A stretch of DNA of 64,000 nt. It comes from an uncultured bacterium (lineage in GTDB: Bacteria > Armatimonadota > Abditibacteriia > Abditibacteriales > Abditibacteriaceae). Of this stretch, positions 1 through 64,000 are shown in pieces. Under the pieces are notes generated by a model that made no database searches, was not told the DNA's origin, and was given only the letters and a program-made list of their open reading frames with translations. The stretch lies in the NCBI GenBank assembly GCA_963843795.1, contig CAWJLW010000005.1, forward strand, positions 1 to 64,000. The letters are read 5' to 3'. The position numbers were made by a program, and so were the translations under genes. Positions within the stretch are counted from its first letter, which is position 1; each line of letters starts with the position of its first letter.

Positions 1-321
1 TCATTATCATAATCTATTTAAAAGACGTATTTCGCACTACAAAAATATGACCCTGCCACTTATTTGGAGTGAGACCGTAAGTAAATATGGCCGCACAGCC
101 GTCTGTTGATCCTGTTGATCAAATTCCCAAAAAGCGAAAGCGAACTTTTGAGTCTCGTGTTAGCTGTTCGTTTGTCTGCTTTCTCAAAAATAAGATCAGT
201 TCCGCAGTAGGATCAATTTGCTTTTTTATGGCAGCAATAAGTTGCTGAGTGTTACACATACGTGTGGCAAGTAACTTGCAGGCCTGAGTACGGGCTTAAC
301 ACAAGCATTGATAAGGATGAT

Positions 322-2061
322 ATGGGTCTATTGATTGACGGGTTGATTATCGTTTTCTACTTCGTCGCTATTATCGCAATCGGTTTGCGCATGGGGCGAC
401 GCGAGGACAGCTTGCACGATTTCGCGTTAGGGGGGCGTCAGGTGCCGTGGTGGGCTGTAATGGCTTCTATCATCGCAGCCGAAACCAGCGCGGCCACGTT
501 TTTGGGCGCTCCCGGTGAAGGATATGACAAGCGCAGCCTGGCCTACGTGCAGCTTGTTCTGGGTCTCATCATCGGGCGCATTATCGTGGGCAATGTGTTT
601 CTCAAGCCCTACTACGAATACAAGGTCTACACCGTTTACGATTATATTGGCGTGCGCTTTGGCCCGCGCTCGAAGAACTACGTTTCGGGGCTGTTCTTGC
701 TGATGCGCACTTTGGCCTCGGGCACGCGCTTGTTCGTGCCTTCTCTGGTTATGGTGCTGGCTTGGCGATTGTTCACGGGAGGAAGCGGGGCGCAGTCGGT
801 GCAATTCAGTCAGGGGGCCGTAACTGGCGTCGGGCCTTATCTCATCGCCATCATTACCCTCACCGTCATCACTTGTATCTATACCGCTCTAGGCGGCATC
901 AAGGCCGTCATCTGGACTGACGTTATTCAGGCCTGCTTGATGTTCGGCGGCGCTCTCGTCGCTCTGGTCACCCTGCTCATTCATGTAGGAGGCTTTTCGG
1001 CGGTGGCTCAAGCGGTGCCGCAGATGACGCGACTCGAAGGCTATTTCATTACCGGCTTCGAGCCCGAGTTTGTAAATAAATGGCAGGAAACCAATCACAT
1101 CTCGGCCATGAACGCCTGGGAATATGTCAAGCTGATTCTGAGCAGCGACTATACCATTTTCTCGGCGCTTATCGGTACCACTTTGGGTAACATGGCCGCT
1201 TTCGGCACCGACCAGGATATGGTGCAGCGCATGCTAACAGCGGAAACGCACCAAAAGGCGCGCCGCAGCCTGATTACGGCGGCCTTCATGGATATTCCGA
1301 TTGCCGCGACGTTCACCTTCATCGGCATTCTGCTCTACGTTTTTTATCAGCAAGACCCTACCTTCAAACCTGAAGCCAACTCCGATGTGTTTGGCGCCTA
1401 TATCCTCAACGTTATGCCCGTTGGCATCCGCGGGTTAGTGCTGGCGGGCGTGTTCGCCACGGCCATGGGTTCTCTGTCGGCGGCTCTCAACGCTTTGGCA
1501 ACGAGCGCCACTAATGATTGGTATATCGCACGCAATCCCAATCGCAGCGAGGGCCACTACGTCTGGGCAGCGCGAATTTTCACCGTGGTGTTCGCGACCT
1601 TGATGATCCTGGTAGCAGGTGGCTTCGCTTACGCTAAAGTCACTCATCCCGATGTGCGTATCATTCCTGTGGTGCTGGGCATCGCAGGCTTCATTCTTGG
1701 CCCAATGCTTGGTGTGTTCCTCATCGGTATGTTCACCCGCAACCGCGGCTCGGATAAGGGCAACATCATCGCTTTGACAGCGGGACTCATTGCCACCATT
1801 GTCTTGGGCGACTTGCACATCACATTCTTCAATGGGGTTGCTCCACTTCTGGGCTATACCGAACCGTTGGTGCGCCCCGTCTGGCTGCCCCAGGTCTCAT
1901 TCACTTGGTTTGCCATGATTGGCTCGCTGGTCGTCTTCATGGTCGGTGTGCTGTTCAAGACGCCCGAACACGTTCTGGAAGCGGCCAAGCGCCGGGCGCA
2001 AGAAGCTGCTCACGGCGAGGACAAGCCCATGTCTCTTCGTGAAGAGGGCGCTGCCGGGTAA
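322..2061 (+). CDS. Sodium:solute symporter (SSS/SLC5) family transporter
   Basis: Many hydrophobic TM segments. SSS motifs 'SIIAAETSAATFLGAPG', 'YTALGGIKAVIWTDVIQ', 'FGTDQDMVQRMLTA', 'AMGSLSAALNALAT'. ATG at 322 follows AAGGA and is preferred over the ORF-track start at 262. Confidence 0.92.
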   Translation: MGLLIDGLIIVFYFVAIIAIGLRMGRREDSLHDFALGGRQVPWWAVMASIIAAETSAATFLGAPGEGYDKRSLAYVQLVLGLIIGRIIVGNVFLKPYYEYKVYTVYDYIGVRFGPRSKNYVSGLFLLMRTLASGTRLFVPSLVMVLAWRLFTGGSGAQSVQFSQGAVTGVGPYLIAIITLTVITCIYTALGGIKAVIWTDVIQACLMFGGALVALVTLLIHVGGFSAVAQAVPQMTRLEGYFITGFEPEFVNKWQETNHISAMNAWEYVKLILSSDYTIFSALIGTTLGNMAAFGTDQDMVQRMLTAETHQKARRSLITAAFMDIPIAATFTFIGILLYVFYQQDPTFKPEANSDVFGAYILNVMPVGIRGLVLAGVFATAMGSLSAALNALATSATNDWYIARNPNRSEGHYVWAARIFTVVFATLMILVAGGFAYAKVTHPDVRIIPVVLGIAGFILGPMLGVFLIGMFTRNRGSDKGNIIALTAGLIATIVLGDLHITFFNGVAPLLGYTEPLVRPVWLPQVSFTWFAMIGSLVVFMVGVLFKTPEHVLEAAKRRAQEAAHGEDKPMSLREEGAAG

Positions 2062-2120
2062 ATGGAACTTATCTGCAAATGTGGACCGTTGAAAAAGTCA
2101 AACTGGTTCCACAGGGGCAA

Positions 2121-3539
2121 TTAAGGATTTGCAGTGGAACTTTTAATGCCCAGAGCAATAGCAATATCGGTGACATCAGAATATTTGGGCGCGCTGGGAT
2201 TGACAGCGGCTTTGGCTGTGTCGCGCGCGCCGCTGTCGAAGTAAGCATCAATCCACGGTGTGATGGTTGGCAAGTCCTCGAAAACCGCTTTGAAATCGCC
2301 CTTGTTGGCCGAGCGGAATGAGGTGAAGTAATCGCAAATCGCCAGGGGCAGGAAGTACTTCTTGGGTTCCTGATATTCGGTATGGCCCAACTGCTCGACG
2401 GTACGACCTATGGGCAGTGCGCGCGTGCAGAGACGTGCGATTAGCTGCGCCCAGGCGCTGGTAGACACGCGGTAAGTACTGGGGTTGATGTCCTTAATCG
2501 CGCCCATCACGTTGTCGAAGCTGGTGTAGAAAGCCTGCGTGTGCAGAGCAATGGCAACGACCTGCTCGTTTTGCGCGATGACGCTGGCTGGCAGCGAGCG
2601 AATATTGTAAAGCGCGTAATTGGTTTTGATGCTGTTGTTGTAACCCGCTGGAATCGGCGTGACTTCCTTGATACCGGCGTCTTTTAACTTTTTGTAGAGA
2701 AACAGTTCCGGCTCTTTGGCGCCCGGTGGTACGGTTTTCTCGACCAAGATGAAATCGTTGCTGCTGAACCACTTGCGCGCGTCATCGGCGGCGGTGCCAT
2801 CGTAAGAATACGCCGCGAAGTTGGCAATGCCTTCCATGTAAGTGAGCGCTCGGTCAGGCGTGGCTTCGGTGAGATAATGCGTCTGGTCGCTGCCGTAGAA
2901 AAACGCGCCGAACTGGTGAACTCGCATATCCGATAAATCTTGCGTGTGCATCAATTCATGGCAAATCGTCGAGATGCAATCTTTAAGCGCGGCAAATTGC
3001 GAATCGTTGTTGTAATGCCACGCGCCCAGTGTGAGGTTGCCGCCCCAGGCGTGTTTGTCGCGGTCGTCGGCGGAATAAGCGCTCGCGCACGGCCACGATT
3101 GCTTGCTAGTATTGTCGTCGAGGCAAATACCGAATTTGTTCAGGTTGGCCTGATTAGTGAGTTTGGCCGCGCTGTCATCAATCAGATAAACCGCAATTGG
3201 TTTGCTGGTGATTTTGAGCGTGTTCGCCACGACTTCCTGCAACGTATCCAAGCTACCCGCGCCCGCGACTGCCGCGTTGCCGAGAAGCGCTTTAATCATG
3301 TTGCGGAATTTCGTCATGTTCGGGTCAGTGTAAAACGAACCCGTACCGCCATTTTTCATGACATCATCAACGTTGATAGCGACGGCGGCAGCGGCGTTAT
3401 CGTTGGGATTGGCGACGTAGAAAAACGACAGCTTGCCCTTGATGTAAGCGCGGTCGGCGTCGTTGGCACGCGCGCCAATTGGTAGGGACGACATCAAGCC
3501 AAGCGCCAGAACACTGAGTTGAAAGAGTTTTTTCATCAT
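2121..3539 (-). CDS. Secreted putative zinc metalloprotease (HEXXH, gluzincin-like)
   Basis: Signal peptide MMKKLFQLSVLALGLMSSLPIGARA. 'CHELMHTQD' (HEXXH) with downstream 'YMEGIANF' (candidate third ligand Glu). Start overlaps the upstream stop (ATGA) and has a GGAGG RBS. Confidence 0.72.
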   Translation of the reverse strand: MMKKLFQLSVLALGLMSSLPIGARANDADRAYIKGKLSFFYVANPNDNAAAAVAINVDDVMKNGGTGSFYTDPNMTKFRNMIKALLGNAAVAGAGSLDTLQEVVANTLKITSKPIAVYLIDDSAAKLTNQANLNKFGICLDDNTSKQSWPCASAYSADDRDKHAWGGNLTLGAWHYNNDSQFAALKDCISTICHELMHTQDLSDMRVHQFGAFFYGSDQTHYLTEATPDRALTYMEGIANFAAYSYDGTAADDARKWFSSNDFILVEKTVPPGAKEPELFLYKKLKDAGIKEVTPIPAGYNNSIKTNYALYNIRSLPASVIAQNEQVVAIALHTQAFYTSFDNVMGAIKDINPSTYRVSTSAWAQLIARLCTRALPIGRTVEQLGHTEYQEPKKYFLPLAICDYFTSFRSANKGDFKAVFEDLPTITPWIDAYFDSGARDTAKAAVNPSAPKYSDVTDIAIALGIKSSTANP

Positions 3540-5611
3540 TGTCCGCCTCCCGCCGGAGAGCCCGGCACTTCGTCGCAAAAGATGAATTCGTCGGTCGCGG
3601 TTTTCTTGCCCGAAGTCACGGTGCGGCCATCTTTCATGCGCCACGAAATCTCGTAAGAATAATCGTTCTTGTTGGCGGGCCGGATGTACTCCAAAGTTTG
3701 CGAAAGCTGGCCGCTCGCAGGGTTGAGCGTCGCTTGCTTGGTTTGATCTTTGCCGCCGACATCGTAATGCACCGTCGCCGAAATCATGCGAATTCCGGCG
3801 GCTTTCACCGTATCGGGATCGGCCTCCAAATGGAGTGTGCGTTTCTCGAATGGCGGCGTCACGGTGAGCGTAAAATTGCGACCGGGCTTCCAGCCCATAT
3901 CCACTTCGTTACCACCCTGAAAACTCCACACTTCGTTGTATTCGTAGTTGAACCACTTGTCGCGGTTCTTGTCGTTTTTCCAACCATAAAGCAGTTTGAA
4001 AAAGTTGCCGTTCTTATTGAAGTTGGAGCGGTCGATGCGAATCTCGTCGTCGGATTCGTCGCCGCCCTCGTGCTTTTTCCTCATGCGAACCGTGACGTAA
4101 TTAACGTACTTGTCGAAATCTGCCGCGTTCTGGCCGTCGAGAAAAACGCTAATCTCGCGCTGCTTGAAAACCGGATCGTCGAGGTTGACCTCGTAGAAAT
4201 GATTGGGGTCTTTCATCAGGCGCGACAAGTTGCCGATGTTCTCGTCGAAGCGCAGTTGCAGCGTGTCTTGCGTGAACTTGTTGAATTCGATTTTGAACAC
4301 ACCGCTTCGGTGCACAGTTTTCATTTCGTAAGAGGCGAGAAGGGAAAACGAGGGTTGGGTTTTTTCTTTCGAGTTGTTGCCTGAATTATTGCCCGAATCG
4401 GCGGGCGGCTTTTTGGTGTCGAGGTCGGTCGCTGGCTTGCGATTGGTATCGGCGCTGGCATCGGGAATCGTGGTCGCATTGCCCGCTAGCGGCTTGCCAG
4501 TTTTGTCCTTGTCACTGGCTGGCGGAGTATCAGCCACCAAGAAAACGCGGGCGGGCGAATTGGGGTAGGTGTCGGAATAAGTAGCGAAGTGAAAGGGCGA
4601 TATGTCGAAGCGCGGCGTCACACGCTGCACCAGCCGCACACGCGTATTGCCAGCTCCGGGCAAGCGTGCACTGCGCCCGTTAAGTACCGTAGCGGTGGCG
4701 CGATTCAAAAGCTCCTGATTTTCGCCGCCCGACGAGCTGCCCGCGCCCGATTCCATTTTATCGAACATCAAGTCGCAAATTTTTCCGTACGCGGTTGCAA
4801 TTAGGGTATCGAGCTTATCGTCGCCACCCTTAGTTACGAGCTTAATTGCGCCCGATGATTTCAGCTCGTCAAACGCATCGCGAATTTGCCCGCCTACGAA
4901 AACTTTGCCCATGTTCGCCGCAATACCGGCGCTAAAAGTGCGATGCTTGTAAATCTGGTCGAAGTTGGCTTCCAGGCGCGCTTCATACGGGTTGCGATAG
5001 CCCGACATTTCCATTTCAAACGTAAAGCTGATGTCGGGCGTTGTGGTCTTGAAACTGTCCCAAAGTACTTTGGCGCCGAGTTTGGTGAGGCGAATGCTGA
5101 CCGCCGCTTTTTCACCATCAAGAATCGGCGCGTTGCCGATGCCAAGTACTTTGGTGGCCAAGTCGCCATCGTCTTGCTTGAAGCTCGAAACGATGCCGAA
5201 TTTGCCCGACTTGAAAATCACCGGCCCAACCAGCGTTGCGCCCGGCGCTTTGCGCCGCACCTGCGCTTCGGCATCTTTGACTTGATCGGGCGTCGCGCCC
5301 AGTTGCACCAAACAGTGCACGATGCCGCCGCCTTCGCCTTCGTTGTTGTCTTTCTCGCCCGCTTCGCTTTTGACGTTGGAAACATATTTGAGAAAGCTGA
5401 ACTGCGGCTGGTTGTTTTCATCAACGGCGAGATGCGCCTTGTCGGGCACGTAATAAAACTTTTTGGCATCGCCGTAAACCGGAAACACCGTCAGCTCGCC
5501 CGCCTTGAAACCCTGATCGAGCAAAATCTCCTGAGCGCGCGAAGTTTTCACGCCGCCCAGAAACGCCAGCACCGCCACCAAAATTTGCAATCGCAAGAAT
5601 GCGCGTTTCAT
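3536..5611 (-). CDS. Secreted protein of unknown function, paralog family member 6
   Basis: 691-aa ORF with Sec signal. Shares 'YYVP..LAVD.NNQPQFSFLKYV', 'GGGIVH', 'GNAPILDGEKAA', 'VNLDDPVF..REI', 'VNYVTV..RKK' with its neighbours. Confidence 0.85.
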   Translation of the reverse strand: MKRAFLRLQILVAVLAFLGGVKTSRAQEILLDQGFKAGELTVFPVYGDAKKFYYVPDKAHLAVDENNQPQFSFLKYVSNVKSEAGEKDNNEGEGGGIVHCLVQLGATPDQVKDAEAQVRRKAPGATLVGPVIFKSGKFGIVSSFKQDDGDLATKVLGIGNAPILDGEKAAVSIRLTKLGAKVLWDSFKTTTPDISFTFEMEMSGYRNPYEARLEANFDQIYKHRTFSAGIAANMGKVFVGGQIRDAFDELKSSGAIKLVTKGGDDKLDTLIATAYGKICDLMFDKMESGAGSSSGGENQELLNRATATVLNGRSARLPGAGNTRVRLVQRVTPRFDISPFHFATYSDTYPNSPARVFLVADTPPASDKDKTGKPLAGNATTIPDASADTNRKPATDLDTKKPPADSGNNSGNNSKEKTQPSFSLLASYEMKTVHRSGVFKIEFNKFTQDTLQLRFDENIGNLSRLMKDPNHFYEVNLDDPVFKQREISVFLDGQNAADFDKYVNYVTVRMRKKHEGGDESDDEIRIDRSNFNKNGNFFKLLYGWKNDKNRDKWFNYEYNEVWSFQGGNEVDMGWKPGRNFTLTVTPPFEKRTLHLEADPDTVKAAGIRMISATVHYDVGGKDQTKQATLNPASGQLSQTLEYIRPANKNDYSYEISWRMKDGRTVTSGKKTATDEFIFCDEVPGSPAGGGQ

Positions 5612-5732
5612 TTCGCCTCCACTTCTTGATGCTTAAACCAAACTTACACAAAGTCGCCCGCAAGTACTTGCAGCGCACAAAACCTTCTCACAAAGAAACG
5701 GTTTTGAACGCAACAAAGGGTGCAACTTAAAT

Positions 5733-7710
5733 CTATGGATTTACGGCGTTCTCCACTTTGCCGAGAATTTTTTCCATCACGCCGTTGGCTAATCCCTTGG
5801 CGCGCGTCTTGTAATCGTCGAGCGTCATGAGGTCGTCGGGAATGTTGGCGTAAATGTAATCGTCGCTCACGTTTTGAACCCACGGCCCGACCAAGCGGCC
5901 CGCCGTTTTGTGATAGTAGATCAAGCGATACGCGTAATTGCGCTGGCCACGATCTAAGAAAATCTTTTGCGCCGTCGAATTTTTCGCGGGCGCGACCTGA
6001 ACGTTGGTTTCGGTTTCCTTGCCAAATTGAACGTAGTGAATTTGTGCGGCGATTCGCACCACGTCTTTGGCTTTCATGTCGTCGGCGTCGCCCTCGACTT
6101 CGATATTCACCGGTCGCACCGGCGGCGTGAGCGTGACGCCTTCCCAACTGCCCGACTGCCACGTCGGGTTTGGCGGATACACGTTGCCGCCTTTCAAGCT
6201 CCACTGCGCCTGATACTGGTAATTGTCGGGGTTTTTGTCTTCACCGCGCGCGTAAGTCACTGAGGCGGCGACGCCGTTGTCCTTCAAGTACTTGGAATCT
6301 ATCGTGATGTGATCCTCAAAATCGCGTCCGCTCGTGCGCTTTTTGCGCACGTTCACCGTGACATAATTCACCGTATCGTCGAAGATTTCTTTGCCGTCCA
6401 AATCCATGATGAACTTGATATCGCGGTGCGAGAAAAACGGGTCGTTGAGATTGATCGACGCCACGCATTTCGGGTTGTCGCGCACGTTGTCGTACCAGTC
6501 GCGCAGGTTGGCCGTCATGCGAACCGGAATCGCAACGGGCAAGCGCGCATTGATCGTCCACACGCGATCCGTCATTTCGGTCTTGCTTTTGAAAACGCGC
6601 TGGTCGTAGGAATTAAAAGTGCCCGGCGGGGGCGCTTTGATGCCGTCCTTTCTCGTCTTGCGGCGCGGAAACCGAGCCGGACGGCTTTTCGGTGAACGTC
6701 GCCATGAAGATTTGCGTGAAGGCATCGAAAAGTTTGGTCGCCAGTTCGCCTTCGACGCGCGCGTTCCAATCGAACTTCACCAAGCCTTTATCGACCAAGA
6801 ACTGCAATTGCGTCTGGTTTTCCTTGTAAGTTTTGGAATCGGTCACGTCAGTTCCAAAAATCCCGAACGGGCCGTGCTTGACTTCCTTGTGATAAGAAGT
6901 GTATTGCGACTTTAATTCCTCGAAATCCTGACTGATTTTGGACGCGTGAAACTCGACGCGGCCTTGCACGGCGGGCAGCATCGCGTAGCACACGGTATCG
7001 GTCGAAATCGAAACGTCGGCGATGCTGCTGGTTTTATCGAAAGTTGCGGCCAAAAGCTGCGCGCCGTTGCTGGAAAGCCGCGCCGCCGCCGCGATTTTCT
7101 CGCCCGGCATCAGCGGCGCTTTGCCCGAAGTCACAATCGAAGGCGTGAGAGTTTTGTCGGTCAGCGTGCCCGAAATAATTTGAAACGATGCGGCACCGGC
7201 ATCGGCGGGCGCTTCGACGGGCGCCGCACCCACAATTTCGGCGGCCTGCATTCCCGTAGGAATGCGCGTTTGCAACGTCGGCGATTTCCACACGGCAAGC
7301 GCGCGGCTGCTGCCCTGACGAAGTTGCGCCTGCGCTTCGTTTTTCTGCTCGGCGGAGAGGCCGAACTCCATCAGGAAGTGCAAAAGCGCGCCGCTCACGC
7401 CGCCCTGCTCCTCGCTTTTTTCGGTGACGAATTTCATGAACAGAAACTGCGGCGTTCCATCCGGGCTGCGCGAAAGATGCAAATTCGTCGGCAGGTAATA
7501 GTACTTGGGTTTGGTCGGCGTCGAATCGAGCGTCGGCAGCAGAATAACTTTAGTGCCGTCTTTCAAAGTCAGCTCGCGCCGCCCGTCATATTCCACGCTC
7601 GCCGCGTGCAGCGACTGCGCGCGACACGCCGAATATTCGCCCGCCAGCAACAACGCCATTATTGCCAACCCAATCCATGCTTTAAGGTGTTTCATTATTT
7701 TGGCCCCCAA
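5733..7710 (-). pseudogene. Paralog family member 5, split by a single-base frameshift near 6650
   Basis: ORF 6613..7710 carries the signal peptide and N-terminal family motifs; ORF 5733..6725 carries the C-terminal motifs (INLNDPFF, VNYVTVNVRKKR). Removing one A from gagAAAggac (+ strand ttt 6649-6651) joins them as ...QDEKDGIKAPPPG... Could be a sequencing error. Confidence 0.8.
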
Positions 7711-7766
7711 CTGAAAAGAAATTTCGATAGCGCAAGTACTTGCGGGGCAAGTACTTGCAGGTGGCG

Positions 7767-9530
7767 TTACGGCAATTCGTCCACGAAAATCAGGCCGCTC
7801 GCATCGCTCGCCAGCGGCTTGACCACATCGCGTCCATCGGCCATGTGCCAGCGGACTTCGTATTGATATTTGTAATCGTTTTGCGGTTGAATGATTTCGA
7901 ATTTTTCCGCCACCGCCGCCTCAGTTGGTTTCACCACGATTTGCTTGGTGCGCGGCTTATCGAAGAAGCTGTAATTGATTTTGACGACCGCATACTTCAC
8001 GCCCGCTTTTTGCATCGCTGCGCCGTCACCTTCAATGCCGATTTGCCGCCGTTCGTAAGGCGGCAGCACGTTCACCATCGGCGAATTGACGGTTTTCCAG
8101 GCTTCCTCGTAGCTGCCGCCATCGCGGAAATTCCACTTGGTGCGATATTGGTAATCGAGCCATTTGGTGCGGTCGTGGTCGCCATCGTAACCGTATTGAA
8201 CCGCAAAGCGATTGGCATTTTGGGTGAACGTGGTGCGATCTACGACGACTTCACCCAAAGTACTGGTGCCGTTCTCGTGGTCTTTTTTCACTGTCACCGA
8301 AACGTTATTGATGTACTTGTCGAAGTCGTTCAAAAGGCTGCCGTCCACGCTCACCAGTACTTCGCGCTGCGAATAAATCGGGTCGGCGAGATTGATCGCC
8401 TTGAAATAATCGGGGTTTTTGCCGTATTTTTTGAACAAGTCGCCGACATTAAAAGTGATGAGCGAGTGACGCGTGACGAGCGATTGATGATTGAAATTCA
8501 AAATCGTGTGCCCGCTCGATTGCATGTCTTTCAAGCGATAGGAAGCCGTGAGTCCAATGCCCGCCGAGCCGCCGCCAAGCCCCAAACCGATGGCCGAGCC
8601 AATAGCATCGAGCAAGCCCATTTCTTGTTTGGGCGGCGGCGCTTCTTCGACCGGACGAAATAATAAATCGAGCAATTTCGCGTAAACCGTGTTGAGTAGC
8701 GCTTCGCTGTTCGCGTCCTCGCCGCGACTGGTTAATTTAATCGCGTTATCGCGTCGCAATCGTTGAAAGGCCACGTCAATATCCGCGCCGACCCAGATGA
8801 ATTTCGCGCCGCCTTTGAACTGCTGGTCTTTGAGTACTTGCTGCCAATCCACATCGAGCGTCGCGTCGTAAGCGTCGGCGACACCCCCAAATTCCATGTC
8901 GAAAACGACTGAAACGTCGGGATTCGCCATCTGAAAGCTGTTGTAAAGAATCTGCGCATCACGCTTTTCCAGTCCCATCGAAAGCGCGATCTTATTGCCT
9001 TCAAGAACCGGCGCGTTGCCGGATGCGATCATTTTACGCGCGCCTTCGGGCGCATCGGGCGGCACGTCGGCTTTGGCCAGCGACGACACGATGGTGTAGC
9101 GCCCGCCACTGAAAACAATCGGCCCGCGCAGCTTGACTTCGTGATTGCCGGTCGCCTCTTCGAGCGCTTTTTTCGCTTTGGCGACTTGCGCTTCGGTCGT
9201 GTCATAAAGCGCGAGAAAATGCAGCAAGCCTCCGCCGGTCGCTTCGGTGATGGTGTTGGCCGAATCGCCCGCACCCTTCACGTTTTCGACGTAGCGCAAG
9301 TAGCTGAATTCCGGCCCGCCGCTGCGATCTACGCCCAAGCGCGCGGCGGCGGGCAGATACAAATACTCGTTGGGATTATTCGCCAGCGGAAAGCACCACA
9401 AGCCTGCCGCGCGCACGCCGTGATCTATCGAGATTTGCTGCGCGCTGGCCATGCGCGGCGCGCGACGAGCGCCGCGAGTAGTGCCAGCGCGCTCGACACA
9501 AGAGAAGGGTTTACGTAAAAATCGTTTCAT
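7767..9530 (-). CDS. Secreted protein of unknown function, paralog family member 4
   Basis: Family motifs 'YLYLPAAARLGVDRSGGPEFSYLRYV', 'GGGLLHF', 'GNAPVLEGNKIA', 'INLADPIYSQREV'. Likely start ATG 9530. The signal-peptide hydrophobic core is out of frame (see findings). Confidence 0.82.
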   Translation of the reverse strand: MKRFLRKPFSCVERAGTTRGARRAPRMASAQQISIDHGVRAAGLWCFPLANNPNEYLYLPAAARLGVDRSGGPEFSYLRYVENVKGAGDSANTITEATGGGLLHFLALYDTTEAQVAKAKKALEEATGNHEVKLRGPIVFSGGRYTIVSSLAKADVPPDAPEGARKMIASGNAPVLEGNKIALSMGLEKRDAQILYNSFQMANPDVSVVFDMEFGGVADAYDATLDVDWQQVLKDQQFKGGAKFIWVGADIDVAFQRLRRDNAIKLTSRGEDANSEALLNTVYAKLLDLLFRPVEEAPPPKQEMGLLDAIGSAIGLGLGGGSAGIGLTASYRLKDMQSSGHTILNFNHQSLVTRHSLITFNVGDLFKKYGKNPDYFKAINLADPIYSQREVLVSVDGSLLNDFDKYINNVSVTVKKDHENGTSTLGEVVVDRTTFTQNANRFAVQYGYDGDHDRTKWLDYQYRTKWNFRDGGSYEEAWKTVNSPMVNVLPPYERRQIGIEGDGAAMQKAGVKYAVVKINYSFFDKPRTKQIVVKPTEAAVAEKFEIIQPQNDYKYQYEVRWHMADGRDVVKPLASDASGLIFVDELP

Positions 9531-9580
9531 GGCATCTGGCCTCGATAAAAGTGCGCTGCAAGTACTTGCAGCAGACAAAA

Positions 9581-11381
9581 TCACTCCGTTGGCGGCACCA
9601 GCACGAAATACGTTTCATCGGCGTTGCCCAAATCCTTGACAACCTGGCGGCCATCCTTGAAATACCAGGTCACACTGGCTTTGACTTTCGCGCCATGATC
9701 TTTGTAAATTGTGGTGGTCGAAGTACTTGTGGTGTCAGTCGCGCGCAAGGTGACGCGCGTGCGCTTGGTTTCGCCGATGAGCGGATAATCGAAATTGATG
9801 CTGGCGCTGGCGACTTGAGCGTCGGTGAATTTTCCCCGGTCCGCGTCAATTTCCATCGCGGTTTTATCGAGCGGCGGCACTAAACTAATCGCCGGATCGT
9901 TGGCTTTAATCCATTTGGCTCCGTCAGCGGGCACGCTCACGGTCTTGCGATTATGCACGCTCCACACGACTTGATATTCGTAATCGAGCCAGCTCGCGTC
10001 CTGCAATCCTAGGCGCGGATATGTGATGTCCTGCGATAATTTTCCGTCCTTGATGTCGTCCTGATTGATGCGCAAAGTGCCGGTAAAATCGGGCTGACCG
10101 TTCATTTTCTTGCGGAAATTGACTGCCACGAAATTAAGCGCGTCCTGAAAACTTCCGGCATAGTCGCCGTCCACTTGGAAATACACTGGACGAAACTCAA
10201 AGGCGGCATCGGCTAAGTTCACAATGCGAAAATAGCGCGGATCGTTTTTGAAAGCGTCATACAAACCGTGAATGTTGCCCGCCGTGTTGACCGGAACTTT
10301 CACCGTCGAGTTTTTCGTCATCACAATCGAGAAGGTGTTTTGCCGGATGTCTTTGCGGTTTTTCAAGACGAACTGATTGTCGGTGTAATACGGCTGATCT
10401 TTGCCGCCGGAAAACAAGTTGTAAAGCCAACCGGCTTTCTGGCGTCCGGCAATTTGGCCTTCCTCAACGGCGGCTTCGCGCGGCGGATCAGCGCTCCATC
10501 CGGTCTTGGTGTCGAACATAGTTTCGATGAGCTTGTTGCTGACTTGATCGACTAAGGCCTGCATATCGCCAGCTTTGAGGTCGAGACCTTTGGTGCGGTC
10601 GAGGACTTCGATTTTGATGTCGCCGTCGCGCTGCATCTTGTCGGTGATGTCTCGAATTTGGCGCTTGGTGTAACCGCCCTGCACGTTGGAAACGCTGGAA
10701 AAATGGGTGTAAATGGTGGAGACGTTGGCCGTGATGCGCGCGTCGAAACCCGTGACCATCGCTTCGTAATACGCGTTGACCGCGACCGAAACGTCCGAAG
10801 TCGGGCCGCTCAGGGAATCCCACAACAGCGTCGCGCCCTGCTGGTTCAAAATCGCGGCGATGGCGGCGCGGCTGCCGGGTGTGATTGGCGCTTTGCCCGA
10901 AGTCACCAAACTGCGCGTGAGGCCGCCTTCGCCGGTATTTTTGAGCACTGCCGAAACCACTTCAAAACTGCCCGGTACGTCCTCGCCCTCTTTGGCTTCG
11001 GCTTGCATCAGCGGCACCGGCCCAATCAGGCGCGCGCCGCCGACTTGCGTTTTTAATTTTTTCTCGATGTCGGTGACGACTTCGGGCGGGAGGGAAAATT
11101 CGATCAGCGCGTGGAACAGGCCGCCACCGGTTTTGCCTTTGGGATCAACGTATTTCAAGCACAAAAAATCCAGCGTGCCGTCGTCGTTGGTCGCCAGACG
11201 CGGATAAGCCGGAACGTAATAATAGGCTTTGGGATCGGCGTAATCTTGCAAAAGTTGAATGTTGTCAATGGTGAGCCGGCCTTGCGTCCATTTTCACCAG
11301 AGCGTGCGCGGCGCGCGGGCGCACCGCAAGTACTTGCAGTGCGACAAACATCAAAATCGAAGCAAGGCGCAAAGTTTTCAT
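9581..11381 (-). pseudogene. Paralog family member 3, frameshifted just after the signal peptide (near 11282)
   Basis: ATG at 11381 overlaps the upstream stop (ATGA) and reads MKTLRLASILMFVALQVLAVRPRAAHA-LVKMDA, then stops. Removing one base (gcaAggc) continues as GRLTIDNIQLLQDYADPKAYYYVP into ORF 9581..11251. Confidence 0.8.
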
Positions 11382-12559
11382 GGCGTTTCTCCATCACTGG
11401 AATCGTCGTCGGGAAGAATCAGCTGGGGCCGCTCGGCTTCAGGCGTGGTCACGTCCAACATCTTCGACCACGATTTGCCAAGGTGCCAGGCCGAAATGGT
11501 TTCCTCGCCGTCGTTGTTGATTTCGTGAATGCGAAATTTATACGGGTCGCGCAGCGAAACCGCGAATTGAAATTTCACCGCGCTGGAATACACATCGGGC
11601 GCGGTTTTGGAAAATCGCACGGTTTTGAGGAGCGGCTTGCCTGTGACCGAAGTCGCCTGAATTTCCACGGCCTTTTCATACAAATCGGGTCGCAGCGCGT
11701 TGTTGAAATCGAAACAATAAACCGAAAGCACAGCGTAACTCGCGGGTACGCTGTCGTTGATGTCAATTTTCCGAAAGCGATCTGGCAAGGTTTTGGCGTC
11801 CACGCTGACGGCGACAACATCGGCGGCGATGAGCTGCGAGCCGCCTTGCGTTTTATCTTTATCATCAAGCAAGCCCGGAATTTTGACGTTGCCCGAAATA
11901 ATCGGCGTGGTGTCGGCAAGAATGCCATCGGCGAAAAACGCATACGATAAGCTGAGAAGTACTTTGCCGGTTTGAAACGCTTCCCACAACGCTTGGCTGG
12001 TCGCGTCGTCGGGCGAAAGCGTGTAAATGCGCTCCGTCCAATACTCGTCGCCAGCAGGAGCTTTGTCGCCCGCTTGCAAGTCGCCCGCGCCGATGGGTTT
12101 TTCCGTCTTATCGTCAGCTTGGTCGGGTGCCGAAGAACTCGGTGCGAGCGGTGTGTAATTAAGGTTAGTTTCCATGCGGCGAATGACCAGCGGCCTGAGT
12201 TGCCGCACGTTCAAACGCGCGTTTTTCATTGCGGCTCGCGCGGCGCTTAGAGAACCGGGCGAATTCATCAGAATGCGAAAGCTCAAGATGCTGCGCGTGC
12301 GAAACTGGCCTTGATCGCCAGTCGCCGCCGTGCCTGTGTAGCGCATTTGCAAAAAGCTGATGTCGGGCTTGTTGTTTTTGTCCTGCGCAATGGCGAGCTT
12401 GCCGGGAGCGTAATACCATGTCGTGGATGATTTGCTGTCGGCGTAAACCATTATGCCGCCAAAAGTTTTGGCGCTGGCTAACACCGGTTCGCTGCGAGCG
12501 CGTGAAACCGCTGCGAACAAAACCACAACACTCCACACGCCCGCCGCGATTCGCTTCAT
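11378..12559 (-). CDS. Secreted protein of unknown function, short paralog family member 2
   Basis: Signal peptide. 'WYYAPGKLAIAQDKNNKPDISFLQMRY' and 'SQALWEAF' match the family N-terminal region; the central region of the longer members is absent. Overlaps both neighbours by 4 nt. Confidence 0.8.
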   Translation of the reverse strand: MKRIAAGVWSVVVLFAAVSRARSEPVLASAKTFGGIMVYADSKSSTTWYYAPGKLAIAQDKNNKPDISFLQMRYTGTAATGDQGQFRTRSILSFRILMNSPGSLSAARAAMKNARLNVRQLRPLVIRRMETNLNYTPLAPSSSAPDQADDKTEKPIGAGDLQAGDKAPAGDEYWTERIYTLSPDDATSQALWEAFQTGKVLLSLSYAFFADGILADTTPIISGNVKIPGLLDDKDKTQGGSQLIAADVVAVSVDAKTLPDRFRKIDINDSVPASYAVLSVYCFDFNNALRPDLYEKAVEIQATSVTGKPLLKTVRFSKTAPDVYSSAVKFQFAVSLRDPYKFRIHEINNDGEETISAWHLGKSWSKMLDVTTPEAERPQLILPDDDSSDGETP

Positions 12560-14691
12560 GCGCCGCCATCCTCTGGGTTATCAGGCGTTGCTGGCTTGTC
12601 CGCATCGGGTTTCGGATTGTCGGCGGGTGCGGCGGGCAGCGTTCCCAGAAGCGGCTGGACTTGCGCCTTGCCAATGTAAATCGTCGTGTTGTTGGAATTT
12701 GTCCACTGCGCACTTTCTGCGGTGGTGCCATCGGCGTTCACGATCGTGAGTTTGAACTTAAAAAGCGGATCACCCGGCTTGTTTTCTCCGGCCTGACGAT
12801 TCACGAGATAAATCGGCTTGAGCTTGAAACTTTCGTTGTCCTTGCCCAGTTCTATAGTCCTGGTGGTTTCAGCGCCACCTTTGGGATTGAAGTACTTGGA
12901 AGCGACTGTGACCACAACCAGCGCCGCGCCGGTATCTTGCAACGGCGTCAGCGTGCGAAACGTAATTTCGGATTGCGCCGCACCAGTTACACCTCCAGTC
13001 ACGACATCCCACGCTTTCTTGTTGGCTTCGGGGTCGTCGCTGACAATGGAATAATCCACCCACATACGCTTGGCCGAAGTGTCGAGCCAGGCCGGAATCT
13101 TGGCCGCATCAATGGTGATTTTTCCGCCCGGTGGAATTTCGGTGTCAGCCAAATCGTAGCTGTAAACCGCCTGTGCGGGAGCATCGGTCAGGACATTGAC
13201 GGTTTTCAATTTCTGCGAGAAAGGCGTGGTGTTCTTGAAAATCGCGTTACGATTGTAAGGCCGGTCGCCAAACGAATCACGGTCGCCGAACTTGAGGCTC
13301 AGAGGAATCGTGATTTGCAAACCATCAGCGCCCTCGGACGCCGATTGATATGTCACCTGGCCGCTGATGCCCAGGCCCTGGGTCATTACCAGTTGCAGGT
13401 TTTCTTTGGTGACTGAATCGGTGACGAGCGAAAAATCAATCAGGCCAGCGATGTCGGTGATGCCCGTCACGCTGATTTTGTCGGGCGGAATGTTGTATTG
13501 GCTGCCGACGGCGTTTTTAAGCGAAATCGCCATGCTGCTGAACGGGAACGGCTTGAGTTCCTTGAACACGCGATTGTTGGTGCGGCAGTAATCCTGAAGA
13601 ATCGTGCGCGCGAGCGCGATATCGGAATTGGTGATACCAGTCGTAAGGCGCGCGGCAATCGAAACATTATCGGTCGCATCAGGGTTCGCCGCCGCGCCGT
13701 AAAGTACGCGCAGCGCATATCCCGAATCAGCATCCCAATAAAGCGAGTAACCCGCTGGCAAGTAATAGAAAAAGCCTGACGCCGGATTATCGTCTTCGTA
13801 AATGTTGGGATGCAGGTTGGTGACGCCGCGTTCGCTCACGCCCGCCTCCATCTCCACGCCGTCGAAAAGCCGCAGATAATTCGTGCCTGGCCCGTGCCCG
13901 TTATTGTCTTTCACGGCGGTGGGCAAGCCCATGATAGTCTGGGCCGACGCGATTTTCATACTGGAAGCGGTCAGCATGTGCGCTTGTTGCACGATCACGC
14001 CATTGGGAACCGTCGTTGTGGACGGACGAACTCTTAAGCGGGTGATGGGCCTGAAGCGCCCGCCGGTTGCGGGCTTGGTGGCAGGCAAGGCCACGCTCTT
14101 ACCGATGGGCTGGGCAACGATGCTCGAAGGTGCGACCCGCCATTGCTTGGGGCACTGAAACTCGACAAGTACTTCGGGCTTGAGCGAATTGCCCTTGGAA
14201 ATCTGGATTTGCAGCGCGGCTTGCTCGACCATCGTGCCCGGCTCGGCCTCGGGCGAAATTTGCATGGTCAGCGTGGCCTCGCCTTCCCTGCCCTTGATCG
14301 AAGTTTTGGCGGTTTTAATCGCGTGCAGCGGGCGGCTTTTTTCATCAGCTGCGCTGAGGGACAAGGTGCGTTCGGCATCGTTCTCCAATTCGCTGTAAGA
14401 AACCTGCACCGTAAGCGAGCCAGAGCGGTCGGAGAGAACGTGAGCCGAGGAAATCGTGCCTTTGTTCTTGCCTTGGATAATCTTGCCCAAAATATCGTTC
14501 AGCCCGAGCTTATTGGGCTTGCCTCCTGCATCGAGCAAGGCGCTGTTTTTGGGCGTGAGGTCTTTATCTTTGAGGCCGCTGAAATTTTCGGGGTCGGCGA
14601 GAGCAACCGAAGTAAAGGTCGCCAGTAAGCAGGCGCACAATAATGCGCAATGGGATGACGCAAGCAGTCGCGGATGGCCACGCGGTGACAT
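12556..14691 (-). CDS. Secreted protein of unknown function, divergent paralog family member 1 with extra N-terminal domain
   Basis: Signal peptide ending VALA and AAGGAG RBS. Internal 'IYEDDNPASGFFYYLPAGYSL' matches the family YYxP start motif; C-terminal 'FKFKLTIVNADG' resembles the family C-terminal strand motif. Confidence 0.75.
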   Translation of the reverse strand: MSPRGHPRLLASSHCALLCACLLATFTSVALADPENFSGLKDKDLTPKNSALLDAGGKPNKLGLNDILGKIIQGKNKGTISSAHVLSDRSGSLTVQVSYSELENDAERTLSLSAADEKSRPLHAIKTAKTSIKGREGEATLTMQISPEAEPGTMVEQAALQIQISKGNSLKPEVLVEFQCPKQWRVAPSSIVAQPIGKSVALPATKPATGGRFRPITRLRVRPSTTTVPNGVIVQQAHMLTASSMKIASAQTIMGLPTAVKDNNGHGPGTNYLRLFDGVEMEAGVSERGVTNLHPNIYEDDNPASGFFYYLPAGYSLYWDADSGYALRVLYGAAANPDATDNVSIAARLTTGITNSDIALARTILQDYCRTNNRVFKELKPFPFSSMAISLKNAVGSQYNIPPDKISVTGITDIAGLIDFSLVTDSVTKENLQLVMTQGLGISGQVTYQSASEGADGLQITIPLSLKFGDRDSFGDRPYNRNAIFKNTTPFSQKLKTVNVLTDAPAQAVYSYDLADTEIPPGGKITIDAAKIPAWLDTSAKRMWVDYSIVSDDPEANKKAWDVVTGGVTGAAQSEITFRTLTPLQDTGAALVVVTVASKYFNPKGGAETTRTIELGKDNESFKLKPIYLVNRQAGENKPGDPLFKFKLTIVNADGTTAESAQWTNSNNTTIYIGKAQVQPLLGTLPAAPADNPKPDADKPATPDNPEDGGA

Positions 14692-15453
14692 AACGGTCTT
14701 CTCCTTAATGTCCTTAGAAGCCGAATCGCTTTAACAGACAGAGTTTCCAGTGGGTTGTGGTCTGCAATTGACCTACTCCGCAGATGAATCCGCTTTCAGT
14801 GAAAGTTTTTCAGCGTGCTGCTGTGCCCAGATTTACCCGACCGGCATCCGGGCAACAAAGAGTTCAAATGACTTGATTCATTTGGCTCCTCGACTTCGAG
14901 GCCAGCGGACTGGCTTATCCAACGATAATTTCTGCGACAGGCATCAGCGTGCAATTCAGCTCGTGAAACCACATTTCAGTGTCTGACCTGCGTAGTCACG
15001 TAAAGGCTTCAGGTGCACTATGATGGTTCTGTCCATCTATAAATCGCTCCCAAACCGCGTCGTGTTTTTATCGAAGTTACGACTATTATAAGCGATATTT
15101 TCGAAAAAAAGCAAACGCATAATTTCAAAGATTTTCTATCCCTGAAATTATGCGTTTTTTCCTATCAGCACGACTGGCTAACACTGCCCGCAAAGGCAAA
15201 AATTCGCCTGCAAGTACTTGCAGCACGCATGAACCGCTCGCCCAGATACCAGCCGATCACTTGAGTCGTGTTAGTCCAGCGAGCGAAGTCGATACTTCGT
15301 TGCCAGAACGACGTTCGGAAAAGTTTTGGAACGAGCCGCAGCGCGTCATAGCTTGCCCAAATTTACCTGTGTAGACTGGCCCAGAATTCTATGCGAAAGT
15401 GGGATGATTGATGGGTAGCAGATCGTAGGTGAAAGGTCAGCCCATCAACGAGA

Positions 15454-16584
15454 CTATTCCCCATTAAGTAAGGCGCGCAAGTGCGGCGCATACAGTCGAG
15501 GTTCGAGCAGAAATGAATCGTGGCCTTTATCAGAATGAACTGTAATCCACAGCGCATCTACGTCGGCGGCGTTGAGATAATTGACTAATTTGCCTTGCTC
15601 TTCGGGCCGAAAGGCCAGGTCGCTGTCGATGCTAAAAACCAAGAATTTCTGACCGCGACAGCGCGCGAAAGCATCCTCAAAACTTTCGGCTCCGGCTTCG
15701 CGCACCAGATCGAACCACTGCCACGCATCCAAAATGCGCAGATAGGAATTGGCATCGAAGCGCGCGGTGAATTTTTGACCTTGGTGCAACATATAACTTT
15801 CGATGGCCGAATTGATCGCATACCAGCCAAACGGCGGCGTCTGCGTCACGATTTCTCCGCGCGCCCGTTCGCGCAAGGCTTCCTGCGACACAAACGTTTT
15901 GTGCGCGATGCGGCGCGCCAGGGCCAAACCGGCAGCGGGCGGCGCGTCATCGTAATAATTGCCACCGCGAAAATGAACGTCGCTTTCGATGGCGTTGATC
16001 TGCTCGAAATTAATAATGCGCTGATAAATCGTGGTTTCAACGCCACACGCAATCGGCACCACATTGCGCACGCGCGACGGATAGCGCGTCGCCAGGCTCA
16101 GCGCCAAAAGTCCGCCGACGCTCGCCCCTATAGCTGCGTGCAAGGTTTCGATTCCCAGAGAAGCCACTAATCGCAGCTGCGCGTCCACGATGTCGCACAG
16201 GCGAATGCAGGGAAAGCTCGCGCCCCAAATCTCGCCGCTATCGCGTGGTGAAGCGGGACCGGTCGAACCGTAACAACCGCCCAGATAGTTGGCGCAAATC
16301 ACGAAAAATTTATCGGTATCGAGCGCGCGACCCGGCCCGACAAAACCTTCCCACCAACCGTCCTGCATTTCTGGTGTCCAACGCCCATCGACGCCCGCGA
16401 CGTGAGAGGTCTGACCCGCCGCGTGATGGCTGCCGGTCATAGCGTGAAACAGCAAAATCGCGTTGTCGCGGGCCTCATTAAGTGTGCCGTGCGTTTCGTA
16501 GGCGAGCTGAAATTGCGGCAAATGTTCGCCGCAACGCAAACGCAACGGTTCGTCGCGATTGTGGAAAAATTGAGTCTCAATCAT
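15454..16584 (-). CDS. metX: Homoserine O-acetyltransferase
   Basis: 'LAYETHGTLNEARDNAILLFHAMTGSHH', 'NYLGGCYGSTGP', nucleophile elbow 'GASVGG', 'RFDANSY', 'GHDSFL'; adjacent to metY. Confidence 0.93.
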   Translation of the reverse strand: MIETQFFHNRDEPLRLRCGEHLPQFQLAYETHGTLNEARDNAILLFHAMTGSHHAAGQTSHVAGVDGRWTPEMQDGWWEGFVGPGRALDTDKFFVICANYLGGCYGSTGPASPRDSGEIWGASFPCIRLCDIVDAQLRLVASLGIETLHAAIGASVGGLLALSLATRYPSRVRNVVPIACGVETTIYQRIINFEQINAIESDVHFRGGNYYDDAPPAAGLALARRIAHKTFVSQEALRERARGEIVTQTPPFGWYAINSAIESYMLHQGQKFTARFDANSYLRILDAWQWFDLVREAGAESFEDAFARCRGQKFLVFSIDSDLAFRPEEQGKLVNYLNAADVDALWITVHSDKGHDSFLLEPRLYAPHLRALLNGE

Positions 16585-16679
16585 GGGAAAAAAGCTAAAA
16601 GAAATCAACAATGCTGCCTGCAAGTACTTGCAGGCAGCATTGTGGGCATAAGTCGCTGCAAGTACTTGCAGGCGAGTTA

Positions 16680-17993
16680 TTACGCCCCAGCGGCTTCCAA
16701 AGCTTGATCGAGATCGGCGAGGATATCGTCGATATTCTCCAAGCCAATCGACAAACGCACCAAATCTGGGGAAATGCCGCCCGACATCTGCTGCTCTTCG
16801 TTCAACTGGGAATGCGTTGTGGTTGCGGGATGAATCGCCAGGCTTTTGGCGTCACCAACGTTGGCCAAATGCGAAAACAGTTGCAACGCTTCGATGAACT
16901 TTGCGCCCGCAGCCCGCGCCGCGTCGCCCTCTTTGTTGATACCGAAAACCACCATCGCGCCACCCTTACCGCGCAAGTACTTTTGGTTCAATTGGTACAT
17001 CGGATCGCTTTCCAAGCCCGGAAAACGCACCCACGCCACGCGCGGATGATCTTTCAAATGCTGCGCGACTTTCAGGGCATTTTCACAGTGACGATCCATG
17101 CGCAGCGGCAGCGTTTCTAACCCCTGCAAAAACATCCACGAATTGTCCGGCGCGATGCACGCGCCCAAATTGCGCAGCGGCACGGTGCGCATCCGCAAAA
17201 TATAAGCGAGCGGAGCGAGCATATCCGGCAAATCGTGGCCCCAACGCAAGCCGTGATACGAATTATCCGGCGTATCGAAAAGCGGATGATGGCCGCCTTT
17301 CCAATTGAATTTGCCGCCGTCGATGACAATGCCGCCGATTCCGATTCCATGACCGCCGATCCATTTGGTCAGCGAATGAACCACAACATCCGCGCCGTGC
17401 TCTAAAGGTCTCGTCAAATAAGGCGTGGAAAATGTGGCATCGACCACGAGCGGAACGCCATGTGCGTGCGCGATTTCGGCGATCTTTTCCAAGTCTGCAA
17501 TTTCGCTGGCCGGATTGGAGACAGTTTCGCAAAAGACAGCGCGCGTTTTGTCGTCGATTTGTGTTGCGAAATTTTCGGGATTGGTAGAATCGACAAAGCG
17601 CACTTCGATACCCATTTGAGGCAGGATATCGTTGAATTGCGTATAAGTGCCGCCGTATAAATTGCGCGCGGAAACGATGTTGTCGCCCGCTTGGGCAAGG
17701 TTGATAATCGAATAAAAAATGCCCGCAGTGCCGCTCGCCACGCCCAGCCCCGCCATCGGATGCGCGCCTTCGAGCATACTAATGCGCTTTTCTAAAACAT
17801 CGGTCGTCGGGTTCATCAAGCGCGTGTAAATGTTGCCCAGTTCTTTCAAGGCGAACAGATTGGCGGCGTGTTCGGCACTTTTGAATTTGTAGGCGCTGGT
17901 ACGGTACAACGGCACCGCGCTGGACAAGGTTTTTTCATCGGTTTCGTAACCGCCGTGCAAACACACGGTTTCAAACTTCCAATTCTCGCTCAT
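16680..17993 (-). CDS. metY: O-acetylhomoserine aminocarboxypropyltransferase (sulfhydrylase)
   Basis: 'FETVCLHGG', 'GNIYTRLMNPTTDVLEKR', PLP lysine motif 'HSLTKWIGGHG', 'HLANVGDAKSLAIHPATTTHSQL'. Confidence 0.95.
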   Translation of the reverse strand: MSENWKFETVCLHGGYETDEKTLSSAVPLYRTSAYKFKSAEHAANLFALKELGNIYTRLMNPTTDVLEKRISMLEGAHPMAGLGVASGTAGIFYSIINLAQAGDNIVSARNLYGGTYTQFNDILPQMGIEVRFVDSTNPENFATQIDDKTRAVFCETVSNPASEIADLEKIAEIAHAHGVPLVVDATFSTPYLTRPLEHGADVVVHSLTKWIGGHGIGIGGIVIDGGKFNWKGGHHPLFDTPDNSYHGLRWGHDLPDMLAPLAYILRMRTVPLRNLGACIAPDNSWMFLQGLETLPLRMDRHCENALKVAQHLKDHPRVAWVRFPGLESDPMYQLNQKYLRGKGGAMVVFGINKEGDAARAAGAKFIEALQLFSHLANVGDAKSLAIHPATTTHSQLNEEQQMSGGISPDLVRLSIGLENIDDILADLDQALEAAGA

Positions 17994-18004
17994 AAGGCTC
18001 CCTT

Positions 18005-18048
18005 AATTTGGTGTCCTCACAGTGTAAACGACTGGCGGACACCAAATT
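18005..18048 (-). promoter_or_regulatory. 12-bp stem-loop immediately 5' of the metY ribosome-binding site
   Basis: aatttggtgtcc (18005-18016) and ggacaccaaatt (18037-18048) form a perfect inverted repeat abutting AAGGGAG on the minus strand. Confidence 0.45.
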
Positions 18049-18192
18049 GTTTCCGTTTCAAGACAGGTAGATGAGGCACCCTAACGTTTCAACGACCTGC
18101 GAGTGCGGGGATTTATTCGCACCGAATTTATCGGCTCAAGGCGCAGGCTTTGGGGTAAAATAGCGCACACATCGATTTCCAAAAGCAACATC

Positions 18193-18930
18193 ATGATTAA
18201 TCAAACTTTCGGGATTCACTCTTACTGCTTCCGCAACTTTTCCAATGCCGAATTCGCCGCTGCCGCGCGCGAACTGGACGTGAATAACATCAGCATCTCG
18301 AATGTGCACGGTCACTTTCAAGAGCCGCAGAACTTCGACGAGATTATTGCCATCTACCGCGAGGCTCAACTGGAAATCTCGAATATCGGTGTGGTAAGCC
18401 TGAGTGGTGATGAACAGTCAGACCGCAATCCTTTTGAATTCATGCGGAGCGCGGGATGCAAAATTATGGCAGTCAACTTTCAGCCCGATAATTTTGTTAA
18501 AGCGAGCAAACTGGCACAAGAGCTTGCTGAAGAGTACGATGTGTGGTGTGGCATTCACAATCATGGCGGTTATCACTGGCTGGGTAATAGCGAAATTCTG
18601 GCGCATATCTTCCAAAATAGCGGCCCGCGCCTGGGATTATTCCTTGATACGGCCTGGGCATTGAGCGCCAGCCAAAACCCGGTCGAAATGGTGAAAAAGT
18701 TCGGTGATCGTCTTTACGGCATACATCTCAAAGATTTCATCTTTGACCGCAAGGGGAAGCCCGAGGACGTGATTGTGGGCACCGGCGGAGTCGATTTACC
18801 GGCTTTCGTGAGCGCCGTGGAAGCAGCCGCTTTCAAAGGTTCGTGCACACTGGAATACGAAGCCGAACCAGAAAACCCGTTACCCTCGCTACAAAAATGT
18901 GCCCAGGCTATTCGCGGAGTTAAGCTTTAA
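18193..18930 (+). CDS. Sugar phosphate isomerase/epimerase (xylose-isomerase-like TIM barrel)
   Basis: 'GIHNHGG', 'LFLDTAW', 'GIHLKD', 'TLEYE' metal-ligand pattern. Confidence 0.88.
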   Translation: MINQTFGIHSYCFRNFSNAEFAAAARELDVNNISISNVHGHFQEPQNFDEIIAIYREAQLEISNIGVVSLSGDEQSDRNPFEFMRSAGCKIMAVNFQPDNFVKASKLAQELAEEYDVWCGIHNHGGYHWLGNSEILAHIFQNSGPRLGLFLDTAWALSASQNPVEMVKKFGDRLYGIHLKDFIFDRKGKPEDVIVGTGGVDLPAFVSAVEAAAFKGSCTLEYEAEPENPLPSLQKCAQAIRGVKL

Positions 18931-19016
18931 ACACCGCTCAAGCAACTGTCGGAGATAGTTCAGCTACGTTCAACCAGTCAATACACTTCAATACAATTGA
19001 ATCCAAAGGAAATAGC

Positions 19017-20114
19017 GTGACACAAATCTCACTGCCGATTCGCGTTGGCATCGCCGGATTAGGTCGCAGTGGATGGAGCATCCACCAGCACACATTGAAA
19101 GATTTGACGGACTGCTACCAAATCGTTGCGGTTGCTGATGTTGACGCATCGCGCACCGCAGAAGCGCAAGCCGCTCACGGCTGCCGCGCCTATAGCAAAG
19201 TCGCTCAACTGGTTAACGACAAAGATGTGGATATGGTTGTCGTTGCAACACCAAACCGCTTTCACGCCGGCCATGCCTTGCAGGCTTTGAAAGCGGGCAA
19301 GCATGTGTTGTGCGAAAAACCGTTTGGCTTTACGACGGCAGACGTGGACGCCATGATTGCTGCAGCCGCAAAAACTGGCGTGGTATTGCAGCCTTTCCAG
19401 CAGCGGCGCTACGAACCAGATTTTCAAAAGGTTAAAGAAGTATGTCAAAGTGGTTTGCTGGGTGAAATCACTTTTATTCGCATTGCATGGCACGGCTTCA
19501 AGCGCCGCTGGGATTGGCAAACTTCGCGTGCTTTTGGCGGCGGCGAACTGTATAACAACGGGCCGCACCTGATTGACCACGGCATGGAACTGTTTGGCCC
19601 GTCCGATCCGCAGGTGTGGTGCGATTTGCGCCATTCACTCAACAGCGGCGACGTAGAAGATGACGTACGGGTAATTTTAAAGGGAGAAAACTCTCCGACG
19701 GTGCAGCTCGAATTAACTTCTACCACACCTTATTCACAGGAAAAGTGGCATGTCTGCGGCACATCGGGCGGACTGCACGGCGGAGGCGATAAATTGACTT
19801 GGAAATGGGTCGATTGGTCACAAATGCCCGAACGCCCGCAAGATTTGCGGCCCACGCCAGATCGCACCTACAACAGCGAGAAATTAAATTGGCAGGAAGA
19901 TTCGTGGCAACCCAACAGCCAAGCCGATACGGGTGCTGGCTCCGCGCCCGCGTCACAGCCGGTGGTTGAGCTTTATCGTGGCCTTTATAAAACCATTCGC
20001 GAAGGTGCCCCACAAGAGATCACGCCCCAGAGCATACGCCGCCGCGTTGCCGTGATGGAAGAATGTTACAAACAAAGCGGCATTCCCTTTCCCGCAAGTA
20101 CTTGCAGCGACTAA
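19017..20114 (+). CDS. Gfo/Idh/MocA family oxidoreductase
   Basis: 'VGIAGLGRSG', 'VVVATPNRFH', 'GKHVLCEKP', 'GGELYNNGPHLID'. Confidence 0.93.
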   Translation: MTQISLPIRVGIAGLGRSGWSIHQHTLKDLTDCYQIVAVADVDASRTAEAQAAHGCRAYSKVAQLVNDKDVDMVVVATPNRFHAGHALQALKAGKHVLCEKPFGFTTADVDAMIAAAAKTGVVLQPFQQRRYEPDFQKVKEVCQSGLLGEITFIRIAWHGFKRRWDWQTSRAFGGGELYNNGPHLIDHGMELFGPSDPQVWCDLRHSLNSGDVEDDVRVILKGENSPTVQLELTSTTPYSQEKWHVCGTSGGLHGGGDKLTWKWVDWSQMPERPQDLRPTPDRTYNSEKLNWQEDSWQPNSQADTGAGSAPASQPVVELYRGLYKTIREGAPQEITPQSIRRRVAVMEECYKQSGIPFPASTCSD

Positions 20115-20138
20115 TGAACGCCCAAAAAACCAGGAAGG

Positions 20139-21401
20139 ATGAGCTTAATGAACGACGATGCACAAACGCGACGCGCCTTGATGGGCAGCATGGCAACAGC
20201 GGGAGCGGGTCTAGCCTTAAATGCCTTTCCTGCTCAAGCAAAGCCCGTGTTGACCGACAGCTATGATGTGCGGCGCTTCGGTGCCAAAGGTGACGGACGA
20301 GCCGATGATACGCGCGCATCACAACAAGCTATCGACGCAGCGATCAAAGCCGGTGGCGGACGCGTGCACTTTCCCAGCGGACGTTATCGCATCACGCGCA
20401 GTCTGCGCTTTGCCAGCATCGGCCGTATGGATATCACCGGCGATGGCTTTAGCTCGACTCTCGAGCACGAAAATGACGAGCCGCTTTTGTTGTGGCCCGA
20501 GAACGTTTCCTGCCGTGAGATGTCGGTGCGCGATCTGCGCGTAGAATCGACCCAACGCGACAAATCATCCGACGCGGCAGTTATCTCGTGTCTGGGTGGC
20601 GTCGAACGATCTTTATTCTCCCACTTGCTCTTTTTTGCCGACAAAGTGCGTTCGGGCAGCGGCATACTGACACAAAAAGTGGCCGATACGACCACTTTGG
20701 AAAATTGCGTTATGTGGCGCATCGGCGGAACCGGCCTGCGCGTGGCACGCGGCTCCGAAATCCGCATCATCGGCGGGCGCATCACGGGCGACGGTAGTTT
20801 GCGACCCGAAAATATCGGCATCCATTTAACCGGGGACAATGGCGGCGTTCATGTTCTGACGACTGATCTAATCGGATTGCACACGGGTATGAAAATCGGC
20901 GAACCCGGACACACCAGCAACCGCGAGGTCTTTATCACGCACGCCACTTTCGATAGCTCGGTGCACGGCCTGTGGCAGATTGATAATGCTTACACCAGCA
21001 TCGCCGGCTGTTGGGCTGCCTCAAGCGACGAAGAGCAAATTTTGCTCGACGAAACGTGTTCCGGTGCCATTCTCTCCATAGCCGGAGGCACCATTTTCAA
21101 TGGTGGAGCTTACAATCGGCCCGGCGCTCATCACGGTCTGGTGGTGCGCTCTGGGCGCTTCACGCTCAACGGCGTGAGTGTTCGCCACAACAAAGGCAGC
21201 GGAATTTGGCTTGGCGAAGGCGCACGCGATTACACCATCACGGGCTGTCGCATCCACAACAATTCAGTGGGCGCTACGCTGAAGGGCAACAACCTGATCG
21301 TCAGCAACAACGTTTTTAACGACAACAATCGCCACCTTATAGACCAGAGCGGCCCTGATAAACAAATCAACGCCAATCTCTTCTCCGGCGAGCACTCATA
21401 A
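20139..21401 (+). CDS. Tat-exported right-handed beta-helix protein (pectin lyase-like)
   Basis: Twin-arginine 'TRRALMG...AQA'; 'DVRRFGAKGDGRADDT..QQAIDAA..GGGRVHFPSGRY'; Asn-rich beta-helix repeats. Confidence 0.85.
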   Translation: MSLMNDDAQTRRALMGSMATAGAGLALNAFPAQAKPVLTDSYDVRRFGAKGDGRADDTRASQQAIDAAIKAGGGRVHFPSGRYRITRSLRFASIGRMDITGDGFSSTLEHENDEPLLLWPENVSCREMSVRDLRVESTQRDKSSDAAVISCLGGVERSLFSHLLFFADKVRSGSGILTQKVADTTTLENCVMWRIGGTGLRVARGSEIRIIGGRITGDGSLRPENIGIHLTGDNGGVHVLTTDLIGLHTGMKIGEPGHTSNREVFITHATFDSSVHGLWQIDNAYTSIAGCWAASSDEEQILLDETCSGAILSIAGGTIFNGGAYNRPGAHHGLVVRSGRFTLNGVSVRHNKGSGIWLGEGARDYTITGCRIHNNSVGATLKGNNLIVSNNVFNDNNRHLIDQSGPDKQINANLFSGEHS

Positions 21402-21455
21402 GCACACGCTTGAGCGATGAGATTTCAGGGAAAAGTCCACATGCAGATAGCGTGA

Positions 21456-22409
21456 TTAACGAATCACTTTGCCTTGCACGTCCAGTAGTTGCGAAGCGCA
21501 CAGATCGTTGCCGAAGTTGTTCCAATCTTTCATCGCCCACACGACTTTTTTATCCCGCGTGACTTCAAAAATTTGTGGGTTGTTCGGCCCAGCGTGCGTG
21601 TTGCCAACGACTAAATTGCCGTTGGGCAATTGTTGCAACGAAGTCACCCAGAACAATTGAATGCCAGGCAATTCTTTGTTATCGATACTCCACACCGTTT
21701 CGCCTTGAGGATTCACTTCAAACACGCGGTTGTTATTACCACCTGCGATCATCGTGTTACCGTTTTGCAAACGAATGGCTCCGAAAACTTCGGTGCCATG
21801 ACCGTCGTGGTTCGGTGTGCGCTCGCGTCCGGCCAAATCGAGCTTGTAAGACCACACGACTTTTCCGCTGCGGTCGTATTCGCGGATGGTACCGTCGCCT
21901 TCGTGACACACCAAAAAATGGCCGTTTTCCAGTTTGCGCGCCAAACGCGTGTCGCGGTGCGAATTGGGATTGTCGATAGTCAGCGCCATTTCGAAAACGA
22001 TTTTGTCGTCTTTATCGACTTCAGTAATGCGCTGATTGCCCGATTCCGCGATCATGGTCAAGCCGTTTTCCAAACGTTGAAATCCGTGAATTTCTACCGC
22101 GCCGGTGTAGCCCGCTTTGGGCTTCGATTCGTGCTGCCAGACAATTTCTTTAGCGGGCGTCATTTCGACGATTCGGGTGTTGCTGGTCGGCATCAAAATG
22201 TTGCCGTTGGGCAACATCGAAATGTCGTGGCAGGTAAAACGATTCTGGACTTGCCATTCGACTTCGCCTTGCGCGTTCACTATGGTAACTTTGCCCTTAT
22301 CTGCAGCGATAAAACGATGCGCAACTGGCGCTTCTTGTGCGCGCACGGTTGGGGCTGTCAGGGAGAAAGTGACCAGTGCGGCGACGATTATTTGGAAAAT
22401 TGATTTCAT
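21456..22409 (-). CDS. Secreted beta-propeller protein
   Basis: Signal peptide; repeated 'L.NGN.L/M....N.RI.E....K.IVW' blades. Confidence 0.78.
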   Translation of the reverse strand: MKSIFQIIVAALVTFSLTAPTVRAQEAPVAHRFIAADKGKVTIVNAQGEVEWQVQNRFTCHDISMLPNGNILMPTSNTRIVEMTPAKEIVWQHESKPKAGYTGAVEIHGFQRLENGLTMIAESGNQRITEVDKDDKIVFEMALTIDNPNSHRDTRLARKLENGHFLVCHEGDGTIREYDRSGKVVWSYKLDLAGRERTPNHDGHGTEVFGAIRLQNGNTMIAGGNNNRVFEVNPQGETVWSIDNKELPGIQLFWVTSLQQLPNGNLVVGNTHAGPNNPQIFEVTRDKKVVWAMKDWNNFGNDLCASQLLDVQGKVIR

Positions 22410-22474
22410 AAAATGTCAAAAATTCATTAATGAGGCCGGTGCAGTACTTGCACCGGCTTTTGATGACTGCTGAA

Positions 22475-23950
22475 TCATGCAATGATTTGTTTAATTGGTT
22501 CTGCGCCTTCAACACCGACCAGTTTTTGATCAAGGCCTCCATAAAAATAGGTCAAACGATTGGGATCAATGCCCATTTGGTTCAGCACTGTCGCATGTAA
22601 GTTTTTGACTTTGAAAGGATCTTCCACCGCTACACTGCCCAATTCATCGGTCGTGCCCACGCTCATGCCGCCTTTAATGCCGCCTCCCGCCATCCACATC
22701 GTAAAGCCGTAGGAATTGTGATCGCGGCCCGTGCCGACGGCGTATTCTGCCGTCGGCTGGCGACCAAATTCTCCACCCCAGACGATAAGGGTTTCTTCCA
22801 GCAATCCGCGTTGCTTCAAATCTTTGAGCAAACCCGCGATGGGCTTATCGGTTTCTCCTGCGTGCAAGCGGTGATTTTTCTCGATGTCGTCGTGCGCGTC
22901 CCAAGTGGTTTCGACGTGCGCACCACCTGAATAAATCTGAATAAAACGCACGCCACGTTCCACCAAACGCCGCGCCATTAAACACTGCCGTCCAAACGAT
23001 TCGCTGCGCTTTTCGTTCAAGCCATACATTTCGCGGATATGCTCCGGTTCGTCCGCAAGATCGGTTGCTTCGGGCGCCGAACTTTGCATTTTATACGCGA
23101 GTTCGTATGAAGCGATGCGCGCCGAAAGATTGGAATTATCAGCGTGCAGCAGTTCGTGTTCTCCGTTATAGTCTTGCAGCGTGTCCAACATTTCGCGCTG
23201 CATATCGTCGGTGAGGCCCGCGGGCCGCTTCAAATCTAAAATCGGCGTGTCGGTAGCGTTAATCACCGTGGCCTGATAGGACGCGGGCATATAACCGCTG
23301 CTCCAGTTTTTGGCGCCCGAAATCGGCCCGCCGCGCGGATCGAGCATAACCACAAAACCGGGCAAATTCTGGTTCACCGTGCCCAAACCATAGTTAATCC
23401 ACGAACCAATACAAGGGCTGCCGCTGAGGATTTTTCCGCTGTTCATTTGCAGCATGGCCGAACCATGAATCGGCGAATCGGCAGTCATCGATTTAATGAA
23501 CGCGATATCGTCCACGCAGGTCGCAAGGTTAGGAAAAATTTCCGAGACCCACGCGCCGCTTTGTCCATACTGCTTGAAATCGAAACGGGTTTCCACGATG
23601 CGGCCCTGATTTTTATGACCGCCACGGCCAAAGGTTTTCACTTCGACCGTTTTATTGTCCATGCCTTTCATACGCGGCTTGTAATCGAAGGTGTCAATTT
23701 GGCTCGGACCGCCATACATATAAAGGAAAATGACACTTTTGGCTTTGCCAGCGAAATGGGGCTTTTTAGGCGCCAGTGGATTGACGAATTTACTCACTCC
23801 ATCGGCTGCAAGTACTTGCTTGCCCATGAATCCATCGTCGCCCAACATTTGCGCGAGGGCCAGCGAGACGAACCCTCCGCCGGTTTGCCACAAAAATTCG
23901 CGGCGCGTGCGTCCGCAAAATTCGCCTTGTTGCTTCGGTTTTTCTTTCAT
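22475..23950 (-). CDS. DUF1501 family protein (sulfatase-like fold, Tat motif)
   Basis: 'TRREFL', 'KAKSVIFLYMYGGPSQIDTFDYKP', 'ARRLVERGVRFIQ', 'WGGEFGR', 'GRDHN'. Confidence 0.93.
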   Translation of the reverse strand: MKEKPKQQGEFCGRTRREFLWQTGGGFVSLALAQMLGDDGFMGKQVLAADGVSKFVNPLAPKKPHFAGKAKSVIFLYMYGGPSQIDTFDYKPRMKGMDNKTVEVKTFGRGGHKNQGRIVETRFDFKQYGQSGAWVSEIFPNLATCVDDIAFIKSMTADSPIHGSAMLQMNSGKILSGSPCIGSWINYGLGTVNQNLPGFVVMLDPRGGPISGAKNWSSGYMPASYQATVINATDTPILDLKRPAGLTDDMQREMLDTLQDYNGEHELLHADNSNLSARIASYELAYKMQSSAPEATDLADEPEHIREMYGLNEKRSESFGRQCLMARRLVERGVRFIQIYSGGAHVETTWDAHDDIEKNHRLHAGETDKPIAGLLKDLKQRGLLEETLIVWGGEFGRQPTAEYAVGTGRDHNSYGFTMWMAGGGIKGGMSVGTTDELGSVAVEDPFKVKNLHATVLNQMGIDPNRLTYFYGGLDQKLVGVEGAEPIKQIIA

Positions 23951-23998
23951 AGAAATCCTCGAATGCTTGTGCAAGTACTTGCACAAGCATTTCTCTCG

Positions 23999-26611
23999 TC
24001 AATTCAAATAAATGAATTCGTTTAAGTTCAGCAGCACGACGCAGAAATTTTTCAGTGCATCGCTTTCGCCGATATGATGCTTTTGCTGCAATGACCGAAT
24101 CAGTTGCAAACCGCGCTCGATTTCCTTCGCATCGGGTTCACGCTGCAAAACGCGCGATAAACCCAGTGCGACCTGCGCGCTAAGACCCGCTTTGGTGTTA
24201 GCTTGTAAATATCGCGCAAACAGCTGCGCCTGTTCATTGACAAAAGTGCTGTTGATCATGCTCAGCGCCTGAGTAGGCTGCGTCGTGGAAAAGCGCGTTG
24301 GACAGGTAAAATCGGTGTCAGCAGCATCGAAAGAGGCCAGCAGCGGCACGGCCAGCGAACGTTTGATGTGAATATAAACACTGCGTCGCGCCATTTCTTC
24401 AGGCGTGGACTGCCCCCAGCCCGCGCCGGGACGCGACTGACCTGCAAGTACTTCTTTGGGAATTATCGGGTAAATGCTCGGTCCGCCGCCCTTTAAATTC
24501 AGCGAATTATTGACGAACAAAATTGAATCGCGGATTTCTTCGGCGTCGAGACGGCGCATATCAAAACGCCAGAACAAGTCGTTTTCCGGATCTTTGGCCA
24601 AAGCCACTTTATCGGAATGAGACGACATTTGGTAACTGCTCGACATCATAATCATTTTGTGCATCGCTTTCAATTTCCAGCCTTTGGCCGTGAACTCGGA
24701 AGCGAGCCAGTCGAGCAGTTCGGGATGCGTGGCGGGCGTGCCCAGCAAACCGAAATTGTTGGGCGAGCGCACAATGCCGCGCCCGAAATGGTGTTGCCAG
24801 ATACGATTGACCATTACGCGCGCCGTGAGCGGATTGTCTTTCGAAGCAATCCAATTCGCTAATGCCAAACGTCGGCCCGAAGTTTTGGCATCCGGCCCCA
24901 AATCGGGAATTTGTGGTTCTGGCGGCGACAAAATCGACAGAAATCCGGGTTGAACTTCTTCACCGGGTGAATGCGGATTCCCGCGCATCATCAAAAAGGT
25001 TTTTTCCGGTTTATTACCTTTTTCGCTAATCGCCAACGCCTGCTCCAAACCTTTGGGCGGCGCTTTTGCCAGCGCGTCGCGCTTTTCGGTCAGGTCGATG
25101 TAAACCTGCAGACGCTCTTCGGCCAATATCGCGGGCACGCGCTTTTTCAACAAAGGAATGCGGTTTTGCGCCGATTTCCATTCTTCTTTTTCGACGGGAG
25201 AAAAAGTTTCGACGACTGGCTTTTCGATGTCGGCCAGCTGCTTTTCGAAGTTGGTCAGTTGTGTCTTGTAGATTTCGGTTTCTTTGGCGAAACGCTCTTG
25301 CTCTGCAGGGGATGAAATCGGACGCAGTGCGTTGCTTTCATTGGAAGGGCGATTATCGTAGCCGTGAATGTTATTGAAGAACGATAAAAATTTGTAGTAA
25401 TCGCGCTGCGGAATCGGATCGAGTTTGTGGTCATGGCAGCGGGCACAGTTAGTCGTCATACCCAAATATGCTTGGCTTGTCGTGGCCACAATATCGTCCA
25501 ATTCATCGGCGCGCGCTTGCTCGCGGTCGCTGGGTTCGTCGTCCCACTGGCCCAGGCGATAATATCCTGTCGCGATAATTGTTTCCGGTGTTACTTGCGC
25601 CAGCTCATCGCCCGCCAATTGTTCGCGCACAAATTGGTCATACGGTTTGTCGTCGTTGTGCGCTTTAATAACGTAATCTCGGTAACGCCAGACGAACGGT
25701 TTGGCATCGTCGCGCTCGAACGAATTAGTTTCGGCATAGCGCACCAGATCGAGCCAGTGACGGCCCCAGCGTTCGCCGTATTGGGGGGAGGCCAGCAAGG
25801 TGTCCAGCGTTTTTTCGTAAGAGTCGGGCGACTTGTCGTTTACAAAAGCGCGCACTTGTTCAGGTGTTGGTGGCAAACCGAGCAAATCATAGGTCGCGCG
25901 ACGCAACAGCGACATTTTATCCGCACGTTGTGCGGGTTTTAAACCTTTGGATTCGAGTTTTGCCAGCACGAAATTATCAATCGGATTAGAAATCCACGCC
26001 TTGTTTTTCACCACGGGAACTTTGGGCGCTTTCACCGGTTGGAACGCCCAGAATTTCATGTTTTCCGCGTTCACTTGCGGCGGGCCATGATGAACGACCG
26101 TTGCACCGCTCGATGGCTTCGACCACGGAATTCCCATTTCAACCCATGTGGTCAAAACGTCGATGTTGTCTTGCGCCATTTTGCCGCTGGGCGGCATTTC
26201 GATGTCATGGTAATTAATGGCCTGCAACAGCAAACTGTCTTTGATTTTCTCCAAATCAATTGCGGGGCCGGAATTACCACCCGCCAAAATCGCTTCGCGG
26301 CTGGTAAGGCTTAATTTGCCGCTCGGCTTTTCGCCTGCGTGACAATGCAAACAATTTTTCTTGAGAATCGGCATGACCCGCGAGTCGTAGAATTTTGCTC
26401 CCGCATCTTCAGCACTGGCCACCTCTTTGACATTTACCGCTGGCTTGGCGCCGACTTTTTTGGTCGCAGCCGCAGGAGGCGTTTTAGCTATGGGAACCGG
26501 CACTAAGTTCGGCTTACGACGCACGGTTTGGCCAAAAGAAACCGTTAAACCAATGGCGCCAATGCTCAAAGCCACCATCAAAAAAAAGGCGCGGTAATGG
26601 GCGAAATTCAT
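23999..26611 (-). CDS. PSD1/planctomycete cytochrome c domain protein (DUF1549/DUF1553)
   Basis: Heme motifs CLHCH and CARCHDHK; 'WAFQP', 'YGERWGRHWLDLVRYAET', 'NPLTARVMVNRIWQHHFGRG'; canonical pairing with DUF1501. Confidence 0.93.
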   Translation of the reverse strand: MNFAHYRAFFLMVALSIGAIGLTVSFGQTVRRKPNLVPVPIAKTPPAAATKKVGAKPAVNVKEVASAEDAGAKFYDSRVMPILKKNCLHCHAGEKPSGKLSLTSREAILAGGNSGPAIDLEKIKDSLLLQAINYHDIEMPPSGKMAQDNIDVLTTWVEMGIPWSKPSSGATVVHHGPPQVNAENMKFWAFQPVKAPKVPVVKNKAWISNPIDNFVLAKLESKGLKPAQRADKMSLLRRATYDLLGLPPTPEQVRAFVNDKSPDSYEKTLDTLLASPQYGERWGRHWLDLVRYAETNSFERDDAKPFVWRYRDYVIKAHNDDKPYDQFVREQLAGDELAQVTPETIIATGYYRLGQWDDEPSDREQARADELDDIVATTSQAYLGMTTNCARCHDHKLDPIPQRDYYKFLSFFNNIHGYDNRPSNESNALRPISSPAEQERFAKETEIYKTQLTNFEKQLADIEKPVVETFSPVEKEEWKSAQNRIPLLKKRVPAILAEERLQVYIDLTEKRDALAKAPPKGLEQALAISEKGNKPEKTFLMMRGNPHSPGEEVQPGFLSILSPPEPQIPDLGPDAKTSGRRLALANWIASKDNPLTARVMVNRIWQHHFGRGIVRSPNNFGLLGTPATHPELLDWLASEFTAKGWKLKAMHKMIMMSSSYQMSSHSDKVALAKDPENDLFWRFDMRRLDAEEIRDSILFVNNSLNLKGGGPSIYPIIPKEVLAGQSRPGAGWGQSTPEEMARRSVYIHIKRSLAVPLLASFDAADTDFTCPTRFSTTQPTQALSMINSTFVNEQAQLFARYLQANTKAGLSAQVALGLSRVLQREPDAKEIERGLQLIRSLQQKHHIGESDALKNFCVVLLNLNEFIYLN

Positions 26612-26878
26612 AATTCTTGTTCGCTCGAATTTCCTCTTCAGAGAACAACTTCAGTGTGATACAGTAACAAAAAGGAGCGAAGTAAGTTGCGCAATACTTT
26701 GAATCCAAGACAAAAGCAAACTTTTCCTGTCTACCCAATCCGGAATCAATTCAAACATATCAATCACTCTGCTTTATTCTTGTGCATAGCTCAATAAAGC
26801 GCTATCAAAACGCTCGCTACGTCCATACGCTTCTACCGCAAGTACTTGCAGGCCCGTTCGCTCTCAAGGCAACCTAGT

Positions 26879-29800
26879 ATGCACATGGAATTTCCCACAA
26901 AATTATCCGTATTCGCGTTCTGGTTTCTACTTGTAACGATCATTCACTGCGCACTCGCTCAGGAATCGAAATTCGGCGAGTTCATCGAACGTCCGGTGAT
27001 TGTGCTAACTTCGAAGACTGAACAGACAAAAAACCGCGCGTGGCAGATGGCGCGCGCCGACAAAACTGGCGTTTCTGGCGATAAAATTTCGCAGCCAAAT
27101 TTTCAGTCGAACGGTTGGTCGCCTGCGATTGTGCCGGGAACGGTTTTGAATAGTCTGGTCGCCAATCGCGTTTATCCCGAGCCGTATTTCGGGATGAACA
27201 ATGCGCACGAACGCAACCTGATTCCCGATATTTCGCAGGTCGGAACCGGCTTTTATACCTACTGGTTTCGCTCGCAGTTCGTGGTTCCGAATTCGTTTCG
27301 CAATCGCCGCGTGTGGATGCAATTCGATGGCATTAATTACCGCGCAGAAATCTGGATTAACGGACGCGAAATTGGACAGATGGCGGGCATGTTTCGGCGC
27401 GGTCTGTTCGACGTGACCGAAGCGGTAAAAATCGGCGCGCCCAATGCGCTGGCGGTTTTGGTCAAGCCGATTGATGAACCCAACGGATTCCGCGCCAAAA
27501 GCGACAAGCCGCGCGCTGTGGGCGAAAACCGCAACGGCGCCGATGGCACTATCGGCCGCTATACGACGATGTTGATGACGGCGGGCTGGGATTTCACGTT
27601 TCCCGACGGCATTCGCGACCGCAATACGGGAATCTGGCGCGACATCAAATTGTTTTCCACCGGCTCGGTTTCGCTACGCCATCCGTTCGTCAAAACCGAT
27701 TTGTCGCTGCCCGACACCAAATCTTCGCGCCAGACGATTTCGGTCGAACTCACCAATAGCAGCTCGCAAGTACTTGCGGGCGTGCTGCGAGCTTCGATTC
27801 CGCAAAGCAAAATTACTCTGCAAAAAACGGTGCGCTTGGCGGCGGGCGAAACCCGCGTGGAAACCTTCACACCGGAGGAATTTGCGGTCTTGCGCTGGCG
27901 AAATCCGCGCTTGTGGTGGCCGTTCAATAAGGGCGAACAATTTCTTTACAATTTGAACTTGGAATTTGTCACGGACGGAAAAGTTTCCGACACCTTGAAA
28001 ACGCGCTTTGGCGTGCGCGACATTCGCAGCGACCGCAACACGCCGGATAAAAGCCGCATTTTTTACGTCAATGGCAAGCGCTTGTTTTTGCACGGCAGCA
28101 ACTGGATTCCCGAAGCGATGCTGCGCAATTCGCCCGAACGCATGAACGCCGAACTGCGCTACACGCGTCAGGCGGGCGTCAACTTTCTGCGCTTCTGGGC
28201 CGGTGGCGTGACCGAATCCGACCAGTTTTTCGATTTGTGCGACGAACTGGGCATTCTGGTGTGGACCGAGTTCTGGCAATCGGGCGACACCAAAATCCCC
28301 GAAACGCCCGAAGAAATCGCAATTTATCGCGCTAATGTCGAAGATACCGTCAAGCGCATTCGCCCTCACGCAAGCTTGGCCTATTACGTTTCGGCCAACG
28401 AACGCAGCGCCAATAACATCGTGCCAATCACGGATTTGCTCGATAAATTCGATGGCACGCGCGGCTGGCAGGCCGGTTCGGAAACCGATGGCATTCACGA
28501 TGGCAGCCCGTATGTCACGGTGAATCCGATGTTTTACTACGAAGACACCGCTTCGACGCGCGGCAGTCGTATCAACGGTTTGTGCCCCGAATACGGTGCG
28601 CCGATTTTGCCGACAATTGACGCTCTGCGAGAAATGATGCCCGCGAAAGATTTGTGGCCCATCGACAAAACGACGTGGGATTATATGGACGGCGGCGGTT
28701 TTCACCAGATGACGACCGAATACAAGCGCGCCGTCGAGCAATACGGAAAAAGCTCGAATATCGAAGATTTCGCGTGGAAATCGCAAATGTTTGGCGCGCT
28801 GGCGTATCGCTCGATTTGGGAAGTCTGGAACGCCAACCGCTTCGAATATGGCGACCGTTTTTCGACCGGTTTGCTGTTCTGGTATCACAACAGCCCGCAG
28901 CCCCAAGTCGCGGACCGCATGTGGGATTGGTCGCTGGAACCGACCGCCGCGCTTTACTTTAGTCAAGACGCGCACGAGCCGCTGCACGCGCAATTCGATT
29001 TTCTCAAAAACACCGTTTCCGTCAACAATGAATGGCCGCGTTCCTTCGCCAATTACAACCTGCGAACGCGCATTTTTAACCTGGACATGACGCCGGTTTA
29101 CAACCGCAGCGTGAAGATTAACGTGCCCGCCGACCGCTTGATGAGCGACGTTTGGAAAGTCGAGCTGCCGCCGAATTTATCGCCGGTTCACTTCATCCGT
29201 TTGGATATTACTGACGCGCAAAATCGTCCGGTCGCCGACACGTTTTACTGGCGCTCGAACCACGATTACACGCGGGGCCGCACTATGACCGGCCCGCTTT
29301 ACGAAGGCTTCGAAGACATCAACGCGCTGCCGACGGTGAAACTGCGCGCGCAAGTACTTGCACGCACGCAAAACGGCCAGAATGTCACGACAGCGCGCAT
29401 CACCAATCCGTCCAAAAGCTTGGCGTTCATGGTGTGGCTGCGCTTGCAAGACCTGCAGGGAAAACCGGTGCGACCGGCGTTTTATTCGGATAATTTCGTT
29501 TCCTTGTTGCCCGGCGAATCGCGCACCATTCGCATCGAAAACGCCAATTTGTCGCCGAACCAAACCAAGCTCATCATCGATGGTTGGAACGTCGCACCGC
29601 TGGAATTCCACAACGGAAAATTCCGCACGCTGCCGATTCGCGAGCGCCAGAAAATCGCCACCACGCGCGCCAATAATCTGGCGCTCAATAAGCCGGTCAT
29701 ATCTTCGGGCGACGAAAGCGCCGAGCGCGCGGCCAAGTTCGCAGTCGATGGAAGTTCGGGCACGCGTTGGGCTTCGGCGCGCACGGACAATCAATGGCTG

Positions 29801-30067
29801 ATGGTCGATTTGGGAACGCCGCAAACCTTCTCGCAAGTACTTGCCAACTGGGAACAAGCCTTCGCCAGCGAATACAAAATTCAAGTTTCGGACGACGCGC
29901 GCAATTGGAAAGACGTCGCGCACATCACGCAAGGCAAAGGCGGCGAAGAAACGCAAACTTTCGCGCCGGTGACAGCACGTTATGTGCGTCTGCTGGGAAT
30001 CAAACGCGCCACTGAATTTGGCTATTCACTGTGGGAGTTTGGAGTTTACGCAACTGAGAATCAATAA
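26879..30067 (+). CDS. Glycoside hydrolase family 2 (beta-mannosidase/exo-beta-glucosaminidase-like) with C-terminal F5/8 type C (CBM32) domain
   Basis: 'FDGINYRAEIWING', 'GIWRDI', 'PRLWWP', 'FFDLCDELGILVWTEFW', 'ANE'; C-terminal 'NLALNKPV.SS...AVDG...TRWAS...QWLMVDLG...ARYVRL'. Confidence 0.9.
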   Translation: MHMEFPTKLSVFAFWFLLVTIIHCALAQESKFGEFIERPVIVLTSKTEQTKNRAWQMARADKTGVSGDKISQPNFQSNGWSPAIVPGTVLNSLVANRVYPEPYFGMNNAHERNLIPDISQVGTGFYTYWFRSQFVVPNSFRNRRVWMQFDGINYRAEIWINGREIGQMAGMFRRGLFDVTEAVKIGAPNALAVLVKPIDEPNGFRAKSDKPRAVGENRNGADGTIGRYTTMLMTAGWDFTFPDGIRDRNTGIWRDIKLFSTGSVSLRHPFVKTDLSLPDTKSSRQTISVELTNSSSQVLAGVLRASIPQSKITLQKTVRLAAGETRVETFTPEEFAVLRWRNPRLWWPFNKGEQFLYNLNLEFVTDGKVSDTLKTRFGVRDIRSDRNTPDKSRIFYVNGKRLFLHGSNWIPEAMLRNSPERMNAELRYTRQAGVNFLRFWAGGVTESDQFFDLCDELGILVWTEFWQSGDTKIPETPEEIAIYRANVEDTVKRIRPHASLAYYVSANERSANNIVPITDLLDKFDGTRGWQAGSETDGIHDGSPYVTVNPMFYYEDTASTRGSRINGLCPEYGAPILPTIDALREMMPAKDLWPIDKTTWDYMDGGGFHQMTTEYKRAVEQYGKSSNIEDFAWKSQMFGALAYRSIWEVWNANRFEYGDRFSTGLLFWYHNSPQPQVADRMWDWSLEPTAALYFSQDAHEPLHAQFDFLKNTVSVNNEWPRSFANYNLRTRIFNLDMTPVYNRSVKINVPADRLMSDVWKVELPPNLSPVHFIRLDITDAQNRPVADTFYWRSNHDYTRGRTMTGPLYEGFEDINALPTVKLRAQVLARTQNGQNVTTARITNPSKSLAFMVWLRLQDLQGKPVRPAFYSDNFVSLLPGESRTIRIENANLSPNQTKLIIDGWNVAPLEFHNGKFRTLPIRERQKIATTRANNLALNKPVISSGDESAERAAKFAVDGSSGTRWASARTDNQWLMVDLGTPQTFSQVLANWEQAFASEYKIQVSDDARNWKDVAHITQGKGGEETQTFAPVTARYVRLLGIKRATEFGYSLWEFGVYATENQ

Positions 30068-30167
30068 AAGCGAGCGCAAATTGGGCTTGCACTCGTTCTT
30101 ACCAAAGGCGGATGCGTAGTTTCCATTTCAAAATAAATCCGCGATTCAGCACTTTTTTCACACTAAT

Positions 30168-30238
30168 GCAGCAATGCTACGATGCCAGCTCATTTGGTTG
30201 GGCAAGGACGAAATGAGCTGGCATCGTAGCATTGCTGC
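30168..30238. repeat. Perfect 28-bp inverted repeat with 15-nt loop, followed by a T tract
   Basis: gcagcaatgctacgatgccagctcattt (30168-30195) and aaatgagctggcatcgtagcattgctgc (30211-30238), then ttttgattttt. Confidence 0.9.
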
Positions 30239-30481
30239 TTTTGATTTTTGGTCGCCGTTCCCACAAACGGTCAAACGGAACATCACGTTGCCACACGTTG
30301 CGAATAGATGAAGATTTCGCTTGCTTTCTTCTTTGCAATATCTTTTGGGAACTGTTGGTAATATCGCTAAATGTGAGACCACAGACTCTTTTCAGAAGCG
30401 ACAACGATTATTGTCATGTTATTGTCAAAAGCGAGCAATTTCAGCCAATTTTTGCGAGGGTAAAGTTTCGCAGCGCAACAA

Positions 30482-30657
30482 CTGGCAAACCAGCTTTCTG
30501 GCAAACCAGCTTTCTGGCAAACCAGCTTTCTGGCAAACCAGCTTTCTGGCAAACCAGCTTTCTGGCAAACCAGCTTTCTGGCAAACCAGCTTTCTGGCAA
30601 ACCAGCTTTCTGGCAAACCAGCTTTCTGGCAAACCAGCTTTCTGGCAAACCAGCTTT
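30482..30657. repeat. 11 perfect tandem copies of ctggcaaaccagcttt; candidate partition centromere
   Basis: 16-bp units start at 30482 and recur every 16 bp to 30642; the array abuts the rep stop codon. The same CTGG/CCAG boxes recur upstream of parA. Confidence 0.9.
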
Positions 30658-32420
30658 TATTCTTGCAATAAAGTAACGGCGTCGGTGCTCAAATCGCATT
30701 GGCTCAAAAGTGGTCGTGCGGTTTCGCCGTGCGATTGCAACCAAGTTATCACCTCTTGACCTTCGGATGATAACGATAGCAGAGCTTCACCCACGCTGCC
30801 CATTTTGAAAAAGTCGATAAAAAGTTCTAACCGCTTAGCGGGGCGGTCGTATTCGCGCGCTAAGAGCAGTTGAGTTTCAGGCTTGGCTTGGCGCGCGATG
30901 GGCGTTTGCAGGAATTGGTCGCGCTGAATTTCGATATGGCGCAGAAACGCTGTAAAGGCCGCAGGAGCGCTTTGTTTGACCTGCCCTACCCTTTTCACTA
31001 AATCGGCGACAAGCGCTTGATTTTGGGCTTCCTGGGCTTCCCGCACGCGTTGCTGGGCTTCTTGGCGAGCGCGGCTTTTCTGTTTTGCGACTTCCAATGC
31101 TGCTCGCTCGGCTTCAAAGCGACTTTCGTATTGCACGATGCCGTTCAAGTTGGCTGGCGCATAACTGGTCTTGTCCGCTTCGTTTTTGGCGTAATCGACC
31201 AGTGCCATCGCATTTTCAAAACCGTGTTGCTCAATCAAGCGTGCCGCCTGTGTTAATTCTTTGGGATTCAGCACGCCCTTGAGCGTAGCGCCGTGAAACT
31301 GCTGATGAAAATAGCGCACCAAAAGTTGCTCATCGGGTTCGTCGTAGCTTTTAGCCTCACCTGCAATGGCCTTTAATCGCCTTCCCTGGCTCTTTTTTGG
31401 CTTTTCTAGCATAATAGCGTCTTCTGACTCATCTGAAGGCAAGGCGTCGGTTTTAGGGGCCTTAGCGGCGTTTTTTCGTTTAGAAAGGGAATTTTTGCGG
31501 ATCACGATTTTGTAGTCGTTTCCATCCTGAGTTTTTTCGATGTGTGTGCTGAGAGTGCCGCCCGTCGTCACCGGTGCTCCTTCCAATTCCCGCAGGGCGC
31601 GTTCAAGCACGCGCTTGCGCGCCGAAGGATGGCGATAAGTTTCGCTTTCCAAACCTAACTCTTCAAACAATTCCTGACTGCGCCGTTCATATTGGCTTTT
31701 GTCTGCCAGCATCAAATCGAGCCGCACATACAAAAGTTGCGCGATCTCACTGCGAAAGCTCAAAACCGTGGCCAAAAAAATCGGCGTAGTGTAACTCGCT
31801 TCAAGATTGCGCAAAATCTGCCGATGAAACTGAAATTGGCACATCTCAGTTGTGGCGTGCAATTTTCTGCTGCGTCGCGCCACAGCCAGTTCCGAAAGAA
31901 TGTTGAAAGTGTCCAAACGTTCAATGTATTCTCCACTGCCTTTGTCGAAGTAGGAGTCTTCCCAGACAAATAAGACACCGCGCAATTGCAGCAGTGAGCG
32001 TGTGATGGAGCGACGCAGGCTACTGCCCCACTCTTCTCCCAATTCGCGGGCTATTTTTTGCAGGGAAAATTGTACTGGGTGGTCTGGCTGTCCTGCATCG
32101 TCCCAAAATTTGAGCAGGATGTAATAAATTTTTTGGTCGCGTACGGACAGGTTGCCATGTTGGGTAATGCCAATTTCCACTTTGGCAGTGATGCGACTGC
32201 CGTCGGCTAAAATCCGCACTCTTTCCAAAGTGCGCGGGCGCGGATTTTTTTTCGATGAGCTTGGCTCCCAAATCGACCATTTTTCTAAATTAAGTTCCGA
32301 GAACACCATTTCCATCGAATCATTTTCACTTCGGTTTTTCTCTTGGGAATTGTTGGCGTTAACCTCGTTTTCGGTCGAGCCGTTTTCAATGATTTTGGTG
32401 GCTGCTTTTTTAGGTTTCAT
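30657..32420 (-). CDS. Plasmid-type replication initiator protein (Rep-like)
   Basis: 'ELNLEKWSIW', 'RDQKIYYILL', helix-turn-helix-like 'FSLQKIARELG....LRRSITRSLLQL'; lies directly downstream of an iteron array and a parA pair. Confidence 0.78.
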   Translation of the reverse strand: MKPKKAATKIIENGSTENEVNANNSQEKNRSENDSMEMVFSELNLEKWSIWEPSSSKKNPRPRTLERVRILADGSRITAKVEIGITQHGNLSVRDQKIYYILLKFWDDAGQPDHPVQFSLQKIARELGEEWGSSLRRSITRSLLQLRGVLFVWEDSYFDKGSGEYIERLDTFNILSELAVARRSRKLHATTEMCQFQFHRQILRNLEASYTTPIFLATVLSFRSEIAQLLYVRLDLMLADKSQYERRSQELFEELGLESETYRHPSARKRVLERALRELEGAPVTTGGTLSTHIEKTQDGNDYKIVIRKNSLSKRKNAAKAPKTDALPSDESEDAIMLEKPKKSQGRRLKAIAGEAKSYDEPDEQLLVRYFHQQFHGATLKGVLNPKELTQAARLIEQHGFENAMALVDYAKNEADKTSYAPANLNGIVQYESRFEAERAALEVAKQKSRARQEAQQRVREAQEAQNQALVADLVKRVGQVKQSAPAAFTAFLRHIEIQRDQFLQTPIARQAKPETQLLLAREYDRPAKRLELFIDFFKMGSVGEALLSLSSEGQEVITWLQSHGETARPLLSQCDLSTDAVTLLQE

Positions 32421-32605
32421 GGCAGGTGGGATTGGCCGTTCAAATTTTAAAATTTACACACACATTTTCCCTGAAATGCAAAAACGTGAGATTTCTCGCG
32501 TACGTACGCGCGCGTAATGTGTATTTAAGTACTGTATTTAATTGTATTCAGGTCGAAAATAGGGGCTAAAAACCCAGTGTGGCATTGATCTTTTCGAAAC
32601 CTCTG

Positions 32606-32778
32606 TTGTATGAAACACCCCAAGTTTTGTATGAAACACCCCAAGTTTTTGTATGAAACACCCCAAGTTTTGTATGAAACACCCCAAGCGCTTTGTATGA
32701 AACACCCCAAGTTTTGTCTCGATCATCCCAAGCGCTTTGTATGAAACACCCCAAGCGTTTTGCCCTAACAGCCCCAAG
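32606..32778. repeat. Iteron array (candidate oriV): TTGTATGAAACACCCCAAG x6 plus 2 degenerate copies
   Basis: Exact copies at 32606, 32627, 32649, 32670, 32693, 32737; degenerate copies at 32714 and 32760; 21-23 bp period (about two helical turns); AT-rich tract at about 32515-32560. Confidence 0.88.
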
Positions 32779-32878
32779 CAAACCTTTCTTTCTCGTCTCG
32801 AATTCTTGCTCCGTTTCGCGCGGGATTTCCGTCCTGATAATTAACGGATTTTTAAGACCAATCGAGCAAGCAGAAAAA

Positions 32879-32922
32879 CTTTGAAAAAGGTCCTGCAAGT
32901 ACTTGCAGGACCTTTTTCAAAG
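32879..32922. terminator. Perfect 44-bp palindrome centred on GCAAGTACTTGC; possible terminator of the par operon
   Basis: ctttgaaaaaggtcctgcaagt|acttgcaggacctttttcaaag, 30 bp downstream of the small par gene, with a T run on both strands. Confidence 0.6.
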
Positions 32923-32952
32923 CCTTATAGAAAATTAACAAGAAGATGAAGT

Positions 32953-33213
32953 TCAAGATTCATTTGGTTCGCCGAATTTTTCCTTGAGTAAGGCGATGAT
33001 GACTGCGGTTAAACTGGTGTCCTGGCGCTTGGCTTCGGACACCCAGTGACGCCGCCAGTGTTTGGGAACTTTGATGGAAAGATTGACTTCTTCCCGCTGG
33101 TTTTCTGGTAAACCAGTTTTCTGGCTTTCTGGTTTGATGGTATTTTGGTTATCGGCGTTTTTGGCTTTTTGAATGAGCGCGCCATATTTACCGGTGGTGG
33201 TTGCTTTGTTCAT
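32953..33213 (-). CDS. Small ParG-like (ribbon-helix-helix) centromere-binding protein
   Basis: 86 aa, ATGA-coupled to parA. Low-complexity N-terminus, then 'VNLSIKVPKHWRRHWVSEAKRQDTSLTAVIIALLKEKF' (strand-helix-helix pattern). Confidence 0.75.
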   Translation of the reverse strand: MNKATTTGKYGALIQKAKNADNQNTIKPESQKTGLPENQREEVNLSIKVPKHWRRHWVSEAKRQDTSLTAVIIALLKEKFGEPNES

Positions 33214-33827
33214 TGGTTGTTCTCCTTTTGTGTGACGAGGGCGATAACTTCGTCGCCCAGCGCCCGGTAATCTTCCCACGCGCCCTGCGCGCGGGCGTCT
33301 TCCAAGTCGCGAATTGGTTTGCCTTGCAGCGCGGCTTTGGCAAAGCCCACAGTGCGGCGAATCATGGCGTCGAAAACCGGTACGCCGCCTTCGCGCAAAT
33401 CGGCTTGCATCAGTTCGCCCTCGCGGCTTGGCTTGGGAGGCACGACGGTAATTAAGGCGCGATAGTTGGCCGTTCCCAGCACGCGTGCGGTTTGCAGCAT
33501 CGGCTCCAAGCTCACGATGTCGGGCGATGTCGGCAAAATCAGCAGTTCACAGCCTTTGGCCAATTCGCTCAAATCGTCGGAATCGGGACGCGCTGGTGTA
33601 TCGATGACGATGAATTCGGCGTCGCCTACCACACGCATCGCCTGACGTTGATCGACGACCGCAAAGGGTAAACCCTCACCGCGTTCGGCCCAGCTAATCG
33701 CGGTGTGATTGGCGTCGCCATCTACTAAAACGGTTTTGCCACGCTCCGAAAAATAGGTTGCTAAATGAATGGCCGTTGTGCTTTTGCCGATCCCGCCTTT
33801 GTAGCCGGTGACGGTGATGATAGTCAT
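33210..33827 (-). CDS. parA: ParA family partition ATPase (short, ParF-like type Ib)
   Basis: Deviant Walker A 'KGGIGKST', 'LVDGD', Walker B 'IVIDTP'; 205 aa with no N-terminal HTH. Confidence 0.93.
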   Translation of the reverse strand: MTIITVTGYKGGIGKSTTAIHLATYFSERGKTVLVDGDANHTAISWAERGEGLPFAVVDQRQAMRVVGDAEFIVIDTPARPDSDDLSELAKGCELLILPTSPDIVSLEPMLQTARVLGTANYRALITVVPPKPSREGELMQADLREGGVPVFDAMIRRTVGFAKAALQGKPIRDLEDARAQGAWEDYRALGDEVIALVTQKENNQ

Positions 33828-33840
33828 ATTTTCTCCCCTT

Positions 33841-33916
33841 CTAGCAAGCTGGCTTACCTGTATTCTGGTAAACCAGCATTCTGGTTTTCTGGCAAACCAG
33901 CTTACCAGTAAACTGG
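33841..33916. promoter_or_regulatory. Array of CTGG/CCAG boxes at 8-bp period upstream of parA (candidate operator/centromere)
   Basis: Boxes at 33849, 33865, 33873, 33881, 33889, 33897, 33905, 33913, with variants at 33841 and 33857; includes an exact ctggcaaaccagctt. Confidence 0.75.
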
Positions 33917-34047
33917 TCGGAAATCAAGCATGGGAAAAGGGCAATTGGCGGCAGAACAAATCGAGAAATAAATAATTTACGATTTTGGTGCACACTGAGA
34001 GTGTCATGGCGCAGTAAATTTTCGGGCCACGTTCAAGGAGTTCTCTG

Positions 34048-36582
34048 ATGAAGATGTTTTCGTTCTCAATCAGTGGGATCGCTAAATCGCTGAGCCATTC
34101 TGGACTTTTGTTGGAATTTGCTTTGATCTGTGCGCTGGCTTTTCCGAGTCGGGTAGTGTGGGCGCAGGAAGAGCTTTCCGGGCGTCCACAACTGGTTTTG
34201 GATAGCGCGCCGCGAAGCATTTTTTGTGTCGATTGGTCGCCAGATGGAAAACTTCTGGCGAGCGGGACGAGCTTTGGCGCTGTGCGTTTATGGGACGCGC
34301 ACACGGGGGCCTTGCTGCGCGCTTTAGAAGACGTGACGAAATTGAGCGAGAGTACGACGGTGAACACGATTGCGTTTTCGCCGGACGGCAGGTTTTTGGC
34401 CCTCGGGAATAATTTGTTTGAAATCAAGATTTGGGATGTGCAGAAAGGCCAAGTCGTGCATCGTCTGCAACAGGAAAAAGGCCGAAGCAATGTTCTTGGC
34501 ATGGTATTTCGCGCGCATCAGAACCAGATTTTGTCAGTTGCATGGTCACCGGATGGCAAAACTCTGGCGAGTGGCAGCATGGATCGAACGGCGGCGTTAT
34601 GGGATGTGGCAGCCGAAATGCGACTTTATACGCTGCAGGGACATAAAGATGCGGTCACAGGTGTGGCATTTTCGCCTGATGGGAAAACTTTGGCGACCGT
34701 CAGTGAAGAAATGAAGCTGTGGGACGTACAGAGCGGCGCGCCCAAAGGTGGATTGGATTTGAAAGGCGACATTGACGCAGGCGCGGATATCGGGACAGTA
34801 GATTGGTCGCCCGATGGAAAGACAGTGGCACTGGCCATGACACCGCTTTTGTTGTGGGATGTGGCTTCGCAGATGGTGAGTAACGCGGGCAAAATTTCCA
34901 CCGCGCCTTTTCTGGGCGACAATTTTGTTGCCCGATTTTCACCGGATAGCAGTGTGGTGGCCACAGGGCACGGGCCAGTTGCTGGCGAGGGCAGTGTGCT
35001 GCTTTGGGACGCGAAAACTTCTCAGGTAAAACGAACGCTGCGCGGGTATAAAAAAGCTGTCGGCGACCTGGCCTTTTCGCCCGATGGCAAACGCCTTGTC
35101 AGTGTGGGGTTGGAAGGCGAACTGAAAATCTGGTCGCTTCAGGACGAGCGCCCGCCGGTTACTCTGGTTCCGTTCGATGGCAAACGCAGCGACTGGCTCG
35201 CGAGAACTGAAGAAGGTTTTTACGATGCGCCCGATTCAATGTGGATCGAAAAAGAAGTCAAGTGGCGCGTTGGTGCTCAGGATTTGCCATTCGAGACTTA
35301 CGCGACAACCTTTCGCCGTCCCGACATTGTGCGGCGCTTGTTGCAGCCCGAAGCCATCGCGGCCAATTCCGAAATTGGCCGGTTACTGGCCACACGCAGC
35401 GCGCCACCGATGGTAGCTTTCATTGCGCCTGCCACGAAAGAAAAAATCAAGGGTGAAACCGCTGCATTGCAAGTTATAGTTAGCGATGAACTGGCCGAGC
35501 AGAAGTTGGAATTTCGCGTCGACGGGCGACCGGTGGCGGTAACATTTAGCGTTGGTGAACCGCAAGCCATTACCGACGCCAATCGTGCGCAAGTACTTGC
35601 AGGTAAACCGGTGCCCGCTTCGCACGCCATCGCGCGACGTTATAGTGCCACGATTCCTCTGCCGCCGGGCGAAAGCACAATTCTCGTGCGGGCTATCGCG
35701 CGCGACACCAGCGGTCTGGAAGGCAGCGCCGATATTTCACTCGAGCGCGAACTGGTCACAACGCGCGGTGTCGCGCTTTCTACCCTGCGCGGCGATGAAA
35801 AGCGCGAAGCCGAAAAGCAGTTTCAGGGCGATTTGCACGTTATATCGGTCGGTGTCAGCAAATACAAAAATCCCGATTATAATTTGTCCTATGCGGTTGC
35901 CGATGCCGAAGCGTTTGCCAAGTTGTGGCCGCCAATGAAAGATCGTTTATACACCGATGTTTTCACTACCGAACTGGTCGATGACAAAGCCACTACGCCC
36001 GCGCTTCAAGCCGCGCTGGATAAGTTAACGCAGACGACAACCAACAAAGATACTGTAATGATTTTCTTGGCTGGTCATGGTGTGCGCGTGGATGATCAGG
36101 ATTTCTACTTTGGCACGCACGAGATAGATTTCAAGAACCCCGCACAGACCAGTTTGCCGTGGACGTCGCTGACCGGTGTTTTGGCCAAAGTTCCGGCCAA
36201 GCGCGTGGTGATGTTTCTCGATGCCTGTCATTCTGGTTCGGCACTGGGCGAAAAGCGCGCCTCGAACGATCTTATGGCTGAACCTTTGATCAAACGTGCT
36301 GGTGTCATGGTGTTCGCCAGCAGTCGGGGCGATCAGGTTTCGCTGGAAAGTGCTCAGTGGAAGCACGGCGCGTTTACCAAAGCAGTGTTGGAAGGCATCG
36401 CCGAAGGCGAGGCGAACTTGGATGGTGTCGGTGGCAAAAACGGCGATATTACCGCCGTCGAATTGTTGTTCTATGTGCAAGAACGCGTGTTCGATCTGAC
36501 CGATGGCAAGCAGCGACCGGCCTGTCCACTAATGCAGGATTTCGGCGCACCATTTAATCTGGCGCGGCTGCCGAACGAGTAG
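34048..36582 (+). CDS. Exported WD40-repeat protein with C-terminal caspase-like (peptidase C14) domain
   Basis: Repeated 'WSPDGK.LASG.......WD'; catalytic dyad 'FLAGHG' and 'FLDACHSG'; N-terminal hydrophobic signal ending VWA. Confidence 0.9.
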   Translation: MKMFSFSISGIAKSLSHSGLLLEFALICALAFPSRVVWAQEELSGRPQLVLDSAPRSIFCVDWSPDGKLLASGTSFGAVRLWDAHTGALLRALEDVTKLSESTTVNTIAFSPDGRFLALGNNLFEIKIWDVQKGQVVHRLQQEKGRSNVLGMVFRAHQNQILSVAWSPDGKTLASGSMDRTAALWDVAAEMRLYTLQGHKDAVTGVAFSPDGKTLATVSEEMKLWDVQSGAPKGGLDLKGDIDAGADIGTVDWSPDGKTVALAMTPLLLWDVASQMVSNAGKISTAPFLGDNFVARFSPDSSVVATGHGPVAGEGSVLLWDAKTSQVKRTLRGYKKAVGDLAFSPDGKRLVSVGLEGELKIWSLQDERPPVTLVPFDGKRSDWLARTEEGFYDAPDSMWIEKEVKWRVGAQDLPFETYATTFRRPDIVRRLLQPEAIAANSEIGRLLATRSAPPMVAFIAPATKEKIKGETAALQVIVSDELAEQKLEFRVDGRPVAVTFSVGEPQAITDANRAQVLAGKPVPASHAIARRYSATIPLPPGESTILVRAIARDTSGLEGSADISLERELVTTRGVALSTLRGDEKREAEKQFQGDLHVISVGVSKYKNPDYNLSYAVADAEAFAKLWPPMKDRLYTDVFTTELVDDKATTPALQAALDKLTQTTTNKDTVMIFLAGHGVRVDDQDFYFGTHEIDFKNPAQTSLPWTSLTGVLAKVPAKRVVMFLDACHSGSALGEKRASNDLMAEPLIKRAGVMVFASSRGDQVSLESAQWKHGAFTKAVLEGIAEGEANLDGVGGKNGDITAVELLFYVQERVFDLTDGKQRPACPLMQDFGAPFNLARLPNE

Positions 36583-36608
36583 AGCGCGGCAAGTACTTGC
36601 CGCGCATT

Positions 36609-38657
36609 TTACGCGGCGTGCGGGACTTCGAGCGGGCGTTCACGATGAAGCAAAACCCAATCGCCGTTTTCAAGCAGCGCTTCGCGGCCCAGTTCGCGAA
36701 TTAAATTTTGGGCGTCCTGGTATTTTTCCTCATCAAGCAAAGTTTCCAGACGGCGATTGGCGTTATCGAACAACACACTCATGCGGCCAAATTGCTTGGC
36801 GTGCTCCGAGCGCGCTTTTTGCTGGTTGTAGCCATGCAGCAAACCGGCGCACACGGCCAACATGATGATGAGAATCATGATAATGCCGTGAACCAGGGGA
36901 ATTTCGACCCAGTGTTTAAAAGCCACCAAAGCTGGAAGCGGGAAGAGAATCGGCAAAGTCAGCGCGAGCGCAAGGAGAACTGTAACAGCAACGCTCAAGC
37001 CGATCAAACGCTGAATGCGCTGCTCGTCGGATTCAAGCTTTTTGTGTTCCTGACGCGCTTTGTGCGCGTAGTATTTGCTTTGGTCTTCCACCCAGTTTTC
37101 ACGAACCTGCGTTAAATCGTTGCCCAGTTGCTGCTTGTCGGGCGTGGCGGAACCGGCGGCGATTTCGCTGACGTTATCGGCATCTGTTGAAATATTCCAC
37201 ACCCGCAGAGCATTACGAATCCATTCCAGTTCGCCGCGCTGCTTGCCCAGATAATGCTCGGCGACCGAATCCTTCAAACCCGCCATACGCCAGAAAATTT
37301 GCACCCGCAGCCCTTCGGCCAGCGCGCGATAATCCTGATATTTGTTCTGATAATCGTGATGTTCAGCGCGACGATGCATTATCACATTGGCTACGATGAT
37401 GACCAGATAAATCAGCAAAAACCATGGTACCAACGACAAAACATTACCCGCATCATGAGTCCCTTCGGCGTGAGCGCCAGCTGCCACGCCTTCAGCGTGA
37501 ACTGCTCCATGCGTTGTGTTTTCGCCATCCGTTGTGTTTTCGCCATGCGTTGCGGTTTCTGCGTTCGGAGCCGAAGCACTATGAGTTTTTTCACCTGAAG
37601 AAGCCGCCAAAGCTTCGGCCATCAAAGTGGGAACTGTGGCGTGTTCGGCGGAACTGTCCGCGGGATGCGGATGAGGCAGCGAATGGAACAGATTGAAGCA
37701 CAAAGCGGCAACCAGAACCGAAGCGAAAACGCGGTCAAGGGTTTTGGAAGTGAGCTGCGCGAAATAAATTGCTAACGTGTCGGCGATAGCGTAAGAGCGT
37801 AATGTCGGACGCGCGTCTTCGGGCAGCGTTTGTGCCAGCGGCGGCGCATCTTTGGCCTGAGCAGGAAATAAGTATTGAACGCTTTGCGCGGTTTTCTCAT
37901 TTAGCATGGCTTCATGCTGCACGGCATCGCGATTGAAACCTTCCATGCGCTCGTAGATGCGATTGTAATCTTCGGCATCGGAGTTGAGCGGGAAAAGTTC
38001 GCGGCGCGATAAGGCAGGGTAGGGGGTTATCGGATTGCTTTTGTGCGGTGTGACGATGTGATAAACCGGGCCAGTCGCGACCGAATCGAGCGGGTCTTGC
38101 GAAACGTAGGGTTCGGGCACGCCATTCAATTTGAAGTGAACCACGTCCGCTGTGCCGCCCAATTTTTCGCCTTGTTCGCTTTTCACGCCATCCCACAGCG
38201 CGAAGAAAATCTGGCTGTGGCGCGCCACGTAAGCGCCGACCATCGCGTATTGATGGTTGCGTGCTTCGCCATCGATACCGACATCTTCGCGCGTGTTATT
38301 GTCTACATAAGGCATTTCAAACCATTGATCGGCTTCTTTCAATAAATCGGCGAACTCGCGGCGCGAAGCCTGCGTTTCAAAATCCTGCTCATATAAATCG
38401 CGCGGTAGCGGCAGCGGCACGATTAAACGCGCGCCGAATTCCAGACCGATGCGCGCGGCCATGCGGTCGGCGCCCTCAGCGAGTGGTGATAAAAGCAGTA
38501 GCGGCGTGTGCGGATAGCGCGCGCTGATTTCGTGAAAAACATCGCGAATTTTTTCTTCTAACAGCGGCAAATCTTGGTCGCGCAAATCGCGGTGTCCAGT
38601 CACGCTGATCGCCAGTGGCAACGGCCCTTTTTTGACCGAATCGATTTGTGTATTCAT
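36609..38657 (-). CDS. SLOG-like nucleotide-binding domain fused to SLATT-like transmembrane modules
   Basis: N-terminal 'ISVTGHRDL...LLSPLAEGADR...IVPLP...ALWDG...GGTADVV' (SLOG/YspA-like). Two pairs of TM helices, followed by 'YQDYRALAEGLRVQIFW' and 'LGREALLENGDW..LHR'. Confidence 0.72.
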   Translation of the reverse strand: MNTQIDSVKKGPLPLAISVTGHRDLRDQDLPLLEEKIRDVFHEISARYPHTPLLLLSPLAEGADRMAARIGLEFGARLIVPLPLPRDLYEQDFETQASRREFADLLKEADQWFEMPYVDNNTREDVGIDGEARNHQYAMVGAYVARHSQIFFALWDGVKSEQGEKLGGTADVVHFKLNGVPEPYVSQDPLDSVATGPVYHIVTPHKSNPITPYPALSRRELFPLNSDAEDYNRIYERMEGFNRDAVQHEAMLNEKTAQSVQYLFPAQAKDAPPLAQTLPEDARPTLRSYAIADTLAIYFAQLTSKTLDRVFASVLVAALCFNLFHSLPHPHPADSSAEHATVPTLMAEALAASSGEKTHSASAPNAETATHGENTTDGENTTHGAVHAEGVAAGAHAEGTHDAGNVLSLVPWFLLIYLVIIVANVIMHRRAEHHDYQNKYQDYRALAEGLRVQIFWRMAGLKDSVAEHYLGKQRGELEWIRNALRVWNISTDADNVSEIAAGSATPDKQQLGNDLTQVRENWVEDQSKYYAHKARQEHKKLESDEQRIQRLIGLSVAVTVLLALALTLPILFPLPALVAFKHWVEIPLVHGIIMILIIMLAVCAGLLHGYNQQKARSEHAKQFGRMSVLFDNANRRLETLLDEEKYQDAQNLIRELGREALLENGDWVLLHRERPLEVPHAA

Positions 38658-38753
38658 AATTTTGTGCAGATGAAAGGGGAAGATGAAAGAAGATGGCGTT
38701 ACATTCTCTTTTTGAGCCGCAAGTACTTGCAGGGCGAACTCTTCTCTCCCTTC

Positions 38754-40559
38754 TCACATCTCCTTTTGTTGCAGTCGGTAAATTTGAAAGCCCGCGCGTT
38801 CGAGCGAAGCGGGAATTTCGCGTACGGCTTGGCGATTCCACTCGCGCGTCGCTTCGGGCAGTTCGTCCCACGTTAACAAACTCGGATTTGTCTTTTTCGC
38901 TTCGTCGCGCGGCCCATAACTCCAGCCTTGCGCGCGCCGCTCCGCGCACCAACGTTCGTGCTCCATGCGAGCCATTCGCTCGGTTTCCTGGGGCGCAAAT
39001 GGAAACTCGGCCGCGTTCCAATCGGCCAGAGGAACGATGTCACAATCGATGGCTTTGAGCTTTTCGCTGATATGATTGGCCTGACTGCGATTTAATTCTT
39101 TGATTGCTTCCGGCAATTTATCCCATGGTGCCAGAGCGGGATTTTGGGCTGCTTGTTCGTCGGATTGATGTTCGCTCAAGTACTTTTCGTGCAGGGCGCG
39201 CGCCAGAATTTCATTGGTGCCGCCCAACACCAGATCGGGCTGGCAGCTTTGTTCCAACAGGCCAATCGCGTGCAAGCTGCCAAAACGCATACCTTCTTCA
39301 TTCTGGTCGTTGATGCCTCGCAGCAGCGTGGCCAAACCAGCGTCCTGCGTCATGCGCACCACAATCGGCACGTTTGCGCTGCCGATGCGATGATGCAAGG
39401 CCAGCGCCGCCGAAAGGGCCAGCGCATCGTTATCGACGCACACATAAATTTGCGTTACATCGCACGCGCCGTCTTTATTGAACAGAAATGCACCGCGATG
39501 AAAGTTGGGCGAATCGACATCAAGTGCGTGCGTGTCGATCTGACAAACTTCTTCCAGTTCGGGATGGCGCAAGTGTAAAAAATCTTTGATCGTCTCGGTA
39601 TTGCGATCAATTAAGGTCACGCGCAAGCGCTCGCTTGGAACCACCGAATTTGGAGCGCTCGAGCGATGCCAGTCGCGCCAACTGCGCGCGGCATGGACCA
39701 CCAAACTTTGCCCCAAACGTCCGCCGCCCACAATGAGCAAATGCGGCTTTTGGGTTGTGCTTTGGTTTGTGGCGACTTTAAGATGTGTTGAGAACGGCGG
39801 ATAGGTTTCTAAAAGTGCGCGCGCGCTGATGTCATAAACATTGAAAAACTGTAGTCGAAACGTTCCAGCCATCGCGATTTCCCATTTGCGCAGCAAATAC
39901 CACAGCTCGGGATCGACGATGTGCGTGCTGCACGTCAGCACATGATTGGGATTCTCGTTGGCCACTTCGCGCGCGTGGGCGGCAATTTCGGCATTTGCCC
40001 CATCGTCGCCGCACACTGCAATAAGAGTACGCGCTTCGGCCACGCGCGCCATTTTCAAGGTTTCGGGTTCGCGCGCATCGCCGACTAGAACAAAGGCGCC
40101 TTGCTCGCGGCACACGTTTAAAAATTCGTTGTTTTCGTTTTTCTCGATCACCACAACTGCTTGTCCACGCGCGTGAAAACTTCTGGCCAGCAGCAAGCCT
40201 TTTTCGCCCAGACCGCAAATCACAACGTGCCCACTCAAGCGGCGCAAGCGCAACAACTGCAATTGATCGTTTTTGACGAAGTAGGCGGCGATGGCCGCAG
40301 TCGAGATGCCCAGCGTGCCAATGCCCGCAAACATCAGAAAAATCGCCAGCAAACGCCCACCTGCCGTCTTGGGGAAAATATCGCCGTAGCCGATGGTCGT
40401 GATGGTCACCAGAGCCCACCAAAACGAATCCCAAATCGTCAGGTCGGGAGTGTTAGGCTTCTCAAAAAAGTAAAAGCCAAACGCGCCGCACGTTGTGACG
40501 ACCGCGACGACGGCCAAAATTTCGAGCAGCAGCGAGCGGCGTTGATTATCGTTATTCAT
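38754..40559 (-). CDS. Potassium channel (2-TM pore) - tandem RCK/TrkA-N - RyR domain fusion
   Basis: Selectivity filter 'WWALVTITTIGYGD'; Rossmann motifs 'VVICGLGEKG' and 'LLIVGGGRLG'; RyR-like 'ARMEHERWCAERRAQGWSYG...NPSLLTWDELPE'. Confidence 0.88.
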   Translation of the reverse strand: MNNDNQRRSLLLEILAVVAVVTTCGAFGFYFFEKPNTPDLTIWDSFWWALVTITTIGYGDIFPKTAGGRLLAIFLMFAGIGTLGISTAAIAAYFVKNDQLQLLRLRRLSGHVVICGLGEKGLLLARSFHARGQAVVVIEKNENNEFLNVCREQGAFVLVGDAREPETLKMARVAEARTLIAVCGDDGANAEIAAHAREVANENPNHVLTCSTHIVDPELWYLLRKWEIAMAGTFRLQFFNVYDISARALLETYPPFSTHLKVATNQSTTQKPHLLIVGGGRLGQSLVVHAARSWRDWHRSSAPNSVVPSERLRVTLIDRNTETIKDFLHLRHPELEEVCQIDTHALDVDSPNFHRGAFLFNKDGACDVTQIYVCVDNDALALSAALALHHRIGSANVPIVVRMTQDAGLATLLRGINDQNEEGMRFGSLHAIGLLEQSCQPDLVLGGTNEILARALHEKYLSEHQSDEQAAQNPALAPWDKLPEAIKELNRSQANHISEKLKAIDCDIVPLADWNAAEFPFAPQETERMARMEHERWCAERRAQGWSYGPRDEAKKTNPSLLTWDELPEATREWNRQAVREIPASLERAGFQIYRLQQKEM

Positions 40560-41428
40560 TCATCGAGCATTTGAATGGCTTGTTTCAAACTGCGGTGCAT
40601 ACGGTTGAACGAACCAGCCAATACTGAAATTTCGTCGTGTCCGCTCACTTTCACATCTTCGACTTCCATGTTCCCTTTGCTAATTTCATCGGCGATGCGC
40701 GAAAGCTGCGTGACAGGCGCGATCACGATATAGCGCAGCATGATATTGAGCGCGATAAGGGTGAAACCGAACACGCCGACCAAAGAAATCAGCAGGGCTT
40801 TAAAAGCTTGATTGGCGATGCCAACTGGCACCGCAGTCGGCACGGCAAGTACTTGCGCGCCAATGGTTTCGTTCAATTTCCAGCCAAATCCATTCTTCTT
40901 ACCGTAAACCGCTAGTTGCGTCGGTGGCGCAATTTTGGGTGTGGTGTGGCAAGTTAGACAACTTTTTTCCTTAACCACAATCGGCCGGGCCAGATAAAGA
41001 TAATCGCCTTTTTCCGTTGTGCGAATGCCGATGATTTCGGTTTTGCTTTTATCTTTGCGAAATTCATTGACGATATTGGCTTCCCAAGGCGCGGCCAAAT
41101 CGCGCAGATTGGTCGGATTCAGCGTGGCTTCCTTGTAGAAATAATCGGGATATTTCTTGCGCAGATAAGTAAAGTTTTCCGTCGCCGCGTAAGCCGGCAC
41201 AGTTTGCGGCACGAAGCGATCTTTCAATTGCGCGTTTAGTAAGGGTTTAATTTGCTTGGTGGTATAAGAGCGCGAAGCCATCGCGGTTTCCATCATAATG
41301 CGCGCGTTGCGCACCACTTCTTCGCGGGCGTTGCGCTGCAAAAGCGCATAGGCAAAATAGCCCGATGACAGCAAACCCAGCGAAAACACGGCGATAAATA
41401 CCAGATTAAATTTGGTCAATAATTTCAT
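40556..41428 (-). CDS. Membrane-anchored c-type heme (DUF3365/Tll0287-like) sensor with HAMP domain and no output domain
   Basis: Two TM helices flank 'YKEATLNPTN.RD' and the CLTCH heme motif; C-terminal HAMP 'PVTQLSRIADEISKGN...DEISVLAGSFNRM'. Confidence 0.85.
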   Translation of the reverse strand: MKLLTKFNLVFIAVFSLGLLSSGYFAYALLQRNAREEVVRNARIMMETAMASRSYTTKQIKPLLNAQLKDRFVPQTVPAYAATENFTYLRKKYPDYFYKEATLNPTNLRDLAAPWEANIVNEFRKDKSKTEIIGIRTTEKGDYLYLARPIVVKEKSCLTCHTTPKIAPPTQLAVYGKKNGFGWKLNETIGAQVLAVPTAVPVGIANQAFKALLISLVGVFGFTLIALNIMLRYIVIAPVTQLSRIADEISKGNMEVEDVKVSGHDEISVLAGSFNRMHRSLKQAIQMLDE

Positions 41429-41458
41429 AAAAGCTGCCTGGCAAGTACTTGCAGCGCA

Positions 41459-42364
41459 TTATTTGGGCGCGGCCTGTAGAAAACGCGTGCGCTCGGCGCC
41501 CTCGGGAATATTTTCGGCTAAAGATTGATACAATTCGCGCAAATTGTTGGTGCGGGCCGCGCGCCTTTTCACTAAAACGCGCGCCAGAGGCCCGATGTAT
41601 TGCGCCAGTTCGCGCTCAATTGTTTTCAAACTTTGCTCCGTCCACGCCGCAGAAACATCGGTTTTTGCACTGGTGTGCAGCGCGGCGCGACAGCGTTCTT
41701 CCAAGGTTTTTCGTTCCATTTCATCGGCCAAATGGGGCGCCAAAAGCTCGAAAAGTTCATCGAGATCGGTCGCTTTCACTGCCGCTTTGCGCACCAACAA
41801 TCGGCCCAATGGCCCGATGAGCGCGCACAGTTGTGTTTCAATCGTTTTCAAAACCTCGGCGTCCCATTCTGTCGCGGGCACAACGGCAATTGGTGTGGAT
41901 GCCGGCGTTGGTTCTGTCGTTGGTGGTGCGGCTGGCGTTACATTGTCATCGTCTCTTTGAGTGGCTTGAAGAAGAGCGGCCAACGTGTCGGCGAGCTTTT
42001 GCAGATGTTTTTCCAAAGGCGGCGTCATGGCGTCCAGCCAGTGCGGCGTGCCGATGAAATACTGCATATGTTTGGACAGCGGAAATTCTTCCATACGCAC
42101 CGGCAGAATGGGAATGCCTTTGCCAACCGCGACTTGCAATTCGCGCTTCACTTGCTCGGAATTGTTGGACGCCGCCGAAAGCAGCAGCAAAAAAACGCGA
42201 CATCCGCTGAGCGCGTCGATAATGGCATCGCTCCAATCTACGCCGGGCATAATATCGCGCGGCGCGATCCAGCAACGAATGCCGCGAGCTTCCACTTTCG
42301 CGCACACAGCATCGGCTGCGGGCTTATCTACTGTTGAGTAACTAATGAAAACGTCGTGTGCCAT
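41459..42364 (-). CDS. TIR-domain protein with two C-terminal helical repeats
   Basis: 'HDVFISYS..D...A', 'CWIAPRDIMPG..W', 'SEQVKRELQ' (catalytic-position Glu); repeats 'IGPLGRLLVRKAA' and 'IGPLARVLVKRRA'. ATG at 42364. Confidence 0.9.
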   Translation of the reverse strand: MAHDVFISYSTVDKPAADAVCAKVEARGIRCWIAPRDIMPGVDWSDAIIDALSGCRVFLLLLSAASNNSEQVKRELQVAVGKGIPILPVRMEEFPLSKHMQYFIGTPHWLDAMTPPLEKHLQKLADTLAALLQATQRDDDNVTPAAPPTTEPTPASTPIAVVPATEWDAEVLKTIETQLCALIGPLGRLLVRKAAVKATDLDELFELLAPHLADEMERKTLEERCRAALHTSAKTDVSAAWTEQSLKTIERELAQYIGPLARVLVKRRAARTNNLRELYQSLAENIPEGAERTRFLQAAPK

Positions 42365-42415
42365 GAAAATTGATGTGTTGCAAGTACTTGCAGTGCCGCA
42401 TTTAACACGGCACAT

Positions 42416-44656
42416 TTAAAACGGCAGTCGCGGACGTTTAATGCCGCCGCCGATGATGTCGATAGGCGAAGGTCGGAAGTTGGGTAATGTCATTAATTTT
42501 TGTACTTCTGAAGGCAGGAAATTGCGCAGATTAGTATCGACGCCCGCTAACTGAAGTACTTTGAGCGCCTGCTTGAGGTCGGGCGTGATTTCGCGCGCGT
42601 CTTCGAGATAAGCTGCCGAAGCTTGTTCGTGCTCCTTCGAATCCTCGCCCTTCGATTCTGTGGCTTGCTGTTGATGGAGTGCGGCCAACGCCACGTTCAA
42701 GCCAGCAACTTCGTCGCGGTCGGTCGCCGCGCCGCGATTGGCGTTGGCCATGACATATTCCTGTTGCGCGCGTTCGGTTTCGCCCAGCAAATGATAACAG
42801 TAAGCCATTTCGCGATGCGCTTCGTAGAAATCCGGGCGCAGCTTCAAGGCTTGTTGCAGCGAAGGAATGGCGCGCTGCGCTTCGGCCTTACGCTCGGATT
42901 CGTCTGGGGCAAACTGCGCGTAATAGCGAATTCCATAACCCATCCCATATTGATTGGAAGCGTCTTCGGGCTCGCCAATAACTGCCGCCGAGAACGCTTT
43001 TATCACGTCGCTTTTGTTCTTCCCTTTGGGATCGGCAACGACCAGCGCAAAGCCCAATGCCAACTGCGAGCGAGCCGAATCGGGCGCGATTTTCAAGGCT
43101 TCTTCAGCGGCCAAAACTGCCATCGCCGCCGCATCTTCGCCTTTTTTTGGCACGCCAAAAGAATTTTTATCGCGCTTTTTGATGAGTTTGGCGTTATCCT
43201 TGGTGCCCAACTTCACCGCCATCGCCGTATAAGCGCGCGATAGAAGGCTTAACGTGCGCTCTGAAGGCGACAGTTGTGCGTTCATTTGCAGCAGCGTATT
43301 GAGCGCGTCTTGCGGGTTGCCCAAACGTTGCTGCACTTGCGCCAAACGTTCGTAGGCGGGCGCATATTTTGGAGTTGCGCGCAACACCGCGCTGTAACCT
43401 GCGCTTGCGACTTCCCACTGACCCAGAGCTTCGGCATTCAAAGCGCGCTGATAAAGCGCCAGTGTAGTGTCTTCGGCTCCGGCACTGCGGCTGTCGGGCA
43501 GCAGGCGGATCGTCATCTGAAATTGATAACCGGCGGGCACCTTGACGGGACGTTCCTGCGTGATGTAACCGGGCGCTTCCACTTTCACCATCGAAGCACC
43601 GTCGCCCGATAACGTCACTACGGTCGGTGCAATTCCGGCTTTACGACCGTCCACCGTAACGATGGCGCCTTCAGGAAACGTCGTCAGTGCCAATGTGGGC
43701 GGAGCGGGTTGGACCGGCGTAGCATTGACTGGGCGCTTCACCCGAATCAAAGTCACCGGCTGCGGCTGATTGGTGATGGGATCGCTAAGAATGTTCTGCG
43801 GCGTTTGCTGCACACCGTCGAATTCTTCTCCGACATCGGTGGCAATGGCCGCCGAGCGTCCGCCCGAAGCTTCGTGCGCCCAACTTGCGACTTTATCGGA
43901 TACATATTTGGAAAGTCGGGCCATACCCACTGTACCATCGGGTTCAGGCACTGGTCCTGCGTTCAGCGCATCCAAAATCCAATAGGTGAAAACACCGTGT
44001 TCCAATTTCGGATCTTCATAAGCGCGTTGCCCGACGGCGCAGGCGAAGAAAGTGACGACCGTCGTCGGTTTTTCCATATCTTGCGGCATGAACTGCAATC
44101 CCCGACTTAACACATCGGATAATTGATTGCCTTTGATGCCGCGTCCCGGAGTCGGGTCATCGCGGCACGCATCGACGAACAGCACGAATTGCGAGGCTGG
44201 CAGTTGTCCCAGCTTCGTTGCAAGTACTTGCAGGCTCACTGCGGAAGCATCAAGCGCGGGCGTTGTCAGGCCGTTGGTATCGGTGGCGAGCAGATAACTT
44301 TTGGCACTGGCTCCCATCCCTTTAGCGACGCCATGACCGGCCATGAAAATGATCACGCTATCGCCAGTTTTAACGTTGGGCTTGAGGAAATTATCAACCG
44401 CGCCCATGATGTTAGTCGCTGTGGCTGTTTCATCGGTGAGTAAACGCACATGATCGGCGGGCAGGTTGCCCAGTTGTGGGTCAAGTAGCGCGTCGCTGAT
44501 GCCGGTCGCATCGGCAGCGGGAAAGCGCAGCGAAGAAATGAAATTGCTTTGATATTTGCTGATGCCAATTAGCAGGGCCCACGTTTCGGCGGCGTGTGCT
44601 GTTGAAGCCAGCGTGAAACTGCATAAAACCAACCAGATTGATAATCGAAGTCGCAT
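42416..44656 (-). CDS. Exported caspase-like (C14) protease with PEGA and TPR domains
   Basis: Signal peptide; 'WALLIGISKY', 'FMAGHG', 'FVDACR', 'HGVFTYWIL'; PEGA 'TFPEGAIVTVDG..G..P'; TPR-like helices. Confidence 0.88.
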   Translation of the reverse strand: MRLRLSIWLVLCSFTLASTAHAAETWALLIGISKYQSNFISSLRFPAADATGISDALLDPQLGNLPADHVRLLTDETATATNIMGAVDNFLKPNVKTGDSVIIFMAGHGVAKGMGASAKSYLLATDTNGLTTPALDASAVSLQVLATKLGQLPASQFVLFVDACRDDPTPGRGIKGNQLSDVLSRGLQFMPQDMEKPTTVVTFFACAVGQRAYEDPKLEHGVFTYWILDALNAGPVPEPDGTVGMARLSKYVSDKVASWAHEASGGRSAAIATDVGEEFDGVQQTPQNILSDPITNQPQPVTLIRVKRPVNATPVQPAPPTLALTTFPEGAIVTVDGRKAGIAPTVVTLSGDGASMVKVEAPGYITQERPVKVPAGYQFQMTIRLLPDSRSAGAEDTTLALYQRALNAEALGQWEVASAGYSAVLRATPKYAPAYERLAQVQQRLGNPQDALNTLLQMNAQLSPSERTLSLLSRAYTAMAVKLGTKDNAKLIKKRDKNSFGVPKKGEDAAAMAVLAAEEALKIAPDSARSQLALGFALVVADPKGKNKSDVIKAFSAAVIGEPEDASNQYGMGYGIRYYAQFAPDESERKAEAQRAIPSLQQALKLRPDFYEAHREMAYCYHLLGETERAQQEYVMANANRGAATDRDEVAGLNVALAALHQQQATESKGEDSKEHEQASAAYLEDAREITPDLKQALKVLQLAGVDTNLRNFLPSEVQKLMTLPNFRPSPIDIIGGGIKRPRLPF

Positions 44657-44746
44657 AACGACACCTCACAGCGAAACAAATTTTTGCCAAATCTCGATCA
44701 TTTTTCATTTTAACGCTCTGCAAGTACTTGCGAAGCGAGACATTTA

Positions 44747-45820
44747 TCAAGCGTCGCACCACTGCTCAATTTTGCTTTGCACCGCGCAACTAGAAGCGCG
44801 AATCAAAGCCATTTCCTCCTCGGTGCAACCATCCAGCGGCAACAATTGTTCGACCTTGTCGGCCACAATCAAGCGCGCGCCGCACGGCCCGCGCAAGCCC
44901 GATTCTCCCTCGTGTTGATACTGTGCGGCGACTTCAATCGAAGCGCCTTGCAACACTGCTTCCACCAAATCGACCGTTGCGTGAGAGGTCGCTACGACCG
45001 TTTTCGCCTCGGTGTAGTGCGTGGTCAGCGGCTTCAACGCTACGCGCAAATCGGGCGATAAAGTGGCGATATGTTCGTAAGCGCGCAGCGGTCCACTCTG
45101 CGTATCATCGTGCAGCATTCCAACGATGCGTTTGGTTTCTTCGCCTAAAATTGTCGGAAAATCGGCAGCGGGCGTCGCTGTGCGCTCGCAATAGGCAGCC
45201 CAATCGGCGAGGGCGAAGCCACTGACACGCGCACTGCTCCATAGGGGCACCAGTCCCGCCCCGTGTTCGCCCACGACGTAGCCGTGAACGCGCTGACGTC
45301 GCACCCCTAAATCGGCGGCGATTTCCTGTCGAAAACGCAGTGAATCGGAGTGCGCGCCCATTCCAATCACACTTTCTCGCGGCAAATGTCGAGTGAAAAT
45401 TTGCACGCCCAATTCGACCGGATTAGTCACGATAATCACCAGCGGCAGCGTGTCTTGCGCTCTCCGAGCGACCGCCTGGGCACACTGCTCAAAAATCGGT
45501 AAGTTACCCAAAGCTAATTCATCGCGCGAAGCATGATTAATTTGCGTCGGCGCGGTGGCGAAAGTGCGGCCCGCCGTCATGATCACGATATCGCCATTGA
45601 CGCTCTCGACATCATTGGCGACGGCGATCTGTGGCGCGATTTCGGCGTGCGCGTCCAGCAAATCGGCGCGCAAACCGTGCAGCAAATGCGGATGCGCACT
45701 GTGGGGATTGGCGTCCACCAGTTGCAACGTTTCGTGCGGTTCTAAATGGCGATCGCGAATAAGTTGAATGGCGATTTCGCGGCCTACGCCGCCCGAAGCG
45801 CCGATAATCGAAATGTTCAT
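44747..45820 (-). CDS. Lactate/malate dehydrogenase family protein
   Basis: 'ISIIGASGGVG', 'IVIMTAG', 'IVTNPVE', 'DSLRF', 'VGEHG'. Confidence 0.85.
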   Translation of the reverse strand: MNISIIGASGGVGREIAIQLIRDRHLEPHETLQLVDANPHSAHPHLLHGLRADLLDAHAEIAPQIAVANDVESVNGDIVIMTAGRTFATAPTQINHASRDELALGNLPIFEQCAQAVARRAQDTLPLVIIVTNPVELGVQIFTRHLPRESVIGMGAHSDSLRFRQEIAADLGVRRQRVHGYVVGEHGAGLVPLWSSARVSGFALADWAAYCERTATPAADFPTILGEETKRIVGMLHDDTQSGPLRAYEHIATLSPDLRVALKPLTTHYTEAKTVVATSHATVDLVEAVLQGASIEVAAQYQHEGESGLRGPCGARLIVADKVEQLLPLDGCTEEEMALIRASSCAVQSKIEQWCDA

Positions 45821-46314
45821 CGTTCACTCGCTTTTTGTGGCAGCGGTTGGCACAAAGCTAATACGTGCAGGAAAAATGCGAGCATCGAAGCGGGCGTGCG
45901 AATGACGTTCAAATTGTTCCACTGATTGCGCGTTTGCATCCAGTTGTCGGGTGGCGTGGGCGGCCATTTCATGATGATGTTGTTAATCGGCGCATTGAAA
46001 CCGACCGTCACCACGAAAACGCCCACGGTGAAAATCGCCAGCGCCCACAAAGTCAGGCCAAAGGCACGACTTTGTCGGTCGCGGCGTAGCGCAACCAGAA
46101 CAACAATGGGCGCTAACATGGCGATGATGACGATGGCGGGCACGACTGGCGGCTCGTCGGCGCCTCGAATCAAGCCTTGCATGATGCGCGTGTAATCGGG
46201 GCCGGTCAGCGTGACTAACATCCGCTGAATCACCAGCCAAAAAGTCAGCATCAAGCCGCTAAAAAGTCCGGTAAAAAAGATGGCAGTGATTTGCGCGCCG
46301 CGAACGAATTTCAT
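45817..46314 (-). CDS. DUF1772/anthrone oxygenase-like membrane protein
   Basis: Four TM helices; 'VTVGFNAPINN...W......W...RNQWNNLNVIRT'. Confidence 0.8.
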   Translation of the reverse strand: MKFVRGAQITAIFFTGLFSGLMLTFWLVIQRMLVTLTGPDYTRIMQGLIRGADEPPVVPAIVIIAMLAPIVVLVALRRDRQSRAFGLTLWALAIFTVGVFVVTVGFNAPINNIIMKWPPTPPDNWMQTRNQWNNLNVIRTPASMLAFFLHVLALCQPLPQKASER

Positions 46315-47282
46315 GATTTGGCTTCCTGATTTTGAGCGCGAAACCAGTTCACTGTTTGCTGCACGGCGTCGCGGTGTGGAGTGACATCAGCGCCAAAAGA
46401 GCGCTCGAATTTTTCGTGATTGAACTGATACGGTTTTTCCCACTGGTACAGGAGTTCGGCTAGTTCGCGCATAATGGGAACGACCGGTGAGAGCATTTTG
46501 AAAACAAAAGCGGGCGTTTCGCCCATTTTGGGCTTTTGTCCGGCGGCTTCAAAAATCATCGTCAGCAGTTCGCGCTGCGTTGGTGTGGGCGCGCACGGCA
46601 AATGCCAGACTTCTCCCAAGGCTTCCTCGCGTTCGCCCAATGTGGCCATACCGCGTCCGAAATCGTCGAGAAAAATAAAGGTGTGCGGCACATCGAGCTT
46701 GCCCATTACCGCGACTTTTTTGCCCTCGAGAGCCGGCTTGAAAACGCGGTCGCCGTAAATCGTAGTTACTGCCGCGCCCGGCCCATAAAAGTCTGGCGCA
46801 CGCGCAATCGTGGCGCGCACAGTTCCGGCTTGATGCGCGTCCATCAGCATATTCGCCATTTCGGCCCGAATCTGTCCTTTGCGCGTGGTCGCGGCATAGG
46901 GCAAATCTTCAGTCATCGGCCCATCCACTTCGCCATACATATAAATGCTTTCCGCGCTCACCAATTTGGCCTGCGCCGAGGCCGCGCCTTCGATGATGCC
47001 GCGTTGCATCGGGGGATACAATTTCGCCCAATCGGTATACGGCGGCGCGGCGCAATTATAAACCGTCGTCGCGCCTTTACAAACCTCGCGCGTCGAGGCC
47101 ACATCGGAAGCATCGCCGCGTACGCATTCCACAATGTCGGGCAGCGGAAATACCGGAGCACTGATTTTGCCCCCGCGACTGACCATGCGCACGCGCTTTC
47201 CGCGCCTTACCAGTTCGCGCATCACGGCCTGTCCCAGCGCCGCCGTGCCAAATATCACATGAGTTTCATCTGTGGGATTCAT
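46311..47282 (-). CDS. NAD-dependent epimerase/dehydratase (atypical SDR)
   Basis: 'VIFGTAALG', 'YMYG......TED', 'RKGQIRAEM', 'RAPDFYGPG'; GAGGTG RBS before ATG 47282. Confidence 0.85.
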   Translation of the reverse strand: MNPTDETHVIFGTAALGQAVMRELVRRGKRVRMVSRGGKISAPVFPLPDIVECVRGDASDVASTREVCKGATTVYNCAAPPYTDWAKLYPPMQRGIIEGAASAQAKLVSAESIYMYGEVDGPMTEDLPYAATTRKGQIRAEMANMLMDAHQAGTVRATIARAPDFYGPGAAVTTIYGDRVFKPALEGKKVAVMGKLDVPHTFIFLDDFGRGMATLGEREEALGEVWHLPCAPTPTQRELLTMIFEAAGQKPKMGETPAFVFKMLSPVVPIMRELAELLYQWEKPYQFNHEKFERSFGADVTPHRDAVQQTVNWFRAQNQEAKS

Positions 47283-47528
47283 CGGAATCACCTCGTGTCT
47301 TATCAAATCGTGTTGCAAGTACCTGCAATGTTAATTGCGGCTTATTAAGTGACAATTGGCAATCGCTCAGCTTTTCGTGGCGTTCGATTTCGTTCATGCG
47401 CTGTAACACGTTTCAAACGCTTCGGGCAGGTGGACATTAAGCAAATCCCCAAATGCAAACGGCTCCGGCAACGAAAAAAGCATTCGTCGCCAGAGCCGAA
47501 AGCAGAGTTATCGTGCGGCGTGCGAAGC

Positions 47529-48353
47529 TTACTGGCGTTGCACAAAGTTGTTCACGGATAGTCGATACGCTTGATTCACGCGGTCGGCGCGAATGTGATA
47601 GCTAGTCGGATAATAGCCCGATTTGGGATATTTGGCCGGCACGCCCAGAGGCGCGGTGATGTCGCGGTTTTGTAACAGAAATCTATTGGGCGTGCCCAAT
47701 GAAATGGAAGTCACATGGCCATTGAAATAGCGAAATTCGGACAGAGCAGTCGTAAATGGCGCTTCGTTAAATCCCGATTCAGCCGGATTAAAATAAATCG
47801 TGCCCAGCAGAGGAAAGAACGCGGCTGCGGGATCGGGCGGCGAAATAAAGCCAGCGGGAATTTCTGCAGAGTCGATAGGCGTGCTGTTGCCAGCCGCACC
47901 GGGCAGAATCTGCGCGCGTATCGCATCGGAAACCAACCAGAAATTCGGATGCAAATGCGGTACATCCTGAACGCCAGCGGGCGGATGGCCGGGCGTGTAA
48001 TAAAAAGTGACGGCCACAAAAGGCGTGGTAGCCAGCAGTTCCGCCGGAGGTGTAAGGTGAATTTCTGTCGCGATCTGACCTGCTGGCGGTTGCGGCAAAG
48101 CAGCGGTATTGGTCAACGCATCTTTGCTAATTTCAATGCCGACTTCCTGCGGCACGCTTTGCCTGCTGATGATATAAGCGCGCGCGGTACCGCCGCCAAA
48201 CGCTGTGGTCGGGCCAAAGGTGGTTTGCGAAGTGGGAATTGGCGTCGGAGTCGGCGCAATAACGCCTCCATTGTTGCCGTTGCAGCCGCCTAAAATCAGC
48301 GCGCAAGCTCCCAGAGCGCCGATCATCGAAGCAATTCTGGTTCGAATAAACAT
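47529..48353 (-). CDS. Lipoprotein, DUF5602-like paralog A
   Basis: Lipobox 'LGGC'; 'GHPPAGVQDVPHLHPNF'; C-terminal 'PAKYPKSGYYPTSY'. Confidence 0.72.
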   Translation of the reverse strand: MFIRTRIASMIGALGACALILGGCNGNNGGVIAPTPTPIPTSQTTFGPTTAFGGGTARAYIISRQSVPQEVGIEISKDALTNTAALPQPPAGQIATEIHLTPPAELLATTPFVAVTFYYTPGHPPAGVQDVPHLHPNFWLVSDAIRAQILPGAAGNSTPIDSAEIPAGFISPPDPAAAFFPLLGTIYFNPAESGFNEAPFTTALSEFRYFNGHVTSISLGTPNRFLLQNRDITAPLGVPAKYPKSGYYPTSYHIRADRVNQAYRLSVNNFVQRQ

Positions 48354-48443
48354 ACCTTTCCTCCTGACTTGAAAATGATTTGCGGCAAGTACTTGCAGTG
48401 TCTAATTTGGCCCTGCAAGTACTTGCAGGGCCAAATGCGCAAT

Positions 48444-50333
48444 TTACACCGGGACGATGCGAACTTTGACGCGTACATCGTCTTTGTAATGGTGCATCAA
48501 GACGCCACCTGCGCGACGGCGGGAAATCATGTGCTGATGATCGGGCGTATCAAATTCCGGCAATTGCACGGTGAGGCCATCGGCATCGAAATCGAAATAC
48601 GGTTCTCCGTTAATCCACACTTCATCGATTTTGATGCTGCCTGGCGGTAGAATGTCCGGCGAAACGCGCAGAATGTTGTCCTCAAAGCCATTAGCTTTGG
48701 GTTTGAAATACAAATCCAACGGCTGCTTGGTGATCAGCAGATTGGTGTAAACCGCCGCCAGATAACACAATTCTGTCGAGTGATAAGCGCCCATCGAGTG
48801 GCTGCCTTTGTTGCGCTCGTTACCCAGCAAGTAGGGCAGGCCATTGGCCAGCACGTTGAAATAGACCGCGCCCGAATCGGTATCGAGCATCCATGCATTG
48901 TAAAATGCCGAAGATTCGCGCGCCAATTTCAAATACTCTGGTGTTTTTAGGCAACCGTGCAGAATGAGATAAGCCAAAATGCCCTGTTCCTGCTGCCACC
49001 ATGCTTTACGGTCATGAAATGCCAGTCGATGAATTTCTTCGCCGGGCGCCACTTGACGTTCCATCACGTCATACCAGCCGCCGCGCTGCTTATCCATACC
49101 AACTGCGGGCATCGCATCGGCCAACTTTGTGGCGAGTGCCGTATATTTGTCTTTGGGGCGCAGCGAGTTCATGCGCATCAAATTCCACGCGATTTTCAGG
49201 TCGTGACCGGCCACAGCGCGGTCTTGCTGCCAACCCCAGACTTTGTCGGGCGACCAATCGTCGAAGAATTTTTCCTGCACGAACGGGCTGCCATCTTTGG
49301 CCGGAAAATGCTCTTCGATGGTGTCGAAAGTCATCGCCAGAAAGTCGGCGTATTCATCCTTTCCAGTTGCCAGCCACAAGTTGATGAGATAAGCCGGAGC
49401 GTGATCGCCGACCGAGTTCCAGTTTTTGCGCGCTTGATTGTGCGCCAGAGAATCGGCTTTGGGATCGAAAGTATCGGTCGTGATGTGCGAGTAGTAGCCG
49501 CCTTTTTCTGAAGTATCCAGATAGTACTTGTTGAACAGGTTGATGGTCTTTTTGGTGTCTTCGAGAATGCTCGCTTCGCCGGTGATGCGATAAGTTTGCA
49601 TCGGGCCAGCGAGCGCATAAATCTGCTCGTAGGCCGGAACCGCGCCCCAGTCATCGCCAAACAGTGAACCCAAATGTTCTGTAGTGCCATTTTCGGTCAC
49701 TTCGAGTGCATGAAGCCAATAAACCACATCTTCGCTTTCTTCGCGGTCGCGCTTGCAGATTTTCTCCTGCAAGTACTTGGTGCCCTTTTCCGCAGCCTCG
49801 AGATAACGATCTTCGCCGGTCAATAAGTAAGCGGTGGCAAAACCATAAACGGTGCGCGAAATGGTATCGGTTTCCTGAATGCCGCTATCGAGTTTGCTGC
49901 CATCGAGATACAAATTGGTGCGGTATTTGTTGTAATCGATTTTGCCGCCTTCGAATTGAGCGTTGATGTAGAAATCAGCGATTTCACGCACCTGATTAAT
50001 CCACCAGTCTTGCTTTTCAAAAACGTAATTGTCCGGCGCGCGGCCCGGAAAAACCAGATGCTTGGCTTCAAACGGATGACCATCGCCTTCGGGATAATAA
50101 ACGCCGTAAGCGAACAAATATTGGCCTGGAACGAGCAGTTCTTTCAGCTTGCCGCTGGCATCTGAATAAGGCTGGCCTAAGTTGCGCACAAATTCGGAGA
50201 AGGTGGCCGAAGTGAGCTTGCCGGAAAATTCGCTGCCGCCGGGCGTTTTGAGGCTGAAAGTACCTTTCTCGACATCGGCCTCGGTAATGTAACCGGCGAT
50301 GGTGTCCGAAAATGAAAAATCAATTGTGTTCAT
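48444..50333 (-). CDS. AGE-family (N-acylglucosamine 2-epimerase-like) protein with N- and C-terminal extensions
   Basis: 'QETDTISRTVYGFATAYLLTG..RYLEAAEKG', 'KNWNSVGDHAPAYL', 'GHDLKIAWNL', 'KAWWQQEQ', 'KGSHSMGAYH'. Confidence 0.85.
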   Translation of the reverse strand: MNTIDFSFSDTIAGYITEADVEKGTFSLKTPGGSEFSGKLTSATFSEFVRNLGQPYSDASGKLKELLVPGQYLFAYGVYYPEGDGHPFEAKHLVFPGRAPDNYVFEKQDWWINQVREIADFYINAQFEGGKIDYNKYRTNLYLDGSKLDSGIQETDTISRTVYGFATAYLLTGEDRYLEAAEKGTKYLQEKICKRDREESEDVVYWLHALEVTENGTTEHLGSLFGDDWGAVPAYEQIYALAGPMQTYRITGEASILEDTKKTINLFNKYYLDTSEKGGYYSHITTDTFDPKADSLAHNQARKNWNSVGDHAPAYLINLWLATGKDEYADFLAMTFDTIEEHFPAKDGSPFVQEKFFDDWSPDKVWGWQQDRAVAGHDLKIAWNLMRMNSLRPKDKYTALATKLADAMPAVGMDKQRGGWYDVMERQVAPGEEIHRLAFHDRKAWWQQEQGILAYLILHGCLKTPEYLKLARESSAFYNAWMLDTDSGAVYFNVLANGLPYLLGNERNKGSHSMGAYHSTELCYLAAVYTNLLITKQPLDLYFKPKANGFEDNILRVSPDILPPGSIKIDEVWINGEPYFDFDADGLTVQLPEFDTPDHQHMISRRRAGGVLMHHYKDDVRVKVRIVPV

Positions 50334-50436
50334 GTCTGTTCCTTTGCTGGATGAATTGATATTGTGCGACTCTTTGCGGCATCACTCCCAAGTTGTACCC
50401 TGCAAGTACTTGCAAGGCACAACTGAGTGCAATTTC

Positions 50437-52761
50437 TTACTCTTTCGGTACTTTTGGAGCCGGAGCTTTCTTGGCCGTCGCGCTTTTTTGGGCAGCGGCA
50501 CGTTTGGGCTTGGAGGTTGCGCCTTCGGCAGCGTTTTCGGGCGCCTTCATCGGGTTATCATCAGCGCGCTTTTTTGCCGATGCTTTGCCCGGAATATCGG
50601 TGGCGGCTTTGGTTGTGCCGACTTCTTCGCTTGGCGTGGCCGTTAAAGCCTCGCCCGAGACCACATCTTTGGAAATCAAAACCACAATGCTGCGGCCGTT
50701 GACGCAATAATTATGGCCATCGACCGGCACGCTGTGACCTTTTTCCACAATGTCGTTTGGCGAAGGCAGCGACGTGTCAATAACGCGATACCAGGCGCGG
50801 CCTGGCACGGTCGGCAAGTCGAAAGTCGCATTGTCCCAGTGCATATTCATCATCACATGCAAGTCGGCATCACCTTCAAAGCCGCCTAATGTACACGCCA
50901 GAACGCGACATTCCGGGTCGTTCCAATTGGGCTGTGCGAGTTGGCAACTGTGCCACGCCAGGTCGAGCAGACCGCGTTTGTTGACTTCGCCAGTGAAAAA
51001 ACGGCTACGTTGCAAAATCGGATGGCGCTTGCGAAACGCGATAATCTGCTGGAAAAAGCGCAATGTATCGCTATTTTTATCGGCCAGGCTCCAATCAAGC
51101 CAACTAATTTCGTTATCCTGACAATATGCGTTGTTGTTGCCGCCCTGTGTGCGCTGCAACTCGTCGCCCGAAGTGAACATATGGCCGCCCTGCGATAACA
51201 TCAACAGCGCAGTCAGATTTTTAATTTGCTGTTTGCGCAAAGTTTCGATGCCTTCGTCATCGGTCGGTCCTTCCGCGCCGCAATTCCAGCTGTAATTATC
51301 ATCCGCACCGTCGTTGTTGTTTTCGCCGTTGGCTTCGTTGTGCTTGTCATTGTAGGAAACCAGATCGTTGAGCGTAAAACCGTCGTGACAGGTGATGAAG
51401 TTGATGCTGTTAATCGGTAAATGTCCGCTCGATTGATACAAGCTTGAACTGCCCGACAAACGGTCGGCGACATCGCCGAGCATACCCGCATCACCGCGCA
51501 CGAAGCGACGCATCACATCGCGGTATTTGCCGTTCCATTCCGCCCAGCGATAGCCAGGGAAATAGCCGATTTGATACAAGCCCGCTGCGTCCCATGCTTC
51601 GGCGATGATTTTGGTGTCTGCCAGGGTTTCCGAAAGTTCAATTTGCCAAACCACCGGCGGATTAACCATTGGCCTGCCATCTTCGCCGCGTGACAAAATT
51701 GAGCCTTCATCGAAACGAAAACCATCGACATGCATTTCGCGCACCCAGTATTCCAGGCACTCGACGATGAACTTTTCGGCGATGGGATGGTTGCAATTCA
51801 CCGTGTTGCCGCAACCGCTGTAATCCATATAATACTGGCGGTCGCTGTCCACCAGATGGTAATACAGGCTGTTGTCGATGCCTTTGAAATTGATGGTCGG
51901 GCCTTGGTGATTGCCTTCATCGGTGTGGTTGAAAACCACGTCCAGAATCACTTCGATGCCCGCTTTGTGCAGCGCCTTCACCATGTCGCGGAACTCGTTA
52001 AGATGCGAACCTAAATGTGGCGAAACGCAAAACCAGCTTTGCGGCGCGAAAAAGCTGTAGGTGCTGTAACCCCAATAATTGATGAGCGGTTCGCCGGTAA
52101 TTGGGCTGATGCGCTGCACGGCTTTTTCATCGAATTCGAAAACCGGAAGCAGCTCGACCGCCGTGACGCCCAACTCTTTAAGGTAAGGAATTTTTTCGAT
52201 GACGCCAGCGAACGTGCCGGGATTTTGCACGCCCGAAGTCGGCGATTGCGTGAAGCCGCGCACATGCATTTCATAGATGATGCTTTCGCTCATCGGAATA
52301 TTGAGCGGCTTGTCGCCTTCCCAATCGTAGCCCTTAGTCTCAACCACGACGCAGCGCATCGAAGACGCCAGGTTATCGCCATCGCCGCAAGCATCTCCAC
52401 GATTCCATAAATGGTTAGTATTGGCGCGCGCATAAGGGTCTAAAAGAACTTTGTTGCGGTTGAATCGGTGGCCGCAATGGTGCAGATCCCAGTCGCTATC
52501 GGGGCCATCGACGCGATAAGCGTAATGCGCACCCGCTTTCAAGCCGTGAACGTAAACGTGCCAGAAATGAAATGTTTTGTTGACGCGTGGATCAAGAGCG
52601 ATTTTCTGTACCGGTTCGGGATCGTCGTGCTCGTTGAACAGCAGCAATTCGACCCCAGTGGCGTGACGCGAAAAAATCGTGAAGCTCACGCCACCTTCAT
52701 CGGGAATCGCACCGAGAGGATGCGGCGTGCCGCGTCCAATTTCGTAATCAACTTGAAGCAT
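50437..52761 (-). CDS. glgX: Glycogen debranching enzyme (isoamylase, GH13)
   Basis: 'IYEMHVRGFT', 'NYWGY', 'ILDVVFNHT', 'VDGFRFD', 'IAEAWD', 'NFITCHDGFTLNDLVSY', 'GNNNAYCQDNEISW'. Confidence 0.95.
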   Translation of the reverse strand: MLQVDYEIGRGTPHPLGAIPDEGGVSFTIFSRHATGVELLLFNEHDDPEPVQKIALDPRVNKTFHFWHVYVHGLKAGAHYAYRVDGPDSDWDLHHCGHRFNRNKVLLDPYARANTNHLWNRGDACGDGDNLASSMRCVVVETKGYDWEGDKPLNIPMSESIIYEMHVRGFTQSPTSGVQNPGTFAGVIEKIPYLKELGVTAVELLPVFEFDEKAVQRISPITGEPLINYWGYSTYSFFAPQSWFCVSPHLGSHLNEFRDMVKALHKAGIEVILDVVFNHTDEGNHQGPTINFKGIDNSLYYHLVDSDRQYYMDYSGCGNTVNCNHPIAEKFIVECLEYWVREMHVDGFRFDEGSILSRGEDGRPMVNPPVVWQIELSETLADTKIIAEAWDAAGLYQIGYFPGYRWAEWNGKYRDVMRRFVRGDAGMLGDVADRLSGSSSLYQSSGHLPINSINFITCHDGFTLNDLVSYNDKHNEANGENNNDGADDNYSWNCGAEGPTDDEGIETLRKQQIKNLTALLMLSQGGHMFTSGDELQRTQGGNNNAYCQDNEISWLDWSLADKNSDTLRFFQQIIAFRKRHPILQRSRFFTGEVNKRGLLDLAWHSCQLAQPNWNDPECRVLACTLGGFEGDADLHVMMNMHWDNATFDLPTVPGRAWYRVIDTSLPSPNDIVEKGHSVPVDGHNYCVNGRSIVVLISKDVVSGEALTATPSEEVGTTKAATDIPGKASAKKRADDNPMKAPENAAEGATSKPKRAAAQKSATAKKAPAPKVPKE

Positions 52762-52814
52762 AGATAACCTTTTTCTTTAAATTACAGTTCGTTTGGGCGG
52801 TCAATCCAATGGCG

Positions 52815-53246
52815 CTAATTCAACGGAGGCGGATTGTCCTCATCGACATAACCCTGACTAATTTCGACGATATTTCCATCGGGATCGGCGATCCATGCGG
52901 TTTTCCAACCGGGAATAAACGCGTCAAACTCCAATGGCCCCAGCGTGACTTGAGCCGCACTGCCCATCTGCGCCAGAGTGACATCAACATCATCGACTTG
53001 AAACGCGAGGTGTCGAATTCCCGCATAATGTGGCCCGTCGCCTTCGGGCGTGGAAATTGGCGAATCGCCTTCGGCACTGAACAATTCCAAATAAACGCTG
53101 CCGGCCACGCTGTTGGCTTTGATGAAAACGATCTGGTCATCGCCCAGTGGAATCACGCGCGCGCGCGTGAAACCGAAATGTTGCGTGTAAAATTTCTCGG
53201 TGGCGATGGGGTCTTTGCACGAAAGTGCGATGTGAGAAAATATCAT
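52815..53246 (-). CDS. VOC/glyoxalase family protein
   Basis: 'FSHIAL', 'YLELF', 'RHLAFQVDDVD', 'ADPDGNIVEI'. Confidence 0.9.
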   Translation of the reverse strand: MIFSHIALSCKDPIATEKFYTQHFGFTRARVIPLGDDQIVFIKANSVAGSVYLELFSAEGDSPISTPEGDGPHYAGIRHLAFQVDDVDVTLAQMGSAAQVTLGPLEFDAFIPGWKTAWIADPDGNIVEISQGYVDEDNPPPLN

Positions 53247-53302
53247 AGTGGCTCTCAAATTGTGTGTGAAATGTGCTGCAAGTACTTGCAGCACATTTTG
53301 AT

Positions 53303-53920
53303 TTATGCTTTTGCCGCTTCACTTTTGGTGTTCTCGCGTTCTGCCAACATATCGATAATTTTGCGCGCGAACAGGTGGCAATGTCCGCCGGTGCGCGCCG
53401 TCACCAGATCGTCGCCATCGACTACGACATCTTCATCGACATAAATCGCGCCCATGTTTTTGGCGTCGCCATGCAGATTGTTGTGCACCACAACGTGGCG
53501 CCCGCTGACTAATTCGGGAGCGGGCGCGACCAGCCACATTCCATGACAGATGATGCCTTTGATGATGTCGGGATTAGCGAAAGCGCGTTGCAAAAACACT
53601 GTCGCAGGTGGCAATTGGTTGATGTCTTCGGTGTAGCGCAGACGGTCGGCGACCATGCCAGCGGGTACGATGACCGCTGCATATTCAGCCAACTGCTCGT
53701 CGCTGATGTTTTCGAAACTTTCTTCGGCAAAATCGCCAGCGATATGATACTCGTGGCCTTTGAACGCGATGGAATCTTGTCCCCACAAACGGGTCAGAAA
53801 ATGCACTTCGGCGCCTTCTTCGGTGAAGCGGTGCTGATAATACCAGATTTCCGGCTCGTAGAAATCGCTTTCGATCATGATGGCGATCTTCTTACCGACC
53901 AGTTTTCGTGTGTCACTCAT
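53303..53920 (-). CDS. DJ-1/PfpI family protein
   Basis: 'KKIAIMIESDFYEPE', nucleophile 'ICHG', 'VVVDGDDLVTAR'. Confidence 0.9.
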   Translation of the reverse strand: MSDTRKLVGKKIAIMIESDFYEPEIWYYQHRFTEEGAEVHFLTRLWGQDSIAFKGHEYHIAGDFAEESFENISDEQLAEYAAVIVPAGMVADRLRYTEDINQLPPATVFLQRAFANPDIIKGIICHGMWLVAPAPELVSGRHVVVHNNLHGDAKNMGAIYVDEDVVVDGDDLVTARTGGHCHLFARKIIDMLAERENTKSEAAKA

Positions 53921-53946
53921 GTGAAATTGTCCTTTCAGGTGCTGAT

Positions 53947-54786
53947 TTAGGTGCCGGGCGGCACGACGTTTTGGGCCAATCGGAAGTCGGTTAGTTCGAT
54001 GACGTGAACATTGCGCACCGAGTCGAAGCGCACGCTCCACGAGTAGGGATAGTAGCCCCCGCGAGGGTAAACCTGCGGCTGCTTAATAGCTTCTTTTAGA
54101 ACCTGCTTGCTTCTCAGGAAATCAATCGTCGGCCCTAGCGCATATGCGTTCAGGTGGCCATCGAAGAAGAAAAAATTCTGCCCCAGCGTCGTGAGTGGTG
54201 GCCGGTTCGAGGGCTGAGCGGGATCGTCCACGCTGACGCCGATGCCTGGAACGACAACGCCTTGCGGATTAAGTTCATCGACCACGCGCACTGTGCCCTG
54301 CGGCATTTCGTTGGCCGCGATGGGCTTGAGTTCGAGCGTGTAGGGCGGCGAAGTTTGCAGCAGCGGCCGGATGATAAACGTGAGGTGAAAATGCGCCGGT
54401 TCGGGTGTGGCCGTGTTGGGCGGCTCGTGGCCCGAAGAATAGACCAGCACGTCGCTGGTGAGCGGCGTGGCGTGTGTTTTGGGCGGCAGCGGGCTGATGA
54501 ACGGCGCGGCGGCCTGATCTTCGGGCACATCGGGCAAATTATTCAGCGCCGCCGGCGTGATTTCAATGCCCAGACGAAGCGGGATGCCGTTGCGCAGCTC
54601 GATAACATTGCGGGCAAAGCCATTACCCAGCGGTTGATCGGCGCTGTAAAATATGCCTGAATCGGCATTGTAATATTCGTTGCCCAGATTGGCGCCACCG
54701 CAGCCGGACAAAGTTGCCAGTGCGCCGGTCGCCGTAATGAGCGTGAGGGCTGCAAGTACTTGCAGGGGCTTTTGAGATGTTTTCAT
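53947..54786 (-). CDS. Lipoprotein, DUF5602-like paralog B
   Basis: Lipobox 'LSGC'; 'GHEPP...PAHFHLTF'; 'KQPQVYPRGGYYPYSW'. Confidence 0.72.
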   Translation of the reverse strand: MKTSQKPLQVLAALTLITATGALATLSGCGGANLGNEYYNADSGIFYSADQPLGNGFARNVIELRNGIPLRLGIEITPAALNNLPDVPEDQAAAPFISPLPPKTHATPLTSDVLVYSSGHEPPNTATPEPAHFHLTFIIRPLLQTSPPYTLELKPIAANEMPQGTVRVVDELNPQGVVVPGIGVSVDDPAQPSNRPPLTTLGQNFFFFDGHLNAYALGPTIDFLRSKQVLKEAIKQPQVYPRGGYYPYSWSVRFDSVRNVHVIELTDFRLAQNVVPPGT

Positions 54787-54801
54787 GGTTCTGTGTTCCT
54801 C

Positions 54802-55713
54802 TTACGGCGTGGCAAAACGGGTCGCGGGGCGGAAATCGGACAACACGAAAATATGGACTTTGCGCGCGGCATCGTAGCGCACATCGTAGTGATGCGGATA
54901 ATAACCGGCTTTGGGATAAACCTGCGGCTGCTTGATGTTGTAAACCGCCGCCGGTACTGCGGGCGCCTGACCTTTTTGCTGCTTCAATAAATAATCATCG
55001 GTAGCGCCCAGCCCGATGCCGTTCATGTGGCCGCGATAGAAAAAATAATTCTGTCCGATAGTGTTCCAGCCATGTTCGAGCTGCGGCTGCGGCAACACCA
55101 CGTCTTCATACGCGATGCCGATGCCCGGTGCCACGTAGATGCCCGCATCGGGAACCTGTGTGCCGATAACGTAATCGGTGGGCACTTCCTCCGCTGCAGC
55201 AGGCACCGATTCGGGCACGCAGTTCGTCGCGTTGGGTTCGCTACCACAGGCCGCAGTGGGCAATTGCGGCGGATTGATGCCGAACAAGGGATGAAAATGG
55301 GGGCTATCTCCGCCGCCAATGGGATCGTGGGCCGACCAGTACGAAATTGCGATGTAGCTGAACGGCGTGTATACGCTTTCTGCCGGCAGATTAATTCCGT
55401 AGATAACCGGATCGTTGAAGTTGGGCGGCAAGGGCAAATCGGTGACGGCTTTGGCTGTCAGCTCTAAACCCATTTGATAAGGAACATTGCTGTTGGCTTC
55501 GAGCGTGACGAACGAACGTCCGACATCCACCAGATTGCTGTTACCGACCAGAACACTGTTAAATTTCGAATAAAATGTGCGGCGTCCTCCCGGGCCAGGA
55601 ACCGGTGTGGGGACGCCCACACCTCCGCCATTACCCCCACCACCGCAACCCGCTGCCGCAACGGTAAGAGCAGCGGGCACTAAACCTAATAAATGTCTGC
55701 GCGTAATTTTCAT
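54802..55713 (-). CDS. Tat lipoprotein, DUF5602-like paralog C
   Basis: 'TRRHLL...AAGC'; 'AHDPIGGGDSPHFHPLF'; 'KQPQVYPKAGYYPHHY'. Confidence 0.72.
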   Translation of the reverse strand: MKITRRHLLGLVPAALTVAAAGCGGGGNGGGVGVPTPVPGPGGRRTFYSKFNSVLVGNSNLVDVGRSFVTLEANSNVPYQMGLELTAKAVTDLPLPPNFNDPVIYGINLPAESVYTPFSYIAISYWSAHDPIGGGDSPHFHPLFGINPPQLPTAACGSEPNATNCVPESVPAAAEEVPTDYVIGTQVPDAGIYVAPGIGIAYEDVVLPQPQLEHGWNTIGQNYFFYRGHMNGIGLGATDDYLLKQQKGQAPAVPAAVYNIKQPQVYPKAGYYPHHYDVRYDAARKVHIFVLSDFRPATRFATP

Positions 55714-55729
55714 CTTAATCCTTTCCGTT

Positions 55730-56827
55730 TTAGCTAAAAGCTAAAAAGCCAGCGTAGGGAAGTCCGGTGGCCAGCACGGCTTTGAGCTGTCCGGTGATCC
55801 CATCATAGCGCAGCACTCGTCCCGCGCCCTGTGCGCTCTGATCGTTGGTTGTGGGCTGGTCTATTAACAAATCGAGATGTTTTTGATCGCTGAAGTTGGT
55901 GACAAACAAGTCGCCATCCGGCCCGTAAAGTACTTGCACGGGAAAACCAACATCAACGAAGGCATCAATTTGTTTAGTGGTTTTCGTATCGTAGGTGTAA
56001 ACGCGGTTGAAGAAAAACGAGGGCAGCAGCAGTTCGCCATTGGTGCGATGAAATTCCATAGTGAAAGCGAGATGAGATTCGCGCACCGCCAATCCTTTGA
56101 AAGTTCCTGTTCTGCCATCGAAGCGCGCCACTCTATCGGGCCGGAAAGGAAAAGTGTTGGGATTAAAGCCAAAAGACAGCACGGATGCGACATATAAATC
56201 GCCATCTGGTCCCCATTTCAAACCAAACGGCCCTCGCATCTGTGGTTCCCGATTGGCATCGATGAACGTGCCGAGGTGATCACCGGTGTTGGGATCGAGC
56301 ATTTCGATGGAATCGCGCTTGGAAGGCCCGACAAAAGCGTTTAGGGAAGGCGCATTAACGTAATAAAGTTTGCCGTCCGGTCCGATAACGCCATCATGCG
56401 TTGTAGTAACGAACTCGCCGGTGATGCGGCGTTTAATGGCTCCCGTGCTGGGATTGAGCATCAAAATCTGATCGGAACCGGGACTGAAAACAAACAAATT
56501 CTGCTTGTTCGGGCTGAGCACCATACCCGCCGTGCTTTGCTCGCGCGCGTTATCGGTCACACCGGGCGCTAATTTATCGAATTTCGCCAGTTGAGTCAGC
56601 GCGCCAGTCGCCGAGTCGTATTTCAGCACCGAGCGCGCCAAAAACGTGCTGATAAACATCGTGTAGCGCGAACTCGGAGCGGGAGTAAAGCCTGGAGTTC
56701 CCGGGCCACCGCTTGAATTGCCGCCGCCACAACCCACCAGCCACGAACCCGCGCCCGCTGCCAGAGCAGTCGCGCTCACACCGCGCACGAAATCGCGGCG
56801 CGATAATTTTTGTTCCAAGTCCTTCAT
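55730..56827 (-). CDS. Tat lipoprotein with beta-propeller (NHL/Vgb-like) repeats
   Basis: 'SRRDFVRG...LVGC'; repeats 'GPDGKLYY', 'GPDGDLYV', 'GPDGDLFV', 'V.RYDG.TG'. Confidence 0.8.
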   Translation of the reverse strand: MKDLEQKLSRRDFVRGVSATALAAGAGSWLVGCGGGNSSGGPGTPGFTPAPSSRYTMFISTFLARSVLKYDSATGALTQLAKFDKLAPGVTDNAREQSTAGMVLSPNKQNLFVFSPGSDQILMLNPSTGAIKRRITGEFVTTTHDGVIGPDGKLYYVNAPSLNAFVGPSKRDSIEMLDPNTGDHLGTFIDANREPQMRGPFGLKWGPDGDLYVASVLSFGFNPNTFPFRPDRVARFDGRTGTFKGLAVRESHLAFTMEFHRTNGELLLPSFFFNRVYTYDTKTTKQIDAFVDVGFPVQVLYGPDGDLFVTNFSDQKHLDLLIDQPTTNDQSAQGAGRVLRYDGITGQLKAVLATGLPYAGFLAFS

Positions 56828-56934
56828 TTCCTCTTCCTTTTTCATCTATGGCCTTTGTGCGGACAGAACGTAATGATTGGTGCGCCGCAAGCACTTGGGC
56901 AAGTACTTGCGGCGCGTATAAATGGTTGTCAGCT

Positions 56935-58560
56935 TTAAAATCGCGTATTGATGCCAACGACGTAATCGCCGAAAGTCAGGCTGTTGCCGCGTCCGCTGAG
57001 CTGGGCGGCTTTGAAATACAACTCGGAATTGCGACTGACCTGATAGCTTGCGAAACCGAACACGCCATTGGGCGCTTTGAAATTCTGCGCCGAAAACGCA
57101 TACGACGCATAAACGCCATATTTCACTTTGCGTGTGATCCACAGGTAATCAGTAGCGATGGAATAAGCGTTGAAATTATTCGACGCCGTGTAATCGAGCG
57201 TGAAAAATTTGCTGTCGTCGAAGATAAAATCGAAGCCTGCGCGCCACACCGGCATTTGTTTTCCAGTTTTGGGCAGGATGCGATATAAAAGCTGTGTGCG
57301 ATAGTTCGCGCGCCGGTTGCCGTCGGTGTATTTAAAATAACGATAGGAAAACGTCGTGTCGATTTTTTTAGCCAAGGGATATTCCGCGCCCACGCTGTAA
57401 TCGTCATACAGAGTTTTCTTGACCAGTTGAAAATACGATTCCGGCGCGTAGAACTGGTTGTTCACGTTCTGGAAATACGAATCATGGCGTCCGGTCGAAG
57501 CGTAAAAGCGTTTGCGCGCCGGGTCGGGCACATAAGAGATTTTGAAGTCATACAGAAACCGATCCGGCGCGGCGTCGTAAGTCACGTTGCTCAGAAAAAT
57601 GCTGCCTTCCCATTTTTTGTAATAGGGTTCGAGCAGCAGGTTGAGCGTGTTTTTCTTCAAGGTGTCGTTATCAGCGGCGGTGGGAATATCGGGCGAAACT
57701 GACTGCGGGTTGTTGGTGTTATTGGGATTGTTGTTGTTGCGATAATGCCCTGTGCCCGCTGTGAGCGTGATGCGGCCATACGGCGTGCGAAACGTTGGCC
57801 CGGCGCCGTAAGCATATAAATCGACATCGCGGTCGTCCGAATAATAGTGCGCCAAAGCCGTGTAAGTCGGACGTTTGGCGAATTTGACTTCTTTCAAGCC
57901 CGCTGTGGCACCCGCGCGCGCTTGCGTAATTTGCTCCTTGACCGCCGAGGGCATTTGCGCGCCCGCCGGCCCGTCCGGGTCGGGCGTCATCGCCAGAATG
58001 TTGTTGTATATCTTCTCCGCTTCAAAAGGCCGGTCGATAGTAATCAGAAAATCGGCATAACCCAGCAACATCGGAAACGATGGCATCGCGGGCGCTCCTC
58101 CGGGCGCCCCACCGGGTGCGCTTCCTGCGGGCGCTGCATCTCCGGCAGTTCCCACCGGCGCTGCTGGCCCCGGCGCCGTGCCCGGCCCGCCGCCGATTCC
58201 GCCACCACCGACCGAAGGCGGCGCAACATCTGTTTGGGCCAGCAAAACGCGCGTTTTGCTGGGGCCGTTGGTTATTTCCGGTGTGGCTTCTGGAGTAGCC
58301 GTCACGGTATCCGTTGCGGTATCCGTTGGCTGGGTCGCGTTTGGCGATGCGGTGTCGATGGGTGCTGCCACGCCGCTGGCTTTTGAAGTGCCTTCGATGT
58401 AGGCGGTTTCCGACAGATGACACACGGTTTTGCCGCCTGCAAGTACTTGCGCGGCGTGCGCAACAGGCAATTGCAGGCACGGCAACACGCCCAGAGCGGG
58501 CAGCAAGTACTTGCAGTGCGTGCGACGACGAGAAAGCGTGTCTGCGATGAGGGTATTCAT
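56935..58560 (-). CDS. Exported protein with Pro/Gly/Thr linker and probable C-terminal outer-membrane beta-barrel
   Basis: Signal-like N-terminus; aromatic-rich alternating strands; ends in 'YVVGINTRF' (terminal Phe typical of OMPs). Confidence 0.6.
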   Translation of the reverse strand: MNTLIADTLSRRRTHCKYLLPALGVLPCLQLPVAHAAQVLAGGKTVCHLSETAYIEGTSKASGVAAPIDTASPNATQPTDTATDTVTATPEATPEITNGPSKTRVLLAQTDVAPPSVGGGGIGGGPGTAPGPAAPVGTAGDAAPAGSAPGGAPGGAPAMPSFPMLLGYADFLITIDRPFEAEKIYNNILAMTPDPDGPAGAQMPSAVKEQITQARAGATAGLKEVKFAKRPTYTALAHYYSDDRDVDLYAYGAGPTFRTPYGRITLTAGTGHYRNNNNPNNTNNPQSVSPDIPTAADNDTLKKNTLNLLLEPYYKKWEGSIFLSNVTYDAAPDRFLYDFKISYVPDPARKRFYASTGRHDSYFQNVNNQFYAPESYFQLVKKTLYDDYSVGAEYPLAKKIDTTFSYRYFKYTDGNRRANYRTQLLYRILPKTGKQMPVWRAGFDFIFDDSKFFTLDYTASNNFNAYSIATDYLWITRKVKYGVYASYAFSAQNFKAPNGVFGFASYQVSRNSELYFKAAQLSGRGNSLTFGDYVVGINTRF

Positions 58561-58592
58561 GAGCGTATCTTTTTGCGGCGTTTTTATGTGGT

Positions 58593-58985
58593 TCAGGCAA
58601 CCGAGCCATCGGGATATTGCGTCATTCCGGCGAAATGGATGGCGATTTTGCCATCGCGCAACACCCAGCTATCGGCAAAGCGCATATGAGCATCGCCATC
58701 GGGCGTGTGCATGGTGATCTTTTCCACAATCATCAAAGTCTGCGGATTTTCGGTTTCGGCCCAGAAAGCAATGTCGGTTTCCAAACCTTCGATGCCCAAA
58801 ATGCCCTGCATATGTTCGCGCAATTGCTCGCGCCCTTGATAATACTGTGGCGTTTTCATAAAGCTGCTGATGAGCAGCGCATCATCGGTGTATTGATCGA
58901 GCAAGGCTTCGATGTCCTTTTTCAAAATCAAATTGATGTGTTCGCGATACATCTTGCCCAGTTCGGTATCCGGCACGTTTTCCAT
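58593..58985 (-). CDS. SnoaL/NTF2-like protein
   Basis: 'KDIEALLDQYTDDALL...QGREQLRE...DSWVLRDGKIAIHF'. Confidence 0.8.
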   Translation of the reverse strand: MENVPDTELGKMYREHINLILKKDIEALLDQYTDDALLISSFMKTPQYYQGREQLREHMQGILGIEGLETDIAFWAETENPQTLMIVEKITMHTPDGDAHMRFADSWVLRDGKIAIHFAGMTQYPDGSVA

Positions 58986-59008
58986 TTTTGTCTCCACTCC
59001 CAAAATAA

Positions 59009-60538
59009 TTACGAATTTAAAATCATTGCCGCCGCGCGTTCGCCGATCATAAAGCACGCTGCCTGCGTATTGCCACTGGTTACAGTCGGCATCACCGAAG
59101 CATCGGCCACACGCAGATTTTCTACGCCGCGCACGCGCAACTGCGCATCGACCACAGCTTGCTCGTCATTGCCCATTTTGCAAGTCCCGACCGGATGCCA
59201 GATCGTGGTCGATTGTGTACGAATGTATTCATTGAGATCGGCGTCCGGGCCGGGCGCTATTTCCGCCGCGTAGCCTTCACTCATCGCTTTGGTTTGGGCT
59301 AATTCGCGAATGATGCGCACCGCTTCGACAAAGGTTTGCGCGTCGGCATCTTCTTGCAAGTACTTGGGGTCGAGAATCGGTGCGTCCTGCGCATGGCCGG
59401 AACGCAATCGCACTTGTCCTCGGCTATCGGGCTGCACCATAATCGGCAGGAAAATGCCCACTGGAATAGGAATGTTCAACACCGGCGCAAGCGGCGTCGG
59501 AACCATCGGCGTGAAATTGATTTGTAAGTCCGGCGGCGCGTCCGCGCGCTCGGTGCGCGTATTGACGAACAGGGTGTTGCCAGTCAGCAGTTGCGGCATC
59601 GGACGTTCGGTTTTGGACGCGAACACTACTGGCAATTGCATGTGATCTTGCAAATTCTGTCCGACGCCCGGTAAATTCACCACGACTTCAACGCCATGTC
59701 CCTGCAAATGACCGGCGGGGCCGATGCCCGACAACATCAACAATTTGGGCGACAAAAACGCGCCCGCGCAGACGATGATTTCACCTGCTGCATTTGCACG
59801 TTTGGTTTGGCCGTTCTGAACGTATTCAACGCCAACGGCGCGCGTGCCTTCAAACAGAATGCGCGTCGCTTCGGCACCAGTTTTAATCGTCAAATTATCG
59901 CGTTCCCGAACCGGATCGAGATATGCGACTGAGGCGCTGGCGCGTTTTCCGTCTTTGGTGAGCGAAAATTGTAGTAGCCCGGCGCCGTTTTCCTGACGGT
60001 CGCCGTTGATGTCCCAATTTGGCCCATCGTAGCCCAATTCGGTCGCGCCGTTCATAAAGGCTTCGCTGCGTGAATCGGCATCGGGATTGTCGATGATGCT
60101 CATCGGCCCGCCGACTCCGTGAACTTCGGAAGCCCCGCTACCGCTGTAATCTTCGATGGCCTTGAAAACTGGCAGCACGTCTTCGTAACTCCAACCCTGC
60201 GCACCTTGCGCCCATTCATCAAAGTTGCGACGATTACCGCGCACCCACATCATGGCGTTAATCGAAGTGCTGCCGCCGACGACTTTGCCTTGATTAATGA
60301 GAATCTGGCGCTCGCTGGCTGCTGACTGTTCGTCAGTAAAAAATTTCCAATCGACATCCGAACCCCACAGACGCACGAAACCGCCCGGATCGTGAATGTC
60401 CGCGCTGCTGTCCGCGCCGCCAGCCTCCAGTACAAGTACTTGAGTGTTGCTTTCGGCGCTCAAACGATTGGCGACGGCGCAACCCGCAGCGCCGCTACCG
60501 ATAACAATGTAATCGTAAGTTGATGACTGTTTAGCCAT
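59009..60538 (-). CDS. GMC (glucose-methanol-choline) oxidoreductase
   Basis: 'YDYIVIGSGAAGC', 'GKVVGGSTSINAM', 'SPKLLMLSGIG', 'WHPVGTCKMG', 'LRVADASVMP...GNT'. Confidence 0.95.
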   Translation of the reverse strand: MAKQSSTYDYIVIGSGAAGCAVANRLSAESNTQVLVLEAGGADSSADIHDPGGFVRLWGSDVDWKFFTDEQSAASERQILINQGKVVGGSTSINAMMWVRGNRRNFDEWAQGAQGWSYEDVLPVFKAIEDYSGSGASEVHGVGGPMSIIDNPDADSRSEAFMNGATELGYDGPNWDINGDRQENGAGLLQFSLTKDGKRASASVAYLDPVRERDNLTIKTGAEATRILFEGTRAVGVEYVQNGQTKRANAAGEIIVCAGAFLSPKLLMLSGIGPAGHLQGHGVEVVVNLPGVGQNLQDHMQLPVVFASKTERPMPQLLTGNTLFVNTRTERADAPPDLQINFTPMVPTPLAPVLNIPIPVGIFLPIMVQPDSRGQVRLRSGHAQDAPILDPKYLQEDADAQTFVEAVRIIRELAQTKAMSEGYAAEIAPGPDADLNEYIRTQSTTIWHPVGTCKMGNDEQAVVDAQLRVRGVENLRVADASVMPTVTSGNTQAACFMIGERAAAMILNS

Positions 60539-60552
60539 AAAATTTCTCGTGT

Positions 60553-61344
60553 TTAACCGACAAACTTTTCGATTTCTGCTGCGATTTCATCCGCCACCTC
60601 AAAGGTCGGAAAATGGCTGTGCGCTTGCAACTGCGTGACATGAAACCACGGATTCGCTTCGCCAAACTGCTGTTGTCCGGCTAAATACGCCGGGTCGGGT
60701 GGCTGAGAATATAAATGCAGAGTCGGCGCGGGTGGGTCGAGCGTAGCCAGAGCTTTCAATGGATATTCGCCGCTGTCGTAGCAAGCGCCAATTTCGCGGC
60801 CCGAACGCATCCACATCTCGCCCGAATAACCCCCCATTTCATCGCGCACAAACGAAATCAAGTCCGGATCTTCGACACCTTCGAGCCACATCCCAAACAA
60901 TTGATCGCGCGTTGGTTCCCAGCCTTCAGGCGTCGCCAGAGCGCGCACGATGTCCATGTAAAACGGCGGCGGCGGCAGGACAATCCAATCGAGATTGATG
61001 ATTTTCGGCACGCGCTCTGGCCCCAATTTACGGCGCAGTTCGACCGCGGCCCATCCCGAATGCGACAACGTGACCGGAATGACTTGCTCCACGCCGCTGG
61101 CTTCGATAACCGCCATCGCGTCGTCCAAAAACGCCTGCCATCCGAAATCTTCCTGCGGCGTTTCCGAAGCGCCGTGCCCACGCCAATCGAGCGCAAGAAC
61201 GCGATGGTTTTCGGACAAGATTTGTGGCAACTTGTCGAAACCGTGATGGCTCATGCACCATGCGGGCATCAAAAGCAAAGCCGGTTCGCCGCTCCCCAAA
61301 TCTTCGTATGCAATTTTTACGTTTCCTGCGCTGGTTTCTTTCAT
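60553..61344 (-). CDS. Alpha/beta-fold hydrolase
   Basis: 'RVLALDWRGHG.S', atypical elbow 'LSHSG', C-terminal 'HFPTFE'; ATG at 61344. Confidence 0.85.
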   Translation of the reverse strand: MKETSAGNVKIAYEDLGSGEPALLLMPAWCMSHHGFDKLPQILSENHRVLALDWRGHGASETPQEDFGWQAFLDDAMAVIEASGVEQVIPVTLSHSGWAAVELRRKLGPERVPKIINLDWIVLPPPPFYMDIVRALATPEGWEPTRDQLFGMWLEGVEDPDLISFVRDEMGGYSGEMWMRSGREIGACYDSGEYPLKALATLDPPAPTLHLYSQPPDPAYLAGQQQFGEANPWFHVTQLQAHSHFPTFEVADEIAAEIEKFVG

Positions 61345-61355
61345 AGCCGTTGTGT

Positions 61356-62942
61356 TTATTTTTGTTCGTTCAACAACATTTGCGCGACAATATAGCCCGA
61401 GCCTCCGCCCAAGCCCAAGCCAGGATGTGTGGCAGCACCGATTTGATACAGATTCGGCACCGGTGTGCGATGTCCGTCTTGGCTCGGCAACGGGCGCAGG
61501 TTGTAGCTCTGCGCGAAGGCGTGCGAACCGCTGTAAGGGTCGCCGTAATTCCAGTTCAAATTCGACTGGGCCAAATCCAGCGGGCTGATAATTTTGCGCG
61601 CCAGAATCGAATCTTTCAAGTTCGGAATATGACGGCCCACGATGTCGATCATGCGGTCGGCGTAGCGATTCTTCAAATCCTCGCTCCACGTTCCGTCGCC
61701 GACTTCGATTTCATCCAGTGCATCGCCCACCACTTCAAACGGCGTGTCCAAACCTTGCAGCACCATCACCGCTTGGCCTTCGGGCGCGCGGCTCGGGTCG
61801 AGCGTGGTCGGTGTGCCAACGCCAATCGTCGGATCGGCGGGCAACAAGCGGCGCGCGGCTTCGTTGAAGTTGCGCGACACGCCATCCAAACCCGCCGTAA
61901 CGTGTGTATATGTCGCCTTATTCAACCGCTCGTCGTGCCACTGCGGCGCTTCCGATAAAGCCAGATGAATCGCCAGAACGCTGTGACCATAGCGGAATTT
62001 GCCCGCTTGTTCTTGAATTTCCGGCGGCACGACATCCGATTCGCTCAGTAATTTTTGATACAACTGATCGGGATTGACGGTTGCGATGACCGCTTTATTC
62101 GCACGATATTCTTCGCCATTTTCCGTCCGCACGCCGACGGCTTTGCCATCTTCGACGATGATCTGATTCGCGGTTGTGTTCGCGTAGATTTTGCCGCCCT
62201 GATCTTTGACCAGTTGCGCCAGTGCGCTGGCCATTTTCTCCGCGCCGCCGACGCCGACCGGCAGACCGGCGCTTTGTGCGCCCATGCCGAAAACCTTGAC
62301 CCAGAAACCGCTGTTGGCCTCGTCTGGCCCGTGACCCGAATGCAAAACCCACGGCGCCAAAAACGCTTTCCACACTTTGGATTGAAACGATTCTTCCAAC
62401 ACTTCGCGCGCTGTGCGCAAAAACTCCGCAGCAAATGGCGTCGGTTTGCCTTCGGATGTCGCCATCAAACTCGCCATCATCGCTTTCGATTCCGGCGTGG
62501 TTAGGTCGCTTTTGAGCAGCGTGAAAACTTCGTTGGCGTGCGCGCCCAAACCGCCCAACATATTCGCCCACGCCGCGCCATCGCCGGGCGCCAAACGCTC
62601 GGCTTCGGCCATGTTGGCTTCCATGTCGGTGGTCAGAATCGTCGCGCTGCCATCGTGCAGCGAAACTCCGGCAGGCGTGTCCGAATTGGCCATTGTCAAG
62701 CCGCGCGTCGCGAGATCGGGCGCGAGATCGGCATAGGCTGCTGAAATCGCAAAGAGAATCAAGAAGCCCGCATACACATCGTGGACAAAGCCGGGCAGGG
62801 TGATTTCTTGCGTGCGAAGGCCGCCGCCGGGCCGGTCGTTGCGGTCGAGAATCAACACGCTCCAACCGGCTTTGGTCAGATAGGCGGCGTTCACTAAAGC
62901 GTTGGGGCCAGCCCCAATAATTACTGCATCATACGATTCCAT
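61356..62942 (-). CDS. Phytoene-desaturase-like NAD(P)/FAD-dependent oxidoreductase
   Basis: 'DAVIIGAGPNAL...YL...GWSVLILDR...GGG', 'DPSRAPEG', 'RTPVPNLYQIGAATHPG.GLGGGSG'. Confidence 0.9.
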   Translation of the reverse strand: MESYDAVIIGAGPNALVNAAYLTKAGWSVLILDRNDRPGGGLRTQEITLPGFVHDVYAGFLILFAISAAYADLAPDLATRGLTMANSDTPAGVSLHDGSATILTTDMEANMAEAERLAPGDGAAWANMLGGLGAHANEVFTLLKSDLTTPESKAMMASLMATSEGKPTPFAAEFLRTAREVLEESFQSKVWKAFLAPWVLHSGHGPDEANSGFWVKVFGMGAQSAGLPVGVGGAEKMASALAQLVKDQGGKIYANTTANQIIVEDGKAVGVRTENGEEYRANKAVIATVNPDQLYQKLLSESDVVPPEIQEQAGKFRYGHSVLAIHLALSEAPQWHDERLNKATYTHVTAGLDGVSRNFNEAARRLLPADPTIGVGTPTTLDPSRAPEGQAVMVLQGLDTPFEVVGDALDEIEVGDGTWSEDLKNRYADRMIDIVGRHIPNLKDSILARKIISPLDLAQSNLNWNYGDPYSGSHAFAQSYNLRPLPSQDGHRTPVPNLYQIGAATHPGLGLGGGSGYIVAQMLLNEQK

Positions 62943-63050
62943 CAAGCGTTCCCTTGGCCCCGCAAGTACTTGCAAGGTGTTTTTCTCAAATTATGAACGC
63001 GCAGCCGCTGCAAGTACTGGCTGCAGTACTTGCAGGGCGCTATTGCCGCT

Positions 63051-63917
63051 TTAATCGAACGCGCCCAACTGTTTCATCAAGCCCAGATCGTTCTCATTGA
63101 CCCAGATTTCAACGATTTTTCCGCCGGCGAAAACGAAGATGTCGATGCCTTGATCTTTGATGTGATTGCCGGTCGCTGGCATTCCCAAAAATGGCCCGTT
63201 GTGCGTGCCTTCGATGAACCAGCGCGCCGCGACTTTATTGCCCTCAGAGCATTGGCGCTCGACGGTAAATTTGATGTCGGGAAAGCCGGTGCGCAAACCG
63301 GTGACAAAGCCGCGCATTCCGTCGCGTCCGCGAATCGGTTCGGGCAGAGTCGGGATATGAAACGAGAATTTTTCGGCGATGATTTCGTCGATGACCGAAA
63401 AGTCGCCGCCCGTCATCAAATCGTTGAAATAACGCGCTACCATCGCTTCGTTGGCTTCAACGGAATTATCGGTTTCGGGCTGCGGCGGCGCGGGAATGGC
63501 GCCGATTTGCATCAGCAACCCCAACGTGTCTTCGTTGATGCGCGCTTCGACGAACTTGCCGTCTTTGAAGCGCAGCCATGACATGCCATCAATCACGAAC
63601 GGGTTGCCTTTGGCCGGAACATCGCCTTTAAGTGTTTTGAGCGGTGTGCCGGTGTGCGTGCCGCGCGCCGTCCAGTGGCCGACAACGGTATCGCCTTGTC
63701 CGAGTAAATGTTCAATAGTAAATTTAAGATCGGGAAAGGCACCGCGCAGCATCGTCACCAAATTCTTGAATTCCGCCCCTCGATAAGGATCAACGTGCGT
63801 CGGATTGCTGAATTCAAATTCCGGCGCCATATATTGATCGACAAACGACAAATCGCCATTACTCATCAATTCGGCGTAATAGCGGCGGGCTAAAACCTTG
63901 TTTTCTTCAACGGACAT
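63051..63917 (-). CDS. Tandem two-domain SnoaL-like ester cyclase
   Basis: Two repeats of 'N.....RY...LM..GD....D...A..F', 'FPD.KFT.E', 'W...GTH.G', 'GK.VE...NE..LGL..Q.GA'; AAGGAG RBS before ATG 63917. Confidence 0.9.
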   Translation of the reverse strand: MSVEENKVLARRYYAELMSNGDLSFVDQYMAPEFEFSNPTHVDPYRGAEFKNLVTMLRGAFPDLKFTIEHLLGQGDTVVGHWTARGTHTGTPLKTLKGDVPAKGNPFVIDGMSWLRFKDGKFVEARINEDTLGLLMQIGAIPAPPQPETDNSVEANEAMVARYFNDLMTGGDFSVIDEIIAEKFSFHIPTLPEPIRGRDGMRGFVTGLRTGFPDIKFTVERQCSEGNKVAARWFIEGTHNGPFLGMPATGNHIKDQGIDIFVFAGGKIVEIWVNENDLGLMKQLGAFD

Positions 63918-64000
63918 GAACAAGCTCCTTCAACTGTGAATTTAGAATTAAGGAGCCAGCGCTTCGCCAATATTGGTGAAGCCGGCCCATGTCTTTTTGA

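Follow-up and report, generated by a model that had tools for sequence, protein, structure and literature searches.

Motifs iterated at a density such as that considered here are well described in only a few lineages, namely the Neisseriaceae, the Pasteurellaceae and the cyanobacteria. The function of the cyanobacterial palindrome HIP1 has been debated for three decades. In the parts of the literature consulted, HIP1 enhances the transformation of a cyanobacterium (10.1101/2024.09.10.611283), the dialects of the Neisseriaceae DNA uptake sequence (DUS) vary around a kept core (PMC3630211), and uptake sequences leave an imprint in the proteome (PMC2817400).

The palindrome GCAAGTACTTGC is present in 33 exact copies in the window, i.e., the whole 64-kb stretch of DNA analyzed, the first at 5660 and the last ending at 62973 (Table 1); 100 dinucleotide-preserving shuffles contained none. 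The initial annotation, which had counted at least 33 copies and named five near-matches, is thus accurate in both respects, and the iteration of about one copy per 2 kb that it described is genome-wide: the 4.30-Mb genome, which protein homologs place in the Abditibacteriaceae, has 2,567 copies at a mean spacing of ~1.7 kb, genes included. The k-mer count that it proposed for the genome and its relatives makes GCAAGTACTTGC the commonest 12-mer of the genome, with 0–3 exact copies in each of 40 relatives. Shuffled palindromes of similar composition occur 0–2 times each (38 among those listed), and perfect copies are in strong excess genome-wide (~2,560 vs 506 with a single mismatch). Seventy percent of the copies are intergenic; 759 lie within genes, where all three reading frames are used. 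The density is flat around the chromosome (6.0–6.6 per 10 kb) and ranges from 7 to 63 per 100 kb among contigs, the seven small contigs having 7–35 vs 63 on the main contig. Copy numbers are 24 in 100 kb for a prophage-like contig and 4–7 in 20 kb for plasmid-like ones. Two 26-kb gaps in the motif fall in regions with transposase-like genes.

Two explanations raised at the outset, enrichment limited to the window and an adapter or assembly artefact, do not hold. All 11 contigs carry copies, and the artefact is excluded because metagenome contigs from separate assemblies share the core at ~1.2 per kb; most of these contigs have a GC of 62–68% and are ~70% identical to the source genome. Short-read contigs from two sequencing runs match parts of the window, one spanning the copy at 20094 unchanged; this match is not counted as support because that run may itself stem from the source sample, and no RNA run was among the holders listed. 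Rfam gave no match anywhere in the window, and a literature search found no description of the motif. A 16-mer searched in the genome collection gave at least 36 single, unrelated matches among the matches listed. Viral scans revealed no motif-rich phage contig among 6 loci for the 16-mer or in 80 of 119 loci for a 14-mer of the type found in relative G009; the hosts may simply be unsampled.

Table 1. Copies, hairpins and near-matches of the palindrome in the 64-kb window
Position	Strand	Feature
5660..5671		Palindrome copy, intergenic
7732..7743		Palindrome copy, intergenic; next copy 15 bp on
7747..7758		Palindrome copy, intergenic
9558..9569		Palindrome copy, intergenic
11326..11337		Palindrome copy, intergenic
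15210..15221		Palindrome copy, intergenic
16608..16643		Intergenic perfect hairpin, core 16620-16631 plus 12 paired bases per side
16658..16669		Palindrome copy, intergenic; previous copy 38 bp before
20094..20105		Copy at last codons of Gfo/Idh/MocA oxidoreductase gene
23808..23819		Copy inside DUF1501 gene, QVLA frame
23962..23991		Intergenic hairpin, core 23971-23982 plus 9 paired bases
26838..26849		Palindrome copy, divergent genes either side
27766..27777		Copy inside glycoside hydrolase 2 gene, QVLA frame
29350..29361		Second copy in same glycoside hydrolase 2 gene, QVLA frame
29833..29844		Third copy in same glycoside hydrolase 2 gene, QVLA frame
32879..32922		44-bp perfect hairpin, apex is core 32895-32906; A/T tracts, terminator-like on both strands
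35589..35600		Copy inside WD40 gene, QVLA frame
36589..36600		Copy, convergent genes either side, 5 more paired bases
38719..38730		Palindrome copy, intergenic
40845..40856		In-gene copy, QVLA frame
41441..41452		Palindrome copy, intergenic
42380..42391		Palindrome copy, intergenic
44220..44231		Copy inside caspase-domain gene, QVLA frame
44720..44731		Palindrome copy, intergenic
48385..48396		Intergenic copy; next copy 30 bp on, one A/T tract common to both
48405..48436		Hairpin, core 48415-48426 plus 10 paired bases
50402..50413		Palindrome copy, intergenic
53269..53298		Hairpin, core 53278-53289 plus 9 paired bases
54752..54763		Copy close to predicted gene start, start codon uncertain
56899..56910		Palindrome copy, intergenic
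58439..58450		Copy in predicted 5' part of a gene
58503..58514		Copy in same predicted gene as 58439 copy, 64 bp apart
62962..62973		Palindrome copy, intergenic
267..279		Near-match, one base extra
22441..22451		Near-match, one base short, within short hairpin
47315..47326		Copy with single mismatch
49769..49780		Copy with single mismatch
59356..59367		Copy with single mismatch

Copies within genes mark the proteome: the peptides QVLA (568 vs 38 expected), ASTC (133 vs 4) and KYL (316 vs 114) are all over-represented. The sites originate where they stand, at the expense of the amino acids encoded there, and their positions are maintained from one dialect to another. Of 117 in-gene sites aligned with relatives, 94 are free of nearby gaps; gaps lie near the other 23, vs 7–10% of background windows, and therefore some sites may involve small indels. 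AGTACT occupies the same aligned column at 9/24, 3/9 and 3/17 in-gene sites in three groups of relatives, against a background of ~0.001 per base. Taken together, the three motif-bearing groups share the column of the core at 15 of 50 sites, compared with 0 of 57 in motif-free genomes and 0 of 10 in the relative G006.

The relatives either carry other AGTAC-cored dialects at ~1 per kb or have GTAC purged. The AGTAC(T) core is kept in the dialects of G001, G009, G012, G015 and G019 and of the metagenome relatives; in all, 7 of 27 family genomes have an iterated AGTAC motif and 20 are without one. In G006, the dialect takes the form of an inverted pair, a dyad of 24 bp that lies outside long ORFs in 80% of cases, and three genomes have a second, unrelated iterated motif. 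The source motif, being palindromic, is not a polar, strand-biased signal of the Chi type. Non-palindromic motifs of the family had no strand bias in the stretches read; an apparent bias in G006 was an effect of listing. The patchy presence and the second motif are consistent with a dispensable, re-evolving specificity, and the differing spellings point to a reader of self DNA. The family offers a natural experiment, with several dialects, a 24-bp dyad, an unrelated motif and core-purged genomes among close relatives.

In-gene copies fill gaps remote from intergenic copies. Their density at 1.5–5 kb from an intergenic copy is 3.3 times that within 300 bp, and the 99th percentile of 1,857 control 7-mers is 1.40. 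This 7-mer null, together with distance to motif-free spacers, replaced a first control of 60 synonymous near-variants, which gave a comparable, if weak, trend and proved to be non-neutral. Copy counts are under-dispersed (variance/mean 0.51–0.63), with a gap CV of 0.47–0.74 in six AGTAC-type sets, and the analysis of spacing covered distances up to 5 kb; the even spacing of intergenic copies is partly a consequence of gene length.

The flanks, which the initial annotation took to be unconserved, are in fact the most informative part of the element. They have a consensus (CTGCAAGTACTTGCAG, 879 times in the genome), are GC-rich near the core with an A/T tract 8–11 bp out, and pair in a copy-specific manner in about one-fifth of copies. 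On both sides, A/T troughs recur at 15, 25, 36, 47, 57 and 67 bp from the dyad with a period of 10.7 bp. Trough strength is 4–5 times the genome background and falls with core mismatches, and the phasing of the arms peaks exactly at the dyad (z 26.8); the amplitude decays smoothly outward, without a footprint edge. The register is compatible with a bend that has its centre at the palindrome. Close copies share one helix face: 146 close pairs are phased at 10.5–10.75 bp (R 0.36), a value that none of 2,000 jittered nulls reaches. Phasing was not seen for pairs 110–400 bp apart or in the 74 arms analyzed from the seven small contigs; it was absent around motif-free hairpins and weak in other dialects (z 1.8–3.0). 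The phased arms and gap filling translate into physical predictions, namely a bent dimer footprint and a working range of ~1 kb.

The reading that we find best, and rate tentatively at somewhat short of even odds, is that the palindrome marks self DNA for natural transformation and has spread through drive. Abundance, dialects with a kept core, in-place origin, protein cost, gap filling and in-phase bendable arms are the observations on which it is built; from these, we infer a reader acting in natural transformation. The palindrome would be a lineage-specific tag, and its reader a protein of two-fold symmetry that recognizes it in double-stranded DNA and bends the site. For uptake, incoming DNA might be folded at the tag into a U-turn; alternatively, tagged DNA might be favored in later recombination. 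Fixation would be more frequent for fragments that have a tag, a better one or arms that bend more easily, and by such preferential fixation the motif would spread by drive. Tags would be gained mostly where no other lies within ~1 kb, a shift in reader specificity would rewrite the motif genome-wide, and hairpin terminators on the palindrome would be a secondary use. The genome encodes ComEC, ComEA, DprA, a pilus ATPase, a prepilin peptidase and secretins; these competence genes are equally present in genomes without any motif. It should be noted that copies on the prophage- and plasmid-like contigs are more than expected for DNA not moving by transformation. If the tag reading is true, a further uptake-signal system, with a palindromic and bend-centred tag, would be new.

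The reader protein was not found among the candidates examined. HU is single-copy in the five genomes tested. One HNH-repeat paralog has its core in all 26 relatives, with helices invariant in the 24 aligned; the other is present with and without the motif, finds only its own family in the atlas and, in a single-sequence model (pLDDT 75), has no fold match at Z ≥5. The DNA-gate region of GyrA is constant across dialects in 11 genomes, and no further lead emerged when 42 small basic proteins were screened. No clearly basic ComP-like pilin was evident among 39 prepilin-like frames listed by a pattern screen of an assembly that has frameshifts, and a single basic pilin match was a frameshift artefact. 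For the writer, the candidate is an orphan beta-class N6/N4 methyltransferase (C6:2517365-2518135 of the source genome). It is specific to the family, with orthologs (56–75%) in 22 of 27 family genomes, Abditibacterium utsteinense also sharing it, and in 0 of 227 genomes outside. The neighborhoods of the gene are not conserved, and no consistent GTAC cluster was found upstream of it. The initial annotation proposed looking for co-occurring orphan methyltransferases; this one is present in all seven AGTAC-motif genomes, but also in motif-free ones. The idea of a HIP1- or uptake-like genome-wide signal is supported as one read by a protein, while its link to methylation stays a lead.

Among the alternatives, a role in chromosome folding is possible, though we consider it less likely than not by a clear measure. 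A dimeric nucleoid protein would bind the palindrome in the cell, bend or wrap 100–150 bp, and pin loops or supercoil tips about once per kb, with selection keeping the spacing. Even spacing and phasing fit such an intracellular anchor equally well, as do under-dispersed counts and the one-face phasing of close pairs. The symmetric arms are in the nucleosome WW/SS register, the fifth trough at 55–58 bp being compared with a nucleosome site 56–59 bp from the dyad (PMC4261538, in part). Flat density around the chromosome and copies on prophage- and plasmid-like contigs agree with it too, and a structural role was suggested for HIP1 in the part of PMC5861425 consulted. Yet 20 of 27 family genomes are without an iterated AGTAC motif although the chromosome proteins tested (one HU in 5 of 5 genomes, and the two HNH-repeat proteins, whose helices are conserved) are shared, the arms lack a footprint edge, and gene length accounts for part of the intergenic even spacing. 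No histone fold was found in five genomes by two Pfam families (PF00808, PF09123), which divergent folds could escape, and the rewriting of thousands of sites at amino-acid cost would seem easier by drive than by site-wise selection. A bacterial chromatin-positioning code is a similarly doubtful prospect: the strict, dialect-bearing palindrome would be the dyad of a 100–150 bp wrap in nucleosome register, about one per kb, evenly kept by overwriting genes and read by an undescribed non-histone dimer with several specificity shifts in one family. If the anchor reading is true, the novelty would be a bacterial chromosome folded according to a code in its sequence.

The remaining explanations are less probable still. 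A methylation-directed repair ratchet of the kind proposed for HIP1 (PMC4390886, in part), in which the orphan methyltransferase would mark GTAC/AGTACT and biased repair would turn near-matches into a consensus that has little function of its own, is improbable: it predicts neither gap filling nor phased arms, other lineages purge AGTACT without this ortholog, and the C-terminal region of the enzyme is nearly constant across dialects and motif-free genomes. Its support lies in the seven AGTAC-motif genomes and in the presence of the enzyme in 20 of 23 genomes with GTAC iterated or nearly purged vs 2 of 8 ordinary ones, a split in which the genomes are related and the groups were defined post hoc. 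Hard-wired strong gyrase sites, which we regard as quite unlikely, are favored by a symmetry, 4-bp centre, 10.7-bp period and arm length like those of the 130-bp E. coli gyrase motif (PMC6379681, in part), and 29 of 31 genomes have one GyrA-type match and no second. With the gyrase dyad shifted by 5 bp from the centre of the palindrome, the correlation is r 0.43–0.44, but with the two dyads superimposed the arms run in anti-phase (r -0.47); moreover, gyrase reads shape rather than a strict 12-mer, and the GyrA gate is invariant with dialect in 11 genomes. It is very doubtful that the motif is primarily an RNA-level element, i.e., an apex common to intrinsic terminators of both directions, which selection on transcripts would have spread. 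At least 9 extra paired bases occur in 182 of 291 copies between convergent genes, the motif is in 608 of 897 perfect intergenic hairpins, and the folds are stable on both strands; against this, only 7 of the 759 in-gene copies are extended, phasing is a double-strand property, and the hairpin-free dialects (G009, where 2 of 137 sites have long arms, and G012, where none of 109 do) largely refute a primary role. The terminator-like hairpins are a secondary use of the palindrome. Least probable, and largely refuted, is an origin from a mobile repeat (REP/RAYT, MITE or Ssn-associated), as its remnant or its end. Intergenic preference, the many hairpins and the G006 dyad favor it; however, in-gene copies are collinear with orthologs, stems are copy-specific, a Y1 transposase has one weak match in the source genome and none in G006, and the source genome has no small GIY-YIG gene, both matches being in 450- and 672-aa frames. 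The original judgment that the motif is neither an IS/MITE end nor a CRISPR repeat stands.

The known systems closest to the motif, as described in the parts of the sources consulted, include HIP1 (GCGATCGC) with the alternative cyanobacterial palindromes (PMC4390886, PMC5861425, PMC13756078) and the uptake sequences. Like HIP1, it is a palindrome present about once per gene in coding and non-coding DNA, with conserved positions, lineage variants, a host orphan methyltransferase and a function debated between transformation and structure. It differs in sequence and phylum, CGATCG being under-represented in the source genome (O/E 0.20), in being 12 bp, strict and 70% intergenic, and in dialects that vary from genus to genus and even inside a single genus; the portions of the HIP1 literature consulted describe neither phased arms nor gap filling. 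The E. coli gyrase motif (PMC6379681) is likewise symmetric, with a period of ~10.7 bp and arms to ~65 bp, and the palindrome flanks have the 10.75-bp GC period and symmetric arms of a gyrase cleavage site, but the phase about the dyad is opposite and the core strict rather than degenerate. The nucleosome WW/SS pattern (PMC4261538) shares the trough register about the dyad, one site being read from the source and the others following from the period; here, in contrast, no histone gene was found in five genomes (PF00808, PF09123), the amplitude decays outward and the centre is sequence-specific. REP/BIME and Ssn-related repeats (PMC11893778) are also abundant intergenic hairpins, whereas here the conserved part is the centre and not an end tag, copies are common in genes, and no transposase or small nuclease is linked. 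With the DUS and the Pasteurellaceae uptake signal sequence (USS; PMC3630211, PMC2817400, PMC2397512, PMC3458573), the motif shares thousands of copies, dialects on a short kept core, terminator use, a proteome peptide imprint, scarcity in acquired DNA and flanking A/T tracts. Their cores are non-palindromic, and no receptor pilin was evident here among the prepilin-like frames listed; for the USS, two T-tracts only are described (PMC3458573), whereas here the arms are phased over several turns, 60–100 bp, on both sides. Finally, DUS/USS terminators are inverted pairs of the core, whereas in the source genome the palindrome itself is the hairpin apex.

The initial annotation had counted at least 33 copies of GCAAGTACTTGC, a 12-bp palindrome with the core AGTACT, in the window; we recovered 33, at the same coordinates, along with all five of its near-matches, and 100 shuffles gave none. 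The window forms the beginning of contig C5 in the source genome (G000), and a k-mer count of that genome extends the enrichment beyond the window, with 2,567 copies in 4.30 Mb on 11 of 11 contigs, about 506 further copies bearing a single mismatch, and 0–2 occurrences of each of 38 listed control palindromes. An artefact is excluded, and the signal is real and genome-wide. Density is even along the 3.6-Mb contig (6.0–6.6 per 10 kb, both replichores); the biggest palindrome-free gaps (26.5 and 25.7 kb) both contain genes that look like transposases by eye, and one also a type I restriction system recognised in the same way. Genes were called with a purpose-made hexamer caller (3,493 genes, 86% coding), their starts and some of the genes being uncertain because the assembly has frameshifts. 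By these calls, 1,797 copies are intergenic, 759 lie in genes (497, 147, and 115 by reading frame), and 11 sit at the edge of a gene. Of the spacers above 40 bp in length, about half contain a copy. The proteome is rich in the peptides QVLA (568 observed vs 38 expected), ASTC (133 vs 4), and KYL (316 vs 114). In-gene density is minimal in the fifth of genes nearest to ribosomal-protein codon use (1.35 vs 2.4 per 10 kb). Among named homologs, the best come from Abditibacterium utsteinense (77%) and from other members of the Abditibacteriaceae, which places G000 in this family.

The main new result is the presence of phased arms on either side of the palindrome. GC content around the 1,309 copies that are isolated and have no long stem rises and falls symmetrically on the two sides of the palindrome centre (dyad); its troughs lie at 15, 25, 36, 46–48, 57, and 67 bp, and the best-fitting period is 10.7 bp. 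In successive two-turn windows outward from 20 bp, the AA/TT/AT amplitude is 0.067, 0.034, 0.021, and 0.013, compared with 0.009–0.010 at control anchors chosen to have the same first tract; the phasing persists inside genes and also where an arm lacks this tract. In an offset scan, the maximum coincides exactly with the centre of the palindrome (z 26.8), and phasing is graded by match, from 0.37 sd at perfect copies through 0.25 at single mismatches and 0.16 at other AGTACT to 0.03 at other GTAC. Scores are −0.07 to 0.06 at seven other palindromes and −0.15 at motif-free hairpins, and phasing is absent from 74 arms on seven small G000 contigs. Copies are also phased with one another: 146 pairs 16–110 bp apart follow a period close to 10.6 bp (R 0.36, reached by 0 of 2,000 nulls), a result that removing duplicates does not alter, and pairs 110–400 bp apart show no phasing.

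We infer that the DNA is shaped for a one-plane bend centred on the palindrome, in which the core turns its major groove inward; a symmetric protein would need DNA of this shape. The A/T register is the same as in the nucleosome, for which a WW site at SHL 5.5, 56–59 bp from the dyad, is described (PMC4261538); no histone fold was found in 5 genomes searched with the Pfam families PF00808 and PF09123. A gyrase register at the dyad was rejected, since the arms are in anti-phase to the E. coli gyrase matrix (r −0.47; supplement sheet DS10 of PMC6379681) and match it only at a 5-bp offset (r 0.43–0.44). Hairpins are a secondary feature. The two flanks of a copy pair with each other more than shuffled flanks do, as far out as about 13 bases and in stems that differ from copy to copy, and at least 9 further pairs form at 182/291 copies between convergent genes, 262/1,234 between tandem genes, 22/265 between divergent genes, and 7/759 in genes. 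On the main contig, 608 of 897 intergenic hairpins with perfect pairing contain the motif. Long hairpin arms are rare in two other dialects, as other lineages' spellings around the core are called here (2/137 sites in G009, 0/109 in G012).

Copies are also evenly spaced. Counts per bin are under-dispersed (variance/mean 0.51–0.63), and the median distance from an in-gene copy to an intergenic one is 1,043 bp, compared with 693 ± 33 for random coding positions. Genes contain 0.9 copies per 10 kb at distances up to 200 bp from an intergenic copy and 4.7 at 2–3 kb. The far/near ratio (1.5–5 kb vs within 300 bp) is 3.3, equalled among 1,857 7-mers only by pieces of the motif; in the first 100 bp next to a spacer, in-gene density is 0.93 where that spacer carries a copy and 2.6 where it carries none. 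Therefore, the value of a new site is greater where no other lies nearby, an effect that extends over about 1 kb or somewhat further.

Sites appear to arise in place. In stretches of relatives' DNA, 117 in-gene sites could be aligned to orthologs, the genes sharing 50% identity or more; 94 of these sites are gap-free within a 30-base window and 23 have a gap there, vs 7–10% of background windows. Amino-acid identity to motif-free relatives is 0.30 at the sites vs 0.60 in the same genes; therefore, sites overwrite residues or occupy tolerant places. AGTACT falls in the same aligned column (chance about 0.001 per base) at 9/24 sites in metagenome relatives, 3/9 in G001, and 3/17 in the GAGTACTC group, and at 0/57 in motif-free genomes and 0/10 in G006. 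Thus, site positions are inherited, while the flanking letters change.

Exact GCAAGTACTTGC occurs 0–3 times per genome in 40 relatives. AGTACT itself reaches 2,813–4,733 copies in five of them and 1–285 in the remaining 21 family genomes; the dialects are CAAAGTACTTTG (G001), TCGAGTACTCGA (G009, G015, and G019), and CGAGTACTCG (G012). These other dialects show the same arm phase weakly (z 1.8–3.0). In G006, 2,412 copies of AGTACGGTCGA form half-sites of a 24-bp dyad, AGTACGGTCGA-WW-TCGACCGTACT, mostly intergenic and the most regularly spaced (gap CV 0.47). A looser variant of the G000 dialect, with about 1.2 sites per kb, is carried by metagenome contigs (33 loci chosen with a 22-base pattern), most of which have a GC content of 62–68%. 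Among 251 genomes sampled from the phylum, AGTACT exceeds 0.7 per kb in only 5, all Abditibacteriaceae, the others reaching about 0.24 at most. GTAC is nearly purged (O/E ≤0.31) in 16/30 genomes of the class (samples of 11–133 kb). Purging goes as low as 0–5 AGTACT per genome, often with CTAG purged too, and AGTACT is almost purged also in phylum genera g17 and g56. An unrelated, non-palindromic word, CAGCCACGYC, has 1,199–2,444 copies per genome in G007, G016, and G018. Its spacing is near-random (gap CV 0.89–0.98 vs 0.47–0.74 in six AGTAC-type sets), strand bias is absent in the stretches covered, and its arms are weakly phased (z 4.2 about a centre picked by hand and afterwards checked by offset scan). 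It is the family's best candidate for a classical uptake sequence.

A pattern screen found two amino-methyltransferases in G000, one in an island and one a beta-class orphan, whose nearest solved structures are beta-class enzymes and which is a candidate writer of methylation on the core. Orthologs of the orphan occur in 22/27 family genomes, two of them as broken genes; each of the 7 genomes that have an AGTAC motif is among these 22, and 227 genomes sampled from outside the family have none. Other lineages that lack an ortholog have also purged AGTACT. The enzyme is present in 20/23 genomes with unusual GTAC counts vs 2/8 others, a descriptive comparison of related genomes, and dialect is not reflected in its sequence. 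As to the reader, no dialect-tracking form was found of HU (5 genomes), HNH-repeat proteins, or GyrA (11 genomes), and a pattern screen found no basic pilin. A RAYT-like partner was not found in G000 or G006, nor an Ssn-like one in G000. The HNH_repeat (PF18780) proteins, one of which commonly carries a long Lys/Ala/Pro tail resembling that of histone H1-type nucleoid proteins, are possible undescribed nucleoid proteins. Contig C4 has 24 palindrome copies and head, portal, tail, integrase, and ParA matches; composition-based binning may favour such contigs. Contig C3 has 3 copies in 40 kb and none within a cluster resembling, by eye, an extracellular contractile injection system (sheath, tube, baseplate, and ATPase). 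Unlinked rRNA genes or an incomplete assembly may explain why the 16S and 23S positions in G000 lie far apart (table).

Positions of features in G000 (the window and contigs C4 and C6) and in L-numbered stretches of DNA from these genomes
Sequence	Position	Feature
Window	2121-14691	Eight genes in one orientation, 280-700 aa, no Pfam match
Window	47529-50333; 53947-58560	Genes likewise without Pfam match
Window	36609-44656	DUF4231-like gene, TrkA/RyR ion channel, Tll0287-HAMP gene, TIR protein, caspase-TPR protein; defence- or signalling-like
C6	24234-25715	16S primer sites, near 24-26 kb
C6	2982775	Single 23S probe match, ~2.98 Mb
C6; L415-L424	1261880-1264426 (C6)	GyrA-type gene, one per genome in 29/31; 11-16 residue insertion near C-gate in 9/11 aligned genomes, absent from G003 and G017
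C4 (L286-L290)		100 kb, prophage or phage-plasmid; major head, two ParA, tRNA-Leu, two very large helicase/methyltransferase-like proteins
L260	4698-5285	Family-wide protein of three HNH_repeat units (orthologs L262-L279)
L216	6837-7529	Second family-wide protein of three HNH_repeat units
L261	4038-5597	Additional protein of ~eight HNH_repeat units, G009
L192, L194, L196		Mrr-like gene end directly upstream of orphan methyltransferase: G005 (homolog match), G014 and G041 (by eye)
L043-L045, L204-L206, L220-L221		24-bp dyad of G006
L046-L048, L139-L140, L158-L159		CAGCCACGYC (examples)

All the evidence says that a putative symmetric protein reads the palindrome in bent double-stranded DNA, and that a cell or DNA fragment benefits from having a palindrome within about 1 kb. 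The setting, in our opinion, could well be transformation, a reading we favour tentatively and short of calling it probable. Biased uptake or recombination would drive the tag, together with its bendable arms, into the genome; such drive would fill gaps first, and a change of reader would lead to the rewriting of all sites. Chromosome folding, with palindrome sites anchoring loops, would also fit and is the main rival, though less likely. Transformation is preferred over it because dialects turn over, because 20/27 family genomes, which have the tested chromosome proteins in common with the others, have lost the motif, and because a second, unrelated motif exists. G000 encodes ComEC, ComEA, DprA, a pilus cluster, and secretins, as do motif-free relatives; more than 35 DUF1559-type prepilin-like genes and 7–8 secretin matches were seen in G000.

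The literature searched, which lacks most subscription papers, yielded unrelated matches only and no description of the 12-mer or of palindromes in the family, though supplementary k-mer tables might list such words. With phased arms and gap filling, the question of what such palindromes do becomes directly testable. For HIP1, the highly iterated palindrome of cyanobacteria, an increase in transformation (10.1101/2024.09.10.611283) and co-variation with pilus genes (PMC13756078) are reported, and a kink at the uptake sequence has been proposed in Haemophilus (PMC3458573). The likeness to HIP1 and to uptake sequences drawn in the initial annotation holds for behaviour but not for sequence: the palindrome works like HIP1 or like the uptake sequences of Neisseriaceae (DUS) and Pasteurellaceae (USS), but by its sequence it belongs to neither.
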